Origin: a virus | Direction: 5' to 3' (one strand) | DNA length: 64,000 nt | Virus record (IMG/VR): IMGVR_UViG_3300027963_005443 | In this document: in pieces, positions 1 through 64,000 of the stretch | Layout of the letters: every line of letters starts with the position of its first letter | How positions within the stretch are numbered: the first letter of the stretch is position 1 | Notes under the pieces: model-generated | Seen by the model: only the letters and a program-made list of their open reading frames with translations | Databases searched by the model: none | What the model was told of the DNA's origin: nothing | Position numbers and translations under genes: made by a program

Positions 1-437
1 GTACTTGTTGATGTAGGAGTTCTTGTTGATGTTAGCGTAGGTGTTAGTGTAGACGTACTTGTTGATGTAGGAGTTCTTGTTGATGTTAGCGTAGGTGTTA
101 GTGTAGACGTACTTGTTGATGTAGGAGTTCTTGTTGATGTAGGAGTTCTTGTTGATGTAGGAGTTCTTGTTGATGTTAGCGTAGGTGTTAGTGTAGACGT
201 ACTTGTTGATGTAGGAGTTCTTGTTGATGTTAGCGTAGGTGTTAGTGTAGACGTACTTGTTGATGTAGGAGTTCTTGTTGATGTAGGAGTTCTTGTTGAT
301 GTAGGAGTTCTTGTTGATGTTAGCGTAGGTGTTAGTGTAGACGTACTTGTTGATGTAGGAGTTCTTGTTGATGTTAGCGTAGGTGTTAGTGTAGACGTAC
401 TTGTTGATGTAGGAGTTCTTGTTGATGTTAGCGTAGG
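1..437. repeat. Hierarchical tandem repeat: 54-nt units with a variable number of 18-nt subunits, encoding TSTLTPTLTSTRTPTS
   Basis: Unit gtacttgttgatgtaggagttcttgttgatgttagcgtaggtgttagtgtagac at 1-54 and 55-108; later units carry extra gttcttgttgatgtagga subunits. Confidence 0.9.
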
Positions 438-1286
438 TGGAATTGTTGGAGTGGGAGTAGGCGTCGGTGCTGTGGGCGTATTGTCTCCAAAATATCTGAT
501 GGCACGAACATTGATTGGATATAACTTAGAATTATATTCTGGTTGGCTGTTATTATTATTAAAATTCATAAACCAAGCAAAATACCCGTCGCTATCAGCT
601 ACCTCAGAGGAACTCCAATATGCTTTAGAACCAAAGCCTCCACCGATTACAGATCTATTTAAATAAATCGTATATAATTCGTCTATGCTTGGTAAAAACC
701 AATCCGACTTTCCATTGATATTGCCCTGTGTGAACGATGCCGCAATTGATTCATCAGTGCATTGTGACAAAATATTAATTGTGTTTTGTCTTCCTGTGCC
801 TATTGCCGTCCCATCTGCGGTCGTATTGATTCCTTGGCAACCCCATACAGTATCCGAAGATTGATCGTTTAAGGCCACAACAAATCCAGAAGTTCCACTA
901 TTATCAATATATGCAACTATACCACCATCAACCACATCCCCAACAACATAAATCAAAGAGGTAGATGTTGGAGTTGGAGTTTTTGTTAGCGTTGGGGTCC
1001 TAGTGCTAGTCGGAGTATTAGTTTTTGTTGGAGTGGATGTTGGGGTTTTTGTTAGCGTTAAAGTGGGTGTTAATGTTGGGGTTGGGGATTGTATCTCACG
1101 TAAATCTTCCTCAAAATAAATACCATTCCAAGTATCTTTATAAAGATAAGATTGATTTTCTGGATTGTATATTATTTTTTTAATTACAACTTTTTCTAAA
1201 TAACCATTTTTCTCTTGAAGCAAAGAATAAACTTCGCTTCCCACGGTAAATAATGGAGTTGTAGTTGGAACTGTATCGTCTTGCAT
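1..1286 (-). CDS. Partial (runs off window start) Thr/Pro-rich protein with DUF1566/Lcl-like domain; not in ORF track
   Basis: Manual translation from ATG at 1286: MQDDTVPTTTP...PTPTLT linker, then VGDVVDGGIVAY...AIGTGRQNT...SDWFLPSIDEL...YWSSSE...AW...VRAIRYF (Lcl C-terminal-like), then TSTRTP repeats to the window edge. Confidence 0.8.
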   Translation of the reverse strand, partial: MQDDTVPTTTPLFTVGSEVYSLLQEKNGYLEKVVIKKIIYNPENQSYLYKDTWNGIYFEEDLREIQSPTPTLTPTLTLTKTPTSTPTKTNTPTSTRTPTLTKTPTPTSTSLIYVVGDVVDGGIVAYIDNSGTSGFVVALNDQSSDTVWGCQGINTTADGTAIGTGRQNTINILSQCTDESIAASFTQGNINGKSDWFLPSIDELYTIYLNRSVIGGGFGSKAYWSSSEVADSDGYFAWFMNFNNNNSQPEYNSKLYPINVRAIRYFGDNTPTAPTPTPTPTIPPTLTSTRTPTSTSTSTLTPTLTSTRTPTSTSTSTLTPTLTSTRTPTSTRTPTSTRTPTSTSTSTLTPTLTSTRTPTSTSTSTLTPTLTSTRTPTSTRTPTSTRTPTSTSTSTLTPTLTSTRTPTSTSTSTLTPTLTSTRTPTSTS

Positions 1287-1342
1287 AAATCTATATAGTT
1301 TCAGCTCTAAGTAAAAAAACTATATAGAGGATATATAACTTT

Positions 1343-1528
1343 ATGATAACTTTTAAAGAATATGTAAAGAAAATATTTGGAGAAGATATAGTGGGGATAT
1401 ATCCTCCACAATATGGCGGAATAGGTCAATATCCGCCATTGGCGAACCAAACAGGTTCGGATCAAGTATATGTGAAGGCCAGCAGAAACAGCCTTAAAAA
1501 GAAAAAGAAGAAGAAAAAGAGTCGATGA
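1343..1528 (+). CDS. Small basic protein with T4 internal-protein-like N-terminus
   Basis: MITFKEYVKK start, poly-Lys C-terminus, TATATA 5 nt upstream of ATG. Confidence 0.7.
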   Translation: MITFKEYVKKIFGEDIVGIYPPQYGGIGQYPPLANQTGSDQVYVKASRNSLKKKKKKKKSR

Positions 1529-2403
1529 CTCTACCAATCCGCATTGGTATTATGGCAAAAAAATTTATAATAGTTACAACACCCAGAAGTGGGTCTCAGA
1601 TGCTATGCGAGTTCCTCGGTAGTCAAAAAAAAATACGGTGTCAATATGAAATATTACACCCATATAAAGAAAAGCATTTAAATTTAATAGCTTTTGGTAG
1701 AAATAGTTTAGAAGTTCAGAGAAAATTTAAAATTTTACTAGGTGAGGATGCCGATAAATTTATAGGAAACAGAAACAGAAACTTTATAGAATATTTAAAG
1801 CTTTGGGAAGAGGTAATACAGTCGGAATATTTTGGGTTTAAGATATTTTTCAGTCATCACATAGGAACAAATAACAAATTACCTCCAGAAGACCATATCG
1901 GGATTGGCAATTTTTTAAAATACATAAAAGATAATAATATAAAAATCATACATTTGACTCGTGATAATATCTTTTTGAAATATATTTCGCACAAAACAGC
2001 AGGCATTACAAAAAATTATAATTCAGAATTAGAATCAATAAAATTTCATTCAATTGGCATTAATGTATTTTACAAAGAGTTTATTGATTATAAAAAAGAT
2101 TTATTAGAAGAAGAAGAAATAGTATTTAACTTCTGTTTAAAAAACAATATTGATTATCACCATGTGACTTATGAAGATTTAACAGGAAAAAATTATATTT
2201 CTTTTTATAAGAACATTATTAAATTTTTAGGAGAGGATCCTGAAAGCCTATCTGATATCAGTGGAACTCCAAAACAAAGAAAAATAAAAACTAACACTCT
2301 TACATTAAGACAAAAAGTTTTAAATATAGATAATTTTATAAAAGAAGCAGAAATCGCAAATGATACGGAGTTATTAAAAAATATAAGTATTTTATTAAGT
2401 TGA
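1525..2403 (+). CDS. Sulfotransferase (Stf0/NodH-like)
   Basis: 5'-PAPS motif TTPRSGSQML, EILHP, IIHLTRDN...S (3'-PAPS binding), VTYEDL. Confidence 0.85.
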   Translation: MTLPIRIGIMAKKFIIVTTPRSGSQMLCEFLGSQKKIRCQYEILHPYKEKHLNLIAFGRNSLEVQRKFKILLGEDADKFIGNRNRNFIEYLKLWEEVIQSEYFGFKIFFSHHIGTNNKLPPEDHIGIGNFLKYIKDNNIKIIHLTRDNIFLKYISHKTAGITKNYNSELESIKFHSIGINVFYKEFIDYKKDLLEEEEIVFNFCLKNNIDYHHVTYEDLTGKNYISFYKNIIKFLGEDPESLSDISGTPKQRKIKTNTLTLRQKVLNIDNFIKEAEIANDTELLKNISILLS

Positions 2404-2408
2404 TTGAA

Positions 2409-2996
2409 CTAGGTTGGTTGTGGAAACTCTCGAAAATACTGTGCTAGATAAATTTTTTGATAATCTTGATTTTCTTCAAAAGAAAACTTCAAAAATAATG
2501 CATTGTGCATTTTCCCCGAGAATCCCTTCTTTATTATCTCTCTTGCATATTTTAGAGCAAGTTCACAATCTTCTAAAAAAACAAATTCTAAATCTTCTTC
2601 CAGCTTACCAATGAGGTATGCGTACTGCAGTGCATATTCGGGTGACTTCAAGAAAGCTTTTTCTATGCTTTTTGGCAATCTACCTTTAATTATTTTTTTT
2701 GCATAAATATAAGCCCACTTAGGACATCGGGAAAAAACTTTCTCAAGTTTAGGAGAAAGTCTTTTATTTTTTATCCAATAAGAATAATTATAAGCATATT
2801 CGGGACTCTGTAAAAATACAGATTCACACTCTTCTGGAAGAGGCCCAAATTTTTCCGCATATTTAAAAGCGAACCTGGGGTCGGTTGAAATTTTTTCTTT
2901 AGTTTCCGAGCAGTAGTTTTCATAGTTGCTAAAGCCACGAACACTAAACCAGAATTCAAAATCTTCTGGTTGTAGGCGTGGTTTAATATCAATCAT
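2409..2996 (-). CDS. Alpha-helical repeat protein
   Basis: Recurrent (P)EYAYxYA...E-x-xF repeats of about 24 aa; SD-like gataagggg upstream. Confidence 0.7.
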   Translation of the reverse strand: MIDIKPRLQPEDFEFWFSVRGFSNYENYCSETKEKISTDPRFAFKYAEKFGPLPEECESVFLQSPEYAYNYSYWIKNKRLSPKLEKVFSRCPKWAYIYAKKIIKGRLPKSIEKAFLKSPEYALQYAYLIGKLEEDLEFVFLEDCELALKYAREIIKKGFSGKMHNALFLKFSFEENQDYQKIYLAQYFREFPQPT

Positions 2997-3010
2997 AAAT
3001 CCCCCTTATC

Positions 3011-4066
3011 TCAGCCTTGTTGTTCATCCTTAAACGGCTTATCATTTTCTGGCTTGCTTAATTTCCAACTTATTTCTTTTGCCTTATCTGGCCTATCATC
3101 AAGCAGAGAGAATACCACACCGGAATAGTCTCTGCAATCCCGAAGTATAATTTCCGCCTGCTCTTTTCTTGTTAAATTTTTAATACTTTCTTTCTTTTCT
3201 TCCGCAGATTCAATTATTCCTTCATATTTTTCCTGTATGGCGTCTCTTGTGCTTTTTACCCAATCGTAAAATTCATCGGGGACATGATCTAAAATTTCAT
3301 CAAAGTTTTTGTTCTCTTTTAGCATTTCCCATATTATCTTAGAATTTACACCTGTGACTATTTTATGCAATCGACAATATTCTTCATATTTTAATTTTAC
3401 CCTTAATCCATTATCGAACTTTATCACAAAGCCTTCGGCATTATCTCTTGCATAAAGAGTTCTTATATTATCAAAATCTTTTATCCCATCAAACTTTTCC
3501 ACTAATTCAAAATCATACTCTTTTGAAATAACTTCTATTTCTTCTCGAGATAATTCTATTTCTTTTCTAAAAACAGAAAGTAAAATTAATCCTTCATAAT
3601 CATAATCGACAACTATTCTATTTTTTTTATATAATATCTCAAAAAGAAAAGTCAAATCATCCGGCGGGTTAAAGTTTGGGTATTTTTTATTTAGATGGTT
3701 GGTGGCCCAAAAGGACTGCTCTGATGTGAAACTGCCTCTTGTTGCTATAGCAACACCCCCAGAGTATTTATACGATATACCCAGGCTGCCGTCTAGTTTG
3801 TCATAAACTTCGAAATCGTTGTAATCCGGCAATGGACCGAGAATACTATTTTCAGAATATTCTTCTAAGTTATGAAACTTATCAAAAGATTTACCCACTA
3901 TTTGTCCTGAAGGGTCCAATATCAGACCTCTATATTTCCTAATCTCAGGATATTCTGCCCACTTATTTTCATATTGTGCCCGAGCAGTATAATTGTAGAT
4001 AAATAGTTCGTCAGTAGGATGCTTCACTACATTAACGTAACCATCATCTATTAGTTTATCTATCAT
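3011..4066 (-). CDS. rnlA: RNA ligase 1 (T4 Rnl1-like)
   Basis: Nucleotidyltransferase motifs DKLDGSL, FEIL, EGFVIKF, RVKLKY; Rnl1-like N-terminus (LFIYNYT, RGLILD, KSFDKFHN). Confidence 0.9.
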   Translation of the reverse strand: MIDKLIDDGYVNVVKHPTDELFIYNYTARAQYENKWAEYPEIRKYRGLILDPSGQIVGKSFDKFHNLEEYSENSILGPLPDYNDFEVYDKLDGSLGISYKYSGGVAIATRGSFTSEQSFWATNHLNKKYPNFNPPDDLTFLFEILYKKNRIVVDYDYEGLILLSVFRKEIELSREEIEVISKEYDFELVEKFDGIKDFDNIRTLYARDNAEGFVIKFDNGLRVKLKYEEYCRLHKIVTGVNSKIIWEMLKENKNFDEILDHVPDEFYDWVKSTRDAIQEKYEGIIESAEEKKESIKNLTRKEQAEIILRDCRDYSGVVFSLLDDRPDKAKEISWKLSKPENDKPFKDEQQG

Positions 4067-4488
4067 ATCTCTAAAAATGTCTTGTCTTTAGTTGTGTATA
4101 AAATTCTTTTAAAGCCAAGTTGAGTCAACATATCCATGCATCCTATGCACGGGCGACTATAATCAACCTCGTTTCTGCGGTTGATTCTTGTATTTATTAT
4201 TGTTAGTCCACTACAATCTTCATAGCCTAATTTTAGAACTGCACTCAATTCAGAATGGGTGCCAACAATATCACTAATTTTATCTTTTTGCTTGTTGATA
4301 TAATTATATTTTAAATTTAATGGATGAGTTTTTGCGCTGTTCATCCCCACAGAGATTAATGTATTTCTTTCATAAATAAAACTAAAATGGCGGCACCTAT
4401 GATTTCCCCTGTGTTTGCCCGCCAAGGCATAACTAATTTCTATTACTTTAGATAAGTTCATCCTGAACATTTTAAAGCCTATAATCAA
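4063..4488 (-). CDS. Zn-dependent deaminase (cytidine/dCMP deaminase fold); start may be ATG 4470
   Basis: HSE and SRPCIGC Zn-binding motifs. Confidence 0.8.
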   Translation of the reverse strand: MIIGFKMFRMNLSKVIEISYALAGKHRGNHRCRHFSFIYERNTLISVGMNSAKTHPLNLKYNYINKQKDKISDIVGTHSELSAVLKLGYEDCSGLTIINTRINRRNEVDYSRPCIGCMDMLTQLGFKRILYTTKDKTFLEI

Positions 4489-4492
4489 ATTG

Positions 4493-4657
4493 TCAAGAAT
4501 GTTCCATTATCTTGAATATATTTCTTGGATATTCTTGATTTTCAAGAAATTCATCAATTATGATAAAAGTAGAATCTTTTGCAATATAGACATCATAGAC
4601 GTTGCCGGTCTTAAGAGCGGCGGGATAATAATCATTGTTTTCACAAATAACCTTCAT
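4493..4657 (-). CDS. Small hypothetical protein, 54 aa; not in ORF track
   Basis: Manual translation MKVICENNDYYPAALKTGNVYDVYIAKDSTFIIIDEFLENQEYPRNIFKIMEHS fills the gap between co-oriented genes. Confidence 0.6.
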   Translation of the reverse strand: MKVICENNDYYPAALKTGNVYDVYIAKDSTFIIIDEFLENQEYPRNIFKIMEHS

Positions 4658-4687
4658 GAGGTTATTTATTAAACTATTTTATTTTTT

Positions 4688-5281
4688 TTACTCAATTCTC
4701 ATAAGAAGATTGCACCTGCCGTTAGCACAATTAGGCTTTGGAGGCAAAGACAAAGGACTATCGCCCACGGCACGACATTTACCATTGGGGCAATTTAGTC
4801 TAGGAGGGTTAGAAAAATCATTATCAACAGCACGACAATTTCCACTCCTACACCGGGATTCCAGTTTCTTACTAATCACCGTCTCTTTGATTAGCTTCCA
4901 ATCAGAGTCTATTTTTTTCATTGCAAGTAAGCTCACAATAATATTGTTTGTTTCATTAACAGTCATTTTGTATTCAACTGCTATCTCGACAAAATCATCC
5001 TTAATATCTATTAACTTTTTGTCTAATATAGATATATTAATTTTATTAGACAAAAAGAACAGTGCAATTTCTCTCTTCTCTCTTTTAGTGGAACTCACAC
5101 GAAGAGAAAGATATTTATTGTGATCTTCTGCGTTTGCTGCTTCGCAAATTTCTTCAATAGTGTTGAAATAACCATTATCGTCTTGTGTGGCAGTAATTCG
5201 ATCTGTCGATTCTTCCTGGGCTTTTAAGGAAAAACAACAAACAAACAGCAACGACAAGGTTGCAATTATTTTTTTAAACAT
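4688..5281 (-). CDS. Exported protein: signal peptide, NTF2/SnoaL-like domain, C-terminal CxxGxC repeats
   Basis: MFKKIIATLSLLFVCCFSLKA signal peptide; CRSGNC, CPNGKC, CANGRC. Confidence 0.75.
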   Translation of the reverse strand: MFKKIIATLSLLFVCCFSLKAQEESTDRITATQDDNGYFNTIEEICEAANAEDHNKYLSLRVSSTKREKREIALFFLSNKINISILDKKLIDIKDDFVEIAVEYKMTVNETNNIIVSLLAMKKIDSDWKLIKETVISKKLESRCRSGNCRAVDNDFSNPPRLNCPNGKCRAVGDSPLSLPPKPNCANGRCNLLMRIE

Positions 5282-5314
5282 TTAAGAAAAATTCTCTGTG
5301 GACCTTCCCGTTAT

Positions 5315-5334
5315 CAACCGTACCAAAAGGAAAC
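5315..5334 (-). promoter_or_regulatory. GTTTC-Y5-GGTACGGTT motif, copy 1
   Basis: Minus strand gtttccttttggtacggttg, about 34 nt upstream of the 5281 ATG. Confidence 0.8.
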
Positions 5335-5376
5335 CGAGAGGGATAAAAAATGAAAAATTTAATCCTCTTATGAGGT

Positions 5377-6906
5377 ATGATCCCATCCGGCAAAATTATT
5401 TGCATCAAAGTAAAACATGGATTGGCAAATAGATTGCGGACTTTGAATTCTTTTTATAATTTTGCAGAAGAGAATAATTTCGAATTAAGAGTTCTCTGGG
5501 GTGAAGGGGCAGGGTGGTCTGATGAGAAATTCTACGACTTGTTTCAAAAAACAAAATTAAAATTCATAAATGAAAAAGAATATGAAGAATTATCTTTGCT
5601 GAATTTTAATCTAGACAGGGTGATTTACAAAAATGAAAAAAATCCAGACGAATATGTTCACGAAATTGAACAAAATTCAATAATTGATTTTATTAAAAAA
5701 AATTCTTTTTGTTATTATGGCGATTCTTGCATTGAATACATGTTAAGTTCTTTATGGCACAATTACGGCAAATATGAATTTATTAAAAGTTTAAAATTCA
5801 AACCAGAAATACAAAATAAAATAAAGAATATAAGCAAGTCTTTTAATAAAAATACCATAGGAATTCACATAAGAAGAGGAGACTCAACAACAAGTCCATG
5901 GAAAGACAAGTTTGGCATTTCCGATAACGAGTCATTTGTGATTAAAATAAATGAAGAAATAGAAACAAATCCGGATTGTAATTTTTTCTTATCAACAGAC
6001 TGCGAGGATACCAATAATTATTTTGTAAATAAATTTCCAAATTTATTATGGAATAAAGATAAAAAGTTTTTTAAGAATATCAATCACTTAGAAAGTAAAC
6101 CAGGTCAAAAAGATGCGTTAATTGATATGATGCTATTATCTGGGACAAAAAAAATAATAGGATCAAATTGGAGTAGCTTTTCATATATTTCTTCAAAGAT
6201 AAACAAAATTCCATTAATTATAGCAAAAAAACAAGAAGCAAAATTAATTCCAAAAAAAGAAGAAACTATTTCATTGATTTGTTCTGTTAAGAACAGAACT
6301 GACATGCTGAAAATATCTATTCAATCATGGATAAAACATAAAGATATAAAAGAATATGTAATAGTAGATTGGTCCTCAGATGAAGACATATCTTACTTAT
6401 CAAAGTTGGATGATCGGATTAAAGTAATCAGGGTGGAAAATGAAAAATACTTTTCAGTTGTAAAAGCACCAAATTTAGCAATAAAAAATACCTGTGGCGA
6501 TTTGATTATAAAAATGGATGTGGATTATATTTTAAATCCATATTACGACTTTTTTCAAGAATATAAAATTAAAAAAAATGAGTTTCTAACAGGTAACTGG
6601 GAAGATTTCCTGATCGACAATGATATGGGATTTATTAGATATTTGCACGGATTCCTTTATGTTCACAGAGAAAATTTGATAAAAATAGGTGGATATAACG
6701 AATTGATGAAAAATTATGGATATGAAGATTGCGATATATTCAATAGATTAACTGGTATTGGTTTGGAAAGAAAATATTTAAACCATAACAAACCATGTAT
6801 AATTCATATGCCGCATCCAGATTCAGTCAGATCTGAGAATTATGAAAATAAAGATATAATGGAAACCTTAACAGATAATTATAAAATATCTAATGGTTTA
6901 GAGTGA
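5377..6906 (+). CDS. Two-domain glycosyltransferase: fucosyltransferase-like GT-B plus GT2/GT7-like GT-A
   Basis: N-half HGLANRL, IGIHIRRGD, FFLSTD, DMMLLS, SSFS; C-half KMDVD, GGYNE, YGYEDCD. Confidence 0.8.
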   Translation: MIPSGKIICIKVKHGLANRLRTLNSFYNFAEENNFELRVLWGEGAGWSDEKFYDLFQKTKLKFINEKEYEELSLLNFNLDRVIYKNEKNPDEYVHEIEQNSIIDFIKKNSFCYYGDSCIEYMLSSLWHNYGKYEFIKSLKFKPEIQNKIKNISKSFNKNTIGIHIRRGDSTTSPWKDKFGISDNESFVIKINEEIETNPDCNFFLSTDCEDTNNYFVNKFPNLLWNKDKKFFKNINHLESKPGQKDALIDMMLLSGTKKIIGSNWSSFSYISSKINKIPLIIAKKQEAKLIPKKEETISLICSVKNRTDMLKISIQSWIKHKDIKEYVIVDWSSDEDISYLSKLDDRIKVIRVENEKYFSVVKAPNLAIKNTCGDLIIKMDVDYILNPYYDFFQEYKIKKNEFLTGNWEDFLIDNDMGFIRYLHGFLYVHRENLIKIGGYNELMKNYGYEDCDIFNRLTGIGLERKYLNHNKPCIIHMPHPDSVRSENYENKDIMETLTDNYKISNGLE

Positions 6907-7804
6907 TAAATTTTTCAATAGCTTTTTCTTTTTTCTTAAACTCAAAATCTATGTCGATTTCGCTGTCGTAAAAGCTGGGAATATTTGAAGGATAGTCTGC
7001 GTGTGCTCTTGGATTCTTTTCATCCCGAGACTCACTGTAGTGGAATAGGGGTTTAAAACTGCCCCAAGAGTGACAGCAGAGGTCGAACGCCTCTTTCTCC
7101 GATAATCCGTCCGGGTGGCATTTGTGATGGAGAAAGTCGAAAGTAATTGGAGAATTAAATTTTTTATAATAAAATTCAGATAGTTTTTTTACACTCCAAC
7201 ACTTTGTTTTATCGTCATTTTCCAAAACTATCCTAGACCTGCAATTGTCATCCAATATATCTAAACTAGCAGATAGCCTACTGATTATCTCCTCACAACT
7301 ATCCTGATTGTTATTTATATGAAGGTTTATAGGGGAGTTATAATCAGCAGAGCATCCAATTTGATCCATAACCCAGCTATAAAAATTTAATTCCTTAATA
7401 GTTCTTGATAAAGCATTTTCATCTTTGCTGGCAAGGACATTGAATTGATCAGGGTGCAGGCTTATCCTAACACTGTTCACAGAATTGTATTCTTTTATCT
7501 GCTTGAAAAGATCAATTATTTTATCATAATCCGGCAATTGCTCTAGCGATAAATCGGCCTTGTCATACGTTATCAATGAAAATAAGTCACTACTTAGCCT
7601 ATAATTAAAATTACGTTCTTTACAATACTTTATAGCATTGAATGTAACATCAATATTATTGAGTATTCTTTTGCTAAGTTCAGTCACGGCCTCTTCTCTT
7701 GGAGTTTGACTAAACTTTTTATAAGTCATTCTTTGAAATTTCTTTGGAGGATCATTTTCCTCTAATGAGAGAATAATACAACAAATTCCGTATCTAATGT
7801 TCAT
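6890..7804 (-). CDS. uvsE: UV-damage endonuclease
   Basis: RYGICC, YRLSSDLF, RISLHPDQFNVL, LEND, PITFDFLHH, HYSES, AHADY, DFEFKKKE. Confidence 0.92.
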   Translation of the reverse strand: MNIRYGICCIILSLEENDPPKKFQRMTYKKFSQTPREEAVTELSKRILNNIDVTFNAIKYCKERNFNYRLSSDLFSLITYDKADLSLEQLPDYDKIIDLFKQIKEYNSVNSVRISLHPDQFNVLASKDENALSRTIKELNFYSWVMDQIGCSADYNSPINLHINNNQDSCEEIISRLSASLDILDDNCRSRIVLENDDKTKCWSVKKLSEFYYKKFNSPITFDFLHHKCHPDGLSEKEAFDLCCHSWGSFKPLFHYSESRDEKNPRAHADYPSNIPSFYDSEIDIDFEFKKKEKAIEKFITLNH

Positions 7805-7813
7805 ATATAATGT

Positions 7814-8443
7814 ATGAATTTTAAAGAGTGGATAATAAAAGAAGAATTAGAAGATGATAGCGAAAAAGCTTTTTCACAAAAGCATCAAACTCAAAAAGCG
7901 AACGTTGCCAAACTGCTAGGGTTCAAAAAACCATTGGTAAAAGTAAACGAAGGAAGTTTTGCCACTCTATACCAACATCCAGAAAACAGCAACATCCTAA
8001 TAAAAATAACATCCCACAAGGAAGACGTTCAAAATATAGTGAGGGCTCAAAAGATAAAGAGCAACAACGTTGTTAAAATTTACCCATGGCCAGATAAGAC
8101 AAGTTTTAAAACGGTGGCAACCAAGCCAAATGAATCTCTTGCGATTTTAGTTGAAAAAATTATTGGAAAACCAATGGATTATTCAACCAATCATTTTTAT
8201 ATGCTTGCTCTTGGAGGACAATTTCAAAAGGCCAAAGACTGGCTGAACTCTGGTGGCAATAAAAAGCAGCAAGATATATTGAATCTATACAAGAAAAATA
8301 CGGACGAAGAACATAATAAATTAGCCGAAATGTTCGAAAGTCTATTCCAACTCGAAAGATTTTATGGAATATCACTAACCGACTATCAGGATAATATTCT
8401 TGATGCTGGCGACAGATACGTTATTGTTGATATGGGATATTAG
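7814..8443 (+). CDS. Minimal protein-kinase-fold protein with capsid-targeting-like N-terminus
   Basis: EGSFATLY (Gly loop), ILIK, NVVKIY, ILVEKI (hinge), TDYQDNIL (catalytic loop, one residue short), IVDMG (DFG-like). Confidence 0.7.
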   Translation: MNFKEWIIKEELEDDSEKAFSQKHQTQKANVAKLLGFKKPLVKVNEGSFATLYQHPENSNILIKITSHKEDVQNIVRAQKIKSNNVVKIYPWPDKTSFKTVATKPNESLAILVEKIIGKPMDYSTNHFYMLALGGQFQKAKDWLNSGGNKKQQDILNLYKKNTDEEHNKLAEMFESLFQLERFYGISLTDYQDNILDAGDRYVIVDMGY

Positions 8444-8781
8444 AACGGGATATTAGAACGAAACTCAGATACGCTGATATCACATCTGGTTTCGTGCTCA
8501 TCGTAGGCATGTCTTAATTTATGCCCTACTATCTTTTCGATCTTTTTAAGAAGCTTTTTTGTAATCTTTTCTCCAAAATAAAAACAATCTCCAACAATTC
8601 TTGCCCTTCTTTGGCAATAAGGAAGATTGATTATATTGGAGAGTGATACTTTGTATTTATTGGCTACTATTGGGGCAACAACTTCTTCCCAAAATTCTGT
8701 ATGGTTTTTATCTTCTTTAACATGAAGAACTGTGTCATCATCTAGGATATAAACAGGGTATCCCCCATCAAAGTCAGACAT
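8440..8781 (-). CDS. Hypothetical protein
   Basis: 113-aa ORF whose start overlaps the ligase stop. Confidence 0.7.
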   Translation of the reverse strand: MSDFDGGYPVYILDDDTVLHVKEDKNHTEFWEEVVAPIVANKYKVSLSNIINLPYCQRRARIVGDCFYFGEKITKKLLKKIEKIVGHKLRHAYDEHETRCDISVSEFRSNIPF

Positions 8782-10048
8782 CTCGTTCTCCGTCGTATAG
8801 ACACTTAAAAACAGGAAACCTCAAACTAAACCCGCCATCTTGATTGGTAGATTCTGCGAAATACTTCACAGTGATTGTTTTACCGATAATCTTTTTAGGA
8901 TTTTTATAATACTCTCTTCTTTCTTCTACATTCCATCCACTGCCTACCCTGACAGGAAACCCCTTGTGTTCTATAGTAACACAGCTTAACATTACTTCTT
9001 CAATCTCTTTTCCGTCAACAACTTGATGAATAGGTCCAAATTCAACATCCTTTACAACGTACTCAGCATCAAAGAATGTCTTGCATTTTAGAAGCTCTTT
9101 TGTTCTTTTGCCTTTATATGTTGAATTTAATCGAAGCATCAAGCCTTCCCAATTACTATCATCCGCTTCCTTCAATAGCTTTTTAAAGTGGTCATCATCT
9201 TTGACTATTTCCTGATGCAATATATGAAGAAATTTATTGTCTTTGGGTATATTCTTCTCAAGAAGAGCCAATCTGTCTTCTAGATTTAATTTTCCTTTTT
9301 TATTATAGAATTCCTCTGCGCTAAGGAAGTCAAATATTTTGTAAACAGGAAAAGGAATTGAGTAGTCCTTTTTTCTGATCAATTTCATAATGCCTTGAAA
9401 GTCTTCAATGCCATCCTTGAAGATGCAAACCTCACCATCTAAGACAATGTTCTTAATACCTAATTTTTGAATTTCTTTTTCAAGAACAGAAAGAGTGGTA
9501 AAGATCTTGCCTTGCCTGCTGTATGATGTTGCATTCCCATGCTCATCCACAACCGTAATGCAGCGGCAACCGTCCAATTTCCTGCTGGCGTAATAGTCGC
9601 TAGAGGAAAAATCTAAATCTTTTTCATGCTTTTCAGCAAGAGCAACTTCAAACTCAGGGATAAGTCCGGGAATTGCCTTGTTGATAGTTTTTTCGGCTAT
9701 TCTTGTTTTAAGATCCTTGTCCAAGATATTGAATACAATGTCCTTATGATCAGGATTTTTTTCAATAAAAGAATTCACGCAGCCAATTGCTTCGTGTCCC
9801 GTAACAATTCTTTTTCTTAGATTATCAAGCAATTCAAAGACATCACTGAAAGATTTTCCTTTCAGTGAACTATTCTTTTCACAAACACTGCTCGTGATAT
9901 AAAACTGGTAGTATGGGTTGTAGACATACATCACCAGTTTTTTTAGATCATCATCTTCAAGATGAGTTTTTAATATTTTTACTTTATCTAAACTCGAAGA
10001 TGTATCTTTAAGAAGATCCGATAATTTCTTTATTTTATTTAAAACCAT
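8774..10048 (-). CDS. lig: ATP-dependent DNA ligase
   Basis: RKLDGCRC, LDGEV, IFDFL, EGLMLR, KRTKELLKCK, RVGSG, SLRFPVF. Confidence 0.95.
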   Translation of the reverse strand: MVLNKIKKLSDLLKDTSSSLDKVKILKTHLEDDDLKKLVMYVYNPYYQFYITSSVCEKNSSLKGKSFSDVFELLDNLRKRIVTGHEAIGCVNSFIEKNPDHKDIVFNILDKDLKTRIAEKTINKAIPGLIPEFEVALAEKHEKDLDFSSSDYYASRKLDGCRCITVVDEHGNATSYSRQGKIFTTLSVLEKEIQKLGIKNIVLDGEVCIFKDGIEDFQGIMKLIRKKDYSIPFPVYKIFDFLSAEEFYNKKGKLNLEDRLALLEKNIPKDNKFLHILHQEIVKDDDHFKKLLKEADDSNWEGLMLRLNSTYKGKRTKELLKCKTFFDAEYVVKDVEFGPIHQVVDGKEIEEVMLSCVTIEHKGFPVRVGSGWNVEERREYYKNPKKIIGKTITVKYFAESTNQDGGFSLRFPVFKCLYDGERDV

Positions 10049-10087
10049 AAATATCTTTGCAAGAAGGTGTTTTAACGGACCAACACC

Positions 10088-10107
10088 AAACCGTACCGGA
10101 AAGAAAC
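10088..10107 (-). promoter_or_regulatory. GTTTC-Y5-GGTACGGTT motif, copy 2
   Basis: gtttctttccggtacggttt, about 40 nt upstream of the ligase ATG. Confidence 0.8.
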
Positions 10108-10111
10108 AAGA

Positions 10112-10261
10112 TCAAGAATCAGTGTTTTCTATCCAGTCTTTAAGTTTCCTGGTCTTATGACCCAGACCTTTACCCAACTTATATGAAGTCGAGTTTGTAT
10201 CTGGGGCAAAAACACCACGCATAAAACAGAATACAATAGCAATAAGAATTAGGTATTCCAT
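10112..10261 (-). CDS. Small membrane protein, 49 aa; not in ORF track
   Basis: MEYLILIAIVFCFMRGVFAPD...; hydrophobic N-terminus; begins just after the upstream stop codon. Confidence 0.55.
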   Translation of the reverse strand: MEYLILIAIVFCFMRGVFAPDTNSTSYKLGKGLGHKTRKLKDWIENTDS

Positions 10262-10263
10262 TA

Positions 10264-11088
10264 TTACTTTTGATCCAACACAGTTTTAATGATGGCCAGT
10301 TTAGAACTGTTGTCCATATTGGAATCAAGAATGCTATCCAATACAGACTTCATTTCTGAAATGGCGAAAGCGGGAAAACTGGGCTTTAAAACAGTTTTCT
10401 GGGTCAGAACTTTCTTGTTCTTGTTCTTGTTCTTGCTCCTACTCCGCTTTGCATTCTTACCAAAACTATATTTGGCGTCTATGACAGCCTCATTCTTACG
10501 CAGGGCGGTTTTAATCGCACTACGCACAGCCACATCGCAAATATTAAATTGGGCAGCAATTTCTTTGATTGTCTTGCCGCTATTGAGCAGTTCACACATT
10601 TCAAGCCTTCGTTCCTGCTGAACCTTTCTGACTCCGGTGGGACGCTCAGGCAGAGTTCTACGATAAAAATCGTACGAACCTTTAACGGTCCATTTGCCAA
10701 CACTAATTCGATTAGTTGCATGACCTTCTTTGTTCAAGATCTTAACAATATAATCCCAACTCTTCTTTGCGTTAACAAGACCGTCAATTCTCTCGTAAGT
10801 TTCTTTGCGACTAAACTTATTCATAATAGCGACCTTCTTTGTGTTATTTTTTGGAAAACTCTTTTTACGACGAACAACCGCATTTTTTGTAATCAAGAAA
10901 TCATAAACAAATTCTTGATCTTCTCTTTTATTGCCTTTCCATAAGGCAATCAATTCGAAACATTCTTTTTTACTTAGATTGCAATTTCTTGAATCCAAGC
11001 CAGTGAGCATAAACAAGTAGTATGTTTGGGATTTACTTGCAGGCTCAATATCGATATTAGACTTATTATCAACAACCATTACATCCAT
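10264..11088 (-). CDS. Hypothetical DNA-binding protein (HTH-like)
   Basis: KTIKEIAAQFNICDVAVRSAI resembles an HTH; basic linker; SD gggag upstream. Confidence 0.7.
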   Translation of the reverse strand: MDVMVVDNKSNIDIEPASKSQTYYLFMLTGLDSRNCNLSKKECFELIALWKGNKREDQEFVYDFLITKNAVVRRKKSFPKNNTKKVAIMNKFSRKETYERIDGLVNAKKSWDYIVKILNKEGHATNRISVGKWTVKGSYDFYRRTLPERPTGVRKVQQERRLEMCELLNSGKTIKEIAAQFNICDVAVRSAIKTALRKNEAVIDAKYSFGKNAKRSRSKNKNKNKKVLTQKTVLKPSFPAFAISEMKSVLDSILDSNMDNSSKLAIIKTVLDQK

Positions 11089-11131
11089 GATTATGCTCCC
11101 AATATTATTTTAATAAAAAACAAATTAATCA

Positions 11132-11175
11132 GAAGGGCAATAATGGGGCTTGGGCGGCACCCATTATTGCCCTTC
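11132..11175 (-). terminator. Intrinsic terminator-like hairpin
   Basis: 16-bp perfect inverted repeat gaagggcaataatggg/cccattattgcccttc with T-rich flanks, just after the 11192 stop. Confidence 0.8.
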
Positions 11176-11191
11176 CTTTTTTAAGAAGTTG

Positions 11192-11587
11192 TCAATAAGA
11201 CAACTTCTTAAGCGTGTTTGCTGCAGAAATAATATCCTCAACAGACATCTTTTCCATAAGACCCTTGACAAGGAGCATCTGCTCAACTACAGGCTGATTG
11301 CTGTAACGATTATGTCCACGGCTCTTCTTCGAAGAAAAACCCTTCTTAGGAGAAACCTTGCGACGGCGCTTTCCAGCGGCCATCACCTTTGATTTCTTGG
11401 GGAGAGGATTCTTCATCCTGCTCTTGGTTACAGAAACGAAGGTACTGGTGACTTCAATACCCTTCTCTGCAAGTTCCTTGACAATTTCAGCGGGCTTTGC
11501 CGAAGGATTCTTGGCAATAAGATCACGGATCATGCTAGTCTTATTGACCTTGGGGGCTTTCTCGGTATTTTCAACACTATCAGTCAT
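11192..11587 (-). CDS. Small basic putative nucleoid/DNA-binding protein (Planctomycete-like family)
   Basis: NKTSMIRDLIAKNPSAKPAEIVKELAEKGIEV...VS..K helical domain, K/R-rich linker; SD aggag. Confidence 0.75.
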   Translation of the reverse strand: MTDSVENTEKAPKVNKTSMIRDLIAKNPSAKPAEIVKELAEKGIEVTSTFVSVTKSRMKNPLPKKSKVMAAGKRRRKVSPKKGFSSKKSRGHNRYSNQPVVEQMLLVKGLMEKMSVEDIISAANTLKKLSY

Positions 11588-11626
11588 TGAAGAATCTCCT
11601 TTGGTTAAATTAACGGAACACTACAA

Positions 11627-11655
11627 AATGTAGACGACTAGTAAAAATTTGTCAA
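11627..11655 (-). promoter_or_regulatory. Sigma70-type promoter
   Basis: TTGACA-N17-TACATT upstream of the 11587 start. Confidence 0.6.
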
Positions 11656-11667
11656 CAACAAATTTTC

Positions 11668-11964
11668 TCAAGGTTGCGGCGGCGGGGCAATGAATTCTGC
11701 AAAGTCCGAGACGCTAATTCTGCTGGCTATGGCACGAGTAAGCATCTCAATAGTTTGGACATAATTTAAGTTACGCTTGATCTTAGTGGGCCTCATACTT
11801 TCATCCTTGTAATATTTTAAGGTAAATTGCCAAGGATTAGTTTCATTATTTACTAAGATGGATTCTATATGATATTCTCTGCAACCGTATTTCTTGTCTT
11901 CCAAAGAATTTCGGCAAGCATTGGACATGAGTTCAGTCAAAAACTTTGTTACATCTATTTCCAT
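11668..11964 (-). CDS. Hypothetical protein; start reassigned to ATG 11964
   Basis: ORF track gives 11982, but that start lies inside regulatory motif copy 3. Confidence 0.6.
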   Translation of the reverse strand: MEIDVTKFLTELMSNACRNSLEDKKYGCREYHIESILVNNETNPWQFTLKYYKDESMRPTKIKRNLNYVQTIEMLTRAIASRISVSDFAEFIAPPPQP

Positions 11965-11970
11965 GACCTT

Positions 11971-11990
11971 CAACCGTACCAAAAAGAAAC
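11971..11990 (-). promoter_or_regulatory. GTTTC-Y5-GGTACGGTT motif, copy 3
   Basis: gtttctttttggtacggttg ending 6 nt before ATG 11964. Confidence 0.8.
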
Positions 11991-11994
11991 TCTT

Positions 11995-12798
11995 TCAGTT
12001 AGAAGATCTCTCCATATAAAACTTCCTAGTTCCCAGGTGGCCTATAATATCTTTGGCCAATTCTACACAAAGTTTTGTATCTGATTCTACAACGTATTCA
12101 TCTGAGCAATGCTGATTGTAGTAGCCCACTGGGAGAACAGCGCAACAGAAATCGAAATTTTTCCTCAATTGAACAACATCAGTGAAAGGATCTCTTGAGA
12201 TATTATTGATATTATACTTGTCTAATATGCTTTCAACAGTGGAAAAAAACTCTTCTGTCCAGAGTTTATGTCCACTGCAAGTCTTGCTGAACCAGTTATT
12301 CGTTGGGGCATCAGGTTGAAGGGCATAACCTACATTCTCAAAGAATTTGGGATCCAAAGAAGATGATCCAAGCATACCAATTTCTTCTTCTACAAAGAAG
12401 GCAATCTTTATATTATCTAATTCCTCTAGCAATCTTAGGCAAACGTACACACCACATTTATTATCTCCGCCTATGCCTGTTTTTAATTTGGTTATTGGAT
12501 CATAAGCAACCAATATTGGTTTATAGTCAGAAAATTCATTATATAATTCAAAAATATTAAGATTAATATTTTTATCCACAAGATAGTCTTGATCATTGTG
12601 AACAGTATCCATATGACTAATTACACAAGGAAAATACGCATCTTTTTTTAATGATCCTTTTTGGACATAAATATTTCTTTTTTCATCAAGATAATGATGT
12701 AAATCATTTTTACGGCAAAAATCTAATATGAATTCTATAACCCTATCTTCTCTCTTTGAAACACTTGGTATAGAAAGAACATCTTTAAGATTAATCAT
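11995..12798 (-). CDS. M20/M28/M42-family metallopeptidase
   Basis: SHMDTVH, GGDNKCG, VEEEIG, QPD, YYNQH metal-ligand motifs. Confidence 0.85.
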   Translation of the reverse strand: MINLKDVLSIPSVSKREDRVIEFILDFCRKNDLHHYLDEKRNIYVQKGSLKKDAYFPCVISHMDTVHNDQDYLVDKNINLNIFELYNEFSDYKPILVAYDPITKLKTGIGGDNKCGVYVCLRLLEELDNIKIAFFVEEEIGMLGSSSLDPKFFENVGYALQPDAPTNNWFSKTCSGHKLWTEEFFSTVESILDKYNINNISRDPFTDVVQLRKNFDFCCAVLPVGYYNQHCSDEYVVESDTKLCVELAKDIIGHLGTRKFYMERSSN

Positions 12799-12877
12799 AT
12801 GAGATTAAGAATTTTACACATAGAAATGAATACAAAAAAACACATAAAATATATCGCAAGTAAAATTATTGATTCCA

Positions 12878-13147
12878 TCAATGAGCCCCTATATCAGAGG
12901 TATTGTAGATTCGAATCGCCCAGTCACTTTTAGCATCACAACTACGTCTTTTCATTTCTCCAGCACACCATTTGCTTCTTATCTTAAAACAGGCTCTTTG
13001 AATCTCGTCTATAGTAGGATAATAATTTTTATCCGGATTCATTTCTCCAATCAACTCAGGACGAAAATTAAAAGTTCCTAGTGGAAATTCAACCTTCATG
13101 GTCAGAGTCCTTTCTTTAAAGTTTACTTTTATACAAAGAACCAGCAC
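12878..13147 (-). CDS. Hypothetical protein; likely start ATG about 13099
   Basis: PTIDEIQRACFKIRSKW...EMKRR motif; SD aaagga before MKVEF. Confidence 0.6.
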   Translation of the reverse strand: MLVLCIKVNFKERTLTMKVEFPLGTFNFRPELIGEMNPDKNYYPTIDEIQRACFKIRSKWCAGEMKRRSCDAKSDWAIRIYNTSDIGAH

Positions 13148-13388
13148 GATTGATATTGAGCATTCTTGAAGTTGAAGACATTATAAATAAAAGAGAATGT
13201 TCCAATGCAGATTTCAACGTACTCTTACTTACACCTTCTTCCTCAAGAACACTCTTTAAAATTTTAATTGTATTATCCGTTGAATCAATAAATTGATCTA
13301 TTTCGTTCATGTCCATCAAATAAGATTCTCCAATCATTTGATCGATTGAAAATTTACTTGCAAGATGGATATATTCTTGTTTATTCAT
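13116..13388 (-). CDS. Hypothetical protein
   Basis: Coupled to neighbouring co-oriented ORFs. Confidence 0.65.
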   Translation of the reverse strand: MNKQEYIHLASKFSIDQMIGESYLMDMNEIDQFIDSTDNTIKILKSVLEEEGVSKSTLKSALEHSLLFIMSSTSRMLNINRAGSLYKSKL

Positions 13389-13813
13389 GTTGTAAAAGAA
13401 CCCAAAATAAATTCTTTCTCCATTAGTTTAAAACTATTCATTATTGTTTTTTCGCAATCTTGAATTTCAATATTGTGAAATTCTTTCCAAATTCTCCAGA
13501 TTTTATTTTCAGTTCTCAGGCATCTGATGACATAATTTTTGTTATCTTTCTTTAATTCGAAAGAATAGCGATTTTCTGCAAAGATCAGGAATTTTATTTC
13601 CTCGTCAAAATCTTTTCTAATTATATTGTCGATAAAATTTTCCAGATCTGATTCGGTTGATTCATCAACAAGATATCCAGCCATCACAATACTATTATCA
13701 TAACTCTCTGTATACCAATTAGGCCTCTTAACACCAATTATATTTTCTCTTAAATGATCTAGTCTGGACAGAGAATCGATTTTAACATGAAGATCTATCT
13801 TGGTTATTTTCAT
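13385..13813 (-). CDS. Hypothetical protein
   Basis: Abuts neighbours in an operon-like run. Confidence 0.65.
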   Translation of the reverse strand: MKITKIDLHVKIDSLSRLDHLRENIIGVKRPNWYTESYDNSIVMAGYLVDESTESDLENFIDNIIRKDFDEEIKFLIFAENRYSFELKKDNKNYVIRCLRTENKIWRIWKEFHNIEIQDCEKTIMNSFKLMEKEFILGSFTT

Positions 13814-14194
13814 CTAAAAGAAACAAAAGTTGTTCTCCTCCTCATCATAAGCCTGTTCCACATAATTATTTTTGACTAGATAGACAACAATATTGCTTGC
13901 CAGTCTTACACGAAATAAATCCATAAATTTATTCAGATCTTTTTCTGGAAGGAAATACTTGCCACTCTTTGTTCTTTTGAGATTATCCAAAATTATCGAT
14001 CTAATCTCTTCCTCTGTTATCATTTTCTTGAATTCAACAGATAATGCTTCATCTATATTTATAGTTCTGTTGAATAGAGTTGATAATTGTTGATTCAGAT
14101 CTACAGTAAAATTTCCATTGACATCAAGAGTGATTCTCTTTATTTTTTTAGTTAACTTGTCAATATCAGAGAAGATGATCTTTTTCTTTTTCAT
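13814..14194 (-). CDS. Hypothetical protein
   Basis: First gene after motif copy 4. Confidence 0.65.
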   Translation of the reverse strand: MKKKKIIFSDIDKLTKKIKRITLDVNGNFTVDLNQQLSTLFNRTINIDEALSVEFKKMITEEEIRSIILDNLKRTKSGKYFLPEKDLNKFMDLFRVRLASNIVVYLVKNNYVEQAYDEEENNFCFF

Positions 14195-14265
14195 AAATGC
14201 CTTTCAAAAAAGTTTCTCCCCCCTTCCCATTGTTACACAGGAAGGAGGGAGAAACCAACAAGATG

Positions 14266-14285
14266 GAACCGTACCGGAAGGAAAT
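14266..14285 (-). promoter_or_regulatory. GTTTC-Y5-GGTACGGTT motif, copy 4 (ATTTC variant)
   Basis: atttccttccggtacggttc, about 72 nt upstream of the 14194 ATG. Confidence 0.7.
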
Positions 14286-14310
14286 TTGGTGAGGTTAAAA
14301 GAAAAGGACT

Positions 14311-15048
14311 CTATTCGTCCTCTTCATCCTCGTCTTCAAAATCATCGATATCATCATCGAAGTCTTCATCATCGTCTTCGACTTCTTCGATATCTTCATC
14401 ATCTTCTTCGGTATCTTCTTCTGCATCTTCGGCATCTTCGATATCATCATCATCATCGTCTTCATCATCATCTTCGTCATCATCATCATCTTCGTCATCA
14501 TCATCATCTTCGTCATAACGATCCTCAACAATAGAGGACGAAGAAGATGACGATTTAGGACCAACTGCGAAGGTGATCCCATTATCTTTGGCAATTTCTC
14601 TTAGAGTTGTAATACTCAAGAGTTTCTTGCCGTTATCACCAACAAATGAATAGTGTTCATTTTCACCATTCTCGTTCTTACAATCGATTCCTTCTTCAAG
14701 GAGTTTCTCACGACCCTTGTGAAGTCCATGATTCCTGAGAACATCTGCGACGATCTTAATAGCCTGTGGGTTGTTGATCCACGAAGTGCTACCAGTCCCC
14801 TTGGGACGACCCTTTTGCCTAGTGTGTCCATGCTCGCCAAGAATACTGGTGAGGGTGGGAACACTGATGCTCTTGACCTTGATAATCTCGGCTTCAACGT
14901 TGATACCATTAGAAACGAGATGACTCACAAGGTCAGTCATTCGTCTCATGGAAGATGCCAATTCAAAGAGAGCATTGCGAACCTCCGCACGTTCACGACA
15001 CATCTTCTTTAGTTCATGTTCTTTTCGCCCTCTGCCGTCCTTTGACAT
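14311..15048 (-). CDS. Protein with AT-hook-like motif and long Asp/Glu tail
   Basis: RQKGRPKG, SSSSSS, then about 65 almost purely D/E residues; SD aggag. Confidence 0.8.
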   Translation of the reverse strand: MSKDGRGRKEHELKKMCRERAEVRNALFELASSMRRMTDLVSHLVSNGINVEAEIIKVKSISVPTLTSILGEHGHTRQKGRPKGTGSTSWINNPQAIKIVADVLRNHGLHKGREKLLEEGIDCKNENGENEHYSFVGDNGKKLLSITTLREIAKDNGITFAVGPKSSSSSSSIVEDRYDEDDDDDEDDDDDEDDDEDDDDDDIEDAEDAEEDTEEDDEDIEEVEDDDEDFDDDIDDFEDEDEEDE

Positions 15049-15096
15049 AATTATCTCCTAGTTGAAAAAAAGAAAACAAACAAACCGAAGTCGAAC

Positions 15097-15124
15097 AATA
15101 TACTTTTATTTTTTAGGTTGTCAA
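15097..15124 (-). promoter_or_regulatory. Sigma70-type promoter
   Basis: TTGACA-N16-TATATT upstream of the 15048 start. Confidence 0.55.
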
Positions 15125-15132
15125 GTTTTTTT

Positions 15133-16989
15133 TTACATCCTAAGGCTTATCTGTCTTATGTATCTTGACATAACAGACAGGGACTTCTTGACATCATCTA
15201 AAACAATACTTTTGTTTTTTCCATATAATTTATCGGCGGTGGAGGCAGAAAAAGCATTGTCAATGCCAATGCCGATTATATCTATGGACATTTTTTTACG
15301 ACAAAATTCACAAACACTACCTGTGTGCTTAATGGCAGTACTTCCGCTATAGCCATATCCTTCCGGCTCTCCATCGGAAATAATAAACATAATTCTTTTA
15401 TCAAAAGAAAAAGAATCCTCGGCAAATTTTTTCGCAACATATTTAATGGCATGACCATCAAGATTCTGCTGCTTGGCGTTCATTTCAAAAATACTTGAGG
15501 TATCTTGTTGATCAAAAGTCTTGTAGCAAGTAATATCAATGTCTTCGTTGTTTTCGGTTTGTGCGGTATGTCCATATATACAGACTTTCAAACCGCTGAC
15601 AGATTTCATGGCCTCAGATAAAACAAAAGCAACCTCTTTTGCCAAATTTATTCTATCTCTATCCATCATAGAGCCGCTTTCATCAACTAAAAGACAGATT
15701 GCAATATTTTTCTTAGATTTTATTGTCTTTTCAGAATATATTCTATAGTCGTTATAGGCGAGCTTATGAAGACTGTTTTCATCTATGGCTCCATTCTCAT
15801 GCCCATAATCTTCAACAGAAGAATCTGTATTTCTAAAAAGCAAACACTTGCTTATTGATTGAATTTCTTTCTTAAATTTTTTCAGATACTTCTCTCTCAA
15901 CAATAGATTTTTCTTGTTTTCATTTTTAAAAATAAATTTTGGCTCTAACGGCTCGGCACAATTCTCGTAAATACGACAAACATAATCTTCTTCTTGAGGA
16001 GCTTCTACATCAATAGTTTTTGCCTCAGAAAAACTTTTATTTTTAACTTTATCTCCGAAAAGTTCATTATCTGTTATTTTGTAGTTGTCAAATTCCTCAA
16101 ATTCTGATTCTGACTCATTAGATTCGTCTAAATCTTTTGTGGGTTCTTGACCGAAATTACCGGAATTACCCGAGTTGTTTGAATCTTCCTTAGATTCATC
16201 TGAATCTTTTGTGGATTCTTGATTGCCTGAGTGACTTGAATTCTCTTTGAAATATTTTTTCGCAATATCAACAACTTTTTTACTAAATTCCCATCTTTTG
16301 TCGGCAGGCAAATTATCTATATCAAGAAGTTTTCTGCACTCATCATATATTTCAGAATATTGACCTGGGATCTTTAGGGAATTCTCAGAAAAAAGAATAT
16401 TCCAAGCAAACATAGAAGAAAAACCATCTATGTTGAAAGTACTATTCAATAGACTTTGAATCTTATCCTTCTCTGAAATATAATTTTCTGAATGTTTTAC
16501 AAAGTAGGGAATAAAGCCTTCCCAATTTTTAATTACCTCCTCCCTTGCAACGAACTGCTCTATTGCCTGCCAAATATTCTTGCAAGAATCGAAATCGGAA
16601 CCCTCCCCGACGAGCCTAGACTCAAGTTTAACTTTTTTCCAAGTATTTTTATCAACAGATCTTTTAAGCTGAGTTGCTAATAAAACTTTGCCGGTGAGGG
16701 CATCTACTATGAATTCATCCTTGGAATTAAGAAAATCATCCGGACTGATGAAGATATCATCCTTGCAGACATTGTTGGATTCTTCGCCACTGCTGAACGA
16801 TACCTTTACATTCTTCTCATTTTCTCCATCATTCAAAATAATATTGGCAGATCTATTTAATTGCCTGAGTAGAGATAAGCATTTGTTTTTATTGTCCGTC
16901 TTTCCTTGATCGTCAAAAATTCCTAATTTCTTTGTCCAAATACTAGTGGGAGAGTAATTGACACTATGTTCCGAAGAATTAAATCTCAT
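15133..16989 (-). CDS. vWA-domain protein (CobT/NorD-like MoxR partner)
   Basis: MIDAS LLVDESGSM, ISDGEP, IGIGI; acidic S/N/E linker. Confidence 0.85.
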   Translation of the reverse strand: MRFNSSEHSVNYSPTSIWTKKLGIFDDQGKTDNKNKCLSLLRQLNRSANIILNDGENEKNVKVSFSSGEESNNVCKDDIFISPDDFLNSKDEFIVDALTGKVLLATQLKRSVDKNTWKKVKLESRLVGEGSDFDSCKNIWQAIEQFVAREEVIKNWEGFIPYFVKHSENYISEKDKIQSLLNSTFNIDGFSSMFAWNILFSENSLKIPGQYSEIYDECRKLLDIDNLPADKRWEFSKKVVDIAKKYFKENSSHSGNQESTKDSDESKEDSNNSGNSGNFGQEPTKDLDESNESESEFEEFDNYKITDNELFGDKVKNKSFSEAKTIDVEAPQEEDYVCRIYENCAEPLEPKFIFKNENKKNLLLREKYLKKFKKEIQSISKCLLFRNTDSSVEDYGHENGAIDENSLHKLAYNDYRIYSEKTIKSKKNIAICLLVDESGSMMDRDRINLAKEVAFVLSEAMKSVSGLKVCIYGHTAQTENNEDIDITCYKTFDQQDTSSIFEMNAKQQNLDGHAIKYVAKKFAEDSFSFDKRIMFIISDGEPEGYGYSGSTAIKHTGSVCEFCRKKMSIDIIGIGIDNAFSASTADKLYGKNKSIVLDDVKKSLSVMSRYIRQISLRM

Positions 16990-16990
16990 A

Positions 16991-18070
16991 TCAATTACCC
17001 CACTTTCCTTGAATCATTTGAAGAATGGCGGCTCGCTCACTCTCTCTGCCGCCTTCACTGCTAAAATGATTAGTCAAAGTATATTCAAGTGTTGGAACTC
17101 CACCAACAACAAAATCCTGTGCAATGGATATTAGCTGCCTTGTGCTAACGCTCTTGGAGAACGAAGCATCAAGACCCATATTTTTCTTCCTAATAGTAGT
17201 CGCTATATCCACTAGCTTATTAGCGTCAGACTTTGCAATGCCAGTCCTGCTAATGAGTAGTTGGATTTCCTGGCTGTTTAAGAGATAATTAAGCTCAATG
17301 AGTCTTGGGAATCTATCTTCAAGAGCAAAATCTACGCTGGACGCCCCTGTATATCCTGCACCTTCATTCATGGTTGCAAAAAATACTGTCTTTTTGCCAA
17401 CCTTAATGATATCTCCCTTTTCTTCCAGATAGGTGAATCTCCTATCGTCCAATAATGGAAGCAAAGTATTCAGAACATTTGGAGAAGTTCTATTGATTTC
17501 ATCCAAAAGAATTACATGGCCACCACTTGTGATGCACTTATCAAACTGGCTTTCTTTCCAAAACACAGAACCATCCTTGGCGGTCTTATGACCAAACCAA
17601 TCTCTTGGCTCACGAAGATTAGCACAATCCATAATAAGAATTGGCATATTATATTGTGCCGCATATTGGATGGCCAATTCGGTCTTACCACAACCATGAG
17701 GACCAACTAAGCGAATATTCTGAGGGGATATCTCACTGAGCTTATCCAGATTCTTAAATAGATTGGATACATTTGTCCCAGAGATATAAGAAGGATCGGG
17801 CTTGGGATAAAATACTCCACCCTCGATCCTGCTTTCGCTCAAGACCCTTGATTGAAAAGAACCATCTTTGGGTTCACCGATTTCGTATTCGCCTTCTATC
17901 TCCTCAAAATTTGTAATTTTGGAATTTGCAATAACTCTGAGTTCTTCCGGCGTAACAATCTTATACCAATTGCCATCCGACTTCTGAGTGAATCCACTCT
18001 TGGTTCTTCCACGAGTCTTTTCAATCTTCAAAAGATGATTGTTTTCTTTGTCGGTAAAAATATAGTACAT
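16991..18070 (-). CDS. MoxR/CobS/CbbQ-like AAA+ ATPase
   Basis: Walker A GPHGCGKT, Walker B ILLDEINR, ATMN, EDRF, SVSTRQL. Confidence 0.9.
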   Translation of the reverse strand: MYYIFTDKENNHLLKIEKTRGRTKSGFTQKSDGNWYKIVTPEELRVIANSKITNFEEIEGEYEIGEPKDGSFQSRVLSESRIEGGVFYPKPDPSYISGTNVSNLFKNLDKLSEISPQNIRLVGPHGCGKTELAIQYAAQYNMPILIMDCANLREPRDWFGHKTAKDGSVFWKESQFDKCITSGGHVILLDEINRTSPNVLNTLLPLLDDRRFTYLEEKGDIIKVGKKTVFFATMNEGAGYTGASSVDFALEDRFPRLIELNYLLNSQEIQLLISRTGIAKSDANKLVDIATTIRKKNMGLDASFSKSVSTRQLISIAQDFVVGGVPTLEYTLTNHFSSEGGRESERAAILQMIQGKWGN

Positions 18071-18110
18071 TATTTTGTCCTTTTATTTGTAGTATCGGCC
18101 ATTCCTTGAC

Positions 18111-18130
18111 CAACCGTACCAGAGGGAAAC
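18111..18130 (-). promoter_or_regulatory. GTTTC-Y5-GGTACGGTT motif, copy 5
   Basis: gtttccctctggtacggttg, about 41 nt upstream of the AAA ATG. Confidence 0.8.
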
Positions 18131-18146
18131 TTATGGGATTTATTTC

Positions 18147-18242
18147 TGCCTAGCCGAGGGACCGTGCAAATGAAAATTCTTTGCAAATGAAAAAGATGTC
18201 AGGGGTGGAAATCCTTTCCAAAATCAGTCCCCCGACTAGGCA
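18147..18242 (-). ncRNA. Candidate structured small RNA, about 100 nt
   Basis: 16-bp closing stem with 14 Watson-Crick pairs and 2 mismatches that are G-U only on the minus strand; internal UGGAAA-GGA-UUUCCA hairpin; lies between motif copies 6 and 5. Confidence 0.6.
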
Positions 18243-18250
18243 GTGTGATT

Positions 18251-18270
18251 CAACCGTACCAGAAAGAAAC
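18251..18270 (-). promoter_or_regulatory. GTTTC-Y5-GGTACGGTT motif, copy 6
   Basis: gtttctttctggtacggttg ending 8 nt before the candidate RNA stem. Confidence 0.8.
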
Positions 18271-18293
18271 ATCCCCATTTAGGGGGCTGCGAG

Positions 18294-18321
18294 AAAATAG
18301 CAGATTTTTCAAGCTTGTCAA
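18294..18321 (-). promoter_or_regulatory. Sigma70-type promoter (weak -10)
   Basis: TTGACA-N16-TATTTT upstream of motif copy 6. Confidence 0.45.
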
Positions 18322-18340
18322 GCCCCCCTAAAAAATTTTT

Positions 18341-18610
18341 TCAGGAAGGCTCTTTTTTTACGACCACTGACAGATCTCTTGTTCCTTTTATGAGTCTGTG
18401 CCATTTATCTTTCGGAATAAATATCTGTCCTTTTATTTGAATTGGCAATTCATTATCAAATTGAAACATCCAATCTGTCTCTTCGTTGCATTCGATAATT
18501 CTATCTTCTTTATCATAATGCCATTGTAGATCATCATCTAGCACATTTTCTTTAAAAGTTCTAACAAATGTGTTGGGACTAATCTTTTCTTCTTCAAAAG
18601 GAAATTTCAT
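18341..18610 (-). CDS. Cupin-like conserved phage protein; start reassigned to ATG 18610
   Basis: WHYDKEDR...WMFQFDNELP...IFIPKDKWHRLIKG resembles a cupin barrel. Confidence 0.65.
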   Translation of the reverse strand: MKFPFEEEKISPNTFVRTFKENVLDDDLQWHYDKEDRIIECNEETDWMFQFDNELPIQIKGQIFIPKDKWHRLIKGTRDLSVVVKKEPS

Positions 18611-18611
18611 A

Positions 18612-19205
18612 TCACCATGTCCTCGAGCTAACCAGACCAACAGATTTAGCAAATCTCGCTATATTGCACGACCAATAACCAGGAGTAGTCCGATCTTTCT
18701 TTTCTGAGCACTTGTGTCTTGCACGAAAACTCTTGGCTCGGGATGGGTTATTATTTTTAATCTTTAAATTAGGATCTCCAAAACGAACTTTCTTTATATT
18801 TCCTGATGGCGATTTGACATAAACAGCAAATTTTTTGTTTTCACCAGGAGTTCTATGGGGTTTTCCCAATTGAACTTTTTTTCCCTTATACTCAGCTTCA
18901 TTTATTTCGTTGTCAATAACGGGGCAATCCAAATAAATAGTTTTCCCATTATAGTCGGCTGTTTCACCTGCATCGCTGGATACCAATTCGAGGTCATCAT
19001 CATTGATAGATATCATATTTTTATTATACAATTCTCTGACCTCTTTAATAAGATCAAAATATGACTCACTGTATAACCTGAAAATATTCTCTGAGAGAGA
19101 TATCTTGTTATCTAAGTGATATTTTAAGTTTTCACTAACTTTAATATTCTGGACTAGTTCCATAGGAGCAGGAGATTGGTTGATAAAATCTTTAAAACTA
19201 AGCAT
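18612..19205 (-). CDS. Conserved large-virus protein (DUF5754-like C-terminus) with capsid-targeting-like N-terminus
   Basis: KKFAVYVK...KKVRFG...SFRARHKC...GYWSC; starts MLSFKDFIN. Confidence 0.7.
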   Translation of the reverse strand: MLSFKDFINQSPAPMELVQNIKVSENLKYHLDNKISLSENIFRLYSESYFDLIKEVRELYNKNMISINDDDLELVSSDAGETADYNGKTIYLDCPVIDNEINEAEYKGKKVQLGKPHRTPGENKKFAVYVKSPSGNIKKVRFGDPNLKIKNNNPSRAKSFRARHKCSEKKDRTTPGYWSCNIARFAKSVGLVSSRTW

Positions 19206-19214
19206 ATATTATAT

Positions 19215-20762
19215 ATGGAAGAAATCAAATTTTCAGAATGGTTATTATTAATAGAGAGCCAAACTATAGCGCAATTGCTAAAAAATGACAAAGAAATAAA
19301 GTCGGACCCAGATTATCTAAAAGTGGTCAATTATATAAATAATAGAATCTTATCAGGGGTGAATCCAGGTTCCAAATACATTACCACATATATCAATTTC
19401 TTTTTTTATAATTTTTACAAAAAACTCACAAGTGTAACAGTCAACAACCCATACAATAAACCATACAATAGGGGATTCATGAGATATGCACAACCAGGTG
19501 TGTTAGCTCAACTTGGCAACCAAATAGATGAAACAATTGATTATTTAGTGGCTAATAGTGACAACAATATTTTAAAATCAAAACTCAACAATAGCCAATT
19601 CACTATTGAGATGCTTATAAAAGAAAGCGAAGAATGGCACGAAAGAATTGAGACTTCAAAAGCTAAACCTGCGGCAGAGGCTGCTACATTTATGGATCTA
19701 AGTCATTTAGGATCTTCTTGGAATGGATGGAGATGGGTTCTATTAGATAAAAGATCATGTGAAAAAGAAGGCGCAAGTGCAGGTCATTGTGGAAATGCAG
19801 CAGGAAAAGAAGGCGATAACATTCTATCGTTAAGAGACACAAGTAATGTTGCATATTTAACATTCATAATTAACGACGGTGCTTTGGGAGAAATGAAAGG
19901 CAGAAACAATAGCAAGCCCTCAATAAGATTCCACCCAGCGATAATAGAATTACTAAAAAATAATATTGTGAAGACAGTCAAGGGTGGAGGATACAAGCCA
20001 GAGAACAATTTTTCTATGGATGATTTAGATGAAAGTGTAAAACAAACTCTTTACAAATTAAAACCAAGTCTAAATTACGATCTATATATTGAGCAATATT
20101 TTAACAAAGAAATATTTAAATTAAAGAATCCAAGAGAAATACTAATAAAAATACAAGAAATGTTTAATGATATTTTCGACTCAGTGGTTGGAGATGAATT
20201 AGTAGTCGATAAATTCGATAGCTTTAAAGATTTTTCTGAGAGAGCAAAGAAATACTACTCAGGAGATGTAGAAGATTTATCTTTTATGGATGATTTTGAT
20301 CCACAAATAGACCACGTATCAATCAAAGATATTTTCGATCATATTTCAGACAAAAATATTGAAATCATCAAAAAAATACTGACTTCAGAAGGTCAAGAAT
20401 ATGATGAGGATGATATTATGAGTGCGATAAATCGCAATAAAGAATTGCTTAGTGCAGTAGAAACAGCGGGTAGGCGTGGATATGAAGATGGGGCTCAATC
20501 AGACGCTTGGCAAAGAGTTACATCCTCTCTTTCCCAAAAAGATGAAAATGGATTCTATGCAGATGTAGAAAATGCAGAAAATATAATGGTAAAGATTGCT
20601 ATATCAAATCTTAAAAACATATACAAAGAGCATGCCAAAGATAATTACGAACTAAGAGAATTTGTTAAAATAGACTACACGCATCCATATCATGGATATG
20701 AAGGTTTTAATGAAGACTATTTCAACGATAATTTGAGTGATGAATTACATCAATTATCTTGA
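19215..20762 (+). CDS. PcfJ-like domain protein with capsid-targeting-like N-terminus; start reassigned to ATG 19215
   Basis: EWH...WRWVLL...EG..AGHC...ILSLRD...EMKGRNN..P; starts MEEIKFSEWLLLIE; acidic C-half. Confidence 0.7.
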   Translation: MEEIKFSEWLLLIESQTIAQLLKNDKEIKSDPDYLKVVNYINNRILSGVNPGSKYITTYINFFFYNFYKKLTSVTVNNPYNKPYNRGFMRYAQPGVLAQLGNQIDETIDYLVANSDNNILKSKLNNSQFTIEMLIKESEEWHERIETSKAKPAAEAATFMDLSHLGSSWNGWRWVLLDKRSCEKEGASAGHCGNAAGKEGDNILSLRDTSNVAYLTFIINDGALGEMKGRNNSKPSIRFHPAIIELLKNNIVKTVKGGGYKPENNFSMDDLDESVKQTLYKLKPSLNYDLYIEQYFNKEIFKLKNPREILIKIQEMFNDIFDSVVGDELVVDKFDSFKDFSERAKKYYSGDVEDLSFMDDFDPQIDHVSIKDIFDHISDKNIEIIKKILTSEGQEYDEDDIMSAINRNKELLSAVETAGRRGYEDGAQSDAWQRVTSSLSQKDENGFYADVENAENIMVKIAISNLKNIYKEHAKDNYELREFVKIDYTHPYHGYEGFNEDYFNDNLSDELHQLS

Positions 20763-21055
20763 TTTTTCTTCTTTCTCTTCTTCTTTGGCTTTTCTTCGGA
20801 AGCGTCAGACTCAATTTCTTTTTTGGGTTTACTTTTATTGCTAATAAGTCCGGCTAAGCGTTCACGCTCTTTTTTTGCCCCCAAACCTACTCCAAAAATC
20901 TTGTCTAAAACAGCAAGTTGCTCAGAGTGGCTTCTCTTATTTCTTAATTCTTGACGTTCAATTGCTTTTTCTCTTCTGTATTCTTTATTATATGACATAT
21001 TTTTACCTTTCGAGTGTAAATCTATTATATCATTTAGTTTGTTGAATGCAAGCAA
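20750..21055 (-). CDS. Small basic hypothetical protein; likely start ATG 20998
   Basis: MSYNKEYRREKA...KKKRKKK; SD aaaggt upstream of the internal ATG. Confidence 0.65.
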   Translation of the reverse strand: MLAFNKLNDIIDLHSKGKNMSYNKEYRREKAIERQELRNKRSHSEQLAVLDKIFGVGLGAKKERERLAGLISNKSKPKKEIESDASEEKPKKKRKKKNQDN

Positions 21056-21059
21056 AAAA

Positions 21060-21083
21060 AAACGCTGGATTGCTCCAGCGTTT
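21060..21083. terminator. Intrinsic terminator-like hairpin
   Basis: aaacgctgga-ttgc-tccagcgttt, with an A-run upstream on + (U-tract on the minus strand). Confidence 0.75.
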
Positions 21084-21108
21084 AAAAAAATATGTTTTTA
21101 ATCAGAAG

Positions 21109-21456
21109 TTATCGAGGAGAATATTCGTCTTCTTGACGAGTTGCTCTATAGTCACGCTCGTCATGATCATATCCTTCATCACGATCATCAAAAAATCTAT
21201 TCTTCTGCATATCTTCTAATTTGGTTAGAAGAGCGAATAGGGGAGGCGGAATATTTCGACCTCTATTTTGAATGGTATCCTCATTATTCAATAGAGCGTC
21301 GGCCAACATCTTGGCCATTTCCTGATTAAAACTAAGATTGAATTCACTTTGGAACTTATTTAGTTGAAAAGCCGGAATCTTTACGAAATCCCTCTTCTCA
21401 ATAATCTTCTTTTCCCTGTTTTCAAAACCGTTATTGATATAATCTCTCATTTTCAT
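21109..21456 (-). CDS. Hypothetical protein
   Basis: 115-aa ORF, charged C-terminus. Confidence 0.65.
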   Translation of the reverse strand: MKMRDYINNGFENREKKIIEKRDFVKIPAFQLNKFQSEFNLSFNQEMAKMLADALLNNEDTIQNRGRNIPPPLFALLTKLEDMQKNRFFDDRDEGYDHDERDYRATRQEDEYSPR

Positions 21457-21618
21457 GGTAGTAACTCTTTGTTAAAAACTATATTCCTTTAAAATTTAAA
21501 ATTGGCTAAAACTTCCATTCTTAGTCAATATTTTTATAAAAATCTTAATTATTATATCACACAGGCGAGTCTCCTAGATGGGATGATTTTCAACTATTTC
21601 AAATACGAAGGTAATGGA

Positions 21619-21888
21619 TCAACAGTTCGGATCAAAATCAGGAGACCAGTCAAAACACAGTGAAATTTCAGCAATCTCTCTTTCATAGCCCAATTTTTCA
21701 ACAAAGTCAAATACTTTTTTATAAGTTATCTTGCCGTGTTCTTCAATCCAATTCTCACAATAATCCATCAATTCTTTCTCTGTAGCCAAGTCTTTACCGC
21801 ACATCATCGCAGCAACTAACGCAAGTGCCACATTTGGTGATTGTTTTTGTTTTCTGCAAACAGATACGCCTTCAAGCATTGGACCCAT
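21619..21888 (-). CDS. Hypothetical protein
   Basis: Strong SD ggagg upstream. Confidence 0.6.
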   Translation of the reverse strand: MGPMLEGVSVCRKQKQSPNVALALVAAMMCGKDLATEKELMDYCENWIEEHGKITYKKVFDFVEKLGYEREIAEISLCFDWSPDFDPNC

Positions 21889-21927
21889 AATATTCCTCCT
21901 TTGAAGAGGATTATTATATAAAAGGGT

Positions 21928-22374
21928 TTATTTTTTGTCAATAAGGTTCTTTAATTTAAGCTTTTTTTGATTTTTACATTTCAAATCTGAGAGTGCGCCC
22001 CAAATTTGAAAATTTGGATTATTTAAATCTTTGCAGGTAACAACACTGAAACTTCCAACACTTTCATTTGTTATAAAATTTGCTTTTTTCCACCAATTAT
22101 CTGGTATTTTATGAAAACCTTTTTTAATATAATCTATTAGATTATCTTTTTTAACAAATTCACTGCTTCCTTGACCGTCATAGGATAAGTAATCTGGGGA
22201 TTGTGGAACTTTTGCTATAAATTTGGAACCTTGGTTCATAACCCTGCCATCACTGTTAATAGTGGCGGGATGTTTTTCAAACTGCATATCCACAGCGGAA
22301 ACAACACTGTCCCCTATTCTGAGTTTATGAGGCAAGGTGAAACTTGCCATTTCTAGGTATTCTCGGAATTGCAT
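21928..22374 (-). CDS. Hypothetical protein with capsid-targeting-like N-terminus
   Basis: MQFREYLE start; TATATA 5 nt upstream of ATG 22374. Confidence 0.7.
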   Translation of the reverse strand: MQFREYLEMASFTLPHKLRIGDSVVSAVDMQFEKHPATINSDGRVMNQGSKFIAKVPQSPDYLSYDGQGSSEFVKKDNLIDYIKKGFHKIPDNWWKKANFITNESVGSFSVVTCKDLNNPNFQIWGALSDLKCKNQKKLKLKNLIDKK

Positions 22375-22386
22375 CAATTTATATAT

Positions 22387-23472
22387 TCAGGCAACTTCCT
22401 TAATTTTCTTCTCTACAAGATTTCTTTTAATTAATTCTTTGCGGCCCTGCTTGGTTAATCTTAGACCTCTAGGGGTGACATAAACAAGGCTGGGCTGGTC
22501 TTCGGAATCCGCCAGCAGCCAAGGAAGAATATATTTGTCTATTTCTTCCGTCTTTTTATTGAGAAGGTACTGGAGCCTCTTCATGGCCACAGTCTTATAT
22601 TTATAGAGATATTTCAAAATGGCCAGATGGGTTTCGTGCATCCCGTGTTCATCAATTCCCTCGTTTGCGGCAATGGTTCTGGCTGTTTCTTCCCAAGAAA
22701 AACCATTCATAGACCTGTGAAGTTTCATATATTTCGCAAATTCTATGGCTTTTCTTGGTATCTTAGAATTATAGTGAGCAACCAAATCGCAAACATTCTG
22801 AGGTAATTCAGGAAAATTATGATGAACTATCTGACCAATTTCTTTCTTAGTCAAATATTTGAGTTCTAGGCCACTGAATCTCGACCTAAAGGCATCAAAA
22901 ACTTTACCAATATCTGTTGTGGCTATGATCCAACAAGCCTTGTAACAGTCAATATGGCCTCCAGACTCGGTTGTTAGAATAGCATCCTTGGTTTCAGTGG
23001 CCTTTAGAAGACCCTGAACAATATTGTTTCTTAGAGCATGAACTTCATCAATAAAAATAATACACGGAGGAAGCATATAAGAATTGCTATCCTTGACCTG
23101 TTCGACCAGGGGAATATTTTCTTTATACAAAGAAATAGAAATCTGTTCCACTAAATCGTCGAGACTCGTGATGCTTCTAGGGCTAATCTCAACCAGGGGC
23201 AACTGCAGCACTTTGGCGAACTTTCTCACCAAAGAGGTTTTTCCGCTACTTGCCGGGCCTGTGATGCAGAGGGATATATCCCTGCAGAGGTGATTCTCTT
23301 TTTGAAGAGCATCAAAAGCAATAATAGAAAGCTTGGATATGGCTTTTCGATTTCCCACAAAACCATAAAAAGGCGAAATATGATTGTCTGGATCCACCAG
23401 ACCTTTGAAATAATCCTTATCTTCTTCAGTTATAATGTTATTAGAATTGAAAAACTTCTTTTCAAGTTGCAT
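22387..23472 (-). CDS. ruvB: RuvB-like AAA+ helicase
   Basis: GPASSGKTSL, IFIDEVHAL, IATTD.G...AFRSRF, IPRKA, GIDEHG, C-terminal winged helix ending TPRGLRLT. Confidence 0.8.
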   Translation of the reverse strand: MQLEKKFFNSNNIITEEDKDYFKGLVDPDNHISPFYGFVGNRKAISKLSIIAFDALQKENHLCRDISLCITGPASSGKTSLVRKFAKVLQLPLVEISPRSITSLDDLVEQISISLYKENIPLVEQVKDSNSYMLPPCIIFIDEVHALRNNIVQGLLKATETKDAILTTESGGHIDCYKACWIIATTDIGKVFDAFRSRFSGLELKYLTKKEIGQIVHHNFPELPQNVCDLVAHYNSKIPRKAIEFAKYMKLHRSMNGFSWEETARTIAANEGIDEHGMHETHLAILKYLYKYKTVAMKRLQYLLNKKTEEIDKYILPWLLADSEDQPSLVYVTPRGLRLTKQGRKELIKRNLVEKKIKEVA

Positions 23473-23524
23473 TTCGATGCCTTATAATTTTATTATTTTA
23501 ATATCCAGCAGACTCTCATTGGTC

Positions 23525-23544
23525 CAACCGTACCAAAAAGAAAC
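23525..23544 (-). promoter_or_regulatory. GTTTC-Y5-GGTACGGTT motif, copy 7
   Basis: gtttctttttggtacggttg, about 53 nt upstream of the ruvB-like ATG. Confidence 0.8.
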
Positions 23545-23579
23545 AAGATCCCCTGAGAATCGGGCACTCAGAACAAGAT

Positions 23580-23607
23580 ATTCTAGGCGTGGTATTTGTG
23601 CTGTCAA
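23580..23607 (-). promoter_or_regulatory. Sigma70-type promoter
   Basis: TTGACA-N16-TAGAAT upstream of motif copy 7. Confidence 0.6.
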
Positions 23608-23669
23608 GCCAAGTGAGAAAGTTGAATTGACTACTTGAAGAAATTTTATTTTTTATGTAGAATGATGAT

Positions 23670-24839
23670 ATGGCAAAAATGCGAGATGAAATAGAAATGG
23701 AAAATATTATGGAAAAACCCACACATGCCTATCGCCCATATGCGACAAAAATTCCACCAAATGAATATGGAACAAATATAAATCTTTATTATTATTATGT
23801 TTTTCACAAAAATACTCAGCCCTCTGTGTTAGAGATTAGGGTTCCCATAAAGGGACAAACCATAAATAATCTTGAAAAATTAGGGGCCAAAAAATTCTAT
23901 ACTCACAATTTTGAGAAATTAGAAAAAAATAAAAAAACAAACACAATTGCAGAGTTATGTTTTGAATATAAAGATGCAATGATATCTTTGTCTAAAAAAG
24001 CAAGCATACTAAATAATTTGGATTTTGGAATAGAAGAAGAGGATGAAGAAAATGAAGTTGATAATAATGAATATATTGTAAAAATTTTATATCTAGAGGA
24101 AAAGACTCTTAAAGAAATCAAAAAAAATATAGAGTATTCATTAGATGTTAAGCAAAATAGCAACATCCATCTTCTTTGCTCCATGGATGGAATGTTATCA
24201 ACACAAAAATTCGATACAAAGTTTCCGCAAGAAAAGATCGATATAGAATTAAATTATGGAAAAGAAGCTGCAGACAAATATAAAAAAGTTTCAGAGTATC
24301 TCGGCAACAATAAAAATGGACTTATTTTATTCAGCGGTGCCCCAGGCACAGGAAAGAGCACTTTTATAAAATATCTTAGCCGTGAAACTACAAGAAAAAT
24401 TATATACATAAGCAGCACTGCTGCTGAACAACTGACAAGTCCGGATTTCCTCAGTTTCATCATGGGGCAAAGGAACTGTATCCTTTTACTAGAGGATGCG
24501 GAGAAAGCGCTGCGAAGCAGAGAAACACAAGACAATGAAGCAATCAGTAATATTCTAAACGTAACTGACGGGATATTAGGCGACTGTTTAAATATATTGG
24601 TAATTGCCACCTTCAATACAGACAGAGAAAAAATTGATAGCGCACTGCTGAGAAAGGGCAGGCTTATTCTAGAACATCATTTTGAGCCACTATCAATTGA
24701 AAATAGCAATAAACTATTGAAGAAGCTTGGAGTTAAAAAGACAACAAGTGTTCCAATGACTCTAGCCGAGATATACAACAATAGCGAAGAAAATTATACA
24801 AAGGAAAAAGAAGAAAAAAGAATAGGATTTTCATCCTAG
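23670..24839 (+). CDS. AAA+ ATPase (classical clade, BCS1-like)
   Basis: GAPGTGKST, LLLEDAE, TDGILGD, DSALLRKGRL. Confidence 0.85.
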   Translation: MAKMRDEIEMENIMEKPTHAYRPYATKIPPNEYGTNINLYYYYVFHKNTQPSVLEIRVPIKGQTINNLEKLGAKKFYTHNFEKLEKNKKTNTIAELCFEYKDAMISLSKKASILNNLDFGIEEEDEENEVDNNEYIVKILYLEEKTLKEIKKNIEYSLDVKQNSNIHLLCSMDGMLSTQKFDTKFPQEKIDIELNYGKEAADKYKKVSEYLGNNKNGLILFSGAPGTGKSTFIKYLSRETTRKIIYISSTAAEQLTSPDFLSFIMGQRNCILLLEDAEKALRSRETQDNEAISNILNVTDGILGDCLNILVIATFNTDREKIDSALLRKGRLILEHHFEPLSIENSNKLLKKLGVKKTTSVPMTLAEIYNNSEENYTKEKEEKRIGFSS

Positions 24840-25370
24840 ATCAATCACCATAACAAGATCATCGTATCTATCTTTTATTTTTCTTAGATCATAAAATTGA
24901 ATTTTGTTTTTAAGATGTTCTGGTGCTTCTTCTCTCAATTCATCCAGCCAACTATAGTGTTGAATGTCCTCTAAAATTAGCACACCATTCGGATTAATTT
25001 TGCTCGAATATTCTTTTAAAAATATCTTCATACTCTCTAGTGAGTGGGGGCCGTCGTCAATAACAATATCAAAATCATTTGGAAGAGAGTCTATAACACT
25101 CTTATCATAAGCATCATTTACTATATGTGTTACTCTGTCTGAGTTTTTTATAGCATCACACTCGACAACATCTAAACCATAAATTTCTGCATTGATAAAA
25201 TAATCTCTCCACAACCTTATACTTTCTCCATTATAGACACCAATTTCAAGAACCTTTTTGGCCGAGTTCTTTCTACTTGGGAACACCTTTTCATAGACTT
25301 CATCAATATAACAATGCAATGTGTTCTTATCGGTCCCGTAGTTTTTTGATAATTCAGATAATTCACCCAT
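24831..25370 (-). CDS. Class I SAM-dependent methyltransferase (sugar/small-molecule O-methyltransferase-like)
   Basis: YGTDK..LHCY, VLEIGVYNGES, GLDV, IVIDDGPH, LEDI. Confidence 0.85.
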   Translation of the reverse strand: MGELSELSKNYGTDKNTLHCYIDEVYEKVFPSRKNSAKKVLEIGVYNGESIRLWRDYFINAEIYGLDVVECDAIKNSDRVTHIVNDAYDKSVIDSLPNDFDIVIDDGPHSLESMKIFLKEYSSKINPNGVLILEDIQHYSWLDELREEAPEHLKNKIQFYDLRKIKDRYDDLVMVIDLG

Positions 25371-25575
25371 TGTTCATTCCTTTTTCTACACAATATTGAT
25401 AGTATATCTCTGTGTAATCTTTTGATTTACTGTTTATTTTTAATTTATAGGTATATTTTTTTCTTTTATATGGGATAGGGAGAATATTTGGCATCCTTCC
25501 ATCTTTGCTTGTCACAGCCTGGCCGCAAAGAGGTCCACCCACCAAACCCACTGAAAATATATTATCTTCTTTCAC
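25363..25575 (-). CDS. Hypothetical protein
   Basis: LVGGPLCG motif; overlaps downstream start. Confidence 0.6.
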   Translation of the reverse strand: MKEDNIFSVGLVGGPLCGQAVTSKDGRMPNILPIPYKRKKYTYKLKINSKSKDYTEIYYQYCVEKGMNNG

Positions 25576-25581
25576 AATAAG

Positions 25582-25689
25582 TTATTTAGAATTTTTATTA
25601 GGCTTTTTTTTGAATATTTTAATCCAATTTTTATCCCAAACCTCTTGAGTCACGGTTTTAGGTCTTGGGGAATCACCTTTTCCGTTCAT
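25582..25689 (-). CDS. Tiny phage protein, 35 aa; not in ORF track
   Basis: MNGKGDSPRPKTVTQEVWDKNWIKIFKKK...; the GKG..PRP...W..IF pattern is one I recognise from other phages. Confidence 0.6.
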   Translation of the reverse strand: MNGKGDSPRPKTVTQEVWDKNWIKIFKKKPNKNSK

Positions 25690-25721
25690 ATATTTGCCTT
25701 TCTTTTAATTCACAGGAGTAA

Positions 25722-25928
25722 TTATTGTTTCTTATTTTCACATTCCTCTAATATTCTTTCAACCATTCTTTCAATTTGATGTTTGGATAATTTTACCTGC
25801 TTCTTTACAAAAAAATACCTACCGAAATCTTCGACAACTTCTGTGTATGTGACTCTGTAGTTATCATCTATCATATCAGCATTGATACTAATATCTGGGT
25901 ACTTATTAAATATTTCCATTTTCTTCAA
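25722..25928 (-). CDS. Hypothetical protein
   Basis: Part of a run of overlapping small ORFs. Confidence 0.55.
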   Translation of the reverse strand: MKKMEIFNKYPDISINADMIDDNYRVTYTEVVEDFGRYFFVKKQVKLSKHQIERMVERILEECENKKQ

Positions 25929-26088
25929 TCTCCTTGAATTCGTCGGGATGTAAAACCAGCACCGTTTCCATTCCTTCTAGCCATATCTCATATGCTTGGG
26001 CATTTAATCTTCTAAGAATATAGCCAAAGCCATTTATTGGCTGATTGTCGTAGTTTTTGGTATCTATTAAAACTTTAATGCCACTCAT
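25906..26088 (-). CDS. Hypothetical protein
   Basis: Part of a run of overlapping small ORFs. Confidence 0.55.
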   Translation of the reverse strand: MSGIKVLIDTKNYDNQPINGFGYILRRLNAQAYEIWLEGMETVLVLHPDEFKEIEENGNI

Positions 26089-26279
26089 GTTAACTTCAAA
26101 AGCATTAGAAAAAGACAGTAAAAAAGGAGAGGTGTAATCAAAAATTGCGAAATAGTAACAAAAATTTTCATCGGCAAAATAAAACCAAAAATCATTGGAA
26201 AAACAGCCGTTATATATGCCAGTAAAAAAAGTATAACAACTATTTTAGGTTTTGTCAAAAATCGATAAATTTGGTTCAT
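26085..26279 (-). CDS. Small two-TM membrane protein
   Basis: Two hydrophobic segments. Confidence 0.55.
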   Translation of the reverse strand: MNQIYRFLTKPKIVVILFLLAYITAVFPMIFGFILPMKIFVTISQFLITPLLFYCLFLMLLKLT

Positions 26280-26439
26280 TATATTTTTTTTGTAATTTAA
26301 TATACTCTTCTTTTAAAATTATAAATCTATTATAGAGTAAAATATTTTCATATATAGAAATAGAACTAATTAATAGTCCTATAATTGACAAAAACACCCA
26401 GAAGCTGGGCATAACTCTTTTTCTTTCAATCATATCCAA
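26245..26439 (-). CDS. Small single-TM protein
   Basis: FWVFLSIIGLLISSISIY followed by a coiled segment. Confidence 0.5.
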   Translation of the reverse strand: MDMIERKRVMPSFWVFLSIIGLLISSISIYENILLYNRFIILKEEYIKLQKKYNEPNLSIFDKT

Positions 26440-27020
26440 TAACCAAGTTTAATAATTTTGTGACTAACCCTAGATAAAAATAAACCAGTTTCAATAATGA
26501 GATTCCCAAGAAACCCTCTTTTTTTAACAAGACAACTTTTTTTACATTCTGATTTGGCTATGTACCAATCTAATTTTTTAAATTCTATATTTTGAAGTTT
26601 TCCGTCAGTGAACTTAGCCATAAATTCTACCCTGCAATCTTTATTTAAATACCCATGCTTTAAATTGTGAATTATAGTATAAAATATAATATAGCCGTGA
26701 TAGTCAGTCTTATAATCTATTAAAGCCAAGGCATCTTCCACACCATTGGCTCTTTCTTTTCCCAGATAATCTAATCCCCAATTATCTTCGTGAAAGTTAA
26801 AGGCGAGTCCCGTGCTAAAAGGGATGGCAGAATCCTGTGCCACTTTTTTAGGATTGGCATCACGAAATAAACAACCATCTTTAGAAATAAGATAGGTAAA
26901 AAGGAGTTTGTCCAAACTTTTTGTCTGAAATACCTCTCTATCCCAATCCACTTTAAAGTCCTTTAATTCGTCGATAATAGGCAATTGCGATTGACAAATT
27001 AAATAGTCAAACATACCCAT
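26430..27020 (-). CDS. Conserved phage hypothetical protein
   Basis: MGMFDYL.C...P...FQTKSL...Y.I...G...F.A.F.DG pattern. Confidence 0.75.
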   Translation of the reverse strand: MGMFDYLICQSQLPIIDELKDFKVDWDREVFQTKSLDKLLFTYLISKDGCLFRDANPKKVAQDSAIPFSTGLAFNFHEDNWGLDYLGKERANGVEDALALIDYKTDYHGYIIFYTIIHNLKHGYLNKDCRVEFMAKFTDGKLQNIEFKKLDWYIAKSECKKSCLVKKRGFLGNLIIETGLFLSRVSHKIIKLGYWI

Positions 27021-27094
27021 AATTAATCCTTTTTTTAACCTTAGATTGGAAAAAAATTATACCAAAAAAATCAGTTTTTTCAATACATATTTAT

Positions 27095-29050
27095 ATGAAT
27101 TTTAAGAATTGGCTAGAGCAAAATATCAATGAGATCAAAAGTCTTGCCGGCATAGAGCCAGAGAGAGACTTATTGTTCAATAATATATTCAAAGATAAAC
27201 TAAGAGTATTGATACCATTGGATTCAAACAGAGAGCTGCAAGAATTGACAAAACTGCTTGAAGATCTGGGTTACATCGTTGATTACGGAGATTTGGTTGA
27301 AAAAAAAATAATCTATAAAAAAATAAGAACAAAAGAAGGCGAAAAAAATAGACCGGAAAAAGTAGGAAAAGCATTGCAGAGCGCAATAAGCTTTAAAACA
27401 CCACTATCAAATAAAGCCGAAGAATTATTAGATTGGTGGCAAAAAAATAGTTCTCATCTTAAAAATTCACAAACAGGTGCAAGCATCATAATAAGCAGAA
27501 GCCCAATTGATCTAGTGAGAATGAGTGACCATGACAATATTACAAGCTGCCATGACCCAAAGAGATCTCATTTTAAATGCGCTAAACAAGAAGCAAGAAC
27601 TGGTGGTGCTATAGCTTATGTTGTTAAGAACTCAGATTTAGCTGGTGTGGATATACAAAAATCTGAATTATTCAAAGACAAAGACAGAAAAATAGACGGA
27701 ATAGTTCCACTTGAAAGATTGAGACTTAGAAGATTTAACAAAGGTGAAATAGATCTGCTGGCCCCCGAGATTAGCACGTATGGCATAGATCATATAGGAT
27801 TTTACGATGCTGTTAAAAACTGGGCCAAATCCGCTCAATCAGATGTTATAAAAGAAATAAACCCAGAAGAAGATTATGATAAGTTTGATCTAAAAGGCGG
27901 AACTTATCAAGACACTCCCGCAGACAAAATTTGGGGAGAATTTTTTGATAAAAAATTTGCTGGCACAAGAAAAACTAGCAAGGATGAAAAAGAAGAACGC
28001 AAAGATCCAACTAGTGCGGATGATATTGAGGAGTTAGCAGAACAACAAATAAGAGAACACAGTGCTAGTTGGAAACATTTTCATGTTTATCATGATGTTA
28101 CCGATGATTTTGACGGAGAAGGCGGAGCATATTTACATTATAGTGCAAGTGTGAGTTTTACAATACCAACTAGGGAAACTACTGATAAATTCGAAAAAGC
28201 AAGAGAAAATTGGAGGGATGGTAGAGATCTAGAAAGTATGATAAGCAGATCAATTGATATATACTCAATAAGTGATATTAATTGGGATGATCATCAACAA
28301 GGCAAAAAAGAATATCACGTAGTAAATCTATCCATAGATGATGAAGATCGTGCAAATGATCAACTCACAGCATTAGAACAATTTTTAGATTACATAGATG
28401 ATCTAGACAAAAACTATGAAACTCATGTTCAAAAAGTTTATGCAAAATTGATAAAAGAGGGTTACATGAAAAGCCCAAAAACTGATTTCGACTTTAAAAA
28501 CTTTGAAGTAGAAATCGATGATGAAGAAGGCGACGTCACAATGTATAGTAGCCCAGAAAAAATAGGTTATCTAAAAGATTATCCAATAGACGGACCAAAT
28601 AGCTCCCCAGTTAAAATTGATCGTGAATACGACATATATCTAGGCGTGCTAAAAGATGAAATCTTTAACAACCCTTCGGTAAAAGCAATCCCATTTATTG
28701 ATCCTAAAAGCATAATTTTGTATATGCCTAAAAACGCCACACAGGGTTGGCACAGTGGAACTAACCGGAAACTAACGGGATATGTTTACGTTAAATTTTC
28801 CAAGAGTTTCCAACACCTAGATTATAACAATAAATCTAAGATAATAGCCCAAATAAAACAACTTGATAAAAATTGGGATGCTTATATGAAGAGATTGAGC
28901 CAAATATTTGATTTAACTGTCAGGGGGGATTTGGCCAAGAGAGACAAAGAATTCAACACTTTGCCAAAGATATTCAAACCAAAACCAGAGTATACACAAA
29001 AAACATTTAGTGATTTTTTACTAAGCAAAAAGGATAAAAATGTCATTTAG
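27095..29050 (+). CDS. Large hypothetical protein with capsid-targeting-like N-terminus
   Basis: MNFKNWLE start; ISRSPIDLVRMSD...TSCH motif; acidic central region. Confidence 0.8.
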   Translation: MNFKNWLEQNINEIKSLAGIEPERDLLFNNIFKDKLRVLIPLDSNRELQELTKLLEDLGYIVDYGDLVEKKIIYKKIRTKEGEKNRPEKVGKALQSAISFKTPLSNKAEELLDWWQKNSSHLKNSQTGASIIISRSPIDLVRMSDHDNITSCHDPKRSHFKCAKQEARTGGAIAYVVKNSDLAGVDIQKSELFKDKDRKIDGIVPLERLRLRRFNKGEIDLLAPEISTYGIDHIGFYDAVKNWAKSAQSDVIKEINPEEDYDKFDLKGGTYQDTPADKIWGEFFDKKFAGTRKTSKDEKEERKDPTSADDIEELAEQQIREHSASWKHFHVYHDVTDDFDGEGGAYLHYSASVSFTIPTRETTDKFEKARENWRDGRDLESMISRSIDIYSISDINWDDHQQGKKEYHVVNLSIDDEDRANDQLTALEQFLDYIDDLDKNYETHVQKVYAKLIKEGYMKSPKTDFDFKNFEVEIDDEEGDVTMYSSPEKIGYLKDYPIDGPNSSPVKIDREYDIYLGVLKDEIFNNPSVKAIPFIDPKSIILYMPKNATQGWHSGTNRKLTGYVYVKFSKSFQHLDYNNKSKIIAQIKQLDKNWDAYMKRLSQIFDLTVRGDLAKRDKEFNTLPKIFKPKPEYTQKTFSDFLLSKKDKNVI

Positions 29051-31289
29051 ATGCAAGGGCCCAAATGGAATTATACAAATAGTAGAATGGTTAAAAATAA
29101 AGAATGCATGGTTGTCTGCTGTGTCTGTCTCCTGTAATCAATCTGAAAAATTGTCACAGCCAGTAAAAAAAGAATGTGATCTATCATTATCCAATAATGA
29201 AATAGAAGAGCTGCAGGAGAGCGGGACCGAGATTGGAACATTGACAGTAGATAAAAATGAAAATGGGGTGTTCACTCTCTATTCTGACTTTGTTGGCCAA
29301 AACGATAATGATAAATTTGTAATAGAAGAAAATAAACTTAAAAGTAATCAAATATTCTACCACAGGCCAGGAATTTCATATAAAGTTGGGGTGAGCTACT
29401 CTGGGACGAAATATAAAACAAGAAAAGAATTTGATATTCTAATAACAAGCTCAAAAGATAATTTAATTCTAGTCGCAGGTACACAGATTCAAGTTTTATC
29501 AAGCGATAATAACGTTGAATTAACTTTTGAAAATATAACCAAAGCAGGTGAGGTAACATTTGAGAAAGTAAGTTCTGAATCTAGTGAGATATCAATTTAC
29601 GATATAAACACCGATGCTGAATTTAGTGGCAATATAACAATTTCATTTAATGATTCCAATATAAATCCAGAAAATGATCCTGCAATAATGCATCTTAAAT
29701 ATTATGAAGAATTGGAAGAAGTTTCTTATGAAGATGTAACTGCAGAAGCGATAGAGGGAAAAATATCAGGCGTTGTGAATTCTTTGAGCCCGTTTATGAT
29801 TGGCTCTTATCCGCCACCTAACGCATGGGGGCCAGGACAAGGACAGTGCGACTTTAGATTAACTGTTACACCACCCGAGCCCTGCCCTGGAAATCAAACC
29901 AGGGGTAACTGGGCGATAACAGAGGATGGAATAGGGCCACCAAGATTGCTTGGCGGAACATGTGGTTGTTGGGAGCCTTCACAGATAACTATTGATCTGA
30001 TACTTGGGGCTGCTTCTGGCGTGTCTGCTGCCAAGGCTGGCATTTGCGCTATAATGAAAAACATATTTGACCTTAAAAGTATAATAAAAGCTTTAATTAC
30101 TATAGTCGATGATGCAATAAATGCAATAAGGGCTTTGGCAAGCAGAATCAATCAATTAAGATCGCAAATGGCAGCTTTAATGGACGATATAAACAATCTT
30201 GTCTCTCAGATAAATGCAGCAATATCCAGAAAAAACAACCTAGATGAACAAATAAATAAACTACGGGAAATAATTAATGAGCTAAGCAAAAGCGGAGTAA
30301 CGATCGATGTAGAAAACGACCCTATTTGGCATGAATTAAATACACTCATAGATGAAGACAATAGAGTGCGTAAAATTATTCTAGAGCGAATGGAAAAAGC
30401 AAAAGATCTGCAACGACAGTATGACGTAAAAGCTGAGGACGTGATTGCGAAAGAAATGGAACTAAGCACTCGAGAATCCATAAAACAGAGTGCCGAAGCC
30501 GATTTATTTATTAAGCAATCTCTACTTGAAATGAATGAAAAAACCTTAGCTACTAGATTACAAGAATTGGCAGCTTCTATTGCACTTCTCTATAGTTATC
30601 TCAATGAGATAAGTGTGCAAAAAACTTGCCCGGAGGGGGAGACCTTGAATCCATTGACTTGCGAGTGTTGCCCAAATTGCACTGGTGGCAAGGTTTTCCC
30701 TAATCCTATGGATGGATGCAATTGTGAATGCCCAGAAGGAAAAGTACCATGTTTTTCTCTTGTGGATGAAAATTGTTACGACCCTTGCCCAGAAGGACAA
30801 ATAAGAGCTGGGTCAAATTGCGAGTGTATTTCCTTGACAACAACTCCAGCGCCGTGTGTAAACACGATCGACTGTGATGGCGAGCTTGTTTGCTGCGATG
30901 TTGGGGAAGGAGTTAAAAGATGTGTGTCAGAAGAGTCTTGTCGGAAAACATTGTGGTGTAACGCATATCATGAACTTGGGAATGAATGCGACTTTTCAGG
31001 AAACGGAAAAACACCAGGCCCAACCCCAGGCTATAATAACCCGGGAGAATATGTTTGGGTTAATACAAATATTTCCTGTTCTGAGCAGTCCTGTGAGAAT
31101 TGCTCTCATTATTGGAACGGCGCCTGGGTCATGGGCTGTGGGGGGTGTACAGGATATCAAATGTTTTATGTTCCTTGTGGGAGCACATCTATTTTCATGG
31201 ATGGGTTCCCCGGATGGAATTGTGCGGCAAGAGAAGTGCCGAATTTTGACTACTGCGATGTCGCAGTAACTTGTTGTCCAGCAAACTAA
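29040..31289 (+). CDS. Putative virion/surface protein: cadherin/Ig-like domains, coiled coil, Cys-rich repeats
   Basis: LSLSNNEIEELQESGTEIGTL (cadherin-like), about 150-aa heptad region, CEC/CP-GQ repeats. Confidence 0.8.
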   Translation: MSFRCKGPNGIIQIVEWLKIKNAWLSAVSVSCNQSEKLSQPVKKECDLSLSNNEIEELQESGTEIGTLTVDKNENGVFTLYSDFVGQNDNDKFVIEENKLKSNQIFYHRPGISYKVGVSYSGTKYKTRKEFDILITSSKDNLILVAGTQIQVLSSDNNVELTFENITKAGEVTFEKVSSESSEISIYDINTDAEFSGNITISFNDSNINPENDPAIMHLKYYEELEEVSYEDVTAEAIEGKISGVVNSLSPFMIGSYPPPNAWGPGQGQCDFRLTVTPPEPCPGNQTRGNWAITEDGIGPPRLLGGTCGCWEPSQITIDLILGAASGVSAAKAGICAIMKNIFDLKSIIKALITIVDDAINAIRALASRINQLRSQMAALMDDINNLVSQINAAISRKNNLDEQINKLREIINELSKSGVTIDVENDPIWHELNTLIDEDNRVRKIILERMEKAKDLQRQYDVKAEDVIAKEMELSTRESIKQSAEADLFIKQSLLEMNEKTLATRLQELAASIALLYSYLNEISVQKTCPEGETLNPLTCECCPNCTGGKVFPNPMDGCNCECPEGKVPCFSLVDENCYDPCPEGQIRAGSNCECISLTTTPAPCVNTIDCDGELVCCDVGEGVKRCVSEESCRKTLWCNAYHELGNECDFSGNGKTPGPTPGYNNPGEYVWVNTNISCSEQSCENCSHYWNGAWVMGCGGCTGYQMFYVPCGSTSIFMDGFPGWNCAAREVPNFDYCDVAVTCCPAN

Positions 31290-31562
31290 TCAATAATTTT
31301 CGTTATATTCATCCAGCTTAAAAACTCTTTTATAAGTATCGAATAATCTTTTATGTTTGAGTTTAATTAAAGAGCTTATGCCAATGGTAATATTTGCTAT
31401 TTCATCTGTGGTGAGGTCCTCATCAATAATACCAATGGCTAACAAATCTAAATCATCACAAATGGTTAAAATATTATTAATCTGTTCTTCTAAATATTGG
31501 TGATCCATTTTATAACCCTTATAATAGGTAACGTTGGCCAAAAATTGATTATAACAAATCAA
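31290..31562 (-). CDS. Hypothetical protein
   Basis: ORF; probable start at MDHQ. Confidence 0.6.
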   Translation of the reverse strand: MICYNQFLANVTYYKGYKMDHQYLEEQINNILTICDDLDLLAIGIIDEDLTTDEIANITIGISSLIKLKHKRLFDTYKRVFKLDEYNENY

Positions 31563-31575
31563 TATTAAATATCAA

Positions 31576-32031
31576 CTACTTACCGCCTAATTTTTCTTCC
31601 AAATATTCCAAAAGCTTATTTGATTTTTCATCATTGTAAAAACAATCTAAATCTGTGCCTGTTATCTCACGATATATTTCTGGGTATGTGTCCCCAAGGA
31701 CATTCATTATTGTCTGCCCTTGTCTAAGATTGTGTTTGGCCAAATATTCATCCACCATGATTTTGAATTCTGGGAACGAGATTCTCTTTAGTTCGGCCTG
31801 TTTCTGTTCGATCCATTTTTCAATGAATTTTTTAAACTCTTCATCTATTTTTTTTGATTTTTGATAACAACCTTTATCTGTTTTTTCGCAATAAAACTCA
31901 GCTTTTTTTCTTAATTTTTTCAATTCGTCTTTTGCATTATTAATAATAAGTGGATATTTATCTTTTATCTCACTATTGTTCTCGCACCACTCTATTAAAC
32001 AATCCAATGGATCAGATAAATGTTTTTGCAT
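31576..32031 (-). CDS. Hypothetical protein
   Basis: SD ggag; LRQGQ..MN.L...PE..D.FY pattern. Confidence 0.7.
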   Translation of the reverse strand: MQKHLSDPLDCLIEWCENNSEIKDKYPLIINNAKDELKKLRKKAEFYCEKTDKGCYQKSKKIDEEFKKFIEKWIEQKQAELKRISFPEFKIMVDEYLAKHNLRQGQTIMNVLGDTYPEIYREITGTDLDCFYNDEKSNKLLEYLEEKLGGK

Positions 32032-32078
32032 AATTTAACTCCACTTTAAATTAAAGTATATACAAAATTTATTCAAAA

Positions 32079-33992
32079 TCAAGAGGGCACAACAAATTGA
32101 GCACCAGTCGAGTATGCCCCTTGTCCTTCAGAGTTAATTGCTGCAACTCTGAATGTATAAGTTGAACCTAACACTAAGCTTGAAACATTTGTTGCATTCA
32201 TCAGACCTCCAGATGCCACTGTTTTATAACTATAATTGATCTGGTCACGAGTATATCTTATAATATAACTATTTATTATTCTGCCTCCGTCTGATAATGG
32301 TACGGCCCAGGTTATGCTAACAGATCCGGCACCGTTTGATCTCACATTTAAATTCGTTGGAGTACCAGGTAAGCCTCCTCTTGTTGAGGTTGGTGTTAAT
32401 GTTGGAGTCGGCGTAAGTGTTAAAGTTGGGGTTTTAGTAAGCTTAATTGTTTTGGTTAATGTTTGAGTGGGAGTAGAAGTTGAGGTGGGCGTATTAGTTA
32501 ACGTGCCGGTATTAGTTGGAGTGGGTGTGCCAGTCCTTGTTGGTGTTTGAGAACTAGTTAGGGTCGGAGTATTGGTTAAAGTTGGGGTTCTGGTCAGGGT
32601 GGGGGTTCGAGAATTGGTGGTTAATGTTGGAGTTTGCGTTACACGTGTCGTCCCAGGTACAGGCCAAACTCGCATCGTTCTGGTTAAGGTTGGGGTTTTT
32701 GTTAATGTAGGGGTTAATGTTGGAGTTCCAGTTAATGTGGGAGTTATAGTTAAAGTCTGGGTTTTTGTTGGAGTCTGGGTAGGCGTTTTGGTTTGGGTTA
32801 GTGTTGGCGTTTTGGTGGGCGTAGGAGTTAAAGTTTTGGTGGGAGTGGGAGTATTTGTTCTAGTGAGTGTTGGTGTGCAAGGATTAACAGATATGGCACT
32901 CGGGAATGGAGAGGTTGTCCTGATTATTGAGTTATTTCTATACACTGATGAGAGGACACCCCTCATTATATCCCTTTGGGATTTGGTAAACATAATCATA
33001 CAAGAGTCATCAACATAATCCATATAATTCATGTATAAACTACCACAGCCCTCGACAAGTGGAAAGAGGCCCGTGTAAAGACCATCGGTGGGATCACCAC
33101 CTGGGCTGCTCGGAAAACAGCCACCTTCTATGTTATTGAAATTAGGGAAAGAAGGGCATTCAAATGAATAGCCTTTTTGAGGCGGCAAATCAAATGGACT
33201 TGCGTCACAAACCCATCGAATATGCTTACCTGCCTCGTCTGTAACCTCGTTGTCGTTCCATGTGTGAGCAAGACCCAACCAGTGCCCAATTTCATGGGTC
33301 AATGTTCGACCTAAACCAAAAAATGTTCTTCCTTTTGGGTCAGTTGTTGGGCTATTGCGGCTGCCCACACTGTAGGATATAGCCACGACACCATCATTTC
33401 TTGCATAATTTGAGCCGTAAATTGAGTAATATGGATAATAAGCATACCCTAAAAGATCGTATCCCGTCGATGAATTACCATCAGAATTATAAGAACAAAC
33501 CCATATATTAAGAGGCTTTATGCCATTGGCAAGCGTTAATATTGGATTTATTCCCCCTTGATTAGAAAATTTCATGCTTTCATGAAGGATCCAATCAGTG
33601 CCAGTTCCGCCAGCTGAGAAAAGCTTGGTTGAACTTGCTCTTCTTATTTGATTTATTTCAAATCTTATTCCTGTTCCACTTGGTAAATAAGGAGCAAAAA
33701 CACAAGGCAAATTAACAACGTCTGGGTTGTTTCCAGAATAATCTAAATTTAACTGATTTACCTGTTCATTTAGTTTTGCATCAGTGACATTTGTCCAAGG
33801 TAAATTAGGATTAGATATTACATTAAAAACTATTGGTATGGTGACAACACTATCTGGGCTGAGAGTGACTTCTAATGCATGAATATTAGATGCTTTAAGA
33901 GTTTTTCTGAGAGTGGGATCTCTCCTAATTATTTCGTCTACTCCACATCTCCTGATGTTCTCGGATATATGGACGATTTTTTCGTTTTCCAT
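32079..33992 (-). CDS. M43 (pappalysin/ulilysin-like) metalloprotease + Thr/Pro linker + Fn3, paralog A
   Basis: RRCG Cys-switch, [17 protein letters not shown] Met-turn, PT repeats, Fn3 (PGTPTNL...W..P..DGG..I..Y...Y.FRVAAIN..G). Confidence 0.92.
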
Positions 33993-34078
33993 AAAATATA
34001 TACGTTTTTTGTTGATTTTTTGTTATAAAACAACAAAAGATACGTCACAAGTAATGAGGGATGTGAATATCCAATATA

Positions 34079-35884
34079 TCAAGAGGTAACAAGAAATTGA
34101 AAACCAGTCGACCATCCCCCTTGTCCTTCAGAGTTAATTGCTGCGACCCTGAATGTATATGTTGAACCCACAACTAAGCTTGAAACTGTTGTTGCATTCA
34201 TCATGCCTGTAGATGCCACTGTTTTATAACTATAATTAACTTGGTCACGGGTATATCTGATAATATAACTATTTATTGTTCTGCCGCCGTCTGATAATGG
34301 TACAGCCCAGGCTATACTAACGGACCCAGCACCGTTTGATCTCACAATTAAATTCGTTGGCGTACCAGGCAAACTTCCTTTTGTTGAGGTTGGTGTCAAC
34401 GTTGGAGTCGGAGTAAGTGTTCTTGTAGTTCTAATTGTTCTTGTTAATGTTTGAGTTGGAGTAGGCGTGGATGTTGGAGTAGATGTTAAAGTTGGAGTAG
34501 GAGTTTTTGTGAGCCTGATAGTTTTAGTTAATGTTGGTGTGGGAGTAGGTGTTGATGTTGGAGTAGATGTTAAAGTTGGAGTAGGAGTTTTTGTGAGCCT
34601 GATAGTTTTAGTTAATGTTGGTGTATTAGTTAATGTTGGAGTGGATGTGCGAGTAGGAGTTAATGTTAGAGTGGATGTACGAGTAGGCGTGGGTGTCTTG
34701 GTGGGCCTTATTGTTTTGGTCAGTGTAATAGTAGGTGTACAAGGCACAGATATAGAGCTCGGGAATGGAGAAGTCACACTGATTATGGATGATTTTCTAA
34801 ACCTTGTCGAAAGGAAACCCCTCATTATGTCTCTTTGGGATTTGGTAAACATAATCATACAAGAATCATCTACATAATCCATGTAATTCATGAATAAAGT
34901 ACCGGAACCTTCAACAAGTGGAAATTTACTTACACCAAGACCGTCAGTGGTATCACCGTTTGGAGAGCTTGGAAAACAAGAGCCCTCCACGGGGTGGCCA
35001 GAAAGATTAGGGAAGGAAGGACAACCATATGATGGACCTTTTTTTGGCGGAATATCATCAGGACTCGAATTGCAAAGCCAACTGACATGGTTGCCTTGGG
35101 CGTCCCTAACCTCGTTGTCATTCCATGTGTGGGCAAGACCCAACCAGTGCCCAATTTCATGGGTTAATGTGCGACCCCTACCAAACGTGCTGGAAGTGCT
35201 ATTTGGAAAAAAGGTTGGACTATTATTGCTTCCAACGCAGTATGGCTGGACAACCACGCCATCATTTCTTAAAAAATCCGCTGAACCATCCTGAAAATCG
35301 GGGAAATAACTATATCCTAGTAAATCCGGATCGCTGCTTATTAGTCCATCATTATTAAAAAGACAAACCCATATATTAAGAGGCTTTATATTATTAGGAA
35401 GTATTAATATCGGATTAAGTCCGGCCGGTTCATACTTCATACTTTCTTGAAGAGCCCAATTGCCAAAAAAGTTGCCGCTCGAAAATATAAGTGTATTTGA
35501 GACTTTTCTTCTTATTTGATTTATTTCAAATCTTATTCCTGTTCCACTTGGTAAATAAGGAGCAAAAACACAAGGCAAATTAACAACATCTGGGTTGTTT
35601 CCGGAATAATCTAAATTTAACTGATTTACTTGTTCATTTAGTTTTGCATCAGTGACATTTGTCCAAGCTAAATTAGGATTAGATATTACATTAAAAACTA
35701 TTGGTATGGTAACAACACTATCTGAGCTTATCGGACCCCTAGATCTTAATGCCTCAATTTGGTTTAAATTTGCAATAAGGCGGGGATCATTTTTAGCCAT
35801 ATAGGCGGCTCCGCATTTTCTTTCTTTGGAGATGCGGATTTCTTTTCCATCAAGCATAGCGATAATTTGTTTGTTGTTTTCCAT
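34079..35884 (-). CDS. M43 metalloprotease + Thr/Pro linker + Fn3, paralog B
   Basis: [21 protein letters not shown], same architecture as paralog A. Confidence 0.92.
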
Positions 35885-36042
35885 AAAAGTATATATTCTA
35901 ATTTATTGATTTTTAATCAAGTAAACCATACCTATGACCGGGTGGGCCGCTAAATATGACACTCATCGGGCGGCACACAAATGTAATGCAGAATTTATTG
36001 ATTTTTAAATTAACCCATGTATAATACGAAAAAGGAGATATT

Positions 36043-36330
36043 ATGAGCAATTTATACAGGGAAACATTAAACAATATAATTGCGGCTGATGATCTGCATT
36101 GGAATGAAATTGAAAAAAAATATACTGCTTTATCTATGGATGAGCTCGATTCGATACTCTCAAATTGTATTGATCAAGGAATAACCGACGAAGACAGCAT
36201 GATAAAAATTGTTGCATGGGCAACAAACGCCAGAGTGGGAGCCTTATTATTAAAAAACTTTTTAGAAAATAAAGTAAAAATAAGTGTCGACAAAGAAGGC
36301 GAAACATATTTTAATAAAAAAAATAATTAA
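36043..36330 (+). CDS. Hypothetical protein
   Basis: SD aaggag; first gene of the glycosyltransferase operon. Confidence 0.7.
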   Translation: MSNLYRETLNNIIAADDLHWNEIEKKYTALSMDELDSILSNCIDQGITDEDSMIKIVAWATNARVGALLLKNFLENKVKISVDKEGETYFNKKNN

Positions 36331-37265
36331 TGCATATTTTTATAGAAACAAATTTAGATTGGCAATATCCAGCATTAACGGAAAAACAAGCATTCAACAA
36401 TCACATCTATATCAAAGATGAAGAAAATATATACCTAGCTTTTCCATGGGCAACTCTTATCGATAATTTAACTCATTCAAAAGAAGGAATAAACTTAAAA
36501 AAATATAGAGAACTCATATTTGAAAAAATAAAAAAATTCAAAGGTAAAAAAATTCATACGGTTTGTCAGCATATTAGCTGGAGATATATTGAGAATCTTT
36601 GGAAAGAAATAGGAGTGTCAGATGTTCATCTATCACACTGCGAAAAGAACAATCGATCAGACAAATTTAATTTTCATTCCTGGCCATTGATAGCAGTTAA
36701 TTATGAGAACCTAGACCGGCGGGAAGGATTGATAATAAAAAATAATAAAGATAAAAAATATATAACATCTTTTATAGGATCAAATTCAAAACAATACAGG
36801 TCAGATATTAGATTGAAATTAAAAGAATATTTAGAAGGAGTCGATGGAACTCTTTACGAATTAAAAGAAAGATGGTTTTATCACAAAATAGTATATGGAA
36901 AACAAATCAAAAAAGAAGAGCTAGAAGAATCTTATTTAGAGGAATATAAAAAAAACACAAAAAAATACAACGAGATACTATCGGATACAATATTCTCTTT
37001 GTGTCCAGAGGGTACTGGGCCAAATACTCTAAGATTATGGGAGAGTATGTCTATAGGTTCTATACCAGTTATTTTTTCAGATGAGTGGCAGCCTCCGATT
37101 ATAAAAGAATTTAATTGGGAAGATATTGCAGTATTCATAAAGAGAGAAGAGGCTATCAATACATTGGAAATACTAAAATCTTATAATAATGAAAAAATAG
37201 AATTCATGAAAAATAATTGTTTATTAGCTTATTATAAATTTTCAAAAATGAGGTGTTTTGGATGA
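36330..37265 (+). CDS. Exostosin (GT47)-like glycosyltransferase
   Basis: FSLCPEGTGPNTLRLWESMSIGSIPVIFSDEWQPP. Confidence 0.85.
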   Translation: MHIFIETNLDWQYPALTEKQAFNNHIYIKDEENIYLAFPWATLIDNLTHSKEGINLKKYRELIFEKIKKFKGKKIHTVCQHISWRYIENLWKEIGVSDVHLSHCEKNNRSDKFNFHSWPLIAVNYENLDRREGLIIKNNKDKKYITSFIGSNSKQYRSDIRLKLKEYLEGVDGTLYELKERWFYHKIVYGKQIKKEELEESYLEEYKKNTKKYNEILSDTIFSLCPEGTGPNTLRLWESMSIGSIPVIFSDEWQPPIIKEFNWEDIAVFIKREEAINTLEILKSYNNEKIEFMKNNCLLAYYKFSKMRCFG

Positions 37266-37924
37266 AATTAGATTTTTACACCTCGTTTAACCCAAGAGAT
37301 GTTGGGCAACAATATAAGAGCTGGCTACTTTTTGCAAATAAAATATATGCAGTACAGGACCCATCAGAAAACATAGAGGTTAACTGTGAAAAGATATATA
37401 ATAAGGCCGCTGATTTTGATGGAAAAAAATTCCAAAGAATTAGAGATTTAATAAGAATAGGACAAAGCCGGTCAGAATATTTTTGCATAATAAACAGCGA
37501 TATAAAGATTCAGCAAAATCAAGAAAATTGGAATAAGATAACAAGCAAGTTAGATGAAAACTCTATAGTTGTCGGACACAAATATGATTACGACGAAGGA
37601 AAAAACCCAGTTCTAAACTGGCATGGTTTAGATTTCTTTATCTTAAATAAAAAGATTGTTTTTGATAATGATAAGTTCTTAATGGGCCAATGTGCATGGG
37701 ATTGGTATCTGTTATATATATCTACCAAACAAAATCTAGATGTGTACTTAATAGATTTTCCATTTTTATTTCATAAAATGCATAGTCCTTACTGGAATAT
37801 TAATAAGAACAATTATTTAACAGCGCAAGATTGGTTTCAAGAAGCAACAGGCATTGACAGAAAAGAAAAATTCATAAAATTCAATTTAAATAGGTATTTA
37901 ATAAACAAATGCAAAAATATATAA
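37253..37924 (+). CDS. Putative GT-A-fold glycosyltransferase
   Basis: CIINSDI (DxD-like), GLDFFI, AWDW..., FHKMH; sits between glycosyltransferase genes. Confidence 0.6.
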   Translation: MFWMKLDFYTSFNPRDVGQQYKSWLLFANKIYAVQDPSENIEVNCEKIYNKAADFDGKKFQRIRDLIRIGQSRSEYFCIINSDIKIQQNQENWNKITSKLDENSIVVGHKYDYDEGKNPVLNWHGLDFFILNKKIVFDNDKFLMGQCAWDWYLLYISTKQNLDVYLIDFPFLFHKMHSPYWNINKNNYLTAQDWFQEATGIDRKEKFIKFNLNRYLINKCKNI

Positions 37925-38769
37925 ACGATTTCGTAGATGCAAGCACATATCTTTCTTCAAAATTCAATAATGAAGAACCATTTGCTGCCGGCAAAATAGG
38001 ATGCAATGAATTAAGATGTGTAAAAAACTATTTTGAATATTATGAAAAGGGGCAAGAGCCGGTCTGGACAGAAGAAGTTGAATATAAGACATATTATCAA
38101 AATGGTATTTTTCCACAAACGACAGAAGCAAAAGTCAGCTTTATAAACGAATTAATTCATTGCATTAAAGATATGGATTGCCTTTCACTTTGGTCTCCAT
38201 ACGACATCGAATACGAAAAAAGATTTATAGAAGAATATTCGCCAAATTCTACTTTAGTGCCACTGAGAAGTTTGGAACCATATTACTCAGGAATTCCTTG
38301 GACACAAAATCTAAAAGATAAAAAAGTTTTGGTTGTAACTAGTTTCCCGGAAACAATCAGAAACCAATATAATAAAAGAGAAGTTCTATGGGAAGATAAA
38401 AGAATTTTGCCTAAATTTGATTTAATCACATTGAGTCATCAGCACTCTCCCGGTGTTGGAGAGCCAAGTAAATATAAAGATTGGTCTGAGATGATAGCAT
38501 ACATGAAAGAGCAAATGAACGCCATAGACTATGATGTGGCATTAATCGGTACCGGTGCCAGCTCACTACCTCTTGTGTCTTTCTCTAAAACTAGTGGAAA
38601 AAAAGCAATTCATCTTGGAGGAGCATTGCAAATACTTTTCGGAATAGCGGGATCTAGGTGGGATAGTAAAATTATTGGACAAGTATTTTACAATAAACAT
38701 TGGGCTCGTGTATTAGAAAAAGAGACCCCAAAAAAATATAAAATGGTCGAGAACGGTGCTTACTGGTGA
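37909..38769 (+). CDS. Putative GT-D-fold/DUF1792-like glycosylation protein
   Basis: AGKIGCNE, LEPYY, KKVLVVTSF, YDVALIG.GA..LPL...GKKAIHLGG, FGI.G.RW. Confidence 0.65.
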   Translation: MQKYINDFVDASTYLSSKFNNEEPFAAGKIGCNELRCVKNYFEYYEKGQEPVWTEEVEYKTYYQNGIFPQTTEAKVSFINELIHCIKDMDCLSLWSPYDIEYEKRFIEEYSPNSTLVPLRSLEPYYSGIPWTQNLKDKKVLVVTSFPETIRNQYNKREVLWEDKRILPKFDLITLSHQHSPGVGEPSKYKDWSEMIAYMKEQMNAIDYDVALIGTGASSLPLVSFSKTSGKKAIHLGGALQILFGIAGSRWDSKIIGQVFYNKHWARVLEKETPKKYKMVENGAYW

Positions 38770-39092
38770 TTGAAGACCTCTTTAAGATAATAAGTATTGT
38801 GATATTTTATTATATTCATATAATATTCTAAGTTATTTTTAGGATCGGTAAAACCTTTACCGATAATTAAACCATTTTCTGGGTTCGGCAGAAACCCGCC
38901 GATTTCAAAAAATTTAGAATAGTTATTGACAAGCAATAAACCATACTTATCAATAAGTAAAATATCTCCATTCTTTAAATCAATCTCAGTATAAATTTCA
39001 CAATTAAGAAGATTTGAAATTTGTCTAATATCACCTGACAAGTATATTTCAGATAATTCTTCTTCTCTGCTGCTGATCAAGTATGCTATCAT
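38760..39092 (-). CDS. Hypothetical protein (DUF3846-like)
   Basis: LLNC..Y..I...GDILLID..GL...G.GLIIG. Confidence 0.6.
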   Translation of the reverse strand: MIAYLISSREEELSEIYLSGDIRQISNLLNCEIYTEIDLKNGDILLIDKYGLLLVNNYSKFFEIGGFLPNPENGLIIGKGFTDPKNNLEYYMNIIKYHNTYYLKEVFNHQ

Positions 39093-39134
39093 CTATTAAT
39101 AATTATAGATGATATGGGCAAAAAAATCAATAAA

Positions 39135-39163
39135 AACCCTCTCATTTTTTAGACGAGAGGGTT
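39135..39163 (-). terminator. Intrinsic terminator-like hairpin
   Basis: aaccctctc/gagagggtt stem followed by T-rich run on the minus strand. Confidence 0.65.
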
Positions 39164-39202
39164 AAATAAAAATAAAATTAAAAGGATATGTCATCCAATA
39201 AA

Positions 39203-39367
39203 TTATTCTTGGTTATTCTTTTCTTCAAGTTTAATTTTTTCTTCTAATAATTTATTGAGTTTTGAAATCTCTTCATACACAAAACTTGGATTATCGCAAA
39301 ATTCAGAACAAATATAACTTCTATGGTCGGCAATTAAGTTTTTGATGTCTTGAATTGTTTTTTGCAT
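39203..39367 (-). CDS. Small hypothetical protein, 54 aa; not in ORF track
   Basis: MQKTIQDIKNLIADHRSYICSEFCDNP...; starts right after the upstream stop. Confidence 0.55.
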   Translation of the reverse strand: MQKTIQDIKNLIADHRSYICSEFCDNPSFVYEEISKLNKLLEEKIKLEEKNNQE

Positions 39368-39368
39368 A

Positions 39369-40736
39369 TTAATTTATATTAGTTAAACCAGTAGTTTTCG
39401 TGAATCCAACTTGGTAGTAAGTTTTTCCGCCATACACTAAGATTGTCTGGCTAGATTTAATATTACCCGGATCTGTTGTGACTGCACTGCCAGTGAAGGC
39501 TCCGGTTGTTGATGTCGGTAGTGCTGTATTATAGGTTCCATCCCATGCACGTATATTCATCTCAGAGGCAACTCTATCTATCCTAGAGGCCAGTCCTATG
39601 GTACCATTTCCAGCAAAAACTAAACCTATTATTTTCCTGACCCCGGATATATCTGCAAGTAATGCCGAACCAGAATCTCCCCCTAAGGACGTTCCATTGC
39701 TACCATCTTCATAGCCATATTCTATCAAGTCTCCCCACACAGTAATATCGGCCTCTTCTCCTACGTTCGAGACATTAGACCAACCACCAATTGATCTTAC
39801 ACGAAGTCTACATGTTGCTGTGTCAGCGTATCCCTTCGGACCAGTGGTTCTTCCAGTGCTGTATAATCTTGGATTAGTGTTCAATAAGTTATCTATTTCT
39901 GAAGTTGTAGCAAAATCTAGAAATCCTGCGTAGTCTGTTGTTCCTATCGGCTGCCATACTTTATAAGAAGCAGAAGAAGATATCGCACCAGGATCCATAA
40001 CCATTAAAGCAACATCTGAATAATTGTATGTGGGCGATGGTGCCACAGGTTGATATCTCTTAATAAAAGGACAAACAATTCTCACAGATGAACCAGAGTT
40101 AATTAAGGTTATAGCGCCCGGGTTATGGTTCTTATTGTCCAAAATCCAGTTTCTTGGTTCGAATGTATTATACGCATCTGAGTTCTCAGTAGCCCAATTT
40201 CTGTTTGTGGCAAAATATCTTCTATGACAAACAACGTGACTATTTGTGACACCAACTATCTTGTTGTCAATGTTATCTACACAAAAAAAACCAAGCGTTC
40301 CCAAACTAGCATAATATGAGTTGCCCACATTAGACCACGATGTTGGGTATTGAACTATTTCTTGCCCACCCCTCATAGGCAATAATGCAGACCCACCGTT
40401 TGGCCAAGGAGCCAGTCTTGTTATATCTTGAACAGTTGGACAAGGATTTGTATTTGCATTAGCGGAATTACAATAACAAGAAACAAATTCTGCTCTTTTG
40501 GCCTCCATCACATCAGTGAGATAATATTGATCTCCGGCTTTTATTGTCTTTGGCAGTATCTGATCACTAGGCAGGTCGGTTTCTGGTATCTTAGCATCAA
40601 CATTAAAAACAATACCTATCACATTTGTTTTTAGGCCATTTTTATATTTATATCCCAAAGATACTCCGTGAATATTATCAGGTGTTTCACGATGTAATCT
40701 TTCTATTTCTTTTTTTAATTCTTCTGTTAGTTGCAT
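39369..40736 (-). CDS. Trypsin-like (S1, Nal1-like) serine protease with N-terminal prodomain
   Basis: GTLG, VTNSHVV (His), SDVAL (Asp), GRTTG, GGDSGS (Ser), IIGLVFAG; SD gaggt. Confidence 0.88.
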   Translation of the reverse strand: MQLTEELKKEIERLHRETPDNIHGVSLGYKYKNGLKTNVIGIVFNVDAKIPETDLPSDQILPKTIKAGDQYYLTDVMEAKRAEFVSCYCNSANANTNPCPTVQDITRLAPWPNGGSALLPMRGGQEIVQYPTSWSNVGNSYYASLGTLGFFCVDNIDNKIVGVTNSHVVCHRRYFATNRNWATENSDAYNTFEPRNWILDNKNHNPGAITLINSGSSVRIVCPFIKRYQPVAPSPTYNYSDVALMVMDPGAISSSASYKVWQPIGTTDYAGFLDFATTSEIDNLLNTNPRLYSTGRTTGPKGYADTATCRLRVRSIGGWSNVSNVGEEADITVWGDLIEYGYEDGSNGTSLGGDSGSALLADISGVRKIIGLVFAGNGTIGLASRIDRVASEMNIRAWDGTYNTALPTSTTGAFTGSAVTTDPGNIKSSQTILVYGGKTYYQVGFTKTTGLTNIN

Positions 40737-40749
40737 AGTTTTACCTCGA

Positions 40750-43700
40750 TTATACGAAAGAAACCCAGAGAACTTTCAAACTTGGATTTGCTGCAGATGG
40801 AGTTTGAGTTCTTGTCAATGTTGGTGTCAAAGTTGGTGTGTTAGTAGATGTTCTTGTTAAAGTTGGTGTGTTAGTAGATGTTCTTGTTAAAGTTGGTGTG
40901 TTAGTAGATGTTCTTGTTAAAGTTGGTGTGTTAGTAGATGTTCTTGTTAAAGTTGGTGTGTTACTAGATGTTCTTGTTAAAGTTGGTGTGTTAGTCGGGT
41001 TATTTGATGTCGTGGTATTTGTTACAGTTGGTGTTAAGGTTGGTGTTAAGGTTGGGGTTGATGTCCCAGTTGGAGTCAAGGTTGGAGTATTTGTGAAAGT
41101 TGAAGTTGGCGTTTGTGTTAAAGCGGGATTTATTAAAGTAGATGTAGATGTCTTTGTGATTGTTGGAGTTGAAGTTAATGTAGAAGTATTGGTTGGGGCT
41201 GGTGCCTGTGTGGGGGTGGGAGTTAAAGTCTTGGTTGGGGTAATAGTCGGGGTTGGAGTAGGAGTGTTTGTTGCTAATAAAGCGCAATTATTCCAATTAA
41301 TTGTAGATGTAATAACAGAGCGAGAGGTGTTATGATCCCATAGAGTGCCTACCTGAATAAGGGCAGCAGTAACTCTAAATCGGTGATCTCCTAGAGCTTT
41401 ACTTATTTGAAAAGTGCGGGATACCCTGGGTATGGTGCCCAGATTGGGGCCACTATAAAGACTTGCAAAAAATGAATCTTTCTCAACCCAATTAGAGCCT
41501 GGGTCTTCGGCATTGTACATTGCTTCTATGACATAAACAGTCATCCAGTTAGGTATATTACACAAATAAGTTGGATATTCCCAAGAAATTGAAGCCAATA
41601 CTGATGAGGAAGTGTCTCCCGGGTTTACACATTCTATGGCTATGTTCTGTGGGATTTCCGGCAGACATAACGGAGAGATTGTTGTTGTCGTTGTTGTTGT
41701 TGGGGAAATAGTAGTAGTTGTCGTAGTAGAAGGAGAGACTGTTGTGGTTGGAATAGAGGTGGTTATTTCATCATATTCACAATCTATACTTAAAAATAAA
41801 CTACTAGGTATATCTTCTATACTATTTATAGAACAATAAGATTGCGGAGCAGGAGTTGTAGTTGTTGGTCTGGTCCAAGGATCCTCTGGTGAGCAGCCTG
41901 AGATTTTTCCATGAAATATTGGAAGATTAATTATTTCTTGTTGCGTGTAATATTCAGCAAATAACTTAATTTTAGAAACTCTATTGCCGATATTTTCAAC
42001 AGCGGTAATATCATCGTCTACAAACAACCATATATTATCATTCAACACTACATTGCCTACCGTGTCTGTAAATTCAAATTGTTTAATTTTATTTAAAAAT
42101 ACAAAAACATTTTTAGTGTTTTTGTTTCTGGTGATGATTAATTGGTTGTAGTCATTAACTTTGAGTTCGGTTTGACCTACATAACCTCCTGGCACATATG
42201 ATATATAAAGATTTGCTCCATTATCATATATATAAATTCCATTATCTGAAGATTTGCCTTTAAAATCTATTAATTTACCAAATGTTGTGTTGTCTGGCTC
42301 TGGTTTGAATACCAACTCGAGGGTGTATTCTTCCATGTTGCAAGAACATGGCATTATAGTTGGTGTTGGAGTTAAGCCAAACGTTCTTGTGAGAGTTGGA
42401 GTTGGATTTGGCCCCGATGACCTAGTTAGGGTTGGGGTATGGGTTTGAGTTTTTGTTAAAGTTGGAGTCGAAGTAAGTGTCGGAGTCGAAGTTGGAGTTT
42501 TTGTCAACCATCTTGTTGTTGACGGAGTCGGAGTTAGAGTTGGCGTTAAAGTTAGAGTAGAAGTAAGAGTTTTTGTTAAGGTTGGAGTTGAAGTAAGAGT
42601 TTTTGTTAAGGTTGGGGTTTTTGTTAAAGTTGGAGTCGAAGTAAGTGTAGGGGTTAAAGTAAGTGTTGGAGTTAAAGTAAGAGTAGAGGTTGAAGTTATA
42701 GTTTGAGTTAAAGTTAAGGTAGGAGTTGAGGTGGGCGTTGGAGTAAGTGTTGGAGTCGAAGTGAGTGTTTGAGTAAGTGTTGGAGTCGAAGTGAGTGTTT
42801 GAGTAAGTGTTGGAGTCGAAGTGAGTGTTTGAGTAAGTGTTGGAGTCGAAGTAAGCGTTCTTGTTAAATTGGGCGTAGAAGTAAGCGTTCTTGTTAAATT
42901 GGGCGTAGAAGTAAGCGTTCTTGTTAAAGTTGGAGTTAAAGTTGGAGTTGAAGTTGGAGTTGAAGTAAGTGTCGGGGTTGAAGTTAGAGTTTGAGTTAAA
43001 GTTAAGGTAGGAGTTGAGGTAGGTGTTGGAGTTGAAGTTAGTGTGGTAGTTGAAGTAAGCGTTGAAGTTGAAGTAAGCGTTGGAGTTGGAGTTAAAGTTG
43101 GAACTAAATTAGAACCACAAACCTCAATATTATCTATTGCAGAAAAACACTCTGCTGTTGGGCTCCCATTGCGAGGATCCCAAACTAATGAATTAGTTGG
43201 CGCTCGGAATACGACTCTTGTTGATGAAGAAGTTGCAGTAAATTGAAATGATTTACGCACCCATCCTAAACTTTCATAAGTATCGCCCGTAACTACATTG
43301 TCTATATTAAAAGTTCTCTTCAACATGCCATTTGGGCCAACCCCCGGAGAAATCACTGCCTCTAAAGATCTGGTTGGGTTTAAATCGTTGTAACCGGGTG
43401 TGCAACCCATATCAAAAGAACATGTATATGTATTCCCTGTAACTGTTGGTATTATTTGATACAAATAAGGCCTATTGGCAGAATACGCAAAACCAACAAA
43501 TCTATTATTTGATAACAAATTACTGCAATAGTTAAAAGAAAACATCTGGGCGTTGTTGTACAAATACCATGGGGGTGCCGCTTGAAATTCTGTTCTATTG
43601 TCATAACCAATATTGTTTACACATCTACCGTCCAAAGATGATGGCAAACTAAAATCTCCATTAACAATTAGATTCACACAAGGAACCAAGGTTTGAGTTG

Positions 43701-45021
43701 GAGTTTTTGTTAAAGTTGGAGTCAGGGTAAGTGTTTTTGTTAAAGTTGGCGTTAGGGTAAGTGCTCTAGTTAAACCTGGGGTTTCTGTTAAAGTTGGAGT
43801 AGGCTCAATAGTTGTTGTGGTGGTACTTGTTGTGGTAGTACTTGTTGTGGTAGTACACTCTGAATCTAATACGGTTATGATATCATTTACAAAACACTGA
43901 CTTAATACAACCTCACCTTCTGGACTTGTAATTCTGAACCAAGTTATTCCATCATGACAGCCGGTATGACGACAGTTGCCAGGACCAGTGGTTGTGGTTG
44001 TAGTTGTAGTTGTAGTCGTAGTTGTGGTTGTGGGTTCAATTGTAGTAGTGCAGACATTATCAGGTCCTGGGTCACAATTTATCCTAGAGTCATCACAGGA
44101 TTGATATTCTGAAAAAACTGCAGTACTACTTCCTGCTGGAGAGCAGCAAGGACACTTATAGCAAATCGGGTTACTTGGGTGGCCGGCTATACAAGTCGTT
44201 CGGCACCAACAACAGTCACCTTCCCAGTGACCAGTTCCAAAAAAATCATCATCTATTACAAAATAACAAGGACCTTGAGTTGTAGTAGTTGTTGTTGTAG
44301 TGGTTGTTGTTGTGGTTGTAGTTGTGGTAGAAATAGTGCACGTCGCAACATTCCCTGCAATTGCAGGTGGACCAGAAGACAACATGTCTACTCCCTGAAC
44401 GTCGGTACAACAACAACATTGTAAGAAAAATTCAAAAACTCCATCTTCTGCGACGGTGCCCCCTGGCAGTACTGACGACGAGATCTTATCACCAGTGACC
44501 TGGTTGGATCTACCTACTGGGCAATCATTATTTAAATTTACCTCCATGATCCAGTTATTATTAACATATAAATTAAAACGAGCTCTACTACAGGCATGAC
44601 CTCCAGGACAAGGACCATCAGTATCGCTATACATTGCTTCGACTAAATAACCGCTTAAATCGGGCAAGCCGAAGCACACCGGGGGAGGAGTTGTTGTAGT
44701 GCCAGGAGGAGGAACTACTATGCAAATCTCGTTAGAACAACTTCCAATGGGAGGGCAATCACAGGCGTCGATCTGGCTGCCCGCTCCGTAATGACAACAA
44801 TCCATTTTACCTAATGTATATCCAAAATAACATGAAGTGATGGGGTCTTGAATTCTTGCGTAGGCTTCCGGTCCAGCCAGCCATTCACAACAATTTAACA
44901 ATGGATCTGGGCACCATGCTCCACAATCAACATCTGAGTCACCTAAAGGCAAGGAAGCACAAGGAGATATTGTGGTTGTTACGTCTAACTTTTCTAGTTT
45001 TTTTTCAATTTCTTTTGACAT
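40750..45021 (-). CDS. 1423-aa modular surface protein: Cys-rich modules, DUF642-like, LamG-like and Fn3-like domains, long T/P linkers
   Basis: NLIVNGDFS...WVRKSFQFTATS (DUF642/CBM-like); YTLELVFK...YNQLIITRN (LamG); extensive PT repeats. Confidence 0.88.
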   Translation of the reverse strand: MSKEIEKKLEKLDVTTTISPCASLPLGDSDVDCGAWCPDPLLNCCEWLAGPEAYARIQDPITSCYFGYTLGKMDCCHYGAGSQIDACDCPPIGSCSNEICIVVPPPGTTTTPPPVCFGLPDLSGYLVEAMYSDTDGPCPGGHACSRARFNLYVNNNWIMEVNLNNDCPVGRSNQVTGDKISSSVLPGGTVAEDGVFEFFLQCCCCTDVQGVDMLSSGPPAIAGNVATCTISTTTTTTTTTTTTTTTTTQGPCYFVIDDDFFGTGHWEGDCCWCRTTCIAGHPSNPICYKCPCCSPAGSSTAVFSEYQSCDDSRINCDPGPDNVCTTTIEPTTTTTTTTTTTTTTTGPGNCRHTGCHDGITWFRITSPEGEVVLSQCFVNDIITVLDSECTTTTSTTTTSTTTTTIEPTPTLTETPGLTRALTLTPTLTKTLTLTPTLTKTPTQTLVPCVNLIVNGDFSLPSSLDGRCVNNIGYDNRTEFQAAPPWYLYNNAQMFSFNYCSNLLSNNRFVGFAYSANRPYLYQIIPTVTGNTYTCSFDMGCTPGYNDLNPTRSLEAVISPGVGPNGMLKRTFNIDNVVTGDTYESLGWVRKSFQFTATSSSTRVVFRAPTNSLVWDPRNGSPTAECFSAIDNIEVCGSNLVPTLTPTPTLTSTSTLTSTTTLTSTPTPTSTPTLTLTQTLTSTPTLTSTPTSTPTLTPTLTRTLTSTPNLTRTLTSTPNLTRTLTSTPTLTQTLTSTPTLTQTLTSTPTLTQTLTSTPTLTPTPTSTPTLTLTQTITSTSTLTLTPTLTLTPTLTSTPTLTKTPTLTKTLTSTPTLTKTLTSTLTLTPTLTPTPSTTRWLTKTPTSTPTLTSTPTLTKTQTHTPTLTRSSGPNPTPTLTRTFGLTPTPTIMPCSCNMEEYTLELVFKPEPDNTTFGKLIDFKGKSSDNGIYIYDNGANLYISYVPGGYVGQTELKVNDYNQLIITRNKNTKNVFVFLNKIKQFEFTDTVGNVVLNDNIWLFVDDDITAVENIGNRVSKIKLFAEYYTQQEIINLPIFHGKISGCSPEDPWTRPTTTTPAPQSYCSINSIEDIPSSLFLSIDCEYDEITTSIPTTTVSPSTTTTTTISPTTTTTTTISPLCLPEIPQNIAIECVNPGDTSSSVLASISWEYPTYLCNIPNWMTVYVIEAMYNAEDPGSNWVEKDSFFASLYSGPNLGTIPRVSRTFQISKALGDHRFRVTAALIQVGTLWDHNTSRSVITSTINWNNCALLATNTPTPTPTITPTKTLTPTPTQAPAPTNTSTLTSTPTITKTSTSTLINPALTQTPTSTFTNTPTLTPTGTSTPTLTPTLTPTVTNTTTSNNPTNTPTLTRTSSNTPTLTRTSTNTPTLTRTSTNTPTLTRTSTNTPTLTRTSTNTPTLTPTLTRTQTPSAANPSLKVLWVSFV
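40831..40995. repeat. 30-nt tandem repeat x5.5 (TPTLTRTSTN)
   Basis: agttggtgtgttagtagatgttcttgttaa repeated almost perfectly. Confidence 0.9.
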
Positions 45022-45101
45022 TATTTAATTACTTTTGGTAAAGTTATATATAATTAAACTAGTCGAAATTAATGTCTAATCACAAGATTGTATGTTTAAA
45101 G

Positions 45102-46208
45102 CTAAGGAGGACAATCTCCCAAGGATGCCGCACAATATACTTGACCTGGGCAACAAACCCAAGTAATTTCCGGACAGCAACCACAGTTGCCAGCGCCATC
45201 TGAGCAGCATTTATCTGTCAGGGGGTTGGAACAAGGAAAACCTCCGCAATCTTCAGTGGTACAACCTGAAGAAGAACTACAACAATCCATTTTAAAACAG
45301 ACATTAGTATTTTCAGTAGGACCTGGTATATTAACTGTGGCAAAAACCAAGTTATTTTTACATCTAACATCTTTTGCATAAATGTAAGGCGCTCCAGCGA
45401 TACTGGCTTTGGCTTCACAACAGTTAGTCTGATGGTCTAATGTTAATTTAAAGGTTTTGTCGCCATTGCTAAAAGTTTCTGATATTACAATGTCGGTAAT
45501 CAAAATATTACAACAACTACGATCACAATAACCCTCTAAAATATTAAGATCTGTGTATATTCTATTCTCCGCAGGGGGGTTCTGGTAGCCGTTTAAACCA
45601 CTAACCCAGTTTATTCTTAGAGCATCTACACAAACAAAATTATCGCAAGATTGACCCTTGGATCCACCTAGAAGACAACATCTTAATTTAGATCCCGCTG
45701 ATCCTAACATCATATCTGGATCTACAAGGGTGTAGAGAGTTTTTACTAGTGCTCCATTTGAAACATATTGACCATCTACCACAGAAGCAATCCCGCCAGA
45801 ATATAATTCATATTTTACTTTAATGAAGCCTATGTTTATTGCATCTTTCTCAGTTTTTTTTAAATTGTGACTCCATTGGGCTTTAGGAAGCAATAAAATA
45901 TTGTCGGCAGTTGGGAAATCACTTGTTATACTGTTGGGGCCACTTATACGAACAACAAAAGATTCTTTGCCAACACCTGTGTGGTCTCCAGCATATTCAA
46001 CATAATTGGCTAAATTATCGGTGCAAGCTCCAACCGGACCGATATAATCGGCACAAACTGAATTGATATCACTACTAGGGCAACCGGGTGGATAGAATAC
46101 ATTACTATTATCTGATACATCCGCAACCGTCAGTGTTGTATCTAGATCATTAATTCCGCTGGTGGTCCAATCAATTTCAACTATGATGTGATCAATAATA
46201 TTTGGCAT
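45102..46208 (-). CDS. Cys-rich putative surface protein with shared C-terminal CC module
   Basis: Ends CGGFPC...KCC..GAGNCGCCPE.TWVCCP...YCAASLGDCPP. Confidence 0.85.
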   Translation of the reverse strand: MPNIIDHIIVEIDWTTSGINDLDTTLTVADVSDNSNVFYPPGCPSSDINSVCADYIGPVGACTDNLANYVEYAGDHTGVGKESFVVRISGPNSITSDFPTADNILLLPKAQWSHNLKKTEKDAINIGFIKVKYELYSGGIASVVDGQYVSNGALVKTLYTLVDPDMMLGSAGSKLRCCLLGGSKGQSCDNFVCVDALRINWVSGLNGYQNPPAENRIYTDLNILEGYCDRSCCNILITDIVISETFSNGDKTFKLTLDHQTNCCEAKASIAGAPYIYAKDVRCKNNLVFATVNIPGPTENTNVCFKMDCCSSSSGCTTEDCGGFPCSNPLTDKCCSDGAGNCGCCPEITWVCCPGQVYCAASLGDCPP

Positions 46209-46253
46209 ATTTTATATATGCCTTATAATCGGGAAAGTTATAAGGATAAAAAA

Positions 46254-49200
46254 TCAATAACCAAAATATAAATTGCCTAAAACATCAAATTTTAATGCAC
46301 GATAGATACCAAAATTATCATTAATAACAATATTATTAGATAAATATGATGACCAAGAAACTCCGTCCCACTTAGCAACACGAGTATATAAACCTCCAGT
46401 ATTGGTGAAGTTTCCTGTAGCATAAATATTATTATTATATTCTGTGATTTCTAGGACGACGGAATTAAATCCGGCGCCCAAATTACTCCAAGATGTGCCA
46501 TTCCATTTAGCAATTCTATTGGCGATAACTCCTCCTGCTGACGTAAAGATTCCGCCAACATAAACATTATCATCTTTATCTACACACACTGAGTAGGCAG
46601 TGCCATTTAATCCACTTCCTAAATTGCTCCAGGATGTTCCGTTCCATTTAGCGATTCTATTAGAGCTAACACCCCCTATATTTGTAAAATTCCCACAAAC
46701 ATAAATATTATTTTCAGAATCTATAGCTATTGAATTAATGGTTGACGAAGCTGAGACCCCGCCCATTCCTAAATCAGACCAAGATGTTCCATCCCATCTA
46801 GCAATTCCGCTCGCACCTTGGTTTCCTGCTGTTCTAAAATTTCCAACAACATAAACGTTATCATTTTTATCAACAATCATGCATTTAATTGATTTTGTAC
46901 CATTAAGATCACCAGGAATTCCATCCCCAACATTAGTCCAAGAATATCCGTCCCATTTGACTATACAGGTTGAAATCCGTGGTGGTAAGGTCGTAGTCGT
47001 AGTTGTGGTTACTGGTGCAACTGGGGTTATTACACTTATACATCCGGTGCCGTAGGGGGAGCAGTAACGAGCAGTGATATATGATCCCACTCCAACGCTA
47101 TTCACAGCTGCAACTTCAAAAATATATCTGGTACCGTTTTGAAGTGAACTGATGGTCAATGAGCGAGATGAAGGGGGTGCTGCCACATAAGTCCACGTAC
47201 TTTCGGTTTCTACCTTATACCGGATACTATATTCTGTGATGGGCGACCCACCGTTCCACAAAGGGGTATACCAGCCAAGGAGCACATTGCCATTGCCTGG
47301 GGTGCCATCGACATCGTTTTGTTCCATAACTGGGGCCGTGGGTCGAACACAAGGAACGGAGCAATACTCGCCAATAACTGGGCAATCCCAAATTGCATTA
47401 ATTCCATTAGTACTATATATCTCCGAACCACAAGCTCGCATATAACTACTGTAGAACCCAGAATCGCAAATACAACCAGAACTACAGCTACTTGATATCA
47501 ACATAAACTCATTCCTTGGCGGGTCCTGGCATATATATTCGCATGTTCCCGTGCAGGGCCCAGTTGTGGTTGTTGTTGTGGGCTCAGTGGTTGTGGTAGT
47601 TGTGGTTGTGGTAGTGGTAGTTGTGGTAGTTGTGGTAGTTGTGGTAGTGGTAGTTGTGGGTTCAGTTGTGGTTGTAGTGGCAGTATTTGCACAACCAATT
47701 CTATCGCAACCAAGACTAAAGGCCCCACCAACATAAACACTGCCGATAGAGTCAAAACATACCGATTTAACTGAGTTGACACCAAAACCTGCAGCTGGAT
47801 TATTGTCATTGCTATTAAAAAGGCCTAAACCACTCCAAGACAATCCATCCCATTTGGCAAAATTAACTACTTCTCCATAGGGAAGATTCATCGTAAACTT
47901 TCCGACAATATAAAGATTGCCTGATAAATCCACAGTAATATCTTCAATAATAGACCCGGAGACAAAGCTTTCGCCAATATTATTCACAACATTACCATTT
48001 ATTTTTGCCAAATGATCAATAGGAATATTATTGACAATAGTTGGTGTTGGAGTAGGCGTTGGATCTGGTACATATTTAAATCTATCCAAATTAATATCTG
48101 TTAGTTGATATCCTCCTCCCAAATCTAACATGGTTTGATTCACAGCAGATTTTACTTGTGGTATTAATATGCAAAACAAACTTAGTGGCATGCCAATAAA
48201 TATTGGCTCATTATCTATAATCAAAAAATATGGACTTCCAGAATCTAAACTTCTTATTGATTGTCCTATTCTTTCAAAACCTATCTGATTTTGTTCTCCA
48301 GTTCTGGCAGCACCAAAATAAGCAGGATTTGAAACAAATGGATTCATTGCTGACAAAAATATGCTTTTATCTTGATTGGAATGAATTACAAATATTTTAT
48401 TATTTAAAATTGCTTTATTTATTCCGTCCAGGTCTGGGAGCAGCCATGTAAAACTAGTGTCCATTCTATTTCTATAATTATCTGGAAGTACTTTTGCAAA
48501 AGTTATTGTCTCTGGCACATCTGAATCTAAAACTCCTATAGTAAAATCACCTATGCCAACTTCTTTTGTATCAACCAACGTTCTAGTGACAACTACATTA
48601 TCTTTTGTTATAAATCTCATTTCGCTGCCATTGGGCGGATAGTATCGAAAGTGAGCACAAAAAATAACATGTCTTGGGCTGATCAGTGTTCCGTGAGTGT
48701 GATTGCTACTTTGAACTAAAGTATTTGGAGCATAAGGAGGAGATGGTAGTCTTAATGTCTGATGCATATTCCAGGGAGAACAACAAGTTAAATCTATATC
48801 ATACGCCCAACAATTTGGATTTCTTATAAAATTTTTAGTAGCATCACTATCTGTGTATCCTCCATAATTAACATTATTTTGATAAAAATCTAAAAATAAA
48901 TCTAATCCATATAGACCATCATCCTGAACTCCGTCAAAATATCTTGATTTAGAGTCTTTTCCCACCAACATACTTCTAATTTGATTAGTGGCATAATTAT
49001 TGAGTAAAGGCAAATCAGTGGGTGTAAGCGTAGGGGTTGGCGTTGGCGTGGAAGTAGGCGTTAGTGTGGAAGTGGATGTTGGAGTAGAAGTTGGCGTTAA
49101 TGTTAAACTAGCCGAGGGGGTGAGAGTAGGCGTAGGGGTCGGAGTTAATGTAGAAGTGGAAGTGGGAGTAGGGGTGGGTTCTTGATTATGATCAGTAATA

Positions 49201-52200
49201 TTACTAACTTTTCGCAATACTGAGTAGAAAGGACCATGTGATACTATTAAATACCTGCCGTTATAAGGAGTATAAGAAGAAGTAGATCCAGATGGAACGT
49301 CTTTTTCAGCATCTGAAATAAAGATATATGAATTAACATTAAATCCGTATATGCTTAAATTCACAAGATTTATACTTCCGTCCCAAAGACACATGCTGAT
49401 ACCGACCTGATAATCATTGGCGTTCTGAATTTGGCAACTTAAGAAAATATTACCAAAAGTACTTGCTCCTACCGGTTTTGCCTGACATATATTGGATCCA
49501 AACCCTCCTATAAATTCATTTGCAGAAGTGCCGCATTGAGGTGGATCATTAGCACAAATATCATCAGTTATAACTGCTCGGCAATTTACAGAGCCGCTCA
49601 CACAAACAAATGGATCTGGGGCTACGGTTGTGGTGGTTGGAGCAACAGTGGTTGTGGTTGGAGCAACAGTTGTAGTTGTGGTTGGAACAACAGTTGTTGT
49701 GGTGTTTGTGTTATTAGACTTTATACCCAGACTATCCCCAATACCGGCAATTGCGGTGTGCCATGTATCCGAACCTACCTGGGCAATGCTGCCCCAGTAG
49801 GGGGCTGAGGGGTCACCCTTTCCAAGTTGTCCACTCCCGTTATGTCCCCAAGCCCATAGTGTTCCATTAGTTTTTAAGGCAACAGTGTGGGTTGCCCCAG
49901 CACTTATTGATTCCCAATCATTATCAGAACTTATTTGAACAGGAGAAGTTTTATCGACCCAGGTCCCGTCTCCAAGTTGGTGCAATCCATTATATCCCCA
50001 AGCCCATAGTGTTCTATTAGTTTTCAGGGCAATGGTAAAATTTCCTCCAACACTTATTGATTTCCAATCATTGTCGGAGCCTATTAAAGTAGGGATATTT
50101 AATGTTGATCTAGGCGGTCCGACACCAAGTTGACCAAATTCATTATATCCCCAAGCCCATAGTGTTCCATCATTTTTTAGGGCAATGGTAGAAAACTCTC
50201 CCGTACTTATTAATTTCCAATCACTGTCGGAGCCTATTTGGATGGGCGAGAGTTGGTTGGGAGAAGATGCTCCATTCCCGAGCTGACAGAAGCGACTCTC
50301 TCCCCAAGCCCATAGTGTTCCATTGATTTTTAGGGCAAAAGCAGATTCTCCTCCAGCACTTATTGATTCCCAATCATTATCAGAACCTATTTGGACAGGA
50401 GAATTCTTGTTGATCCCGGTTCCGTCTCCAAGCTGACCCTTTAGATTATTTCCCCAGGCCCATAGTGTTCTATCAGTTTTTATTGCAATGGTAAAATTAG
50501 ATCCAACACTTATTGATTCCCAATCACCGTCAGAACCTATTTGGATGGGTGATAATTTATCAACAACTGTTCCATCTCCAAGTTGGCCAAATTCATTATA
50601 TCCCCAAGCCCATAGTGTTCCATTAGTTTTTAGGGCCATGGTGTGTGATGCCGGGTTTGTCCCAGAATTAGCAATTATAGATTTCCAATCATCATCAGAA
50701 CCTATTTGGATGGGTGATGATTTAGCTAAAACTGTTCCGTCTCCAAGTTGTCCCTTCCCGTTATATCCCCAAGCCCATAGTGTTCCGGATACAATCGCAG
50801 GAGCAATTGTTGTTGTTGTTGTTGTTGTTGTAGTGGGGCAACTATATTTTAGTCCATAACTGGTCCAGTCCGATGTGGCTATAGAAGAATAGCCCTCGCC
50901 AATTTTTATTGGCGTCGAGGATTGACGAGATGTCCCTGCTGCTTTGAAGTTGCCTCCCCAAGCATATACGTCTCCGTTTGTTCGCAGAGCCAAAACAAAA
51001 TCCTCGCCAGTGCTAACCTCTAGCCAATCACCTTCAATTATTTGAAAGTCTCCAACAACATCACCTGTGACGTACCAAACATGTAACTCTCCATTATTTT
51101 TAATCGCCGCCAATGACGGGGTGTATTGTTGCTGGGTGTATCCATTCCACCCATGTCCGGGAGCCATTACTTTATAACCCTCTCCCAATTTTGTTTTTAT
51201 AGAAAAATTATAAAACTCATCATAGGCTATCAGATATAAATCACCATTGGATTTTAATGCAATTCCACCTCCATCTCCACTGTTTACCGCAACTATATCT
51301 TCATCTATTTTAGTTGGAATATAATTATTTGGCCCAAACTTTGGGCTGTTTATGGAGTTATACCACCAACTATATAAATCTCCATTGGACTTTATTGCAA
51401 AAACAAATTGTTCGCCAGCTGAAACCTTTTTGTAGCCTTCACCTATTTTGGTTGGAGTGTTATAATCTAGTTTGTTATTGCCAACAACATCTCCCCATGC
51501 ATATAAATCACCATTGCTTTTTATACCAAAAGAAGCATACGATCCCCCACTCACTTCTATATAATCTTCTCCGATTTTAACTGGGTTAAACGAGTCAGTT
51601 CTGGTGTTGTTGCCAATCTCTCCATATAAATTTTTGCCCCAAGAATATAAATCTCCATTAGACTTTATTGCTAAGAAATGACTGTGATTCTCACCACTTG
51701 ATAATTTAGCAAATCCATTTCCAACCAATTTATGACGAACTTGGCCACCGGAAAACCCAGGGGTTTCAAATTGTGTTCCATCACCAATTTGTCCAAACAA
51801 ATTATTTCCCCATGCATATAAATAAATATTACAATCATTGGGATTGACGGTTGTTGTTACGGGAGCTATTATAGAACGAGGAATATCTATAAAAACAGAA
51901 ATAATATTACAATCATCTGTTACTGAATTACAACTACATGAAGAAGGCAAAGACTGAGTTATACAATCCTTTATTTGGGATGCTGCAAAAATTTGTAATT
52001 TTGTATTTTGTCCACTTTTATACCCGCCATAAACAAGGGTATCGTTATATTCATCCCAAAGATCTCTTCCTATTTCATCATAAAGGGTAAGAGTGCCATC
52101 GGAATTCATTTTATAAACATCGCCGCAAATTGTAAAAAGATATATATCTTCGCCTGCTCCACCCAGACCTGTGACTCCGCCATAGCCAGCACGGAAAGAG

Positions 52201-53183
52201 TTGCAACCAATTAATGATGTTGTTATATCATAGTTTTTTTCCAACAAACCAGATTCATAATCATACACTAGTATGTTCCAAGATGGGCTTGTAATCATGC
52301 AACCGCACGAAACTATTAGCTTTCCATTACTTGTAAGGCATATATCAGCAGCACTACTTAAGCTGCAGTTTGTTGGTAGTTCGGCACGCACGGTCACAGA
52401 ACTTGTATTGTTTGTGTCAACTCCAACTATGATTCTGCCACCGCCTTCTGGGTATAGGGGATCCTCTGCTTTGGTTGTAATGATAGTCTCATCTCCATCG
52501 CAACTCATTCCAAAATTAGGCACAGAATCAGATAAAATTAATTGCCTTTTATATGACATTGTGAACGGTTCAAAGGACTCGATATCCCACTCAGTTATTA
52601 TTGAACCATCACAATATCCCCCTATGCCATGTTCAAAATCTGGTGGGTGGACACCATTGACGGGTCCAATCCAAAATTTGTTTTTAGTATGAGCTATATC
52701 GATACAGTTAGGATTTGTTGGAAAATAATCTCCAAGAATAGGGTCTCCCCATACATCGTGACTTATTCTAGTTGATTTTTTAGAAGCTATATCATATTTA
52801 TACAAGGCTAAATTAGGAAGAACCGTCACTCCGTATGGAGCATGAGGACCTATGGCTGCACCCAAATACAACATGCTAGAATCTGCGCATGGGGGTGATG
52901 TTGTAGTGGTTGTAGTGGTTGTGGTTGGTTCGCAGGGATCAATAATTTGAGGGTCACAATTTAGGCGAGAATTTTCACAAGATTCAGAGTTTTGCCAAAC
53001 TGTGACGAGGGTATCAAGGGGAGCGCAACAAGGACACTTATAGCAAGCCCCGTTGTTTGGGTCGCCAACCATGCACCTTGGACGACAGTAACAACAACCG
53101 TCCCCCTCCCAATGACCAATTCCAAAAAAAGGATCATCTATTACAAAATAACAAGGCTCTTGAGTGGTCGTTGTATTTGGCAT
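46254..53183 (-). CDS. 2309-aa mosaic protein: RCC1 repeats, trypsin-like domain, Fn3, beta-propeller, poly-Thr linkers
   Basis: [16 protein letters not shown]1 repeats in two clusters; [13 protein letters not shown] / GDFTIG / LDSGSP; W..P...GGSPIT.Y (Fn3); WDG.SW..LG.G repeats. Confidence 0.92.
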
Positions 53184-53210
53184 ATTTTATATATACTTGC
53201 CAAGATAAAA

Positions 53211-54947
53211 CTAAGGGCAATCACCCAAGGATGCTGCGCAATATGTTTGATCTGGGCAACAAACCCAAGTAGTTTCTGAGCAACAACCACAGTTACCAGC
53301 ATTGTCTCCGCAGCATTTATCTGAGGGGTTGGGGCAAGGAAAGCCTCCGCAATTTTCAATCGTACAATTGTCAGGCGGGGATGTTGTAGGCGGGGATGTT
53401 GATGTTGTAGGCGGTGATGTAGTAGGCCCGCATTGCGAGGGATCATCACATCGGCCAACTGTGGTCACCGAACCAGCAGAGACACAAGAATTGAATATTT
53501 CAACGTCATTATCAAGAATTTGAACCCATTCAACGGTAGTGTGACATCCAGGAAATTGAGGATCTATATTCGGGCCACCCCAAGATTCACCTTCAACGCA
53601 AACCAATTCAAATGAAATGAGACCGCCTTCACCGATAAGCTCACTTGGAATACTAAATCCTGCTGCCCTATCTCCTCCGTCGATCATATTATCCAGATTA
53701 GCGGTTCCCAATACAGTATCATTAACTTTAACATAAAAAGTAGCTCCATCACATTGATGTCCACCAGGACAAGGACCCTCTGTGTTGCTATACTTAACGT
53801 TCATCGTTAATTCTCCGGGACAGCACGGACCATGTGTGGTTGTTGTGGGTTGAGCCTCGCAACCAGATGATTGGCAAGATGCAAGGCTACTAAAAAATCC
53901 AAGATTTTCACAAGTTTGGGAAACTCCGCCGAATTCAGAACTAGGTTGAACAAAAATTGAATTACACGAAGGGCACTCCCAACATTCAATTGAATTTGGA
54001 GGGGGATTGCAATCTCCATTAAGGTTAGATTCACAATCACTTCTACTAGAATAACCACCAGTCTGACACGATACAGAAAAACACTCTAAATCTGTACATT
54101 GATTAAAAGACCAACATGGAGCAGGCGTTGTGTTGGGTGGAGATGTAGTATTAGGTGGAGATGTAGTGTTGGGTGGAGATGTTGTGTTGGGTGGAGATGT
54201 AGTGTTGGGTGGAGATGTTGTGTTATACGAGCAATACAAAGCCAAATAATCACTATTGGGAAATACTCCCGGCCGAACACATGGATTTTCAATAGATAAT
54301 AATGTGGTCTTTTTTGCTAAATAGCAGGATCCATCTTGTATGCCTATGTAATTTTCTAAATTAAGTTTATAACTACTAGGTAGCGTAAAACAAACATATT
54401 CATTATCAATAAATCTACCTGATTGATTTTCACCATAAAAAACCCAAGTACCTGTGGGGTTATTAATGTCATCAGGACCTATTGCAAAAAATCTTCCTTG
54501 CATAGTGGCGTTAGAATTTAATCCTCTCAAGAAAACAATTCCCGTACTATCCAATCCAGTCTGAATGTTTTGACAACCGGACGGTCTCAAAAAGCAAGGA
54601 GCCGAAGTAGTAGTTGGTGCAGGAGTCGTAATACAATCTTGTATCAAACTAACCAAAGTCCCATCTTTAATCTTATTTTTATAATCTAGTATTATTTGAT
54701 TGAAACAAGAAATATTATTTTTACTTGTTATATGAAGATCATTTTCATCAAATTTAAAATATAATTTATCATAACCTAAATCAGCAATCCAAGTCATAGT
54801 TTTGTCTGTCGGACAGTCATTTTTAACTTTGTTTAAAGCAAAAGTTTTACATGGAATGTCACAGCAGTTCTGCGGAATTTCTGGGCAGCCTGGGCGGATA
54901 GTCGTAGTGGGTGCTGTTGTGGTTGGATCGCTAGTGGTGGTAGGCAT
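53211..54947 (-). CDS. Cys/Thr-rich surface protein with GPCPGGH domain and shared C-terminal CC module
   Basis: TTSPPN repeats, GPCPGGHQC...NLDN..DGGDR...GCH, terminal CC module. Confidence 0.85.
   Translation of the reverse strand: MPTTTSDPTTTAPTTTIRPGCPEIPQNCCDIPCKTFALNKVKNDCPTDKTMTWIADLGYDKLYFKFDENDLHITSKNNISCFNQIILDYKNKIKDGTLVSLIQDCITTPAPTTTSAPCFLRPSGCQNIQTGLDSTGIVFLRGLNSNATMQGRFFAIGPDDINNPTGTWVFYGENQSGRFIDNEYVCFTLPSSYKLNLENYIGIQDGSCYLAKKTTLLSIENPCVRPGVFPNSDYLALYCSYNTTSPPNTTSPPNTTSPPNTTSPPNTTSPPNTTPAPCWSFNQCTDLECFSVSCQTGGYSSRSDCESNLNGDCNPPPNSIECWECPSCNSIFVQPSSEFGGVSQTCENLGFFSSLASCQSSGCEAQPTTTTHGPCCPGELTMNVKYSNTEGPCPGGHQCDGATFYVKVNDTVLGTANLDNMIDGGDRAAGFSIPSELIGEGGLISFELVCVEGESWGGPNIDPQFPGCHTTVEWVQILDNDVEIFNSCVSAGSVTTVGRCDDPSQCGPTTSPPTTSTSPPTTSPPDNCTIENCGGFPCPNPSDKCCGDNAGNCGCCSETTWVCCPDQTYCAASLGDCP
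54120..54225. repeat. 18-nt tandem repeat (NTTSPP x5)
   Basis: gtgttgggtggagatgta/t units. Confidence 0.85.
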
Positions 54948-55023
54948 GAATTATCTATGAATATAGATTTAGAAAATATCTTTCTTATTGATTAATAGAA
55001 CTGATATATGTATAATCAAATTC

Positions 55024-55434
55024 ATGAATTGGGTCATAAAAGATTTAAAAAATTGCAAAAAAGAGTATAAAACTCTATTATCTTCCACTCCTCTTGGCGA
55101 TGACTATATGAGAGAAGGAGTGATATTAAGCAAAAAAAGAAAAAAAAATAGTTATTTTGCTGTCTGTTTGTATGATAAAAAAAAATTAATTGGATGGTCT
55201 ATGTTGGATTTCTTTTTATCCAAAAATAGCAATTCCGTAAGAACTTATATCTACGTAAAAACAAAATATAGACGTAAAAAATTTGGCACTACGATATTAG
55301 AAAAAGCCAAAAAAACTGCAGAGATAAAATTTGGTAAAAAAATTAAGGTTATACCTCATGACAAAAATAGCCTTAAATTCTTTAAAGCGATAAAGATTAC
55401 TAAAGAGGAAATTGTCAGAGGATATAAATACTAG
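55024..55434 (+). CDS. GNAT-family acetyltransferase; start reassigned to ATG 55024
   Basis: YIYVKTKYRRKKFGTTIL acetyl-CoA motif A; FFKAI. Confidence 0.7.
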   Translation: MNWVIKDLKNCKKEYKTLLSSTPLGDDYMREGVILSKKRKKNSYFAVCLYDKKKLIGWSMLDFFLSKNSNSVRTYIYVKTKYRRKKFGTTILEKAKKTAEIKFGKKIKVIPHDKNSLKFFKAIKITKEEIVRGYKY

Positions 55435-55443
55435 GAGTTCATT

Positions 55444-56478
55444 ATGATTATTTCACAAGATTTTAAATTAGATTTTCAAGACGTATTAATTGTTCCTCAA
55501 AGAACAACTCTTGAAAGTAGAAGCGAAGTTATCGTAGAGAGAAAATTTTATTTTTATAACTCTCCAAGGATTTGGGAGGGAATTCCAATCATGTGTTCAA
55601 ACATGGTTCCTCTTACATCTTTGGCAATGGCAAAAAAACTATCGAACTATAAAATTGTTACCGCACTTCACAAATATTATTCCCACAAAGACTTAAGTAA
55701 AATAATCAATGAAGTTGGAACTGATTACGCTTGGGCAACAATAGGGAAATCAGAAGAAGATATTAAAAAAATAAAAAAGGTTTCTATAGATCTAAATAAA
55801 AATCCAAATATAGTAATAGACGTTCCCAATGGCTATATGGAATCTTTTGTTAAATTTTGCGCACAAGTAAGAGAAGAGTTTCCAGATAGTATAATTTGTG
55901 CCGGGAATGTCACAACACCAGAAATATGTGAAGAGCTTATAATTCACGGGAAAGTTGATATTTGTAAAATCCAAATAGGCCCAGGATCTCAATGCGAAAC
56001 CAGAAAAATGACAGGTGTTGGATATGGAACTTTTTCATGTGTACAAGAATGTTCTCATGCCGCCCATGGTTTAAAATCAAATAAAAGCAGGTTAGGTTTG
56101 GTTATGAGTGATGGTGGTTGCAAAGATGTTGGTGATATATGCAAAGCATTGTGTGGTGGTTCCGATTGGATCATGTTGGGCGGCATGTTCGCAGGCACAG
56201 ATGAATGCGAAGGAGAATGGGAATATGATGCGGAAAAAAATAAATCCGCACTTACATTCTATGGGATGAGCTCCCATTATGCCCAAGAAAAACATGGAGT
56301 TGGCAAAAAAGAATACAGAGCCTCAGAAGGCAAGGTATCTAAAATACCTTGCAAAGGCCCAGTAGCAGATGTTGTTCAAGAAATCTTGGGAGGAATAAGA
56401 TCTTGTGGAGCTTATATTGGAGCCAAAAACCTTAAAGATTATTCAAAGTGTGCAAAATTTGTTAAAATTTTAAAATGA
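55444..56478 (+). CDS. guaC: GMP reductase
   Basis: LDFQDVLIVP, IDVPNGY, AGNVTT, IGPGSQCETR (catalytic Cys), DGGC, MLGGM, FYGMSS, SEGK, GGIRS. Confidence 0.93.
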   Translation: MIISQDFKLDFQDVLIVPQRTTLESRSEVIVERKFYFYNSPRIWEGIPIMCSNMVPLTSLAMAKKLSNYKIVTALHKYYSHKDLSKIINEVGTDYAWATIGKSEEDIKKIKKVSIDLNKNPNIVIDVPNGYMESFVKFCAQVREEFPDSIICAGNVTTPEICEELIIHGKVDICKIQIGPGSQCETRKMTGVGYGTFSCVQECSHAAHGLKSNKSRLGLVMSDGGCKDVGDICKALCGGSDWIMLGGMFAGTDECEGEWEYDAEKNKSALTFYGMSSHYAQEKHGVGKKEYRASEGKVSKIPCKGPVADVVQEILGGIRSCGAYIGAKNLKDYSKCAKFVKILK

Positions 56479-56505
56479 TGAAGAAAATTTTGGCTAAATC
56501 TTTTT

Positions 56506-56581
56506 GCTACTCAAGGAATGGGAGTCGAGCGGGATATTTGACGAGATCGTCAAGAGTTCCGCCCCGCTCCAGCTGAGTGGT
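56506..56581 (+). ncRNA. Candidate structured RNA between convergent guaC and csrA
   Basis: Nested stems GCUACUCA/UGAGUGGU (G-U pairs on +), GAGCGGG/CCCGCUC, UUGACG/CGUCAA; possible GGAAU/GUUCC pseudoknot. Confidence 0.45.
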
Positions 56582-56637
56582 CGGCCTATTAAAAAATCGA
56601 TTCTTTAGACATTGCCCAGATCTATTCCGTGGTTTGC

Positions 56638-56844
56638 TCAATCCACTCGGAGATCATCGCTTAGATCGCTAGATAAATTTTTATTTTCTAATTCAGATCT
56701 GATTACGGTGACTTCTTGAGGAGCATCTATACCTATACGAACTTTATTGCGGTTGTCAATCCTGACAACGGTGATTTTGATATCGTCGGCACCTGGGCTC
56801 TTCAGAACAATTGTCTCATCCTTTTTTCTACTGAGAACTAGCAT
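56638..56844 (-). CDS. csrA: Carbon storage regulator (CsrA/RsmA)
   Basis: MLVLSRKKDETI...ITVV...KVRIGIDAP.EVTVIRSEL. Confidence 0.92.
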   Translation of the reverse strand: MLVLSRKKDETIVLKSPGADDIKITVVRIDNRNKVRIGIDAPQEVTVIRSELENKNLSSDLSDDLRVD

Positions 56845-56941
56845 ATAATTCCTTTCATCTTAATGTGTAATCTTCCACAATCAATATAGTGTGTCTTTCT
56901 CAAAAATTTGACAAAAAACAAAAAATATAGATAATATAATC

Positions 56942-57784
56942 ATGGAAAATATCAAAATCTGGCGACTGCATCCAAGAGGCTGCCGAGTTGAAAAAGCAGA
57001 AAAAACTTGCTTGGGAACTGCTAACTCTGCCGCTGTACGTTGGTGTGGTCCTTACACAAACGCAAATAAATATGGATTTTGGATATATCCTCCAATAGAT
57101 TTCAATTTTATTTATAAAAATGGAAAATTCGAATATGAATACCTAGAAGATTACGGAGATGATGACCACGAAATTATAAAATCACTAATAAAGCCGTGCG
57201 ACAACTCTAAGCCAGATAAATGGCTTCCTGAAGATGGCAGAACCAAATTCACTTGGGGAATGGTCGAGCCAAATGTCATACAAATTTGGACAGGGTTGAT
57301 TTTTCAAACTCCTCCAGGATGGTGCTTACACATCAGAAGTCCTATTAACTTTCAACACACAAAATACCGTGTAATGGAAGCTGTTTTAGAAACTGATTGG
57401 ATGCAATATGACATATGGATAAATTTAGTTTGTAATCAAGATGGAAAATTTGAAATAAATAAAAATATTCCAATTGCTCAATTGTTGCCGGTAAGAAGAG
57501 AAAGTTTTGAAGAGAAATGCGAAATTCAAGAGGAAAATATAAACCGAAATTCAAGAGAAAGTAATAAAGTGTTTGAATATTATCTGCACTATAATAAAAA
57601 AAAGTTCGAAAATGGCGGAAAACAACTTCTAACAGCTGATGGATCTTTGACGAAAGACTCTGGTACTTATCATAAAGAAAAAAATAAAATTTTAGATAAA
57701 GAAATGGAGCCAAAATGCCCTTTTCAACAATCTAAAAATTTTATAGGAAGACTATTATCAAAAAAAATTCCCCCTCCCGGTTAA
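56942..57784 (+). CDS. DUF6065-like protein
   Basis: CGPY..AN..GFWIY.P, FQTPPGW.L..RSP.N, LETDW, PIAQLLPV.R. Confidence 0.65.
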   Translation: MENIKIWRLHPRGCRVEKAEKTCLGTANSAAVRWCGPYTNANKYGFWIYPPIDFNFIYKNGKFEYEYLEDYGDDDHEIIKSLIKPCDNSKPDKWLPEDGRTKFTWGMVEPNVIQIWTGLIFQTPPGWCLHIRSPINFQHTKYRVMEAVLETDWMQYDIWINLVCNQDGKFEINKNIPIAQLLPVRRESFEEKCEIQEENINRNSRESNKVFEYYLHYNKKKFENGGKQLLTADGSLTKDSGTYHKEKNKILDKEMEPKCPFQQSKNFIGRLLSKKIPPPG

Positions 57785-57797
57785 GAGAGGGGGAATT
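57766..57797. terminator. Hairpin between convergent genes
   Basis: aattccccctc/gagggggaatt 11-bp inverted repeat. Confidence 0.7.
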
Positions 57798-57805
57798 GTC
57801 ATAAA

Positions 57806-58261
57806 CTAAAATAGCTGCTGGCTGCAGACTGTTATTGCTGGGACATATGCGCCACTAATTCCCGAGCAGAGCGAATTTGTTGCTCTACATGTAGGATGAA
57901 ATAGTCTAGAGCGTGTATATGTGGTTGATGGGTTCGTTGGATCTTTTTTGCTCAAGCATTTAAATTGTGAATATATTTTCACATATTTTAATTCAAGAGC
58001 AGTTTTTTCCATTACTGGTCGGCCGTTGGCGCCGACAATAATTAAACCATTATCATCCATTTTTGGCATATCAACTATCTTTGAGACGTCCATAACTTCA
58101 TATTTAATATTATCTACTTCATTATCGCCTATAAAATATTGTATAGATTTGGCAACCAACTTATTAGAAGCCCAATCCATAGTCATATCTTTTCTGGCTA
58201 CATAGTATGCGTTGTAGCTATATGAGTAATCATAACCAACTATATATAGATTAGAATCCAT
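57806..58261 (-). CDS. Hypothetical protein
   Basis: Strong SD aggaggt upstream. Confidence 0.65.
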   Translation of the reverse strand: MDSNLYIVGYDYSYSYNAYYVARKDMTMDWASNKLVAKSIQYFIGDNEVDNIKYEVMDVSKIVDMPKMDDNGLIIVGANGRPVMEKTALELKYVKIYSQFKCLSKKDPTNPSTTYTRSRLFHPTCRATNSLCSGISGAYVPAITVCSQQLF

Positions 58262-58383
58262 TCATACCTCCTTGTTAAGGTTGGCATCATTGCCAACTAT
58301 TAGTATATATTAAACTTTAATGGTAATTTTCTATTATCTTTACAACTATATATTTTAATTAAACATAAAAAAGAAAAAAATTC

Positions 58384-59931
58384 ATGAGCAATAATACATG
58401 TAATTATCTAACTAAAATTATTAATATTCCCGGAGACTGGCGATCCGTATCTTGTTCTTCCAATGGCACGAAAATAGTGTGTATTAAACGGTATGATGGT
58501 TTATACCGCAGCATAGATTCTGGTAGTACATGGGTGAAAAAAATCAATTCCCCAGGTGATGGATTTTCTCATATTTCTGGCGACGGCCAAATAGGAATTT
58601 TTATATCACGCTACACATACAATGATATATATGTATCTCAGGATAGCGGACACACCTGGGTCAATAAACAACCGGGTCTCCCATTACAGGAATTTACTCC
58701 CACAGAATCTAGAATAATTTGCTCATCATATAGTGGAGATACTATTTTTATAGTGCCTGGTCTTTATGCGAGTTTAACAGGTTATTTTTACAAAAGCACA
58801 GATAAAGGAGATACTTGGACAAAAATTACATCGGGATTAGAGCCCTTTACATCCATATCTTGCTCAAGTGATGGTAATACAGTATTGGCTACAGGAAAAT
58901 CCAATGTTTATATAAGTAACGATTCTGGGCTGTCCTGGAGTGTACGCACGTTACCCGTGGCATTAAACGAGCAAGCGGATTGTGAACAATTATATGCTTG
59001 CTGTATGTCAAGCAATGGCACCTCTATGATGGCTTCAATCAGAGAAAAATTCAATGACACCCCATGTAACAGTCAAACAGTTTATGGGTCATTTATTAGT
59101 AGAAACGGCGGGTCTACCTGGGTCGGAGTGGACATAATAGCATCGCAATTAGCTTGTTCAGATGACTTTAGCACAATTTTAGCCGGAGCGGCTGGTTCGT
59201 ATTCATATAGAGTTAGTAAAGATGGGGGAAATTATTGGGCAAATATAATTGATCAAAATAATCCTGATTCTTTCAGGTATATTAGCGGGGTAGATTTAAA
59301 TAGCACAGGAGATAAGCTTTATATATCAGCTAGTGGCGCCAACTCTGTGTATGATAATGAGTTTATATACTCGGTAAATTGCGAAACTTTGCCTCCTATA
59401 CCAGGCACTACAACTACAGCAGCACCTACTACAGCAGCACCTACTACAGCAGCACCTACTACAGCAGCACCTACTACAGCAGCACCTACTACAGCAGCAC
59501 CTACTACAGCAAAAGAAATATGCTTCAGGGTAATTTGTCCAGATAACGATTGCGTATCAAATGTAGTTTGCATACCGGTAAACACTGCCCCGGAGGCACC
59601 GATTGATCACTCTTGTGATTGCATAGATTGTGGAACATGCCCAGAAGCGCCTCCCTTTGTTACTACAGTAGCACCTACAACTACAGTAGCACCTACAACT
59701 ACAGTAGCACCTACAACTACAGTAGCACCTACAACTACAGTAGCACCTACAACTACAGTAGCACCTACAACATCTCCGCCTGCTGGATGTTGTGAGGGGG
59801 CTTGCAACCCAATGGAGAAATGCTGTTCAGATGGCTTTGGCAACTGCGATTGCTGCCCAGAAATTAACTGGGTTTGCTGTCCAGGAAACTTGAATTGTGC
59901 AGCAACCTTGGCCGATTGCCCTCCTCAGTGA
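58384..59931 (+). CDS. BNR/Asp-box propeller protein + TTAAP/TTVAP linkers + shared C-terminal CC module
   Basis: S.DSG.TW repeats; terminal KCCSDGFGNCDCCPEINWVCCP...CAATLADCP. Confidence 0.88.
   Translation: MSNNTCNYLTKIINIPGDWRSVSCSSNGTKIVCIKRYDGLYRSIDSGSTWVKKINSPGDGFSHISGDGQIGIFISRYTYNDIYVSQDSGHTWVNKQPGLPLQEFTPTESRIICSSYSGDTIFIVPGLYASLTGYFYKSTDKGDTWTKITSGLEPFTSISCSSDGNTVLATGKSNVYISNDSGLSWSVRTLPVALNEQADCEQLYACCMSSNGTSMMASIREKFNDTPCNSQTVYGSFISRNGGSTWVGVDIIASQLACSDDFSTILAGAAGSYSYRVSKDGGNYWANIIDQNNPDSFRYISGVDLNSTGDKLYISASGANSVYDNEFIYSVNCETLPPIPGTTTTAAPTTAAPTTAAPTTAAPTTAAPTTAAPTTAKEICFRVICPDNDCVSNVVCIPVNTAPEAPIDHSCDCIDCGTCPEAPPFVTTVAPTTTVAPTTTVAPTTTVAPTTTVAPTTTVAPTTSPPAGCCEGACNPMEKCCSDGFGNCDCCPEINWVCCPGNLNCAATLADCPPQ
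59413..59511. repeat. 15-nt perfect tandem repeat x6+ (TTAAP)
   Basis: actacagcagcacct units. Confidence 0.92.
59662..59769. repeat. 18-nt perfect tandem repeat x6 (TTVAPT)
   Basis: actacagtagcacctaca units. Confidence 0.92.
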
Positions 59932-59966
59932 TCCCTTAGTTTTATCTTGACAAGTATATATAAAAT

Positions 59967-61892
59967 ATGCCAAATGATGCTAATTTTAAAATATACGGAT
60001 TTTGCAATAAATTAAAGATACACTGCATGGAACTTACAGATGAGGGGTTTATAGCAGGAGGACAAAATGCAATAAAAAGAAAGTATTATTGGAATAGTGA
60101 AAAAGGTTTTGTTTACGGGGATGGAACAAGTGTGCAAAACCCTCCTTGGGCAATAAATAACAATAAAATAAGATTAAATTTTGAAGATGATATAAATTGT
60201 TCCAAATACAATAAGCATAGACAAAAAGCAACATGCAGAATCCACATCAATCCTTTTGAACAAAAAAATATAAACTTATCTTGGATTGGAATGGCGGAAC
60301 AAAACTCTTCAGATAACGAATATATGGAATTAAGGCTAGATGGACAAAAAATTGCTAGTTCTGGTTCTGTTGGGGATGGCAAAGGTTGTTCCTCTATGGT
60401 TTCTGTGGTTTCCAAAGATTCAGAAGGAAACATAATATCACCTTCGGCAGTTTTAACATTAGCAGAAGGTCTGAGTGTAATAGACATACTTTTAGATACA
60501 AAAAACGAATTCTTCCACACAAATTCATATTATGAATTTACAATGGATCCATTTACTTGTATGTGTGATCTAGAAATAGATCAAGTAACACATACGGGAG
60601 AAATGTCAACTGGTGGCGCAGAAAATTTCATAATAGAAATGATCAATAACAAAAATTGCTGCAGCAGAGTTCAGTATAAATTAGATTGCGGAGATTGGAT
60701 TGATTATCCTATCTGCTCGGTCACAGAAACCACAACCACAACCACAATTGGTCCAGCTTGCCCCGGTAATTGTGATAATAACTTAATACTGAACGGGGAT
60801 TTTGAATTAGATGCTCCAAATATGGACCTGGGAACGGCTCAACATTGGGTAGTGGACAATGTGGATGTAACATCCGTAGAGTTATCGGGTCCCAATAAAA
60901 ATGTTTGGATAGATTTAAATGCATGCTCTCCAGGTTCTATGGAACAATCTTTTTCAACTATTATTGGTCAACAATATATATTGTATTTCAATATGGCAGG
61001 AAATAGCGCATGCACCCCCTCTAATCCGTGCGACGAAAGAACAGATAATATAAATAATGTTAAAACTTTCAAGGTTTCTGTTGCTGGCGTGGTTCAAAAC
61101 TATACATTTGATACCAGTAGTACTCCGAATTTAATCCCAGGTAAAATAGCAGATTATTCAGGGATGGGATGGACTTCAGAATCCTTGATATTTACTGCGG
61201 TGGAGTCTACTACAACCTTGAGATTTGAAAGCACCTGCAGCTCTTGCGGATGCTTTGGTGCAGCAATAGATTGCGTAGAAGTTTGTACTATAGCGGCAAC
61301 TACAACATTGGCTCCTTGTGTAAATTTAATTACCAATGGAGACTTTAGTTCGCCATCATCTTTAAATGGTAGATGCACAAACAGTATAGGCGTAGATAAT
61401 AGACAAGACTTAAATGGAATTCTTCAAGTAGCCCCTCCTTGGTATCTTTGGCCGAACGGCGACGTTTTTTCTTTTTATTATTGCAATAATTCATTGCCAA
61501 ACAATAGATTTGTTAGTTTAGGATTATCAGTTAATAGGGCTTATTTATCACAAACTATATCAACAGTTATAGGAGCCACATATACATGCTCCTTTGATAT
61601 GGGGTGCTCACCCGGATACAACGGCTTAAACTTAACATCTAGGTCGTTGGACGTGTTTGTTTCACCAGGAGTTGATCTAAAGAATACTTTTAATATAGAT
61701 AATGTAGTCACAGGCAATACTTACGAAAGTTTAGGATGGATGCGTAAATCATTTCAATTTACTGCGACTTCTTCCTTAACCATGATTACGTTCCGGACAC
61801 CAAATGATTCATTGAATGCTATTCCAAACGGTAATCCTGGGGTCGAGTGTTTGTCTGTGATAGATAACGTGGAGGTTTGCCTAGAAACTTGA
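59967..61892 (+). CDS. Surface protein with two DUF642-like (galactose-binding-fold) domains
   Basis: NLILNGDFE...SFSTIIGQQY.L.F.MAGN...GW....L.FTA...T.L.F...IDCVEV, twice. Confidence 0.88.
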   Translation: MPNDANFKIYGFCNKLKIHCMELTDEGFIAGGQNAIKRKYYWNSEKGFVYGDGTSVQNPPWAINNNKIRLNFEDDINCSKYNKHRQKATCRIHINPFEQKNINLSWIGMAEQNSSDNEYMELRLDGQKIASSGSVGDGKGCSSMVSVVSKDSEGNIISPSAVLTLAEGLSVIDILLDTKNEFFHTNSYYEFTMDPFTCMCDLEIDQVTHTGEMSTGGAENFIIEMINNKNCCSRVQYKLDCGDWIDYPICSVTETTTTTTIGPACPGNCDNNLILNGDFELDAPNMDLGTAQHWVVDNVDVTSVELSGPNKNVWIDLNACSPGSMEQSFSTIIGQQYILYFNMAGNSACTPSNPCDERTDNINNVKTFKVSVAGVVQNYTFDTSSTPNLIPGKIADYSGMGWTSESLIFTAVESTTTLRFESTCSSCGCFGAAIDCVEVCTIAATTTLAPCVNLITNGDFSSPSSLNGRCTNSIGVDNRQDLNGILQVAPPWYLWPNGDVFSFYYCNNSLPNNRFVSLGLSVNRAYLSQTISTVIGATYTCSFDMGCSPGYNGLNLTSRSLDVFVSPGVDLKNTFNIDNVVTGNTYESLGWMRKSFQFTATSSLTMITFRTPNDSLNAIPNGNPGVECLSVIDNVEVCLET

Positions 61893-61905
61893 CTAAAATA
61901 TAAAA

Positions 61906-64000
61906 ATGATAAATAAACACTTCGTAATAAACCAAATAGAATTAGATGATACAAATTTTGATGCACCAATAACAAAATTGGATGTACCAACTACATCACC
62001 ACCAGACACACCAACTACACCACCACCCAGGTGTCCTAGTTTTTGGATAAACTCAGGTGTAAACGCAGAAGTATTTTATAAGAAAAACTCCGGTCCTTGT
62101 CCTGGCGGGCATCGTTGCGACAGAGCTGTTTTCGATTTATATGTAAATGATTCATTGGTAAAAGAAAACATAAATTTAAATAATTTATCAGATGGAGGAG
62201 ATCGAACAAGCGGAGTCTTTTCAATTCCCACAGATATACTTTATTGGGATATCAATTGCGAATGCAGCTTCTATTTTAACCTAAAATGTAAGTTATCTTG
62301 TGATTGCCATAAAGGCTTGGCTTGGATTATAATTAAAAATTCAAGCGGTAAAGTTTTATATGATAACTGTATACCAAATGATGAGTATGTATTTATAGGG
62401 ACTTCTTGTAAATCTAATCAAAAATTGCCAGATATTAGTTGCTACAAATGTTCAGATTGCGAATTATTCCAAACACCAACTTCAAATATCGAAGATACTT
62501 GCGAATCTTTGGGTTACTTCTCAAACTTTACTGATTGTAATAATGTTTGCACTACAACTACAACCACAACTACAACCACCACGGCGGAACCGCCTTGGTC
62601 GCCCAGATGCAATAGTTTAATACTAAATGGAGGTTTTGACCAAGTTATTGGAGGTGGGGTTGGCCCCGATGCTACACACTGGTCGCTACAGAATGTATTG
62701 TTTCAATCAATACTTCCTATGCAGCCTGGGGGAATTTTTGTGAATCTAAATGGAGGAGATACTAAAACCGGATGTTCTCCTGGGTACATAGAGCAATCTT
62801 TTTCCACCGTAGTAGGCAATCAATATACATTGTATTTCAATATGTCTGCCGCCATAAATACATCTAATTTTCCTACAAATGAATATAAAGGACTCACGGT
62901 TACTGTGGCCGGGGTTACCGAACCTTACGAGTTTGACACCAACTTGCAACAAACGCCTACCTATCAGGGAATGGGATGGGTTTCAAAATCTTTAATATTT
63001 ACTGCAGTGGATGCTACTACGACCTTAAGATTTGAAAGCACATATAACGGCTGCTGGGGACCTGCGATAGATCGTGTTGAAGTTTGCGAGAATACAACAA
63101 CTACAACTACTACAACTACTACAACTACTACAACTACTACAACTACTACAACTACTACAACTACTACAACTACAACTACAACCACTACAACCACTACAAC
63201 TACTACAACTACAACTACTACAACTACTACAACTACACCTTCGCCTGGTTTCAGGCTAAAAGATTTTGGAAATAAAAGCCAATTGTTATCTCAAACAGAA
63301 GTAGAAGATGAAATTAAAATGGAGTTTACAAATTTTTATGATATTTACGACAATAAAAGAAGAATTCAGAGAGGGCTGACTCAGCCTAGTTATTGGGCCA
63401 TAAACAGATCTAAAAATTTAGCGGATCCATTAATAGAACTTTCGTCTGGGGCCAATGATACCGACAATAATCTTTATAGAGCAGACAGCATTTATGAAGT
63501 TCAAGGACCGTATATCGGAGATGATGTGAGCGGCCTTATTTATATGGGCGATCGTAGGCCAGGGGATACTGCCTCTCTTAATTTTTCTTCATCAAATAAA
63601 TTTTCTGCTGATCGTGTTCCAAAAATTAATATTGTCGAAAATAGAATAAAAGTGTCTACGGCAAATAATTCAAGAGAATATGAAAGAGATAGTAACATAT
63701 TAGAAATGTCTAATTTAGAAATAGTAGCAGAAAGTAAAAAAATAAAGAAAGTCTTAAATCCATCAAAACTTAATATTGTTACAGCAGGAGATAGTACTTT
63801 AGAAAAAACATCAACAGATTCAGGTTATTATCTGGCTTCGACAATAGACATATATACTATTGATCAAATCAATTTATCGAATCCTCCAAAGTTTTCAATA
63901 AGTGGAGCAGGTGTGTTATATTTCGGTAACTCACAAATAGGTAGCGGTTCATTAAAAATTACAAGTTCGGGCATTAGTAAAGATGTAGATTATGGCCAAC
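61906..64000 (+). CDS. Partial (runs off window end) surface protein: GPCPGGH domain, DUF642-like domain, 48-residue poly-Thr; not in ORF track
   Basis: Manual translation open from ATG 61906 to the window end. Confidence 0.85.
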   Translation, partial: MINKHFVINQIELDDTNFDAPITKLDVPTTSPPDTPTTPPPRCPSFWINSGVNAEVFYKKNSGPCPGGHRCDRAVFDLYVNDSLVKENINLNNLSDGGDRTSGVFSIPTDILYWDINCECSFYFNLKCKLSCDCHKGLAWIIIKNSSGKVLYDNCIPNDEYVFIGTSCKSNQKLPDISCYKCSDCELFQTPTSNIEDTCESLGYFSNFTDCNNVCTTTTTTTTTTTAEPPWSPRCNSLILNGGFDQVIGGGVGPDATHWSLQNVLFQSILPMQPGGIFVNLNGGDTKTGCSPGYIEQSFSTVVGNQYTLYFNMSAAINTSNFPTNEYKGLTVTVAGVTEPYEFDTNLQQTPTYQGMGWVSKSLIFTAVDATTTLRFESTYNGCWGPAIDRVEVCENTTTTTTTTTTTTTTTTTTTTTTTTTTTTTTTTTTTTTTTTTTTTTTTTPSPGFRLKDFGNKSQLLSQTEVEDEIKMEFTNFYDIYDNKRRIQRGLTQPSYWAINRSKNLADPLIELSSGANDTDNNLYRADSIYEVQGPYIGDDVSGLIYMGDRRPGDTASLNFSSSNKFSADRVPKINIVENRIKVSTANNSREYERDSNILEMSNLEIVAESKKIKKVLNPSKLNIVTAGDSTLEKTSTDSGYYLASTIDIYTIDQINLSNPPKFSISGAGVLYFGNSQIGSGSLKITSSGISKDVDYGQ
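63094..63237. repeat. 48 consecutive Thr codons (mainly aca-act-act)
   Basis: All codons ACN, counted in frame. Confidence 0.95.

Follow-up and report, generated by a model that had tools for sequence, protein, structure and literature searches.

Glycosyltransferases and threonine-tract mosaic proteins in a large uncultured phage: a tentative case for self-glycosylation

The window analysed here is a 64,000-nucleotide stretch of viral DNA (IMG/VR record IMGVR_UViG_3300027963_005443). Its source is a large uncultured tailed phage with a bacterial host, and the tailed-phage assignment follows from the Terminase_6N large terminase that was found in relatives. When five relatives were searched, the tail sheath family gave no match, and blanks for the Gp23 and NCLDV capsid proteins were uninformative, since their controls were blank too. 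In the window itself no recognisable capsid or tail gene was found. The G+C content of the window is ~35%, which, as a hint only, gives no pointer to a Planctomycete host.

The window encodes a mosaic family of at least eight cysteine-rich proteins without signal peptide, in which Thr/Pro tracts connect shuffled modules (M43 peptidase, fn3, RCC1, BNR, DUF642 and a 12-Cys end module). These proteins and their neighbours, referred to below by their first coordinate, are:

3-1286, minus strand: Thr/Pro/Ser-tract protein with an Lcl_C-like domain, cut by the window edge; TATATA before the start codon
32079-33992, minus strand: protein with an M43-type metallopeptidase motif, four Thr/Pro tracts and fn3; TATATA before the start codon
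34079-35884, minus strand: paralogue of 32079 (65-86% identical), divergent from the glycosyltransferase operon
39369-40736, minus strand: tract-free protease-like protein belonging to the same minus-strand gene run (phrog_20754 'protease')
40750-45021, minus strand: mosaic protein, 1423 aa long, carrying 14 Thr/Pro tracts and 53 Cys
45102-46208, minus strand: Cys-rich protein (28 Cys in 368 aa) with the shared 12-Cys C-terminal module; TATATA before the start codon
46254-53183, minus strand: 2309-aa protein combining an RCC1 propeller with fn3, SBBP, eight tracts (including a 24-Thr run) and 60 Cys; TATATA before the start codon
53211-54947, minus strand: Thr/Pro-tract protein (46 Cys in 578 aa) with the shared 12-Cys end module
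58384-59931, plus strand: BNR/sortilin-type propeller that carries a short TTVAP-type tract and ends in the shared 12-Cys module
59967-61892, plus strand: DUF642 protein without tracts, sharing a 65% identical module with 40750; TATATA before the start codon
61906-63999, plus strand: DUF642 protein containing Thr runs of 48 and 11 residues, cut by the window edge

A preliminary description of this DNA counted about ten proteins with long Thr/Pro tracts. The tracts are real, but they are found in eight ORFs (3-1286, 32079, 34079, 40750, 46254, 53211, 58384 and 61906); the longest run that it gave, 48 consecutive Thr, is present as residues 397-444 of the 61906 protein. The pattern T-P-T-x-T-P-T occurs 30 times in the window and 0 times in shuffles. 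The Thr codons inside the runs are mixed, which indicates that the tracts are maintained at the protein level and not by a simple DNA repeat. The candidate substrates therefore carry the dense Thr/Pro tandem tracts of mucin-type O-glycosylation, placed exactly at the borders of the shuffled modules. Modules of the 40750 protein are found again in 46254, 53211, 59967 and 61906, and a 96%-identical strain has a single copy in place of the two paralogues 32079 and 34079. The tract proteins are linked to tail proteins in PHROG solely via their fn3 domains, and comparison of 32079 and 59967 with GenBank phages gave no informative match. Two other proteins were considered as possible enzymes: 45102 as a hidden glycosyltransferase was rejected (Atlas scores of at most 0.83, no family), and the DUF6065 protein at 56942, a candidate tract hydroxylase, had no solved-structure match and no literature.

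The predicted enzymes, and the small ORF that precedes three of them, are:

1525-2403, plus strand: predicted PAPS-type sulfotransferase, soluble, a lone gene (Sulfotransfer_1 profile, TPRSGS motif)
5377-6906, plus strand: two-domain glycosyltransferase, N-terminal fucosyltransferase-like and C-terminal GT2/GT7C-like GT-A (Pfam, motifs)
24831-25370, minus strand: generic class-I SAM methyltransferase (Methyltransf_24, 32.9 bits, Pfam)
36043-36330, plus strand: small ORF of 95 aa, first in the glycosyltransferase operon; TATAAT and AAGGAG upstream
36330-37265, plus strand: soluble GT47 (exostosin-type) glycosyltransferase (PF03016)
37262-37924, plus strand: GT-A-fold glycosyltransferase of a family without Pfam model (predicted fold)
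37909-38769, plus strand: GT-D-fold glycosyltransferase (PF22882 on homologues; predicted fold)
55024-55434, plus strand: generic GNAT acetyltransferase adjoining a GMP reductase gene (Pfam)

The operon proposed at 36330-38769 as exostosin, GT-A and GT-D genes is confirmed in all three members. The genes overlap one another (the 36043 ORF with GT47 at 36330, GT47 with GT-A at 37262/37265, GT-A with GT-D at 37909/37924); the small ORF has no Pfam match. GT47 scores 65.7 bits against a PF03016 cut-off of 33.4, which places it in the Exostosin_GT47 family, and PF03016 is found on nearly all of its 152 homologues. Bacterial homologues include Hyphomicrobium, Alteromonas and Methylobacter. A search of viral contigs with the single GT47 protein gave no match; with a GT47 alignment as query, 65 viral loci were found, giant-virus bins among them.

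The GT-A protein matches no Pfam family, but its model (pLDDT 95.7) gave GT-A enzymes as every best Foldseek match (WrtF fucosyltransferase, the closest, then 6p61, K4CP and SpsA, TM ~0.55). Conserved in the family are N78, D80 and I81, inside an SDIE-type motif, together with D124 and D147, so that the GT-A fold and an acidic DXD-type motif are both present. Its 264 homologues include fusions of the domain with others of GT-D-like, FkbM methyltransferase, GT32 and Nucleotid_trans type. The GT-D protein's own Pfam score lies under the cut-off (20.5 against 27), and PF22882 is found on many homologues. Its model (pLDDT 94.9) matched the DUF1792 structures 5v4a, 4phr and 4pfx with VIA Z scores of 12.1, 11.6 and 11.4 (rmsd 4.2-4.3, 211-213 residues aligned), against Z 4.7 for the next unrelated structure, which identifies the GT-D fold. 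The best viral matches are Moumouvirus and Hyperionvirus. An NCBIfam search gave nothing beyond the other profile results.

The 5377 protein had been described as a fucosyltransferase-like/GT2 fusion, and this holds in the form of a fucosyltransferase-like domain followed by a GT2/GT7C domain. In the C-terminal half, which has a DVD motif, GT2 and Glyco_transf_7C both exceed the Pfam cut-off, and the nearest sequences are 6p61, chondroitin synthase and beta-4-galactosyltransferase. The N-terminal profiles are under cut-off (GT11 19.3 bits, O-FucT 18.9 bits), but this half carries an HIRRGD motif, of the form HxRRGD that we take to be the GDP-fucose-binding signature of GT11/GT23/GT65-type fucosyltransferases. 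It is also 40% identical to a region of a fusion protein in the relative L001 that scores 30.1 against 28.3 for NodZ. Such an N-terminal domain and GT47 are joined in a single ORF in five relatives (L001, L006, L008, L013 and L014), which shows that the two are functionally linked.

Three further modifiers had been proposed. The sulfotransferase at 1525 is upheld as such: Sulfotransfer_1 scores 34.3 bits against a cut-off of 22, a TPRSGS motif near the N-terminus resembles the 5'-phosphosulfate-binding loop of PAPS-dependent enzymes, and there are no transmembrane segments. Homologues were found in 0 of 50 related or control viral records and in none of the GenBank phages, and the enzyme may or may not be a member of a glycan-building kit. 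The protein at 24831, proposed to resemble sugar O-methyltransferases, proved to be no more than a class-I methyltransferase of generic type, surrounded by replication and ATPase genes, and the GNAT at 55024 is likewise a generic enzyme; neither has a link to glycans, and a place in any glycan system is doubtful for both.

A further proposal was that these enzymes modify the tract proteins, and here the evidence is divided. Signal peptides and transmembrane segments are absent from both the enzymes and the tract proteins, which would place both in the cytoplasm. Tract genes flank the operon, which diverges from 34079, and this arrangement is kept in the 96%-identical strain. On the other side, no start motif is common to the two sets of genes: TATATA-N3-6-ATG precedes 6 of 11 mosaic genes and 0 of 7 enzyme genes (p=0.038), so that co-expression is not indicated, and the enzyme genes have Shine-Dalgarno-type leaders unlike the tract-gene starts.

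Nor do GT47, GT-D, GT-A and the sulfotransferase co-vary with tracts. Only 2 of the 65 viral GT47 loci have a tract-bearing ORF at a distance of 10 kb or less. Over 50 whole records, co-occurrence with tracts was 11/22 against 10/28 for GT47 (p=0.39) and was not significant for GT-D (3/5) or GT-A (1/3), while the sulfotransferase was found in 0/50; a significant co-occurrence of these genes with Thr-rich proteins, of the kind put forward as a check, was not found. Two near-complete GT47 phages have no tracts at all, G005 (459 kb, 91% complete) and G050 (167 kb, 100% complete).

The only enzyme tested that co-varied with tracts over the 50 records was GT60 (Fisher p=0.014), of a family known for polypeptide GlcNAc transfer; in records of at least 60 kb the figures were 10/10 against 6/21 (p=0.00025). 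However, GT60 is found in three clades that give 5 independent pairs, on which a sign test is not significant, and the association did not survive this control: it is inseparable from relatedness. In a sample picked for Thr-codon runs of at least 16, GT60 or GT47 was found in 0 of 30 records, which is weak evidence because short Thr-frame ORFs account for about half of the runs. The content of the GT60 islands speaks in favour of the link. The tract-rich phage G024 has an operon that begins with GT60 and also encodes a TylF-like methyltransferase, a GT47-like protein, GT2, GT7C and a GT10 fucosyltransferase; in the tract-rich G034 the neighbours of GT60 are genes for a GDP-mannose dehydratase and for an epimerase/reductase, enzymes of the type that makes GDP-fucose, with a GT-D-like protein and a GT4+GT2 fusion. 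These enzymes are analogues of the window enzymes and not orthologues, and the methyltransferase of the G024 operon has no similarity to that at 24831. G024 was also considered as a close relative of the window and rejected, with only 4 shared proteins at E<1e-8.

The interpretation of enzymes and mucin-like substrates as one self-glycosylation system is therefore partly supported. Our preferred explanation, to which we would give somewhat less than an even chance, is that the sugar enzymes of the phage glycosylate the Thr tracts of its own proteins by means of an initiator and the extenders of the window. The extenders would be a soluble cytoplasmic kit of five catalytic domains, the fucosyltransferase-like and GT2/7C domains of 5377 with GT47, GT-A and GT-D. 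During infection a polypeptide-initiating enzyme, for which GT60 is the best candidate, would add the first sugar to the Thr tracts; no polypeptide-initiating HexNAc transferase (GT27 or GT60) was found among the scanned ORFs of the window, whose enzymes may be extenders rather than initiators and would lengthen that sugar to a fucose-containing oligosaccharide. At lysis the stalks with their glycans would be released, most plausibly as part of the particle. The sulfated coat and the glycan bait suggested in the preliminary description are guesses.

Several known systems resemble this scheme in part. Virus-encoded, soluble, cytoplasmic glycosyltransferases are known from the chlorovirus PBCV-1 (A064R, A075L, A111/114R) and from giant-virus fibrils, and transfer of xylose onto the fucose of the capsid glycan has been deduced from antigenic mutants for the PBCV-1 'exostosin' A075L (PMC9614988). 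An exostosin-type enzyme acts there beside fucose, with methyltransferase domains in addition (PMC9614988). Giant-virus bins and mimivirids contain relatives of the GT47 and GT-D-like families of the window. Yet our virus is a tailed phage of a bacterium, the likeness to A075L is at the exostosin-type level, and in chloroviruses the capsid protein carries its glycans in N-linkage, whereas the candidate acceptors here are Thr/Pro tracts.

Among phages, Freeman et al. reportedly described in 2023 the O-glycosylation of mycobacteriophage virions (Che8, Corndog, Myrna). A summary of capsid and tail-tube glycosylation in these phages is given in PMC12619734. Phage-encoded glycosyltransferases are proposed or shown to coat the phages' own proteins; the acceptors are capsid and tail-tube C-termini, with one or two glycosyltransferase genes in the structural module. 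The window differs in having five glycosyltransferase domains of other families, and its tracts are internal linkers of giant mosaics that are only candidate virion proteins.

Those GT-D enzymes that have a solved structure are streptococcal DUF1792 proteins, which glycosylate serine-rich adhesins. In that system (GtfA/B, Gtf3 and dGT1 with its DUF1792 GT-D), a stalk of hydroxy-amino-acid repeats is O-glycosylated stepwise in the cytoplasm; GT-D and GT-A are combined as in the window, where they adjoin, and in P0245, where they are fused. By contrast, the tracts here are Thr/Pro and not Ser-rich, identity to DUF1792 is only 10-12%, and neither the GtfA/GtfB (GT4) pair nor a SecA2/Y2 accessory Sec system was found among the scanned ORFs. 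With GT60-initiated, mucin-type O-glycosylation of protists our scheme shares the dense Thr/Pro tracts and, through the three related phage clades, the GT60 genes; unlike there, the window enzymes are soluble and not Golgi-anchored, and the GT60-tract association is lost on the relatedness control.

One rival explanation, which is possible though rather unlikely in our judgement, is that the enzymes remodel a host glycoconjugate (cytoplasmic-face LPS, capsule or EPS precursors) or make a free glycan, and that the tracts are flexible, recombination-tolerant linkers, unglycosylated or modified by GT60 only. The location of the tracts exactly at module borders fits such linkers, and the bacterial GT47 homologues, the GT47 islands of relatives without nearby tract proteins and the different leaders of enzyme and tract genes all fit host remodelling. 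Against it, every enzyme is soluble, and the scanned ORFs hold no polyprenyl-phosphate priming transferase, flippase, polymerase or other membrane-protein family; moreover, the same enzyme classes share operons with the polypeptide-modifying GT60. The GT47 and GT-D-like families are also common to giant viruses, which build their own virion glycans (PMC9614988). Many glycosyltransferase genes (GT2, GT10, GT11 and others) are likewise found in large aquatic phages such as S-SCSM2R, S-SCSM1, P-SSM2 and the 'moraphages', and such islands are interpreted as host-surface or DNA modifiers (PMC12801897, PMC12619734), those of large cyanophages usually as the former (PMC12801897). The word 'threonine' is absent from PMC12619734, and a discussion of Thr/Pro-tract proteins was not found in the available part of PMC12801897.

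Another hypothesis, which we regard as improbable, is that other virion proteins such as the capsid or tail tube are glycosylated and not the tracts. Some other acceptor is necessary in GT47 phages without tracts, of which G005 and G050 are examples, and both A075L, acting on a capsid-protein glycan (PMC9614988), and the mycobacteriophage capsid and tail-tube proteins (PMC12619734) offer precedents. The operon of the window, however, is embedded among tract genes, and as the window has no recognisable capsid or tail gene, nothing ties the enzymes to one. Hypermodification of phage DNA by glycosylation of hydroxymethylated bases is very improbable, since to our knowledge the GT47, GT-D and fucosyltransferase-like families are not DNA glycosyltransferases and the scanned ORFs hold no hydroxymethylase, TET/JBP-like enzyme or DNA methyltransferase, just a weak deaminase match, even though modification of DNA is the classical role of phage glycosyltransferases, and cases of multi-GT DNA glycosylation have been described (10.1101/2023.12.21.572611; PMC13326640).

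Returning to self-glycosylation of the tracts, a broader and more speculative version can be drawn, in which large freshwater phages would make 'phage mucins': disulfide-rich mosaic fibres whose poly-Thr stalks receive a fucosylated multi-sugar O-glycan, possibly methylated or sulfated, in the bacterial cytoplasm, by a eukaryote-like pathway shared with giant viruses (GT60, GT47, GT-D, fucosyltransferase), giving a virus-made glycocalyx. We hold this to be unlikely as a whole. Should the tracts indeed be glycosylated by the enzymes of the window, a bacterial virus would have a mucin-like multi-sugar protein coat made wholly in the bacterial cytoplasm, by enzyme families familiar above all from eukaryotes and giant viruses, and phage self-glycosylation would reach well past the one or two enzymes of the mycobacteriophage case. 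Such a system could also supply soluble O-glycosylation enzymes and peptide tags, and would bear on the protease resistance, grazer avoidance and surface sticking of aquatic phages. If they are not, the locus is another multi-glycosyltransferase island of large aquatic phages that lies by chance beside linker-rich mosaic proteins.

The tract genes also differ from their surroundings in the rate at which they change. Compared with the 96%-identical strain, they are 77-87% identical, against 95-96% for the adjoining glycosyltransferase operon, and such fast divergence is as expected of exposed, host-facing proteins.

The proposal raised in the preliminary description, that phage glyco-enzymes decorate the phage's own Thr/Pro-tract virion proteins with a sulfated, methylated glycan, stands in part. 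The enzymes and the tracts are both real and the enzymes are interlinked, but GT47, GT-A, GT-D and the sulfotransferase have no significant association with tracts across 50 viral records. The picture that we find most likely, which is held only tentatively, is that the enzymes in the window extend a protein-linked glycan begun by GT60 on the tracts. No support was obtained for sulfation, methylation, a place in the virion or a Planctomycete host, and nothing shows that the mosaic tract proteins are part of the particle.

The window has a G+C content of ~35% and no tRNA genes in its 64 kb. Its left half contains replication, repair and nucleotide genes (T4-type RNA ligase, UvdE, ATP-dependent DNA ligase, a CobT-like VWA protein, a CobS-like AAA protein and more AAA ATPases) and its right half contains very large ORFs of unusual composition. 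GT47 and GMP reductase led to relatives among IMG/VR records, 30-510 kb in length, and proteins related to those of the window are encoded on contigs of 191-225 kb. Two complete relatives carry a Terminase_6N large terminase, and in the Atlas the GT-A protein 37262 (ORFs are named by their start) has mostly Uroviricota as neighbours; the window is therefore treated as coming from a large tailed phage. A search of five relatives for the NCLDV capsid family gave no match, though the controls likewise gave no signal.

Among the modifier genes that had been listed, the sulfotransferase (1525), the 5377 fusion and the GT47/GT-A/GT-D operon are borne out by Pfam, folds and homologues, whereas methyltransferase 24831 and GNAT 55024 are generic, lie among unrelated genes, and nothing was found that ties either to sugars. 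The latter two score above the Pfam cut-offs, as do the sulfotransferase, the GT2/GT7C half of 5377 and the GT47 protein 36330. In the N-terminal half of 5377 the GT11 and O-FucT scores are under the cut-off; this half has a HIRRGD motif and shares 40% identity with part of a fusion protein in a relative, and that part scores above the cut-off for NodZ fucosyltransferase. The protein encoded at 37262-37924 has 264 homologues and no Pfam family, its model has a GT-A fold (pLDDT 95.7), and some of its homologues occur as fusions with GT-D-like, FkbM methyltransferase, GT32 or Nucleotid_trans domains. The product of 37909-38769 belongs to the GT-D enzymes: PF22882 is found on many of its homologues, and the predicted structure (pLDDT 94.9) aligns with DUF1792 at a VIA Z of 12.1, well clear of the unrelated rows. 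Genes 36043, 36330, 37262 and 37909 overlap end to start and therefore form one operon. No transmembrane segment was found in any of the enzymes.

In five relatives one polypeptide unites a GT47 domain with the fucosyltransferase-like domain seen in 5377, and in P0245, a homologue of 37262, a GT-A domain is fused to a GT-D domain. The GT47 islands of relatives also contain GT61, GT4, GT17, further GT47 and NodZ-type domains. By these fusions and islands the enzymes are linked to one another, and it is plausible that the scattered enzyme genes of the window together encode a single pathway of five or more transfer steps.

The tracts that had been named as candidate substrates are also real, with one run reaching 48 Thr, yet they occur in eight ORFs and not in about ten. 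Two kinds are seen, (T-P-T-x) repeats and pure poly-Thr runs; the pattern occurs 30 times in the window vs 0 in shuffles, and Thr codons are mixed inside the runs. Signal peptides are absent from the tract proteins, and their cysteine content is strikingly high, with 46 Cys in 578 aa in one case. The proteins are built as mosaics, in which modules recur across otherwise unrelated members and always have tracts at their borders. One such module, a 12-Cys C-terminal stretch of ~50 aa, is common to 45102-46208, 53211-54947 and 58384-59931 (73-79% identity; proteins otherwise unrelated), contains motifs such as CGGFPC, KCC, GNCGCC, WVCCP and DCP, directly follows a Thr/Pro tract, and could be an anchoring or binding module. 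Between strains the tract genes are only 77-87% identical, vs 95-96% for their neighbours (96% across the GT operon), and neither the number of copies nor the length of the tracts is constant, a pattern that fits proteins which evolve quickly, are exposed and have their role outside the cell. PHROG connects the family to tail proteins only by way of fn3 domains, and GenBank phages gave no informative match for the two mosaic-family members searched.

Over the stretch 29146-35884, a strain with flanking genes 96% identical to the window (L160) carries a single M43/fn3 tract gene in place of the window's two paralogues, and lacks 29146-31280, which is most of a 749-aa ORF. A DUF6065 protein (56942-57784; 48.9 bits) is encoded between the gene for GMP reductase and the tract genes, with no match among solved structures and none in the literature. 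Beside the Thr/Pro-tract gene cluster of G024, a 152-kb phage that is complete and rich in tracts, lie two cysteine-rich ORFs:

L150:14008-16803, minus strand (G024 94008-96803): 194 Cys in 931 aa
L150:12517-13977, minus strand (G024 92517-93977): 82 Cys in 486 aa

Another question is whether enzymes and tracts occur together. A tract-bearing ORF lies within 10 kb of GT47 in only 2 of 65 viral loci. In the 50 records, 16 sampled through GT47 and 34 through GMP reductase as a neutral marker, whole records were scored by the codon pattern T-x-T-x-T-x-T-x-T-x-T-x-T. Tracts were found in 21 and are therefore common in large aquatic phages. The expected co-occurrence did not emerge: tracts accompany GT47 in 11/22 records vs 10/28 without it, GT-D-like proteins in 3/5 and the GT-A family in 1/3, none significant, and a homologue of sulfotransferase 1525 is present in 0/50. 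GT60 (PF11397) is found in 16 records, 11 of these with tracts (p=0.014), and among records of at least 60 kb tracts are present in 10/10 GT60 carriers vs 6/21 others (p=0.00025). In the GMP-reductase tree GT60 falls in three clades, so that no more than five contrasts are independent, and a sign test on them does not reach significance. In a separate, noisy sample picked for runs of at least 16 Thr codons, GT60 and GT47 were found in 0/30 records. On these comparisons the evidence for an enzyme–tract link is mixed. The main rival explanation, which we hold somewhat less likely than extension of a glycan begun by GT60, is that the enzymes serve a different acceptor and the tracts are no more than linkers.

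The reading in which GT60 would start a protein-linked glycan on the Thr/Pro tracts and the in-window enzymes would lengthen it draws on the GT60 islands of relatives. In G024, GT60 lies within one co-oriented operon, in the order HtrL/YibB-family protein, TylF-like methyltransferase, GT60, GT47-like protein, GT2, GT7C and GT10 fucosyltransferase. In the record G034 the HtrL/YibB-GT60 pair adjoins GDP-mannose dehydratase and epimerase/reductase genes, a GT-D-like protein, a GT4+GT2 fusion and a weak sulfotransferase-like match. These enzymes are of the same classes as those of the window and are not orthologues; by analogy, the islands suggest that in this phage group such classes act downstream of GT60 on a fucose-containing glycan. 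The HtrL_YibB-family protein (505-552 aa) immediately precedes GT60 in three phage records, and the two look like a conserved gene pair:

L151:11633-15073 (G024), HtrL_YibB-GT60 pair
L155:1352-4271 (G008), HtrL_YibB-GT60 pair
L158:5233-8140 (G034), HtrL_YibB-GT60 pair

Glycosylation of a virus's own proteins by virus-encoded enzymes is established for chloroviruses and mimivirids, and in PBCV-1 an exostosin-like enzyme was inferred from antigenic mutants to put xylose on the fucose of the capsid glycan (PMC9614988). Mycobacteriophages are another established case, summarised in PMC12619734. Multi-GT islands of large aquatic phages have already been described and are read as host-surface or DNA modification (PMC12801897, PMC12619734). 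What would be new here, if true, is the pairing of GT enzymes with mosaic proteins full of Thr/Pro tracts. GT47 relatives (29-38% identity) are found in many giant-virus metagenome bins (L016-L060) and in a record of 617,453 bases (L021), and among viral structures the GT-D-like protein 37909 is matched best by those of Moumouvirus and Hyperionvirus; both families are therefore common to large phages and giant viruses.

The motif TATATA-N3-6-ATG precedes nine ORFs of at least 80 aa, against 0-2 for control hexamers matched in composition. The start codons lie at:

1286
7814
19205
22374
33992
35884
46208
53183
59967

It is found at 6/11 mosaic-family genes vs 0/7 enzyme genes (p=0.038), so the tract genes form their own regulatory class; the GT operon leader has TATAAT and AAGGAG instead. 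Early expression of GTs that act on host LPS/EPS or DNA had been counted against self-glycosylation, and with the motif at none of the enzyme genes their co-expression with tract genes is not indicated; an earlier-made enzyme could act later on tract proteins. ORFs 46254 and 59967 have ~40 bases of near-identical upstream sequence in common and both proteins start with MPN. The motif, which G024 does not use, could be a phage-specific promoter for leaderless or very short-leader mRNAs. A further motif, GTTTC-Y5-GGTA, occurs upstream of four genes of the replication half, at a distance of 26-60 bases:

4688-5281, minus strand
8774-10048, minus strand
11668-11964, minus strand
16991-18070, minus strand

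This motif would mark another promoter-like class, separate from that of TATATA.

Follow-up and report, generated by a model that had tools for sequence, protein, structure and literature searches.

Phage-specific promoters that lack a -35 element are well known. Examples from much smaller phages, where they form late or middle classes, are the Lpa-dependent late promoters of phage P1, with no -35 element and with an upstream box some 22 bp ahead of the start or the hexamer, and the extended -10 promoters of Thermus phage P23-45. In T4-type late promoters the sequence TATAAATA is read by gp55. Promoters of the sigma54 type follow the pattern TGGCACG-N4-TTGC, in which GG and GC are 10 bp apart and transcription starts about 12 nt after GC.

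The middle promoters of T4 have a MotA box, (a/t)(a/t)(a/t)TGCTTtA, centred at -30 and located 12 +/- 1 bp upstream of the -10 element, and a sigma70 -10 element, TAtaaT, at -12 to -7, with sigma appropriation by MotA/AsiA (PMC2988021). T4-like phages also contain promoter-early stem-loop (PeSL) cassettes (PMC2839356, PMC4122927).

The window analysed here, a stretch of 64,000 nucleotides (IMG/VR record IMGVR_UViG_3300027963_005443), comes from an uncultured phage found in a lake, with a genome larger than 315 kb. It continues a 251-kb IMG/VR contig (G001), and the two belong to one phage, whose genome is incomplete (CheckV estimated the 251-kb contig as 50% of a genome). Two relatives were compared with it: G002 (65 kb, 65-85% nucleotide identity) and L056 (21 kb, 77-82% identity), the latter collinear with positions 10863-25532 of the window. 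A preliminary description of the window proposed a phage-specific promoter class oriented with the genes, a proposal that all in silico tests support: strand lock, intergenic position, conservation in the two relatives and a pyrimidine-purine step at a fixed distance. Judged from these sequence features, the motif is very probably a promoter, and the best explanation for it is probably a phage-specific promoter class that needs an extra specificity determinant.

Comparison with known promoter classes

Like the middle promoters of T4, the motif has a phage-private upstream box in place of a -35 element and keeps a hexamer of the TAnnnT type. About half of its roughly 60 copies have TGn, the targets include ligase, repair and nucleotide-metabolism genes and tRNAs, and some copies are in tandem with sigma70-type promoters, again as in T4. 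The box, however, reads GTTTC-Y5 or GATnG instead of (a/t)3TGCTTtA, 7 bp instead of 12 +/- 1 separate GTTTC from TACGGT, both the TACGGT hexamer and the GG in front of it are invariant, and the predicted start follows the hexamer by 9 nt instead of 7. Among 59 sites neither a -35 element nor anything else at positions -35 to -26 is conserved, which together with box sequence and spacing separates the motif from MotA-box promoters; 'middle regulon' can be used for it only as an analogy.

Like PeSLs, the motif is a repeated composite element located between the stop codon of a small gene and the next Shine-Dalgarno (SD) sequence, is dense in a block of orphan mini-genes and is sometimes paired with G-tract/C-tract stem-loops. 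The PeSL promoter is an E. coli sigma70 consensus with -35, -10 and AT-rich upstream sequence, whereas the motif has no -35 element and the core GGTACGGT; its stem-loops occur at some copies only.

The motif resembles P1 late and P23-45 promoters in being compact, in having no -35 element, in the centre of its box, which by canonical numbering falls about 22 bp upstream, and, as we infer for it, in depending on phage proteins that act on host RNA polymerase, but it has no sequence similarity to them. Like T4-type late promoters it is a single short element near the start site with frequent near-leaderless starts. Unlike them, it stands beside a separate TATATA class that fits the late role. 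The GGTACGGT and TATATA families are the most enriched upstream 8-mer families of the phage (31 vs 67 genes, none with both), and TATATA sits 10-13 nt before the ATG. A sigma54 promoter was also considered: TGGTACG resembles its -24 element, but the second conserved patch (TTGT, 14-17) is 4 nt too far, and with an ATG or a tRNA already beginning at positions 16-18, transcription could not begin as late as 24 nt after GG.

Occurrence and invariant core

The sequence GGTACGGTT occurs seven times in the window, always on the minus strand (Table 1), where shuffled sequences gave 0.12 expected and a maximum of 1. All seven copies reported earlier exist, although the start coordinates then given were each 1 base too low. 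The complete pattern GTTTC-Y5-GGTACGGTT has six matches in the window against 0 expected. The remaining copy (copy 4) has ATTTC for GTTTC, and its 5-nt spacer is still all pyrimidine, as had been described for every copy. A PWM scan of the window found zero additional copies, exact or degenerate.

Table 1. Copies of the motif and neighbouring features in the window (copies: upstream box followed by the 9-mer; start sites and targets are predicted)
Feature	Position	9-mer	Strand	Sequence	Start site	Target or context
Copy 1	5316-5334	5316-5324	minus	GTTTCCTTTT GGTACGGTT	G 5308	197-aa gene 4688-5281
Copy 2	10089-10107	10089-10097	minus	GTTTCTTTCC GGTACGGTT	G 10081	ATP-dependent DNA ligase gene 8774-10048
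Copy 3	11972-11990	11972-11980	minus	GTTTCTTTTT GGTACGGTT	11964	98-aa ORF 11668-11964
Copy 4	14267-14285	14267-14275	minus	ATTTCCTTCC GGTACGGTT	G 14259	
Copy 5	18112-18130	18112-18120	minus	GTTTCCCTCT GGTACGGTT	18104	AAA (MoxR/CobS-like) gene 16991-18070 and vWA (CobT-like) gene 15133-16989
Structured RNA or leader	18131-18244		minus			between copies 6 and 5
Copy 6	18252-18270	18252-18260	minus	GTTTCTTTCT GGTACGGTT	A 18244	structured RNA or leader
sigma70-type promoter candidate	18294-18321		minus	TTGACA-16-TATTTT with TG		upstream of copy 6
Copy 7	23526-23544	23526-23534	minus	GTTTCTTTTT GGTACGGTT	~23517-23518	RuvB-like AAA gene 22387-23472
sigma70-type promoter, canonical	23580-23607		minus	TTGACA-16-TAGAAT		~35 nt upstream of copy 7

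The 9-mer had been called invariant, which is correct within the window (7/7). In the 251-kb contig its ninth base varies (T 27, A 17, C 4, G 4), so the true invariant core is the 8-mer GGTACGGT. The genome-wide scan suggested in the preliminary description, run over the contig and the relatives, gave 59 copies of GGTACGGT in contig and window, where about 1.5 (contig) and 0.4 (window) were expected per strand. Fifty-eight are on the minus strand, and the lone plus-strand copy, at contig 112950, precedes a plus-strand gene. About ten degenerate copies have the same strand and zone as the exact ones, and the motif occurs about 60-70 times in the phage. Only 3/59 sites are in an open frame (same-strand frame open 40 codons either side of the site), compared with 35% of random positions in the zone. 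The preliminary description had named copies in both orientations and inside genes as evidence against a promoter.

In the relative G002, 21 of the 23 copies share one strand. L056 preserves copies 3, 4, 6 and 7 base for base, with diverged sequence in their upstream flanks; the upstream box of copy 4 is GTTTC there, and the counterpart of copy 5 has a 1-nt insertion within the core.

Anatomy and sub-classes

Positions were numbered on the minus strand with the first G of the core as 0, so that GGTACGGT occupies 0-7. The upstream box lies at -10 to -1, starting 12 bp and ending 2 bp before the TACGGT hexamer, and consists in the window of GTTTC (ATTTC in copy 4) and five pyrimidines. Across the 59 sites the conserved span is only -10 to +9, plus T14-Y15-R16-T17. 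Position 8 is mostly T or A, position 15 is a pyrimidine in 47/59 sites and position 16 a purine in 54/59, copy 7 being one exception with T. TACGGT keeps the T, A and final T of TAnnnT around an invariant CGG. The base before GG is T, which gives TGn, in 31/59 copies and C in 22/59; five of the seven window copies have the T, as first noted.

Two sub-classes share this core: GTTTC-Y5, to which all window copies belong, and a GATnG type. The GTTTC box, which had been put forward as a possible activator site or a site read by a phage sigma factor, marks one of these two and not the whole class. The GATnG-type box is confined to a 14-kb mini-gene block (contig 146-160.5 kb) and the GTTTC-Y5 box is spread across the next ~115 kb. 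This block holds 25 copies, and G002 shows a comparable density of copies in its syntenic block. That one core is combined with either of two interchangeable upstream boxes suggests that there are two subsets, regulatory or temporal. Stem-loops are found at some copies and are not general (copy 4, upstream of copy 6, contig 147471 and contig 150971).

Predicted start sites and targets

Transcription would start at position 16, 8 nt past the core and 9 nt past the last T of TACGGT. The preliminary description placed the start about 7 nt after TACGGT within a range of 6-9 nt; the prediction now falls at the upper edge of that range. The resulting mRNA would be leaderless, with ATG at position 16, or have a leader of at least 11 nt carrying an SD sequence. 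When the first ATG that opens an ORF of 60 aa or more is taken for each site, six sites have it precisely at position 16, none at 8-15, one at 18 and none at 19-26, and a broad spread follows from 27 up. For the copy at contig 156113, position 18 is the first base of a tRNA-Glu, and a tRNA-Lys starts 33 nt from the copy at contig 161488.

The DNA ligase, RuvB-like helicase and AAA-vWA pair named earlier as targets were identified correctly. The predicted leader of the ligase gene is ~33 nt. Copy 3 belongs to the six sites with ATG at position 16: its predicted start is the A of the ATG, which predicts a leaderless mRNA, and the ATG at this offset is also kept in L056. The close spacing described for this copy stands, with 7 nt and not 6 between 9-mer and ATG. 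As shown in Table 1, copy 6 heads a structured RNA or leader of 114 nt that reaches as far as copy 5. Its 19-bp closing stem runs from nucleotide 2 of the predicted transcript (-50.4 kcal/mol, z = -9.0), the 8 nt between 9-mer and stem agreeing with the earlier count, and its version in L056 is shortened and rearranged.

Copy 1 lies within a 95-nt divergent gap, facing a plus-strand glycosyltransferase gene (5377-6906). Since copies 1 and 7 are in gaps opposite plus-strand genes, the minus-strand gene there requires a promoter. A purely translational role is excluded by the copies preceding tRNA genes. Some points run counter to the promoter reading. The transcript of copy 4 would be ended by a strong 20-bp hairpin with U6 (14211-14256) starting 3 nt past the predicted start; beyond the hairpin lie the SD and ATG of gene 13814-14194. 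Copy 3 and the copy at contig 194250 have GAAGG or GAGG immediately before the ATG, so these starts could be SD-led from a longer read-through transcript.

Nature of the reading factor

The phage also has a few conserved canonical TTGACA-16/17-TAnnAT promoters, adjoining copies 6 and 7. Both hexamers of the promoter near copy 7 are kept in L056 while its spacer has diverged, and those of the candidate near copy 6 are kept as well. With canonical TTGACA/TATAAT promoters in the phage, the host primary sigma factor evidently reads ordinary promoters; canonical promoters beside a class without a -35 element point to an extra specificity determinant for that class. If the motif is a promoter, we consider it somewhat better than even that it depends on a phage factor and not on the unmodified host holoenzyme. 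The determinant may be a phage-coded or phage-modified sigma-type factor reading GGTACGGT as an extended -10-like element, or an activator on the upstream box, as in T4 sigma appropriation or P1 late activation.

It is rather unlikely that unmodified host RNA polymerase reads the promoter directly, with TGGTACGGT as an extended -10 promoter for the primary sigma or the motif as the consensus of a host alternative sigma, and the extra conservation due to strength tuning or recombination, with no phage factor. TACGGT fits TAnnnT, and the half of the copies with TG before it might be read by unmodified host holoenzyme as extended -10; the other half has no TG. In a few copies (contig 177206, contig 161488 and G002 copy 63753) TACGGT is preceded at 16-17 nt by TTGACA or TTGACG; the clear sigma70-type promoters of the phage instead have TATAAT-like hexamers. 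The mini-gene block looks early, and an early region needs a polymerase that is present at infection. Against this, neither of two invariant elements, the central CGG and the GG ahead of TA, is required by sigma70 contacts, the distance from TAnnnT to the predicted start is long for a sigma70-type open complex, so that ordinary sigma70 contacts explain neither this distance nor the CGG, and two position-locked upstream boxes suggest a bound factor.

That no phage sigma or activator was found also favours the host polymerase. The search for phage sigma or MotA-like factors proposed at the outset was run, and no gene for sigma region 2, RNA polymerase, MotA or AsiA was found in the 251-kb contig, the 65-kb relative or the scanned window ORFs, so any reading factor is purely hypothetical. 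Unlike in T4, the MotA C-terminal domain (PF09158, MotCF) had no match in G001 or G002, and AsiA (PF09010) had only a weak 13-bit match in G001 (E 0.019) and none in G002; the window ORFs scanned against Pfam contained neither. The beta-type RNA polymerase model PF00562 had no match in G001 and matched 14/14 control genomes, which, for the beta subunit and this contig, speaks against a promoter for a multisubunit phage RNA polymerase (phiKZ/AR9-type). The T7-type model PF00940 had no match in G001 and none in the control genomes either, and is therefore uninformative; T7-like promoters conserve through -7 to +1, and the motif shows no conservation from -7 to -3 when counted from its predicted start.

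The phage encodes a family of eight paralogous helix-turn-helix proteins (76-110 aa), each gene directly behind one GGTACGGT promoter. We suggest, as an unlikely and quite speculative variant of the phage-factor reading, that huge T4-related phages have an unrecognised specificity factor for GGTACGGT, sigma-like or a virion-delivered polymerase modifier, and that members of this family read the two boxes.

A signal acting at the RNA level in polycistronic transcripts, either a cut by a phage or host endoribonuclease near position 16 or the site of a translational or stability regulator, is very improbable. Most copies are only 0-25 nt past a co-oriented gene with no terminator between, so that read-through probably transcribes the motif as well; copy 4 is before and not after a terminator hairpin, and several predicted 5' ends adjoin stable stems. 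In divergent gaps, however, RNA from upstream would lie antisense to a gene of 1.5 kb, the tRNA copies do not fit, the motif itself has no conserved secondary structure, and ATG at position 16 in six genes fits a 5' end at AUG and the Y-R preference of initiation.

A primary role as a PeSL-like recombination or cassette junction for swapping small genes, with promoter activity secondary or absent, is hardly credible: nearly every mini-gene in the 14-kb block is flanked by a copy (median spacing 429 nt), some copies adjoin G-tract/C-tract stem-loops and PeSLs have been described as such cassettes (PMC2839356, PMC4122927), but PeSLs are themselves promoters, so that cassette function would be an added role and not an alternative, the fixed ATG/tRNA spacing and the Y-R step are left unexplained, and the only copy-bounded indel documented is the shortened RNA between copies 6 and 5 in L056.

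Significance

Although huge uncultured phages carry genes by the hundred, hardly any of their regulatory signals have been mapped. As a phage-specific promoter class, the motif predicts about 60-70 transcription units and, to the single base, where each of them starts. It flags several predicted leaderless genes and the structured 114-nt RNA, and it distinguishes three types of promoter in the genome, namely canonical sigma70, GGTACGGT and TATATA. These predictions are testable on lake metatranscriptomes without culture of the phage. The finding is one further example of a common theme; if the reader is a new factor, it would add to what is known of how T4-like phages redirect host RNA polymerase. 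Should the unrecognised factor and the helix-turn-helix family prove to be the readers, the class would be a new multi-branch analogue of sigma appropriation, timing a ~128-kb non-structural region.

Distribution of the motif

The preliminary description had reported seven minus-strand copies of a motif composed of an upstream GTTTC box, a 5-nt spacer and a core. All seven are present, although its coordinates were one base too low. The window has seven copies of the 9-mer GGTACGGTT, all of them minus-strand (0.12 expected), and the exact string GTTTC-Y5-GGTACGGTT gives six matches versus 0 expected, as copy 4 has ATTTC in place of GTTTC. The spacer is all pyrimidine in every window copy and T precedes GG in 5/7, both as described. 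The 9-mer had been called invariant, which holds for 7/7 copies in the window; genome-wide, it is the 8-mer GGTACGGT that forms the invariant core. The genes downstream agree with the earlier naming: DNA ligase, MoxR/CobS-like AAA with vWA/CobT-like, and RuvB-like AAA. The observation of a repeated motif is confirmed.

The window continues contig G001 (IMGVR_UViG_3300027963_000035; 251,265 bp, CheckV completeness 50%), since the same 54-nt tandem repeat is found at the start of the window, inside a long ORF, and as the final sequence of the contig; the assembly break lies within this repeat. The repeat has a higher-order period of 144 nt that is 100% identical.

In contig and window together, GGTACGGT was found 59 times, against expectations of about 1.5 and 0.4 per strand. 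The minus strand carries 58 of these copies, confined to a ~128-kb zone from contig 146.4 kb to window 23.5 kb, and a PWM scan added ~10 degenerate copies, likewise minus-strand and within this zone, none of them in the window. The sole plus-strand copy lies 5' of a plus-strand gene and is kept in a relative. Plus-strand genes account for ~20% of the coding sequence of the zone and have no copies, which argues that the motif class belongs to one gene set and not to all genes.

At the low end of the zone, exact and degenerate cores are crowded into 140 nt, followed by ~400 nt of AT-rich non-coding DNA and then by a 434-aa gene and tRNA genes. Three group I introns (59-69 bits) also lie within the zone; one adjoins tRNA-Thr, and another overlaps an unusual tRNA prediction by ARAGORN. 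Rfam and ARAGORN detected no known RNA and no tRNA in the window.

Locations of the motif copies and of other features in the window and contig G001
Feature	Location	Strand	Remark
54-nt tandem repeat	window 1-428		~8 copies, about the first 440 bases
54-nt tandem repeat	G001 250,891-251,265
Copy 1	window 5316-5334	minus
Copy 2	window 10089-10107	minus
Copy 3	window 11972-11990	minus
Copy 4	window 14267-14285	minus	ATTTC
Copy 5	window 18112-18130	minus
Copy 6	window 18252-18270	minus
Copy 7	window 23526-23544	minus
Plus-strand GGTACGGT	contig 112950	plus
Gene of 274-aa protein	window 10264-11088	minus	just upstream of copy 2
Structured RNA or leader, 114 nt	window 18131-18244	minus	from copy 6 to copy 5
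TTGACA-16-TAGAAT	~35 nt upstream of copy 7		conserved in L056
TTGACA-16-TATTTT	upstream of copy 6		conserved in L056
TTGACA-17-TATAAT	window 21913-21941	minus	perfect sigma70 consensus; then SD and ATG of 89-aa gene 21619-21888
Group I intron (L014)	G001 144,338-144,530	minus	Rfam RF00028
Group I intron (L017)	G001 208,810-209,003	minus	Rfam RF00028
Group I intron (L018)	G001 227,827-228,020	minus	Rfam RF00028
ARAGORN tRNA call	G001 208,765-208,832		overlaps an intron
Core cluster	G001 146,360-146,500
Leader, 134 nt	G001 192,090-192,227	minus	past one motif copy
HTH paralogs	G001 ~147.6, 151.1, 156.3, 159.5, 161.7, 181.8, 244.1, 247.2 kb		orthologues in G002; none in window

Evidence for a proposed promoter

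The motif had been proposed to be a phage-specific promoter class. Copies in both orientations and inside genes had been named as the pattern against it; we found 58/59 on one strand and only 3/59 within a reading frame of the same strand that stays open for 40 codons in both directions, compared with 35% of random positions. The majority of copies begin 0-25 nt past the stop codon of the gene ahead. Counted from the first G of the core as 0, the conserved span runs from -10 to +9, with a further T14-Y15-R16-T17; purines occupy position 16 in 54/59 sites and pyrimidines position 15 in 47/59. Such a pyrimidine-purine step is what bacterial start sites usually favour. No conservation was seen among the 59 sites at the place expected for a -35 element.

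The spacing to the start codon was assessed at 82 sites from the contig, the window and G002 (a related phage contig), taking the first ATG that opens an ORF of 60 aa or more. This ATG is exactly at position 16 in six of the 82 sites, copy 3 among them. None is at positions 8-15, one is at 18 and none at 19-26; the remainder are broadly spread from position 27 up, usually with an SD. The pattern is exactly what a transcript starting at position 16 would give: such a start would yield either leaderless mRNAs or leaders long enough for an SD. Because copies also stand ahead of tRNA genes (position 18 of one copy is the first base of tRNA-Glu, and a second copy is 33 nt from the start of tRNA-Lys), the signal is not translational. 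Copies 1 and 7 are located in divergent gaps facing plus-strand genes, so the minus-strand genes there need their own promoter. Together with conservation in relatives, these features of position and shape support the promoter class that had been proposed.

Conservation in related phages

G002, which is 65.6 kb long and from another sample, is syntenic with contig 93-162 kb at 65-85% nucleotide identity and has 23 motif copies in orthologous places, 21 of them on one strand. L056, a 20.9-kb metagenome contig of 77-82% identity, is collinear with window 10863-25532; copies 3, 4, 6 and 7 are exact in it despite diverged flanks. The predicted leaderless ATG of copy 3 is retained, the box of copy 4 is a canonical GTTTC, and copy 5 carries a one-base insertion within the core. 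Core-anchored identity over 16 putative orthologous pairs, picked by downstream similarity and including at least one doubtful pairing, stays close to chance level upstream of -15 and reaches 0.6-1.0 at -10 to +9.

In a metagenome scan for the motif, most matches were single and due to chance; Ga0194038 and Ga0194035 contigs were the useful relatives. Cultured phages gave no match in a megablast of 19 kb, and tblastn queries with the ligase and AAA proteins gave only distant ones. The uncultured 484-kb phage LR756508.1 does not share the motif (1 + 1 copies).

Two sub-classes of the upstream box

On the contig below 160.5 kb, the upstream box is of GATnG type in 25 copies (such as GATTGATTTT, and GATAGTCTCT in G002) and GTTTC-like in just one. 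The GATnG-type copies precede nearly every mini-gene, with a median spacing of 429 nt. Above 160.5 kb, 24/26 copies have GTTTC and pyrimidines, with a median spacing of 2.8 kb; all seven window copies belong to this sub-class, copy 4 with its variant box.

Predicted transcripts and structured RNAs

Three features sit awkwardly with the promoter reading. The predicted transcript of copy 4 starts 3 nt ahead of a 20-bp hairpin followed by U6, which is preserved in L056 through compensatory changes. This transcript would end after ~50 nt unless termination is incomplete or the stem mainly stops upstream read-through. Copy 6 heads a 114-nt structured RNA or leader (-50.4 kcal/mol, z = -9.0) that is closed by a stem starting at nucleotide 2 of the predicted transcript. 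It has no Rfam match and is shortened and rearranged in L056. The 9 nt from TAnnnT to the predicted start is long for a sigma70-type complex.

The 134-nt leader in G001 holds GGTTCGACTCC, resembling a tRNA T-arm; neither ARAGORN nor Rfam called a tRNA there.

Comparison with known promoters

In function, the motif comes nearest to the T4 middle promoter (PMC2988021). It falls outside that class, since its box differs in sequence and geometry and neither MotA nor AsiA was detected in G001, G002 or the scanned window ORFs. In architecture, its nearest counterpart is the PeSL cassette of T4-like phages, whose promoter has the sigma70 consensus, unlike the motif here (PMC2839356, PMC4122927). A T7-type promoter is unlikely on spacing; T7 promoters and the motif both have TACG at -14 to -11, which we take as coincidence, given that the motif shows no conservation at -7 to -1. 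A sigma54 promoter is ruled out on spacing. Literature searches gave only primer matches for the core string and nothing relevant on huge-phage promoter motifs.

Candidate readers of the motif

A search for a phage sigma or MotA-like factor, as suggested in the preliminary description, found none in G001, G002 or the scanned window ORFs. Profiles for Sigma70 region 2 and the RpoB domain found nothing in G001, and the MotA C-terminal domain and AsiA had no convincing match in G001 or G002. The T7-type polymerase domain had no match in G001, but the positive control was silent too. Pfam, PHROGs and NCBIfam showed no sigma factor or polymerase among the window ORFs that were scanned.

Weak region-4-like matches exposed eight paralogous helix-turn-helix (HTH) proteins of 76-110 aa in G001. 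Most are encoded directly behind a GGTACGGT copy, three with long similar leaders. The family is of a generic winged or LysR-DBD-like HTH type: the best PDB match to a natural DNA-binding protein is LrpA (profile E 0.0015; a designed repeat protein has a lower E), and the best Foldseek matches of an AF2 model (pLDDT 67) are LysR DNA-binding domains (E ~0.08). These proteins are candidates, nothing more, for readers of the upstream boxes. A conserved leader RNA was rejected, the downstream similarities GTTGTTCCGA and AAAGGGTTG being leaders of the paralogous HTH genes, outside the motif.

The lineage-specific 274-aa protein has a weak LuxR/GerE/sigma-region-4-like HTH at residues ~154-200, mid-protein. 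It has only five close homologues, one labelled a CsgD-family regulator by its source, and an Atlas search gave no usable look-alike.

Additional promoter signals

Among upstream 8-mers, the GGTACGGT motif and TATATA form the two families with the strongest enrichment. The TATATA box peaks 10-13 nt 5' of the ATG on both strands of the window and G001. It stands ahead of 67 genes and GGTACGGT ahead of 31, and no gene has both. Matches to the sigma70 consensus show no overall enrichment (99 versus ~97 in shuffles), and a few are clearly placed; L056 also conserves those adjoining copies 6 and 7. This tandem arrangement of a sigma70-type promoter and the motif recalls the T4 early-plus-middle promoters (PMC2988021). 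From the clearly placed, conserved sigma70-type promoters, the host polymerase appears to read ordinary promoters, and GGTACGGT is probably a different kind of signal.

Follow-up and report, generated by a model that had tools for sequence, protein, structure and literature searches.

The window analysed here, a 64,000-nt stretch of DNA from the IMG/VR virus record IMGVR_UViG_3300027963_005443, contains a 270-nt gap separating two minus-strand genes. The upstream gene (18341-18610), whose stop codon precedes a sigma70-like promoter, encodes an 89-aa protein (called as 89-96 aa in relatives) that is without a match in a Pfam search. The first gene downstream (16991-18070) encodes a 359-aa AAA+ ATPase of the MoxR/CbbQ type, recognised by Pfam AAA_5 (E 7e-23) and CbbQ_C, and the operon's second gene (15133-16989, also minus strand) encodes a VWA protein assigned from a CobT_C domain match; the gene pair is conserved in relatives. 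All features of the gap described below lie on the minus strand, in the order sigma70-like promoter, small hairpin, promoter-like motif (copy 6), three-way-junction RNA element, A/U-rich linker, and the same motif again (copy 5), followed by a further hairpin (hairpin C), a Shine-Dalgarno sequence with GGA, and the AAA start codon at 18070-18068. Twelve distinct variants of this intergenic region are present in freshwater metagenomes, always between the same two genes. The relatives were taken from metagenome and Logan/ENA/JGI assemblies as contigs with an AAA protein 88-100% identical; some of these contigs exceed 300 kb, which marks the phage as an uncultured jumbo phage of freshwater.

The sigma70-like promoter (18294-18321) combines a perfect -35 hexamer, a 16-nt spacer, and a TG-extended -10, and it is kept in 12/12 variants at 86-100% identity among relatives. 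The small hairpin of 4-5 bp between this promoter and motif copy 6 (18273-18286) is retained while its stem sequence varies by lineage, and it would form the 5′ end of a sigma70-driven transcript. The promoter-like motif lies on both flanks of the element, as copy 6 (18251-18270; 95-100% conserved in relatives) and as copy 5 (18111-18130), the latter 41 nt upstream of the AAA gene start. It occurs in 7 copies in the window, all on the minus strand, against 0.01 expected, and these copies precede gene starts by 34-72 nt. Its core, TGnTACGGT, fits an extended -10 element, from which we infer that the motif probably serves as a promoter. The spacer between copy 6 and the stem of the element differs in sequence among variants, yet the distance to the start site predicted from the -10-like hexamer of copy 6 is held, the stem base lying 0-5 nt past that start in 11/12 variants. 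Behind the stem come the conserved A/U-rich linker (18131-18145), motif copy 5 within 17 nt, and the AAA gene start within 76 nt. Hairpin C (18095-18113) has a stem of 4-7 bp and a loop of 5-7 nt with GGA in 12/12 variants, and in L024, L063, and L064 a U-G pair of this hairpin has become U-A. The Shine-Dalgarno sequence of the AAA gene (18077-18082), which also contains GGA, is conserved in 12/12 variants as well.

A second site on the minus strand, 23525-23607, shares with 18251-18321 a strong sigma70-like promoter, a small hairpin, and the phage motif 25-35 nt further on, suggesting that the same genes are served by a host-type and a phage-type promoter in tandem. The idea that a strong 5′ hairpin lies behind every motif copy was rejected on mixed z-scores: such a hairpin accompanies only two copies in the window (14285 and 18270) and a single copy in each of the loci L012 and L016. 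A distant relative, the IMG/VR contig IMGVR_UViG_3300027963_000035 (251 kb; loci L009-L018), carries at least 13 copies of the promoter-like motif ahead of genes, together with a CsrA-like ORF of 36% identity. Few other proteins are common to this contig and the window; the class of motif thus predates the element. Neither an AAA homologue nor a Sigma70_r2 match was found in this contig, but as it is a 50%-complete fragment, their absence carries no weight.

Between the two motif copies, the minus-strand RNA adopts a very stable three-armed fold of 98 bases (18146-18243). As first described, the arms 18147-18162 and 18227-18242, read directly from the sequence, form 14 Watson-Crick pairs out of 16, and the two remaining positions read G-U on the minus strand but C-A on the plus. 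These 16 positions are part of an outer stem of 19 bp, which has one further pair below them and two above (5′ arm 18243-18225, 3′ arm 18164-18146). Folding of the minus strand gives -50.4 kcal/mol (z -8.09), a value equalled by 0/200 shuffles, and the fold of the plus strand is weaker (-36.5 kcal/mol, z -3.72). In sliding 110-nt folds on both strands of the whole 64-kb window (background mean -17.4, sd 6.7), the element is one of three loci that approach -50 kcal/mol. The remaining two differ from it in kind. On the minus strand at 11100-11210, perfect hairpins of 13 and 17 bp, the second with a U-rich tail, follow the stop of the gene 11192-11587 and form a strong double terminator that is almost as stable on the plus strand. 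At 59400-59510, within the gene 58384-59931, a 15-nt unit repeated in tandem in the coding sequence gives a stable antisense fold that is a repeat artefact (z only -2.9).

The junction joins the outer stem to two hairpins. Hairpin A (18206-18220), described earlier from its GGA loop, is supported by folds and pair counts as a 6-bp stem closed by a GGA triloop (18212-18214), and it is the most conserved core of the element; an alternative, longer pairing with 18191-18199 fits the data equally. All other GGA triplets of the element lie inside stems. Further copies of hairpin A do not occur beyond chance, the only nearby partial match being hairpin B (18165-18185), a 6-bp stem found in both the fold and the consensus structure. 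The 12-nt duplication noted in the preliminary description is present in the window (18165-18176 and 18182-18193), but two copies of a 12-mer are within chance and the relatives are without a second full copy. It consists mostly of the arms of hairpin B and a 5-nt loop insertion special to the window's lineage, so that what is conserved at 18165-18185 is a hairpin rather than a repeat.

The three-way junction of outer stem, GGA-loop hairpin, and second hairpin is intact in 9/12 variants, with an outer stem of 16-19 bp among relatives, and the GGA loop of the element is kept in 10/12. The twelfth version (L070/L071) has the window sequence across the element. In the L019 and L059 types, a deletion of ~45 nt has removed hairpin B and the 3′ arm, leaving a single imperfect hairpin with an apical AGGA loop; this lineage is the most abundant, with up to 33 contigs, and keeps the promoters and the operon despite the loss of half the element. 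Smaller differences affect the two hairpins of the junction. The loop of hairpin A is GAA in L074/L075 (two independent contigs), and hairpin A of L069 is maintained via three wobble changes. Hairpin B has a GAAA loop in L062, L073, L074, and L069, shows compensatory double changes at two pairs in L063/L064, and is almost deleted in L024. In L069, counted among the nine full-junction variants, the sigma70-like promoter and the small hairpin are also duplicated in tandem, along with a degenerate fragment of the element, at positions 830-1200 of the locus. The -10 of the proximal promoter copy is mutated, and this stretch is liable to recombine.

Comparison among variants supports the fold and its strand. 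Alignment A2 consists of the nine full-length variants; the truncated L019/L059 types and L070/L071, which is identical to the window in the element, are not rows in it. RNAalifold on this alignment gives the three-way junction. On the minus strand, 98-99% of the cells of its helices are paired (98.9% of 284 cells in A2), a proportion that drops to 35-51% when the partners are slid by 1-3 columns, and the same helices on the plus strand are paired in 86-88% of cells. Changes in the outer stem that affect one side only proceed via wobble pairs in five cases and break a pair in one; one outer-stem position is G-C, G-U, or A-U by lineage, and both G-U pairs of the window are invariant in the nine full-length variants. 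Compensatory changes on both sides are present at four pairs. The covariation score and the number of doubly changed cells are each reached in 0/500 shuffles, while the count of pairs with double changes is, taken alone, within the shuffle range (65/500). Covariation in relatives, which the preliminary description had named as a check, is real but modest, because the double-change pair count is not significant and the sequences are close kin (effective number 1.08). Together, the invariant G-U pairs, the wobble-route changes, and the four compensatory pairs bear out the view that this is a feature of the RNA on the minus strand.

Sequence conservation is equally marked. In the lineage of L062, L073, and L074, the element is 92-94% identical to the window, whereas third codon positions in the adjacent gene reach 63-65%, and motif copy 6 is 100% identical; on this comparison the element is under purifying selection. 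It is also non-coding, because small ORFs over it on either strand are conserved in neither frame nor length among the relatives compared. Folds, consensus structure, pair counts, strand asymmetry, and conservation relative to third codon positions agree that 18146-18243 is a functional non-coding RNA structure of the minus strand.

The structure belongs to no family in Rfam. Searches at the gathering score over the whole window, and at E values up to 10 on slices of 601 and 241 nt, gave no relevant match; the same is true of known riboswitch and ribozyme families, even at E up to 10 on the 241-nt slice. A cobalamin riboswitch, prompted by the CobT-like gene and a partial look-alike of the B12 box in the 5′ arm, was rejected for its wrong size and the lack of a model match, and a hammerhead, prompted by CUGAU at the junction, for an incomplete core and likewise no model match. 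Nor was the element found in GenBank phages or IMG/VR contigs: blastn of 2.3 kb against the GenBank phage collection returned only a 105-nt coding match to Flavobacterium phages, and a scan of IMG/VR for the hairpin A core behind the motif returned no match. A search with covariance model R1 over the window and 33 loci (285 kb of related sequence) returned only the element and weak matches to its truncated form. The element is single-copy and has one genomic context only. It is real and lineage-restricted, and it most likely represents a familiar kind of RNA, the structured phage mRNA leader.

The explanation ranked first, which we regard as probable though by no means secure, is that the element is a structured non-coding 5′ leader of the AAA(MoxR)-VWA operon mRNA, controlling stability or processing in cis. 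Structure, strand, conservation, and fixed context are observed, and onto them a mode of action can be placed that would depend on the putative promoters and predicted transcript ends. Transcripts from the sigma70-like promoter (18321-18294) and/or motif copy 6 (18270-18251) would carry the junction near their 5′ end and those from motif copy 5 (18130-18111) would be without it; the operon mRNA would thus be made with two leader forms. Acting in cis, the junction might be a 5′-proximal stabiliser, or it might be a processing site, its two-turn stem suiting a double-strand RNase such as RNase III, and an RNA-binding protein could dock on the conserved apical GGA-loop hairpin. Which promoters are used, where the transcripts begin and end, and whether the RNA is cleaved are here predicted from sequence.

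A leader acting in cis is preferred to a free small RNA because there is no U-tract, the motif and the AAA start follow close behind, the element is single-copy, and half of it is lost in the commonest lineage. Its first rank reflects the geometry of the stem base, the RNase III-like length of the helix, and an order of features like that of the R sites of phage T7. A stem base 0-5 nt from the predicted start would correspond to the geometry of a 5′-terminal protective stem. Substrates of RNase III typically span two helical turns (PMC1540722), and the 19-bp outer stem, like its 16-19-bp counterparts in relatives, is a helix of about this length. The identity of 92-94% exceeds what a mere stabiliser hairpin would need and hints at a more specific partner; the high sequence constraint, taken with the survival of the GGA apical loop in the truncated form, suggests that this partner is a specific protein. 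Two observations weigh against the leader model. The full junction is dispensable in the L019/L059-type lineage, and in L069 the stem begins right behind the motif, so that part of the stem would be missing from motif-6 transcripts in this variant.

The nearest parallels to such a leader are found in phage T7 and in the ompA leader. The RNase III sites of T7 lie just past phage promoters and ahead of a gene, as is generally known, and the order promoter, hairpin, gene at the present locus recalls them. Stabiliser stems in the ompA and T7 gene 10 leaders lie within a few nucleotides of the transcript 5′ end. The element resembles these two leaders in having a stable stem near a 5′ end, here a predicted one, but differs from their stems in being much larger, branched, and sequence-constrained. 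With R1.1, R1.3, and the other RNase III hairpins of early and late T7 mRNAs it has in common a stable intergenic structure, roughly two helical turns long, within a polycistronic phage RNA (helix rule from PMC1540722), and cleavage, which is only predicted here, would in either case leave a protective hairpin on RNA ends. The T7 R sites are bulged single hairpins, whereas the element is a three-way junction, and there is no sequence relation between them.

A special case of the cis leader, and not its opposite, is a leader that responds to CsrA. The phage does encode CsrA, as stated in the preliminary description: the gene lies at 56641-56844 on the minus strand, 38 kb from the element, and its 68-aa product matches Pfam CsrA (E 6.7e-19). 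Phage or host CsrA bound to the GGAs of hairpin A, hairpin C, and the Shine-Dalgarno sequence would repress or time translation of the AAA and VWA genes, a reading that we consider possible but on balance unlikely. CsrA can bridge two sites 10-63 nt apart, with an optimum above 18 nt, as in the glgC leader (PMC7652899). The loop GGA of hairpin C and the Shine-Dalgarno GGA lie 25 nt apart in 12/12 variants, within this range, and a loop GGA combined with a Shine-Dalgarno GGA is seen in only 2/54 crude gene leaders of the window. These two sites, which lie beyond the coordinates first described, are judging from the sequence the best support for a CsrA-controlled leader. The apical GGA loop is, moreover, the part retained in the truncated lineage.

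The junction itself fits CsrA less well. Selected CsrA ligands mostly have at most 4 pairs and 6-nt loops (PMC7652899), unlike hairpin A with its 6 contiguous pairs and 3-nt loop, and the loop is GAA in the two independent contigs L074/L075. GGA is common in purine-rich leaders, and the long outer stem and hairpin B would have no role if CsrA binding were the function. The comparison with the E. coli glgC leader divides along the same line: both have a loop GGA and a GGA overlapping the Shine-Dalgarno sequence at bridging distance (here the predicted sites of hairpin C and the Shine-Dalgarno), but the large upstream junction is without a counterpart in glgC-type leaders, and its own GGA loop is, unlike those of glgC, a triloop on a 6-bp stem that is lost in one lineage. 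A fuller phage CsrA circuit, in which the junction, hairpin C, and the Shine-Dalgarno sequence together time MoxR-VWA translation, or in which a cut-off junction persists as a CsrA-holding small RNA, is a more speculative proposal to which we give little weight. The leader of the csrA gene is similar by eye, with a GGA by a hairpin loop ~24 nt ahead of a GGA Shine-Dalgarno sequence, and this likeness favours CsrA control of the AAA leader. In full, the csrA leader (56845-56935, minus strand) comprises a sigma70-like promoter, a hairpin whose loop edge carries GGA, and the Shine-Dalgarno sequence at that distance, a layout that, going by these predicted features, is as expected for CsrA autoregulation.

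A CsrA sponge, in contrast, is ruled out. CsrB has about 18-22 CsrA sites (PMC7652899), and for a sponge we looked for about 5-22 GGA motifs, looped or otherwise unpaired; the element shows GGA in one loop only, it is without a terminator, and the Rfam CsrB and Rsm models give no match. It shares with CsrB, CsrC, and RsmX/Y/Z the display of GGA in a hairpin loop, but those RNAs have many loop sites, and the element has one, inside an mRNA leader.

That the element acts in trans as a free small RNA, the core of the preliminary description, is doubtful. Such an RNA would either be transcribed directly from motif copy 6 or be cut from the leader as a stable fragment at the A/U-rich linker 18131-18145, and it would titrate CsrA or act by base pairing. 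The promoter-like motif directly upstream would suit a primary transcript; the very stable fold might let a processing product persist, and the conserved A/U-rich linker behind the stem is in keeping with a cut there. High sequence constraint that extends to the single-stranded stretches would likewise be in keeping with a role in trans. Against this, an intrinsic terminator is absent, one GGA loop compares poorly with the 18-22 sites of CsrB, and the conserved single-stranded stretch has no complementary target elsewhere in the window. The element never occurs outside this leader in the window and the 285 kb of related loci, and the commonest lineage has half of it deleted. A discrete RNA of ~100 nt, as originally envisaged, is thus disfavoured: no U-tract lies behind the stem, a motif copy and the AAA start follow, and the context is a single one.

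The fallback offered in that description, a terminator or attenuator, fares no better and is improbable. Here early transcription from the sigma70-like promoter would halt or pause at the stem, which would insulate the operon, which would later be expressed from motif copy 5 only. A GC-rich 19-bp stem does lie between the upstream promoter pair and the downstream promoter, and the arrangement of promoter then hairpin recurs in the phage, where a classic terminator hairpin separates the motif copy at 14266-14285 from its gene. The U-tract, however, is missing behind the stem in all 12 variants, its place being taken by conserved A-rich sequence, whereas the evident terminators of the window carry 5-7 U. 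A branched interior is unusual for terminators, and a terminator scan of the window did not list the element. The comparison site at 14211-14285 (minus strand) consists of a weaker motif copy and then a 20-bp stem with six U (14256-14211; -35.7 kcal/mol, z -7.6), with the next gene starting at 14194; this promoter-then-terminator arrangement could be an attenuator or give a tiny transcript of ~65 nt.

Least probable is a function at the level of DNA, whether as a palindromic operator, a cruciform, an origin, or a miniature mobile element bounded by terminal inverted repeats: the inverted repeat has 20-bp direct repeats on its flanks, hairpin A is also a DNA palindrome, and deletions and duplications arise readily in the region (L019, L069), but on the opposite strand the invariant G-U pairs and the substitutions allowed only as wobbles become mismatches, palindrome spacing is altered in L019 with the hairpin retained, the element is single-copy, and the supposed direct repeats, which do not abut the inverted repeat, are two of at least 7 gene-upstream motif copies. 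The miniature inverted-repeat mobile element in particular was rejected on its single copy and on flanking repeats that lie 8 and 16 nt from the arms and belong to the 7-copy gene-upstream motif.

Annotation of large uncultured freshwater phages at the RNA level is almost absent, and the locus provides a conserved, strand-specific structured RNA without an Rfam family, set in a tandem promoter architecture of host-type promoter, phage-specific motif, structure, and motif again, and possibly linked to a phage-encoded CsrA. Should the link to CsrA hold, this would be one of the rare phages that carry a global RNA-binding regulator together with the RNA it targets; otherwise, the element would be one more lineage-specific leader structure. 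The locus also offers a concrete handle on the regulation of a widespread phage MoxR-VWA (CobS/CobT-like) gene pair. Homologues of the pair at 15133-18070 are very widespread in freshwater phage-like contigs, with 162 proteins at E below 1e-100, and most of them are ~490 aa long with an extra N-terminal region that the window's phage does not have.

Follow-up and report, generated by a model that had tools for sequence, protein, structure and literature searches.

In our favoured reading, to which we assign a probability of roughly 55%, the large Cys-rich proteins encoded between 40.7 and 64 kb of the window are built from common modules whose joints lie mostly in DNA for Thr-rich spacers, and these spacers act as de facto recombination joints. 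The window, i.e., the whole stretch of 64,000 nt analysed, originates from an uncultured freshwater (lake) phage with a genome of about 320 kb, and the region encodes a family of large beads-on-a-string proteins, with poly-Thr or Thr/Pro spacers connecting their modules. Evolution of these genes proceeds by entire modules, which undergo gain, loss, exchange, fusion and fission. Phage host-range proteins are known to evolve by module exchange; to our knowledge, only for a few model phages is it known which sequences render these exchanges frequent and frame-safe. The case described here is phage adhesin mosaicism, already known in kind, in a new variant.

The module map of the window was obtained by all-against-all BLASTP and blastn, with the proteins taken from the list of open reading frames and their translation (Table 1). 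The module pool common to the proteins encompasses the Cys-rich module A, the GPCPGGH beta-sandwich B, DUF642, a C-terminal Cys module D, FN3, the RCC1 propeller and others. P1 consists of a Cys-rich N-terminus, B with nested A, a DUF642-like module, a long Thr/Pro tract, two modules and a Thr/Pro tail. P2 starts with MPN and four Thr, followed by module A, poly-Thr, a body with an RCC1 propeller, a Thr/Pro linker and a C-terminal extension of about 980 aa containing FN3 and propeller repeats, and P4 is composed of B, a small CYKC Cys module, 11 Thr, DUF642, 48 Thr and a C-terminal region. DUF642 (PF04862) was recognised by Pfam in P4 (42.3 bits) and P5 (67.7 bits; curated cut-off 27), and the copy in P1 is recognisable only via its 65% aa identity (71.5% nt, 61297-61879) to its closest copy, the second DUF642 of P5. 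The modules recognised by Pfam are all of binding type (DUF642, FN3, RCC1 and BNR-like propellers), and the tract catalogue contains Thr/Pro low-complexity spacers between globular modules, as in mucin-like linkers. The proteins are probably extracellular or surface-exposed; they would be located on the virion as ligand-binding proteins, and the Thr runs may be glycosylated and form mucin-like stalks. In the preliminary description of this DNA they had been taken for virion surface proteins, and this claim found no backing: none of the module proteins of the region matched a PHROG structural protein, so that a virion location is without such support.

Table 1. Positions of the proteins, modules, flanks and start cassettes in the window.
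Feature	Position	Strand	Basis or remark
P1, 1423 aa	40750..45021	-	ORF list, translation, all-against-all BLASTP
DUF642-like module of P1, residues 446-635	43117..43686	-	BLASTP and DNA match
C-terminal part of B in P1, GCH.G..W strand and two strands	about 43855..43986	-	alignment; pLDDT 83-95
Right flank of slot in P1, TTTIEP and 15 Thr codons	43987..44043	-	codon listing
Module A nested in P1, residues 249-326, Cys-rich PCYFVIDD module	44044..44277	-	BLASTP versus P2 N-terminus
Left flank of slot in P1, 17 consecutive Thr codons, ACA/ACT/ACC mix	44278..44328	-	codon listing
N-terminal part of B in P1, residues 115-232, GPCPGGH motif, five strands	44326..44679	-	alignment; AlphaFold pLDDT 82-94
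Module D paralogue in P8	45105-45269	-	BLASTP, blastn, alignment
Start cassette copy ahead of P8, one mismatch	46206-46221	-	alignments
P2, 2309 aa	46254..53183	-	ORF/Pfam layout
Module A at P2 N-terminus, residues 8-85	52929..53162	-	BLASTP, codon listing
Conserved start cassette GTATATATAAAATATG then CCA AAT, ahead of P2	53181..53196	-	alignments
P3, 578 aa	53211..54947	-	complete 20-aa Thr-rich linker immediately after ATG
C-terminal Cys-rich module D of P3	53214..53372	-	BLASTP, blastn, alignment
Contiguous B in P3	53442..53834	-	alignment
Module D paralogue in P6	59791-59928	+	BLASTP, blastn, alignment
Start cassette copy ahead of P5	59954-59969	+	alignments
P5, 641 aa, two DUF642 modules	59967..61892	+	second DUF642 at 61311-61880
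P4	61906..63999	+	open at window end; full length 1010 aa in strain L003
Contiguous B in P4	62029..62415	+	alignment; AlphaFold pLDDT 85.6

It had been described beforehand that the Cys-rich module at the start of the 2309-aa protein recurs between poly-Thr runs in the 1423-aa protein, where it splits the GPCPGGH domain; both observations were reproduced, with the coordinates right to within a few bases. Module A has a length of 78 aa, and its copies in P1 and P2 are 60% identical (BLASTP E 7e-25). The DNA copies show 77% identity over 155 nt (44138-44289 versus 53020-53174), a match that takes in the four Thr codons right behind the start codons of P2. In P2 the module is flanked by four Thr codons before (53163-53174) and nine after (52899-52925), and the two flanks of the copy in P1 share a 17-nt exact in-phase match. 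Module A is an autonomous unit, being nested in P1 and also terminal in P2, the protein of the neighbouring gene. Relatives of module A outside this genome were not found, and in the AlphaFold model the nested copy, for which just two aligned sequences were available, stays under a pLDDT of 50.

In the alignment, the 150-aa block of P1 lies entirely between the F.L.C and GCH.G..W strands of B, a position occupied by 5 residues in P4 and by about 17 in P3; in these two proteins and in most of the 164 aligned family domains, B is contiguous. AlphaFold modelled the B of P4 as an 8-strand beta-sandwich (pLDDT 85.6), and in P1 both halves of B are confident (blocks with pLDDT 82-95) with a strand order equal to that in P4. 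The two models align to the same single-domain templates, with Z-scores for 2xhh_A of 5.1 (P1, model range 10..277) and 5.5 (P4), and the two halves in P1 are predicted to form one sandwich fold. The best structural matches of B are 7sf2_A (Z 5.9), the CBM 2xhh_A (Z 5.5) and the PLAT-type 1olp_A (Z 5.1), all with Foldseek E > 0.05. B constitutes a true domain family for which Pfam has no model: it has 207 relatives at E<=1e-3 and 70 at <=1e-10, and Pfam assigned no family to P1, to P3 or to the part of P4 that comprises B. The loop ahead of the GCH strand (pre-GCH loop) is the main site of large inserts in the family; its median length is 17 aa, it spans at least 74 aa in 8 proteins, and that of P1 is the longest with 158 aa. 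Other family members possess inserts of 74-113 aa in this loop without Thr flanks.

The cargo of the slot differs among relatives. The related protein P0005 contains, at the same B loop, a 58-aa Cys-rich insert flanked by T5 and T3 runs, for which no similarity to module A was detectable, and its host domain B is 57% identical to that of P1 despite the differing cargo. The relative L001 carries this 58-aa type of insert in its Thr-flanked pre-GCH loop. Between P0005 and P0164, 14 of the 58 positions of the insert differ versus 16 of 712 elsewhere (Fisher P 2e-9), and the cysteines of the insert are retained. The strong concentration of substitutions in the slot cargo of two strains and the variation of this cargo among relatives could be taken to mean that the Thr-flanked slot and the neighbour genes are targeted by a dedicated system, e.g., retroelement-type mutagenesis or a site-specific cassette switch. 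Such programmed diversification is highly improbable: Pfam reported no reverse transcriptase, invertase or integrase among 24 of the larger open reading frames of the window, a strain with 97% identity keeps the module order over 4.6 kb, and the differences in cargo include module-sized replacements besides point changes.

The preliminary description had postulated module shuffling, and module order is indeed not fixed among relatives, as it differs in L001, L004, P0155 and P0006. P0155, encoded on a 323-kb contig, is 98% identical to residues 87-1328 of P2, the first approximately 300 residues past the joint being identical. At its N-terminus, a 229-aa paralogue of the N-domain of P8 (72% identical) takes the place of module A, and in the protein comparison the identity picks up again within the poly-Thr tract. 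P0155 ends at the exact start of the P2 Thr/Pro linker and the extension of about 980 aa is absent; the strain retains the true P8 orthologue (98%). The exchanges in L001, L004 and P0006 are older than that of P0155. L001 is a relative at 75-88% nt identity that is syntenic with the window, with 88% nt identity through the GMP reductase gene as far as the start codon, and in which the modules of four window genes are spread over three genes. One gene of 770 aa joins a P8-like module, the domain B of P1 and the N-terminal modules of P3, the second holds pieces of P2 and the third holds the C-terminal modules of P1; the 20-aa Thr-rich linker at the start of P3 connects domain B to the next module in L001. 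In L004, the P5 orthologue is without the second DUF642 module and a different C-terminal domain stands behind the B of P4, and in P0006 a P4-type B is preceded by a different N-domain. In the 97% strain only tract lengths vary. The differences in module order are fixed between assemblies, even in the strain that is 98% identical in the body of P2, and nothing points to within-population switching.

All sequences compared are metagenome assemblies, which may be chimeric at low-complexity repeats, and the joints coincide with repeats, where assemblers err; P0155 is furthermore the sole member of its cluster and was found on only 2 contigs. It is nevertheless very unlikely that the alternative architectures, or some of them, stem from chimeric contigs misjoined by short-read assemblers at shared ACN repeats. 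The architecture of P0005 was also found in a cluster member present on 26 contigs, one of which has 329,799 bp, and for the P8-like N-domain of P0155 the window has no copy to misjoin that is closer than P8, at 72% identity. The exact matches between tracts do not exceed 23 nt and are short against final assembly k-mers, the copy of module A nested in P1 is distinct from the P2 copy at the DNA level and in frame at both ends, and L001 has an insert at the same B loop.

Most of the breakpoints fall at Thr-rich tracts: of 35 junction sides, 25 are no more than 10 aa away from such a tract compared to 9.2 expected, and the observed count was reached in 0 of 200,000 simulations, with the reservation that the null consists of random positions blind to domain boundaries and that selection alone could yield the same pattern, since proteins joined elsewhere than between domains would not be foldable. 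About 10 of the 35 sides are without a Thr tract, about a quarter of the sides being in Cys-rich sequence; junctions of this kind include the P8-like/P1-like joint inside P0005, residue 235 of P8 and residue 414 of P2. The microhomology that had been suggested for the ACN tracts on both sides of modules is present, since exact matches between Thr tracts span 5-23 nt (median 14), and every k-mer of at least 6 nt common to Thr tracts is in codon phase. Linker scars were found right behind the start codons of P2, P3 and genes 2 and 3 of L001, and 4 of the 6 indels between the window and the 97% strain lie inside Thr-codon tracts.

These data bear on the possibility that selection acts as a filter only, i.e., that ordinary illegitimate or homologous exchange takes place anywhere, that survivors have their joints between folded modules and that the Thr tracts are mere flexible, probably glycosylated spacers. 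The junctions in Cys-rich sequence without Thr tracts, the Thr-less inserts in the same loop of other B family members and the shortness of the exact matches between tracts are in line with it, as is the general frequency of nested domains, PMC13114784 giving a share of 20% for multidomain proteins that contain insertions. However, whole or partial linkers stand as scars behind start codons, where spacers space nothing, the identity in the 98% strain pair resumes within the tract itself, tract lengths are demonstrably unstable between strains, and all possible tract-to-tract joins are in frame, which raises the yield of viable products. We consider a pure selection filter possible, albeit rather unlikely.

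Judged from the alignments, the start cassette TATATAAAATATG CCA AAT is a second kind of joint and a putative promoter/start element. It was matched three times compared to 0.17 matches expected, and the N-terminal module swap is bordered by it on the left.

For the recombination joints favoured here, the following mechanism is proposed. ACN tracts form imperfect three-base repeats, of which any co-oriented pair has approximately 10-20 nt of in-phase exact matches in common. Recombination over such short homology, or replication slippage from one tract to another, would then result in an in-frame linker-to-linker join that is tolerated by folding; as in-phase matches are common to any two ACN tracts, tract-to-tract joins would always be in frame. 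The Thr tracts may thereby promote the exchanges, and the spacers would be doubly used, as structural stalks, probably glycosylated, and as recombination joints. The role of the tracts as recombination joints, as proposed in the preliminary description, stood with regard to the position of most joints and to one recent joint (98% strain); it did not extend to a causal role, to the approximately one quarter of sides without Thr tract or to the Thr-less inserts in the same loop. The loop ahead of the GCH strand tolerates inserts throughout the family, with Thr runs presumably gained on both sides in this lineage, and the Thr-flanked loop could work as a display slot, the Cys-rich cargo of which differs among relatives and evolves fast. 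A bolder and doubtful version, which we put forward tentatively, is that the B loop is a dedicated cassette slot, in which Cys-rich mini-domains are swapped in and out or excised, always in frame, by short-homology recombination between the two in-phase Thr-codon runs and the cargo is a fast-evolving specificity determinant, and that, more widely, homopolymeric Thr tracts constitute a genome-wide, recombinase-independent "in-frame splice grammar" of phage surface proteins, a phage analogue of exon shuffling at phase-compatible introns.

Several known systems show analogies. In CenA and Cex of Cellulomonas fimi, binding or catalytic modules are reportedly joined by Pro-Thr box linkers, with a module order differing around the linker. 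The proteins described here similarly carry globular modules on Thr/Pro low-complexity linkers with differing order around the linker; in contrast to CenA and Cex, phage genes are concerned here, their pure poly-Thr runs reach 48 codons, the modules are far more numerous, fusion and fission take place at linkers and one case is nested. For CenA and Cex, PMC8209791 cites Warren et al. (1986), "Sequence conservation and region shuffling". The T-even adhesins gp37/gp38 possess hypervariable segments between conserved glycine-rich motifs, with exchanges in or near the motifs, as stated in PMC3157838, which cites Tetart et al. (1996, 1998). In both cases variable binding segments are bounded by short sequences common to many genes and phages, chimeras arise through recombination at common sequences and the variable segment is a loop on a conserved core. 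In contrast to gp37/gp38, the shared sequences here are low-complexity Thr-codon runs doubling as interdomain spacers and not core motifs, whole folded modules are exchanged, the tail-fibre role is a candidate one, and the exchanges are known from assemblies, not from crosses. The start cassette resembles the PeSL mobile regulatory cassettes of T4-type phages (Arbiol et al., 2010, PMC2839356) in being a short conserved putative-promoter cassette that is repeated before several genes and marks, on the left, the edge of a replaced module or gene when near-identical strains are compared. All swapped genes here begin with the same cassette and codons for MPN. In contrast to PeSL, the cassette is putative as promoter/terminator, cassette and first codons belong to the exchanged border, and mini-circles are not known here. 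As in domain insertion in general (PMC13114784), a module is placed in a surface loop of a host domain, which is still predicted to fold; differing from that account, long homopolymeric linkers bound the insert, the same loop carries other cargo in a related phage, and the insert is also a terminal module next door.

The data provide a natural strain pair that is 98% identical in the shared protein and differs by a whole N-terminal module, the borders of which are a putative promoter/start cassette and a poly-Thr run. They also define the widespread, so far unmodelled beta-sandwich domain B, with its 207 relatives and a tolerant insertion loop. If Thr-codon tracts do promote the joins, this would explain the many poly-Thr proteins in very large environmental phages, would give a simple rule to predict recombination joints in metagenomic phage genomes, and would suggest how modules can be swapped in frame and loops used for display, following a natural design.

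The large ORFs of the window, which has a G+C content of about 36%, draw on a common pool of modules, as revealed by a shared-module map from all-against-all BLASTP with low-complexity sequence masked. The window carries phage-type genes (CobS/CobT-like ATPases, DNA and RNA ligases, GMP reductase, glycosyl- and sulfotransferases), and no closely related phage was found among the deposited phages searched. Domain B, a beta-sandwich with the motif GPCPGGH, is present in P1, P3 and P4. The DUF642 domains of P1 (residues 446-635) and P5 (449-638) match at 65%, and further copies are found in P5 (272-440) and P4 (236-394). The C-terminal Cys-rich module D is shared by P3, P8 and P6, and an FN3 domain by P2 and two M43-peptidase proteins. 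The latter are a paralogous pair with an M43-type metallopeptidase motif, Thr/Pro linkers and a C-terminal FN3 domain; their FN3 domains are 86% identical to each other and related to that of P2. A protease-like protein (P7, phrog_20754) is encoded directly downstream of P1, and in the metagenome locus L003 a 432-aa ORF of similar size follows P4; both may be candidate processing enzymes for the modular proteins. Reading P2 and P3 as one gene broken by a stop codon was rejected, because each of the three proteins with module D has it at the C-terminus and the intergenic cassette is conserved.

Coordinates of the modular genes, start cassettes and associated features
Feature	Location	Strand	Remark
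P1	40750-45021	minus	1423 aa
P8	45102-46208	minus	368 aa
P2	46254-53183	minus	2309 aa
P3	53211-54947	minus	578 aa
P6	58384-59931	plus	515 aa
P5	59967-61892	plus	641 aa
P4	61906 to window end	plus	
Cassette GTATATATAAAATATG, then CCA AAT (MPN)	53181-53196	minus	before P2
Cassette GTATATATAAAATATG, then CCA AAT (MPN)	59954-59969	plus	before P5
Cassette GTATATATAAAATATG, then CCA AAT (MPN)	46206-46221	minus	before P8
Related cassette forms	L004:570-600, L001:6215-6235		before genes
M43-type pair	32079-33992, 34079-35884	minus	
Protease-like protein P7	39369-40736	minus	phrog_20754
ORF after P4	L003:5518-6816		432 aa
Last module shared by P2 and P0155	49200-49325	minus	P2 residues ~1287-1332
CYKC/CWEC..C sub-module, P4	62440-62553	plus	beside domain B
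CYKC/CWEC..C sub-module, P3	53850-54000	minus	beside domain B
Second half of module A, P1	~44044-44160	minus	
Slot insert of P0005	L001:4030-4203		58 aa
Contig region with contiguous domain B	L002:5510-11101		

The preliminary description had proposed that the Cys-rich module A is inserted into domain B of P1, and the alignments bear this out for a module of 78 aa. Residues 249-318 of P1 and 8-78 of P2 share 60% identity (E 7e-25); the DNA of the two copies is 77% identical across 155 nt, and the similarity extends into the four Thr codons of P2 that follow ATG CCA AAT. In a three-way alignment of the B domains the whole P1 block sits between the strand ending in F.L.C and the GCH.G..W strand, and it is made up of some 30 loop residues, a run of 17 Thr, module A, TTTIEP, a run of 15 Thr and some 10 further residues; the corresponding stretch is 5 residues long in P4 and about 17 in P3. 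AlphaFold predicted domain B of P4 as an eight-strand beta-sandwich (pLDDT 85.6) and modelled both halves of the P1 domain with confidence and in the same strand order, while the insert was modelled without confidence; the P1 and P4 models align to the same single-domain sandwiches. Alignment and models together indicate that the nesting is real in the sequence and that the predicted structures agree with it. No relatives of module A were detected by an IMG/VR pattern scan, by a word-index protein search among longer proteins or in the ESM Atlas, and a query of B plus A gave no match to P1 orthologues, poly-Thr words having probably swamped the candidate list. A small Cys-rich sub-module (CYKC/CWEC..C) recurs beside domain B in P4 and P3 and is weakly similar to the second half of module A; it may correspond to that half, and module A may itself be composite.

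A single metagenome scan yielded four informative loci (L001-L004), and IMG/VR scans with the relatives' proteins P0005 and P0155 as queries returned distant RCC1 loci or nothing. L003 is 97% identical across window positions 59413-63997 (L003:1-4565) with unchanged module order; of the six indels between it and the window, four affect Thr-codon tracts (ACA, ACAACC, ACA and a single TTTVAP repeat unit). At the P6 stop (59923) an 11-nt indel alters the C-terminus, and a 5-aa difference lies where module D starts. Module order differs from the window in L001, in L004 and in P0155. In L004, with 76% nucleotide identity, the P5 orthologue stops after the first DUF642 and has neither the short Thr linker nor the second DUF642, which is the copy closest to that of P1, and in the P4 orthologue domain B is directly followed by a poly-Thr run and then by an unrelated C-terminal domain. 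L001 is syntenic with the window; nucleotide identity is 88% over a stretch that begins upstream, takes in the GMP reductase gene and reaches the start codon of P0005. This 770-aa protein occupies the position of P3 and comprises a Gly-rich N-domain, a P8-like module, a P1-type domain B whose insert lies in the loop that also holds the insert of P1, a Thr-rich linker and the first two modules of P3. Gene 2 of L001 consists of two pieces of P2, and in gene 3 P1 residues 825-1329 are enclosed by two domains that the window lacks. That such architectures are assembly artefacts is improbable; the P0005 architecture was also found in a cluster member on 26 contigs, one of 329,799 bp.

A recent exchange is seen in P0155, a protein of 1486 aa encoded on a 323,267-bp contig, which matches P2 residues 87-1328 at 98% identity, without a difference over the first ~300 residues past the joint. 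Its first 229 residues, a paralogue of the P8 N-domain (72% identical), replace MPN, the four Thr and module A of P2, and identity resumes within a poly-Thr run. A mis-joined P8 was considered for this N-domain and rejected, because the same strain also has an ordinary P8 orthologue (98%). P0155 ends four residues past the last shared module, exactly where P2 goes on with a Thr/Pro linker and 980 residues. L001 gene 2 ends at the same point; since both relatives stop there, the P2 of the window looks like a fusion of two genes across this linker. P2, P3 and L001 genes 2 and 3 open with a linker directly after the start codon, and in P3 the ATG is followed by CCT and by the full linker that connects domain B to the next module in P0005. 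MPN codons open both P2 and P0155 behind the cassette GTATATATAAAATATG, so that, judged from the sequences, the swap appears to be bordered by a conserved start cassette on the left and a poly-Thr tract on the right. Between the module D stop and the following ATG, the P3/P2 and P6/P5 junctions have nearly the same 46 nt, in contrast to the flanking coding DNA with its identity of only ~75%; the cassette resembles a late promoter or a start cassette moving together with module D. The proposed shuffling of Thr-bounded modules holds and is wider than claimed, as it includes gene fusion and fission at linkers and the start cassette as a second kind of border.

The further prediction that breakpoints fall in Thr tracts was borne out in part. 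From 22 homology junctions, 35 sides at which the protein continues were obtained, and 25 of them lie within 10 aa of a Thr-rich tract, compared with 9.2 expected for random positions in the same proteins (0 of 200,000 simulations reached the observed number). One more side adjoins a Thr/Ser/Pro linker outside the tract definition used; exceptions in Cys-rich sequence are the P8-like/P1-like joint of P0005, P8 residue 235 and P2 residue 414. The test shows the location of the joints and not their cause, because its null of random positions ignores that joints need to fall between folded modules. Selection alone, by which joints survive where they happen to fall in linkers, is a possible though rather unlikely explanation that accounts for most of the same data. 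That ACN microhomology causes the joints, as the preliminary description suggested, is plausible and gains support from the N-terminal linker scars, the recent joint inside a tract, the instability of tract length between strains and the preservation of phase. Runs of at least eight Thr codons mix ACA, ACT and ACC, exact matches between two such runs are 5-23 nt long (median 14), and the two flanks of module A in P1 have 17 nt in common in direct orientation. Among the 12 longest tracts all shared k-mers of at least 6 nt are in the same codon phase, and therefore joins between co-oriented tracts keep the reading frame. Where paralogous modules are on opposite strands, as some are in P1 and P5, the copies need inversion or between-genome exchange. 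We give joints promoted by the tracts a probability of roughly 0.55; a programmed system is highly improbable.

In the literature search no paper on Thr-linker shuffling was found. Warren et al. (1986, listed in PMC8209791) reportedly described a shuffling of regions around a Pro-Thr box in Cellulomonas glycanases. In T-even adhesins conserved motifs bound hypervariable segments, with exchanges within or near the motifs (PMC3157838); in T4-type phages modular shuffling is mediated by small promoter cassettes (PMC2839356), and a fifth of multidomain proteins contain domain insertions (PMC13114784). The present case combines features of these four.

Searching 1.84 billion representatives with a profile of domain B brought up 207 relatives, including 70 at E<=1e-10. 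Pfam gave no family for P1 or P3 and none across the B region of P4. Foldseek gave weak PLAT, p53, CBM35 and malectin rows only and VIA structure comparison Z values of 5.9 or lower; the predicted fold weakly resembles CBM or PLAT-type sandwiches (Z 5-6), and domain B was therefore given no family. L002, an unrelated large virus-like contig, encodes proteins of >1800 aa with Pro/Thr and Ser/Pro linkers, contiguous domain B and a ~65-aa Cys-containing module that is present in three tandem copies. When 164 domain instances were re-aligned to the profile, large inserts clustered at one site, the slot immediately before the GCH strand. This loop has a median of 17 aa and reaches at least 74 aa in eight proteins, with P1 the longest (158 aa); six of the long loops are elaborated with Cys-rich sequence and have no Thr flanks, and Thr runs on both sides occur only in P1 and P0005. 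This distribution suggests a loop that is structurally permissive family-wide, the Thr-flanked form being special to this phage lineage. The P0005 insert has eight Cys and lies between a run of five Thr and one of three, in a domain B that is 57% identical to that of P1. A few Cys and Phe-Gly positions are shared with module A in a MAFFT alignment; homology was treated as undetectable, because BLAST found nothing. P0164, encoded on the 329,799-bp contig, is 96% identical to P0005, and 14 of the 30 differences between the two fall in the insert, with all cysteines conserved (14/58 vs 16/712 elsewhere; odds ratio 13.8, P 2e-9). The slot cargo thus appears to be a fast-evolving, disulfide-framed element, a pattern that would be expected of a putative specificity determinant.
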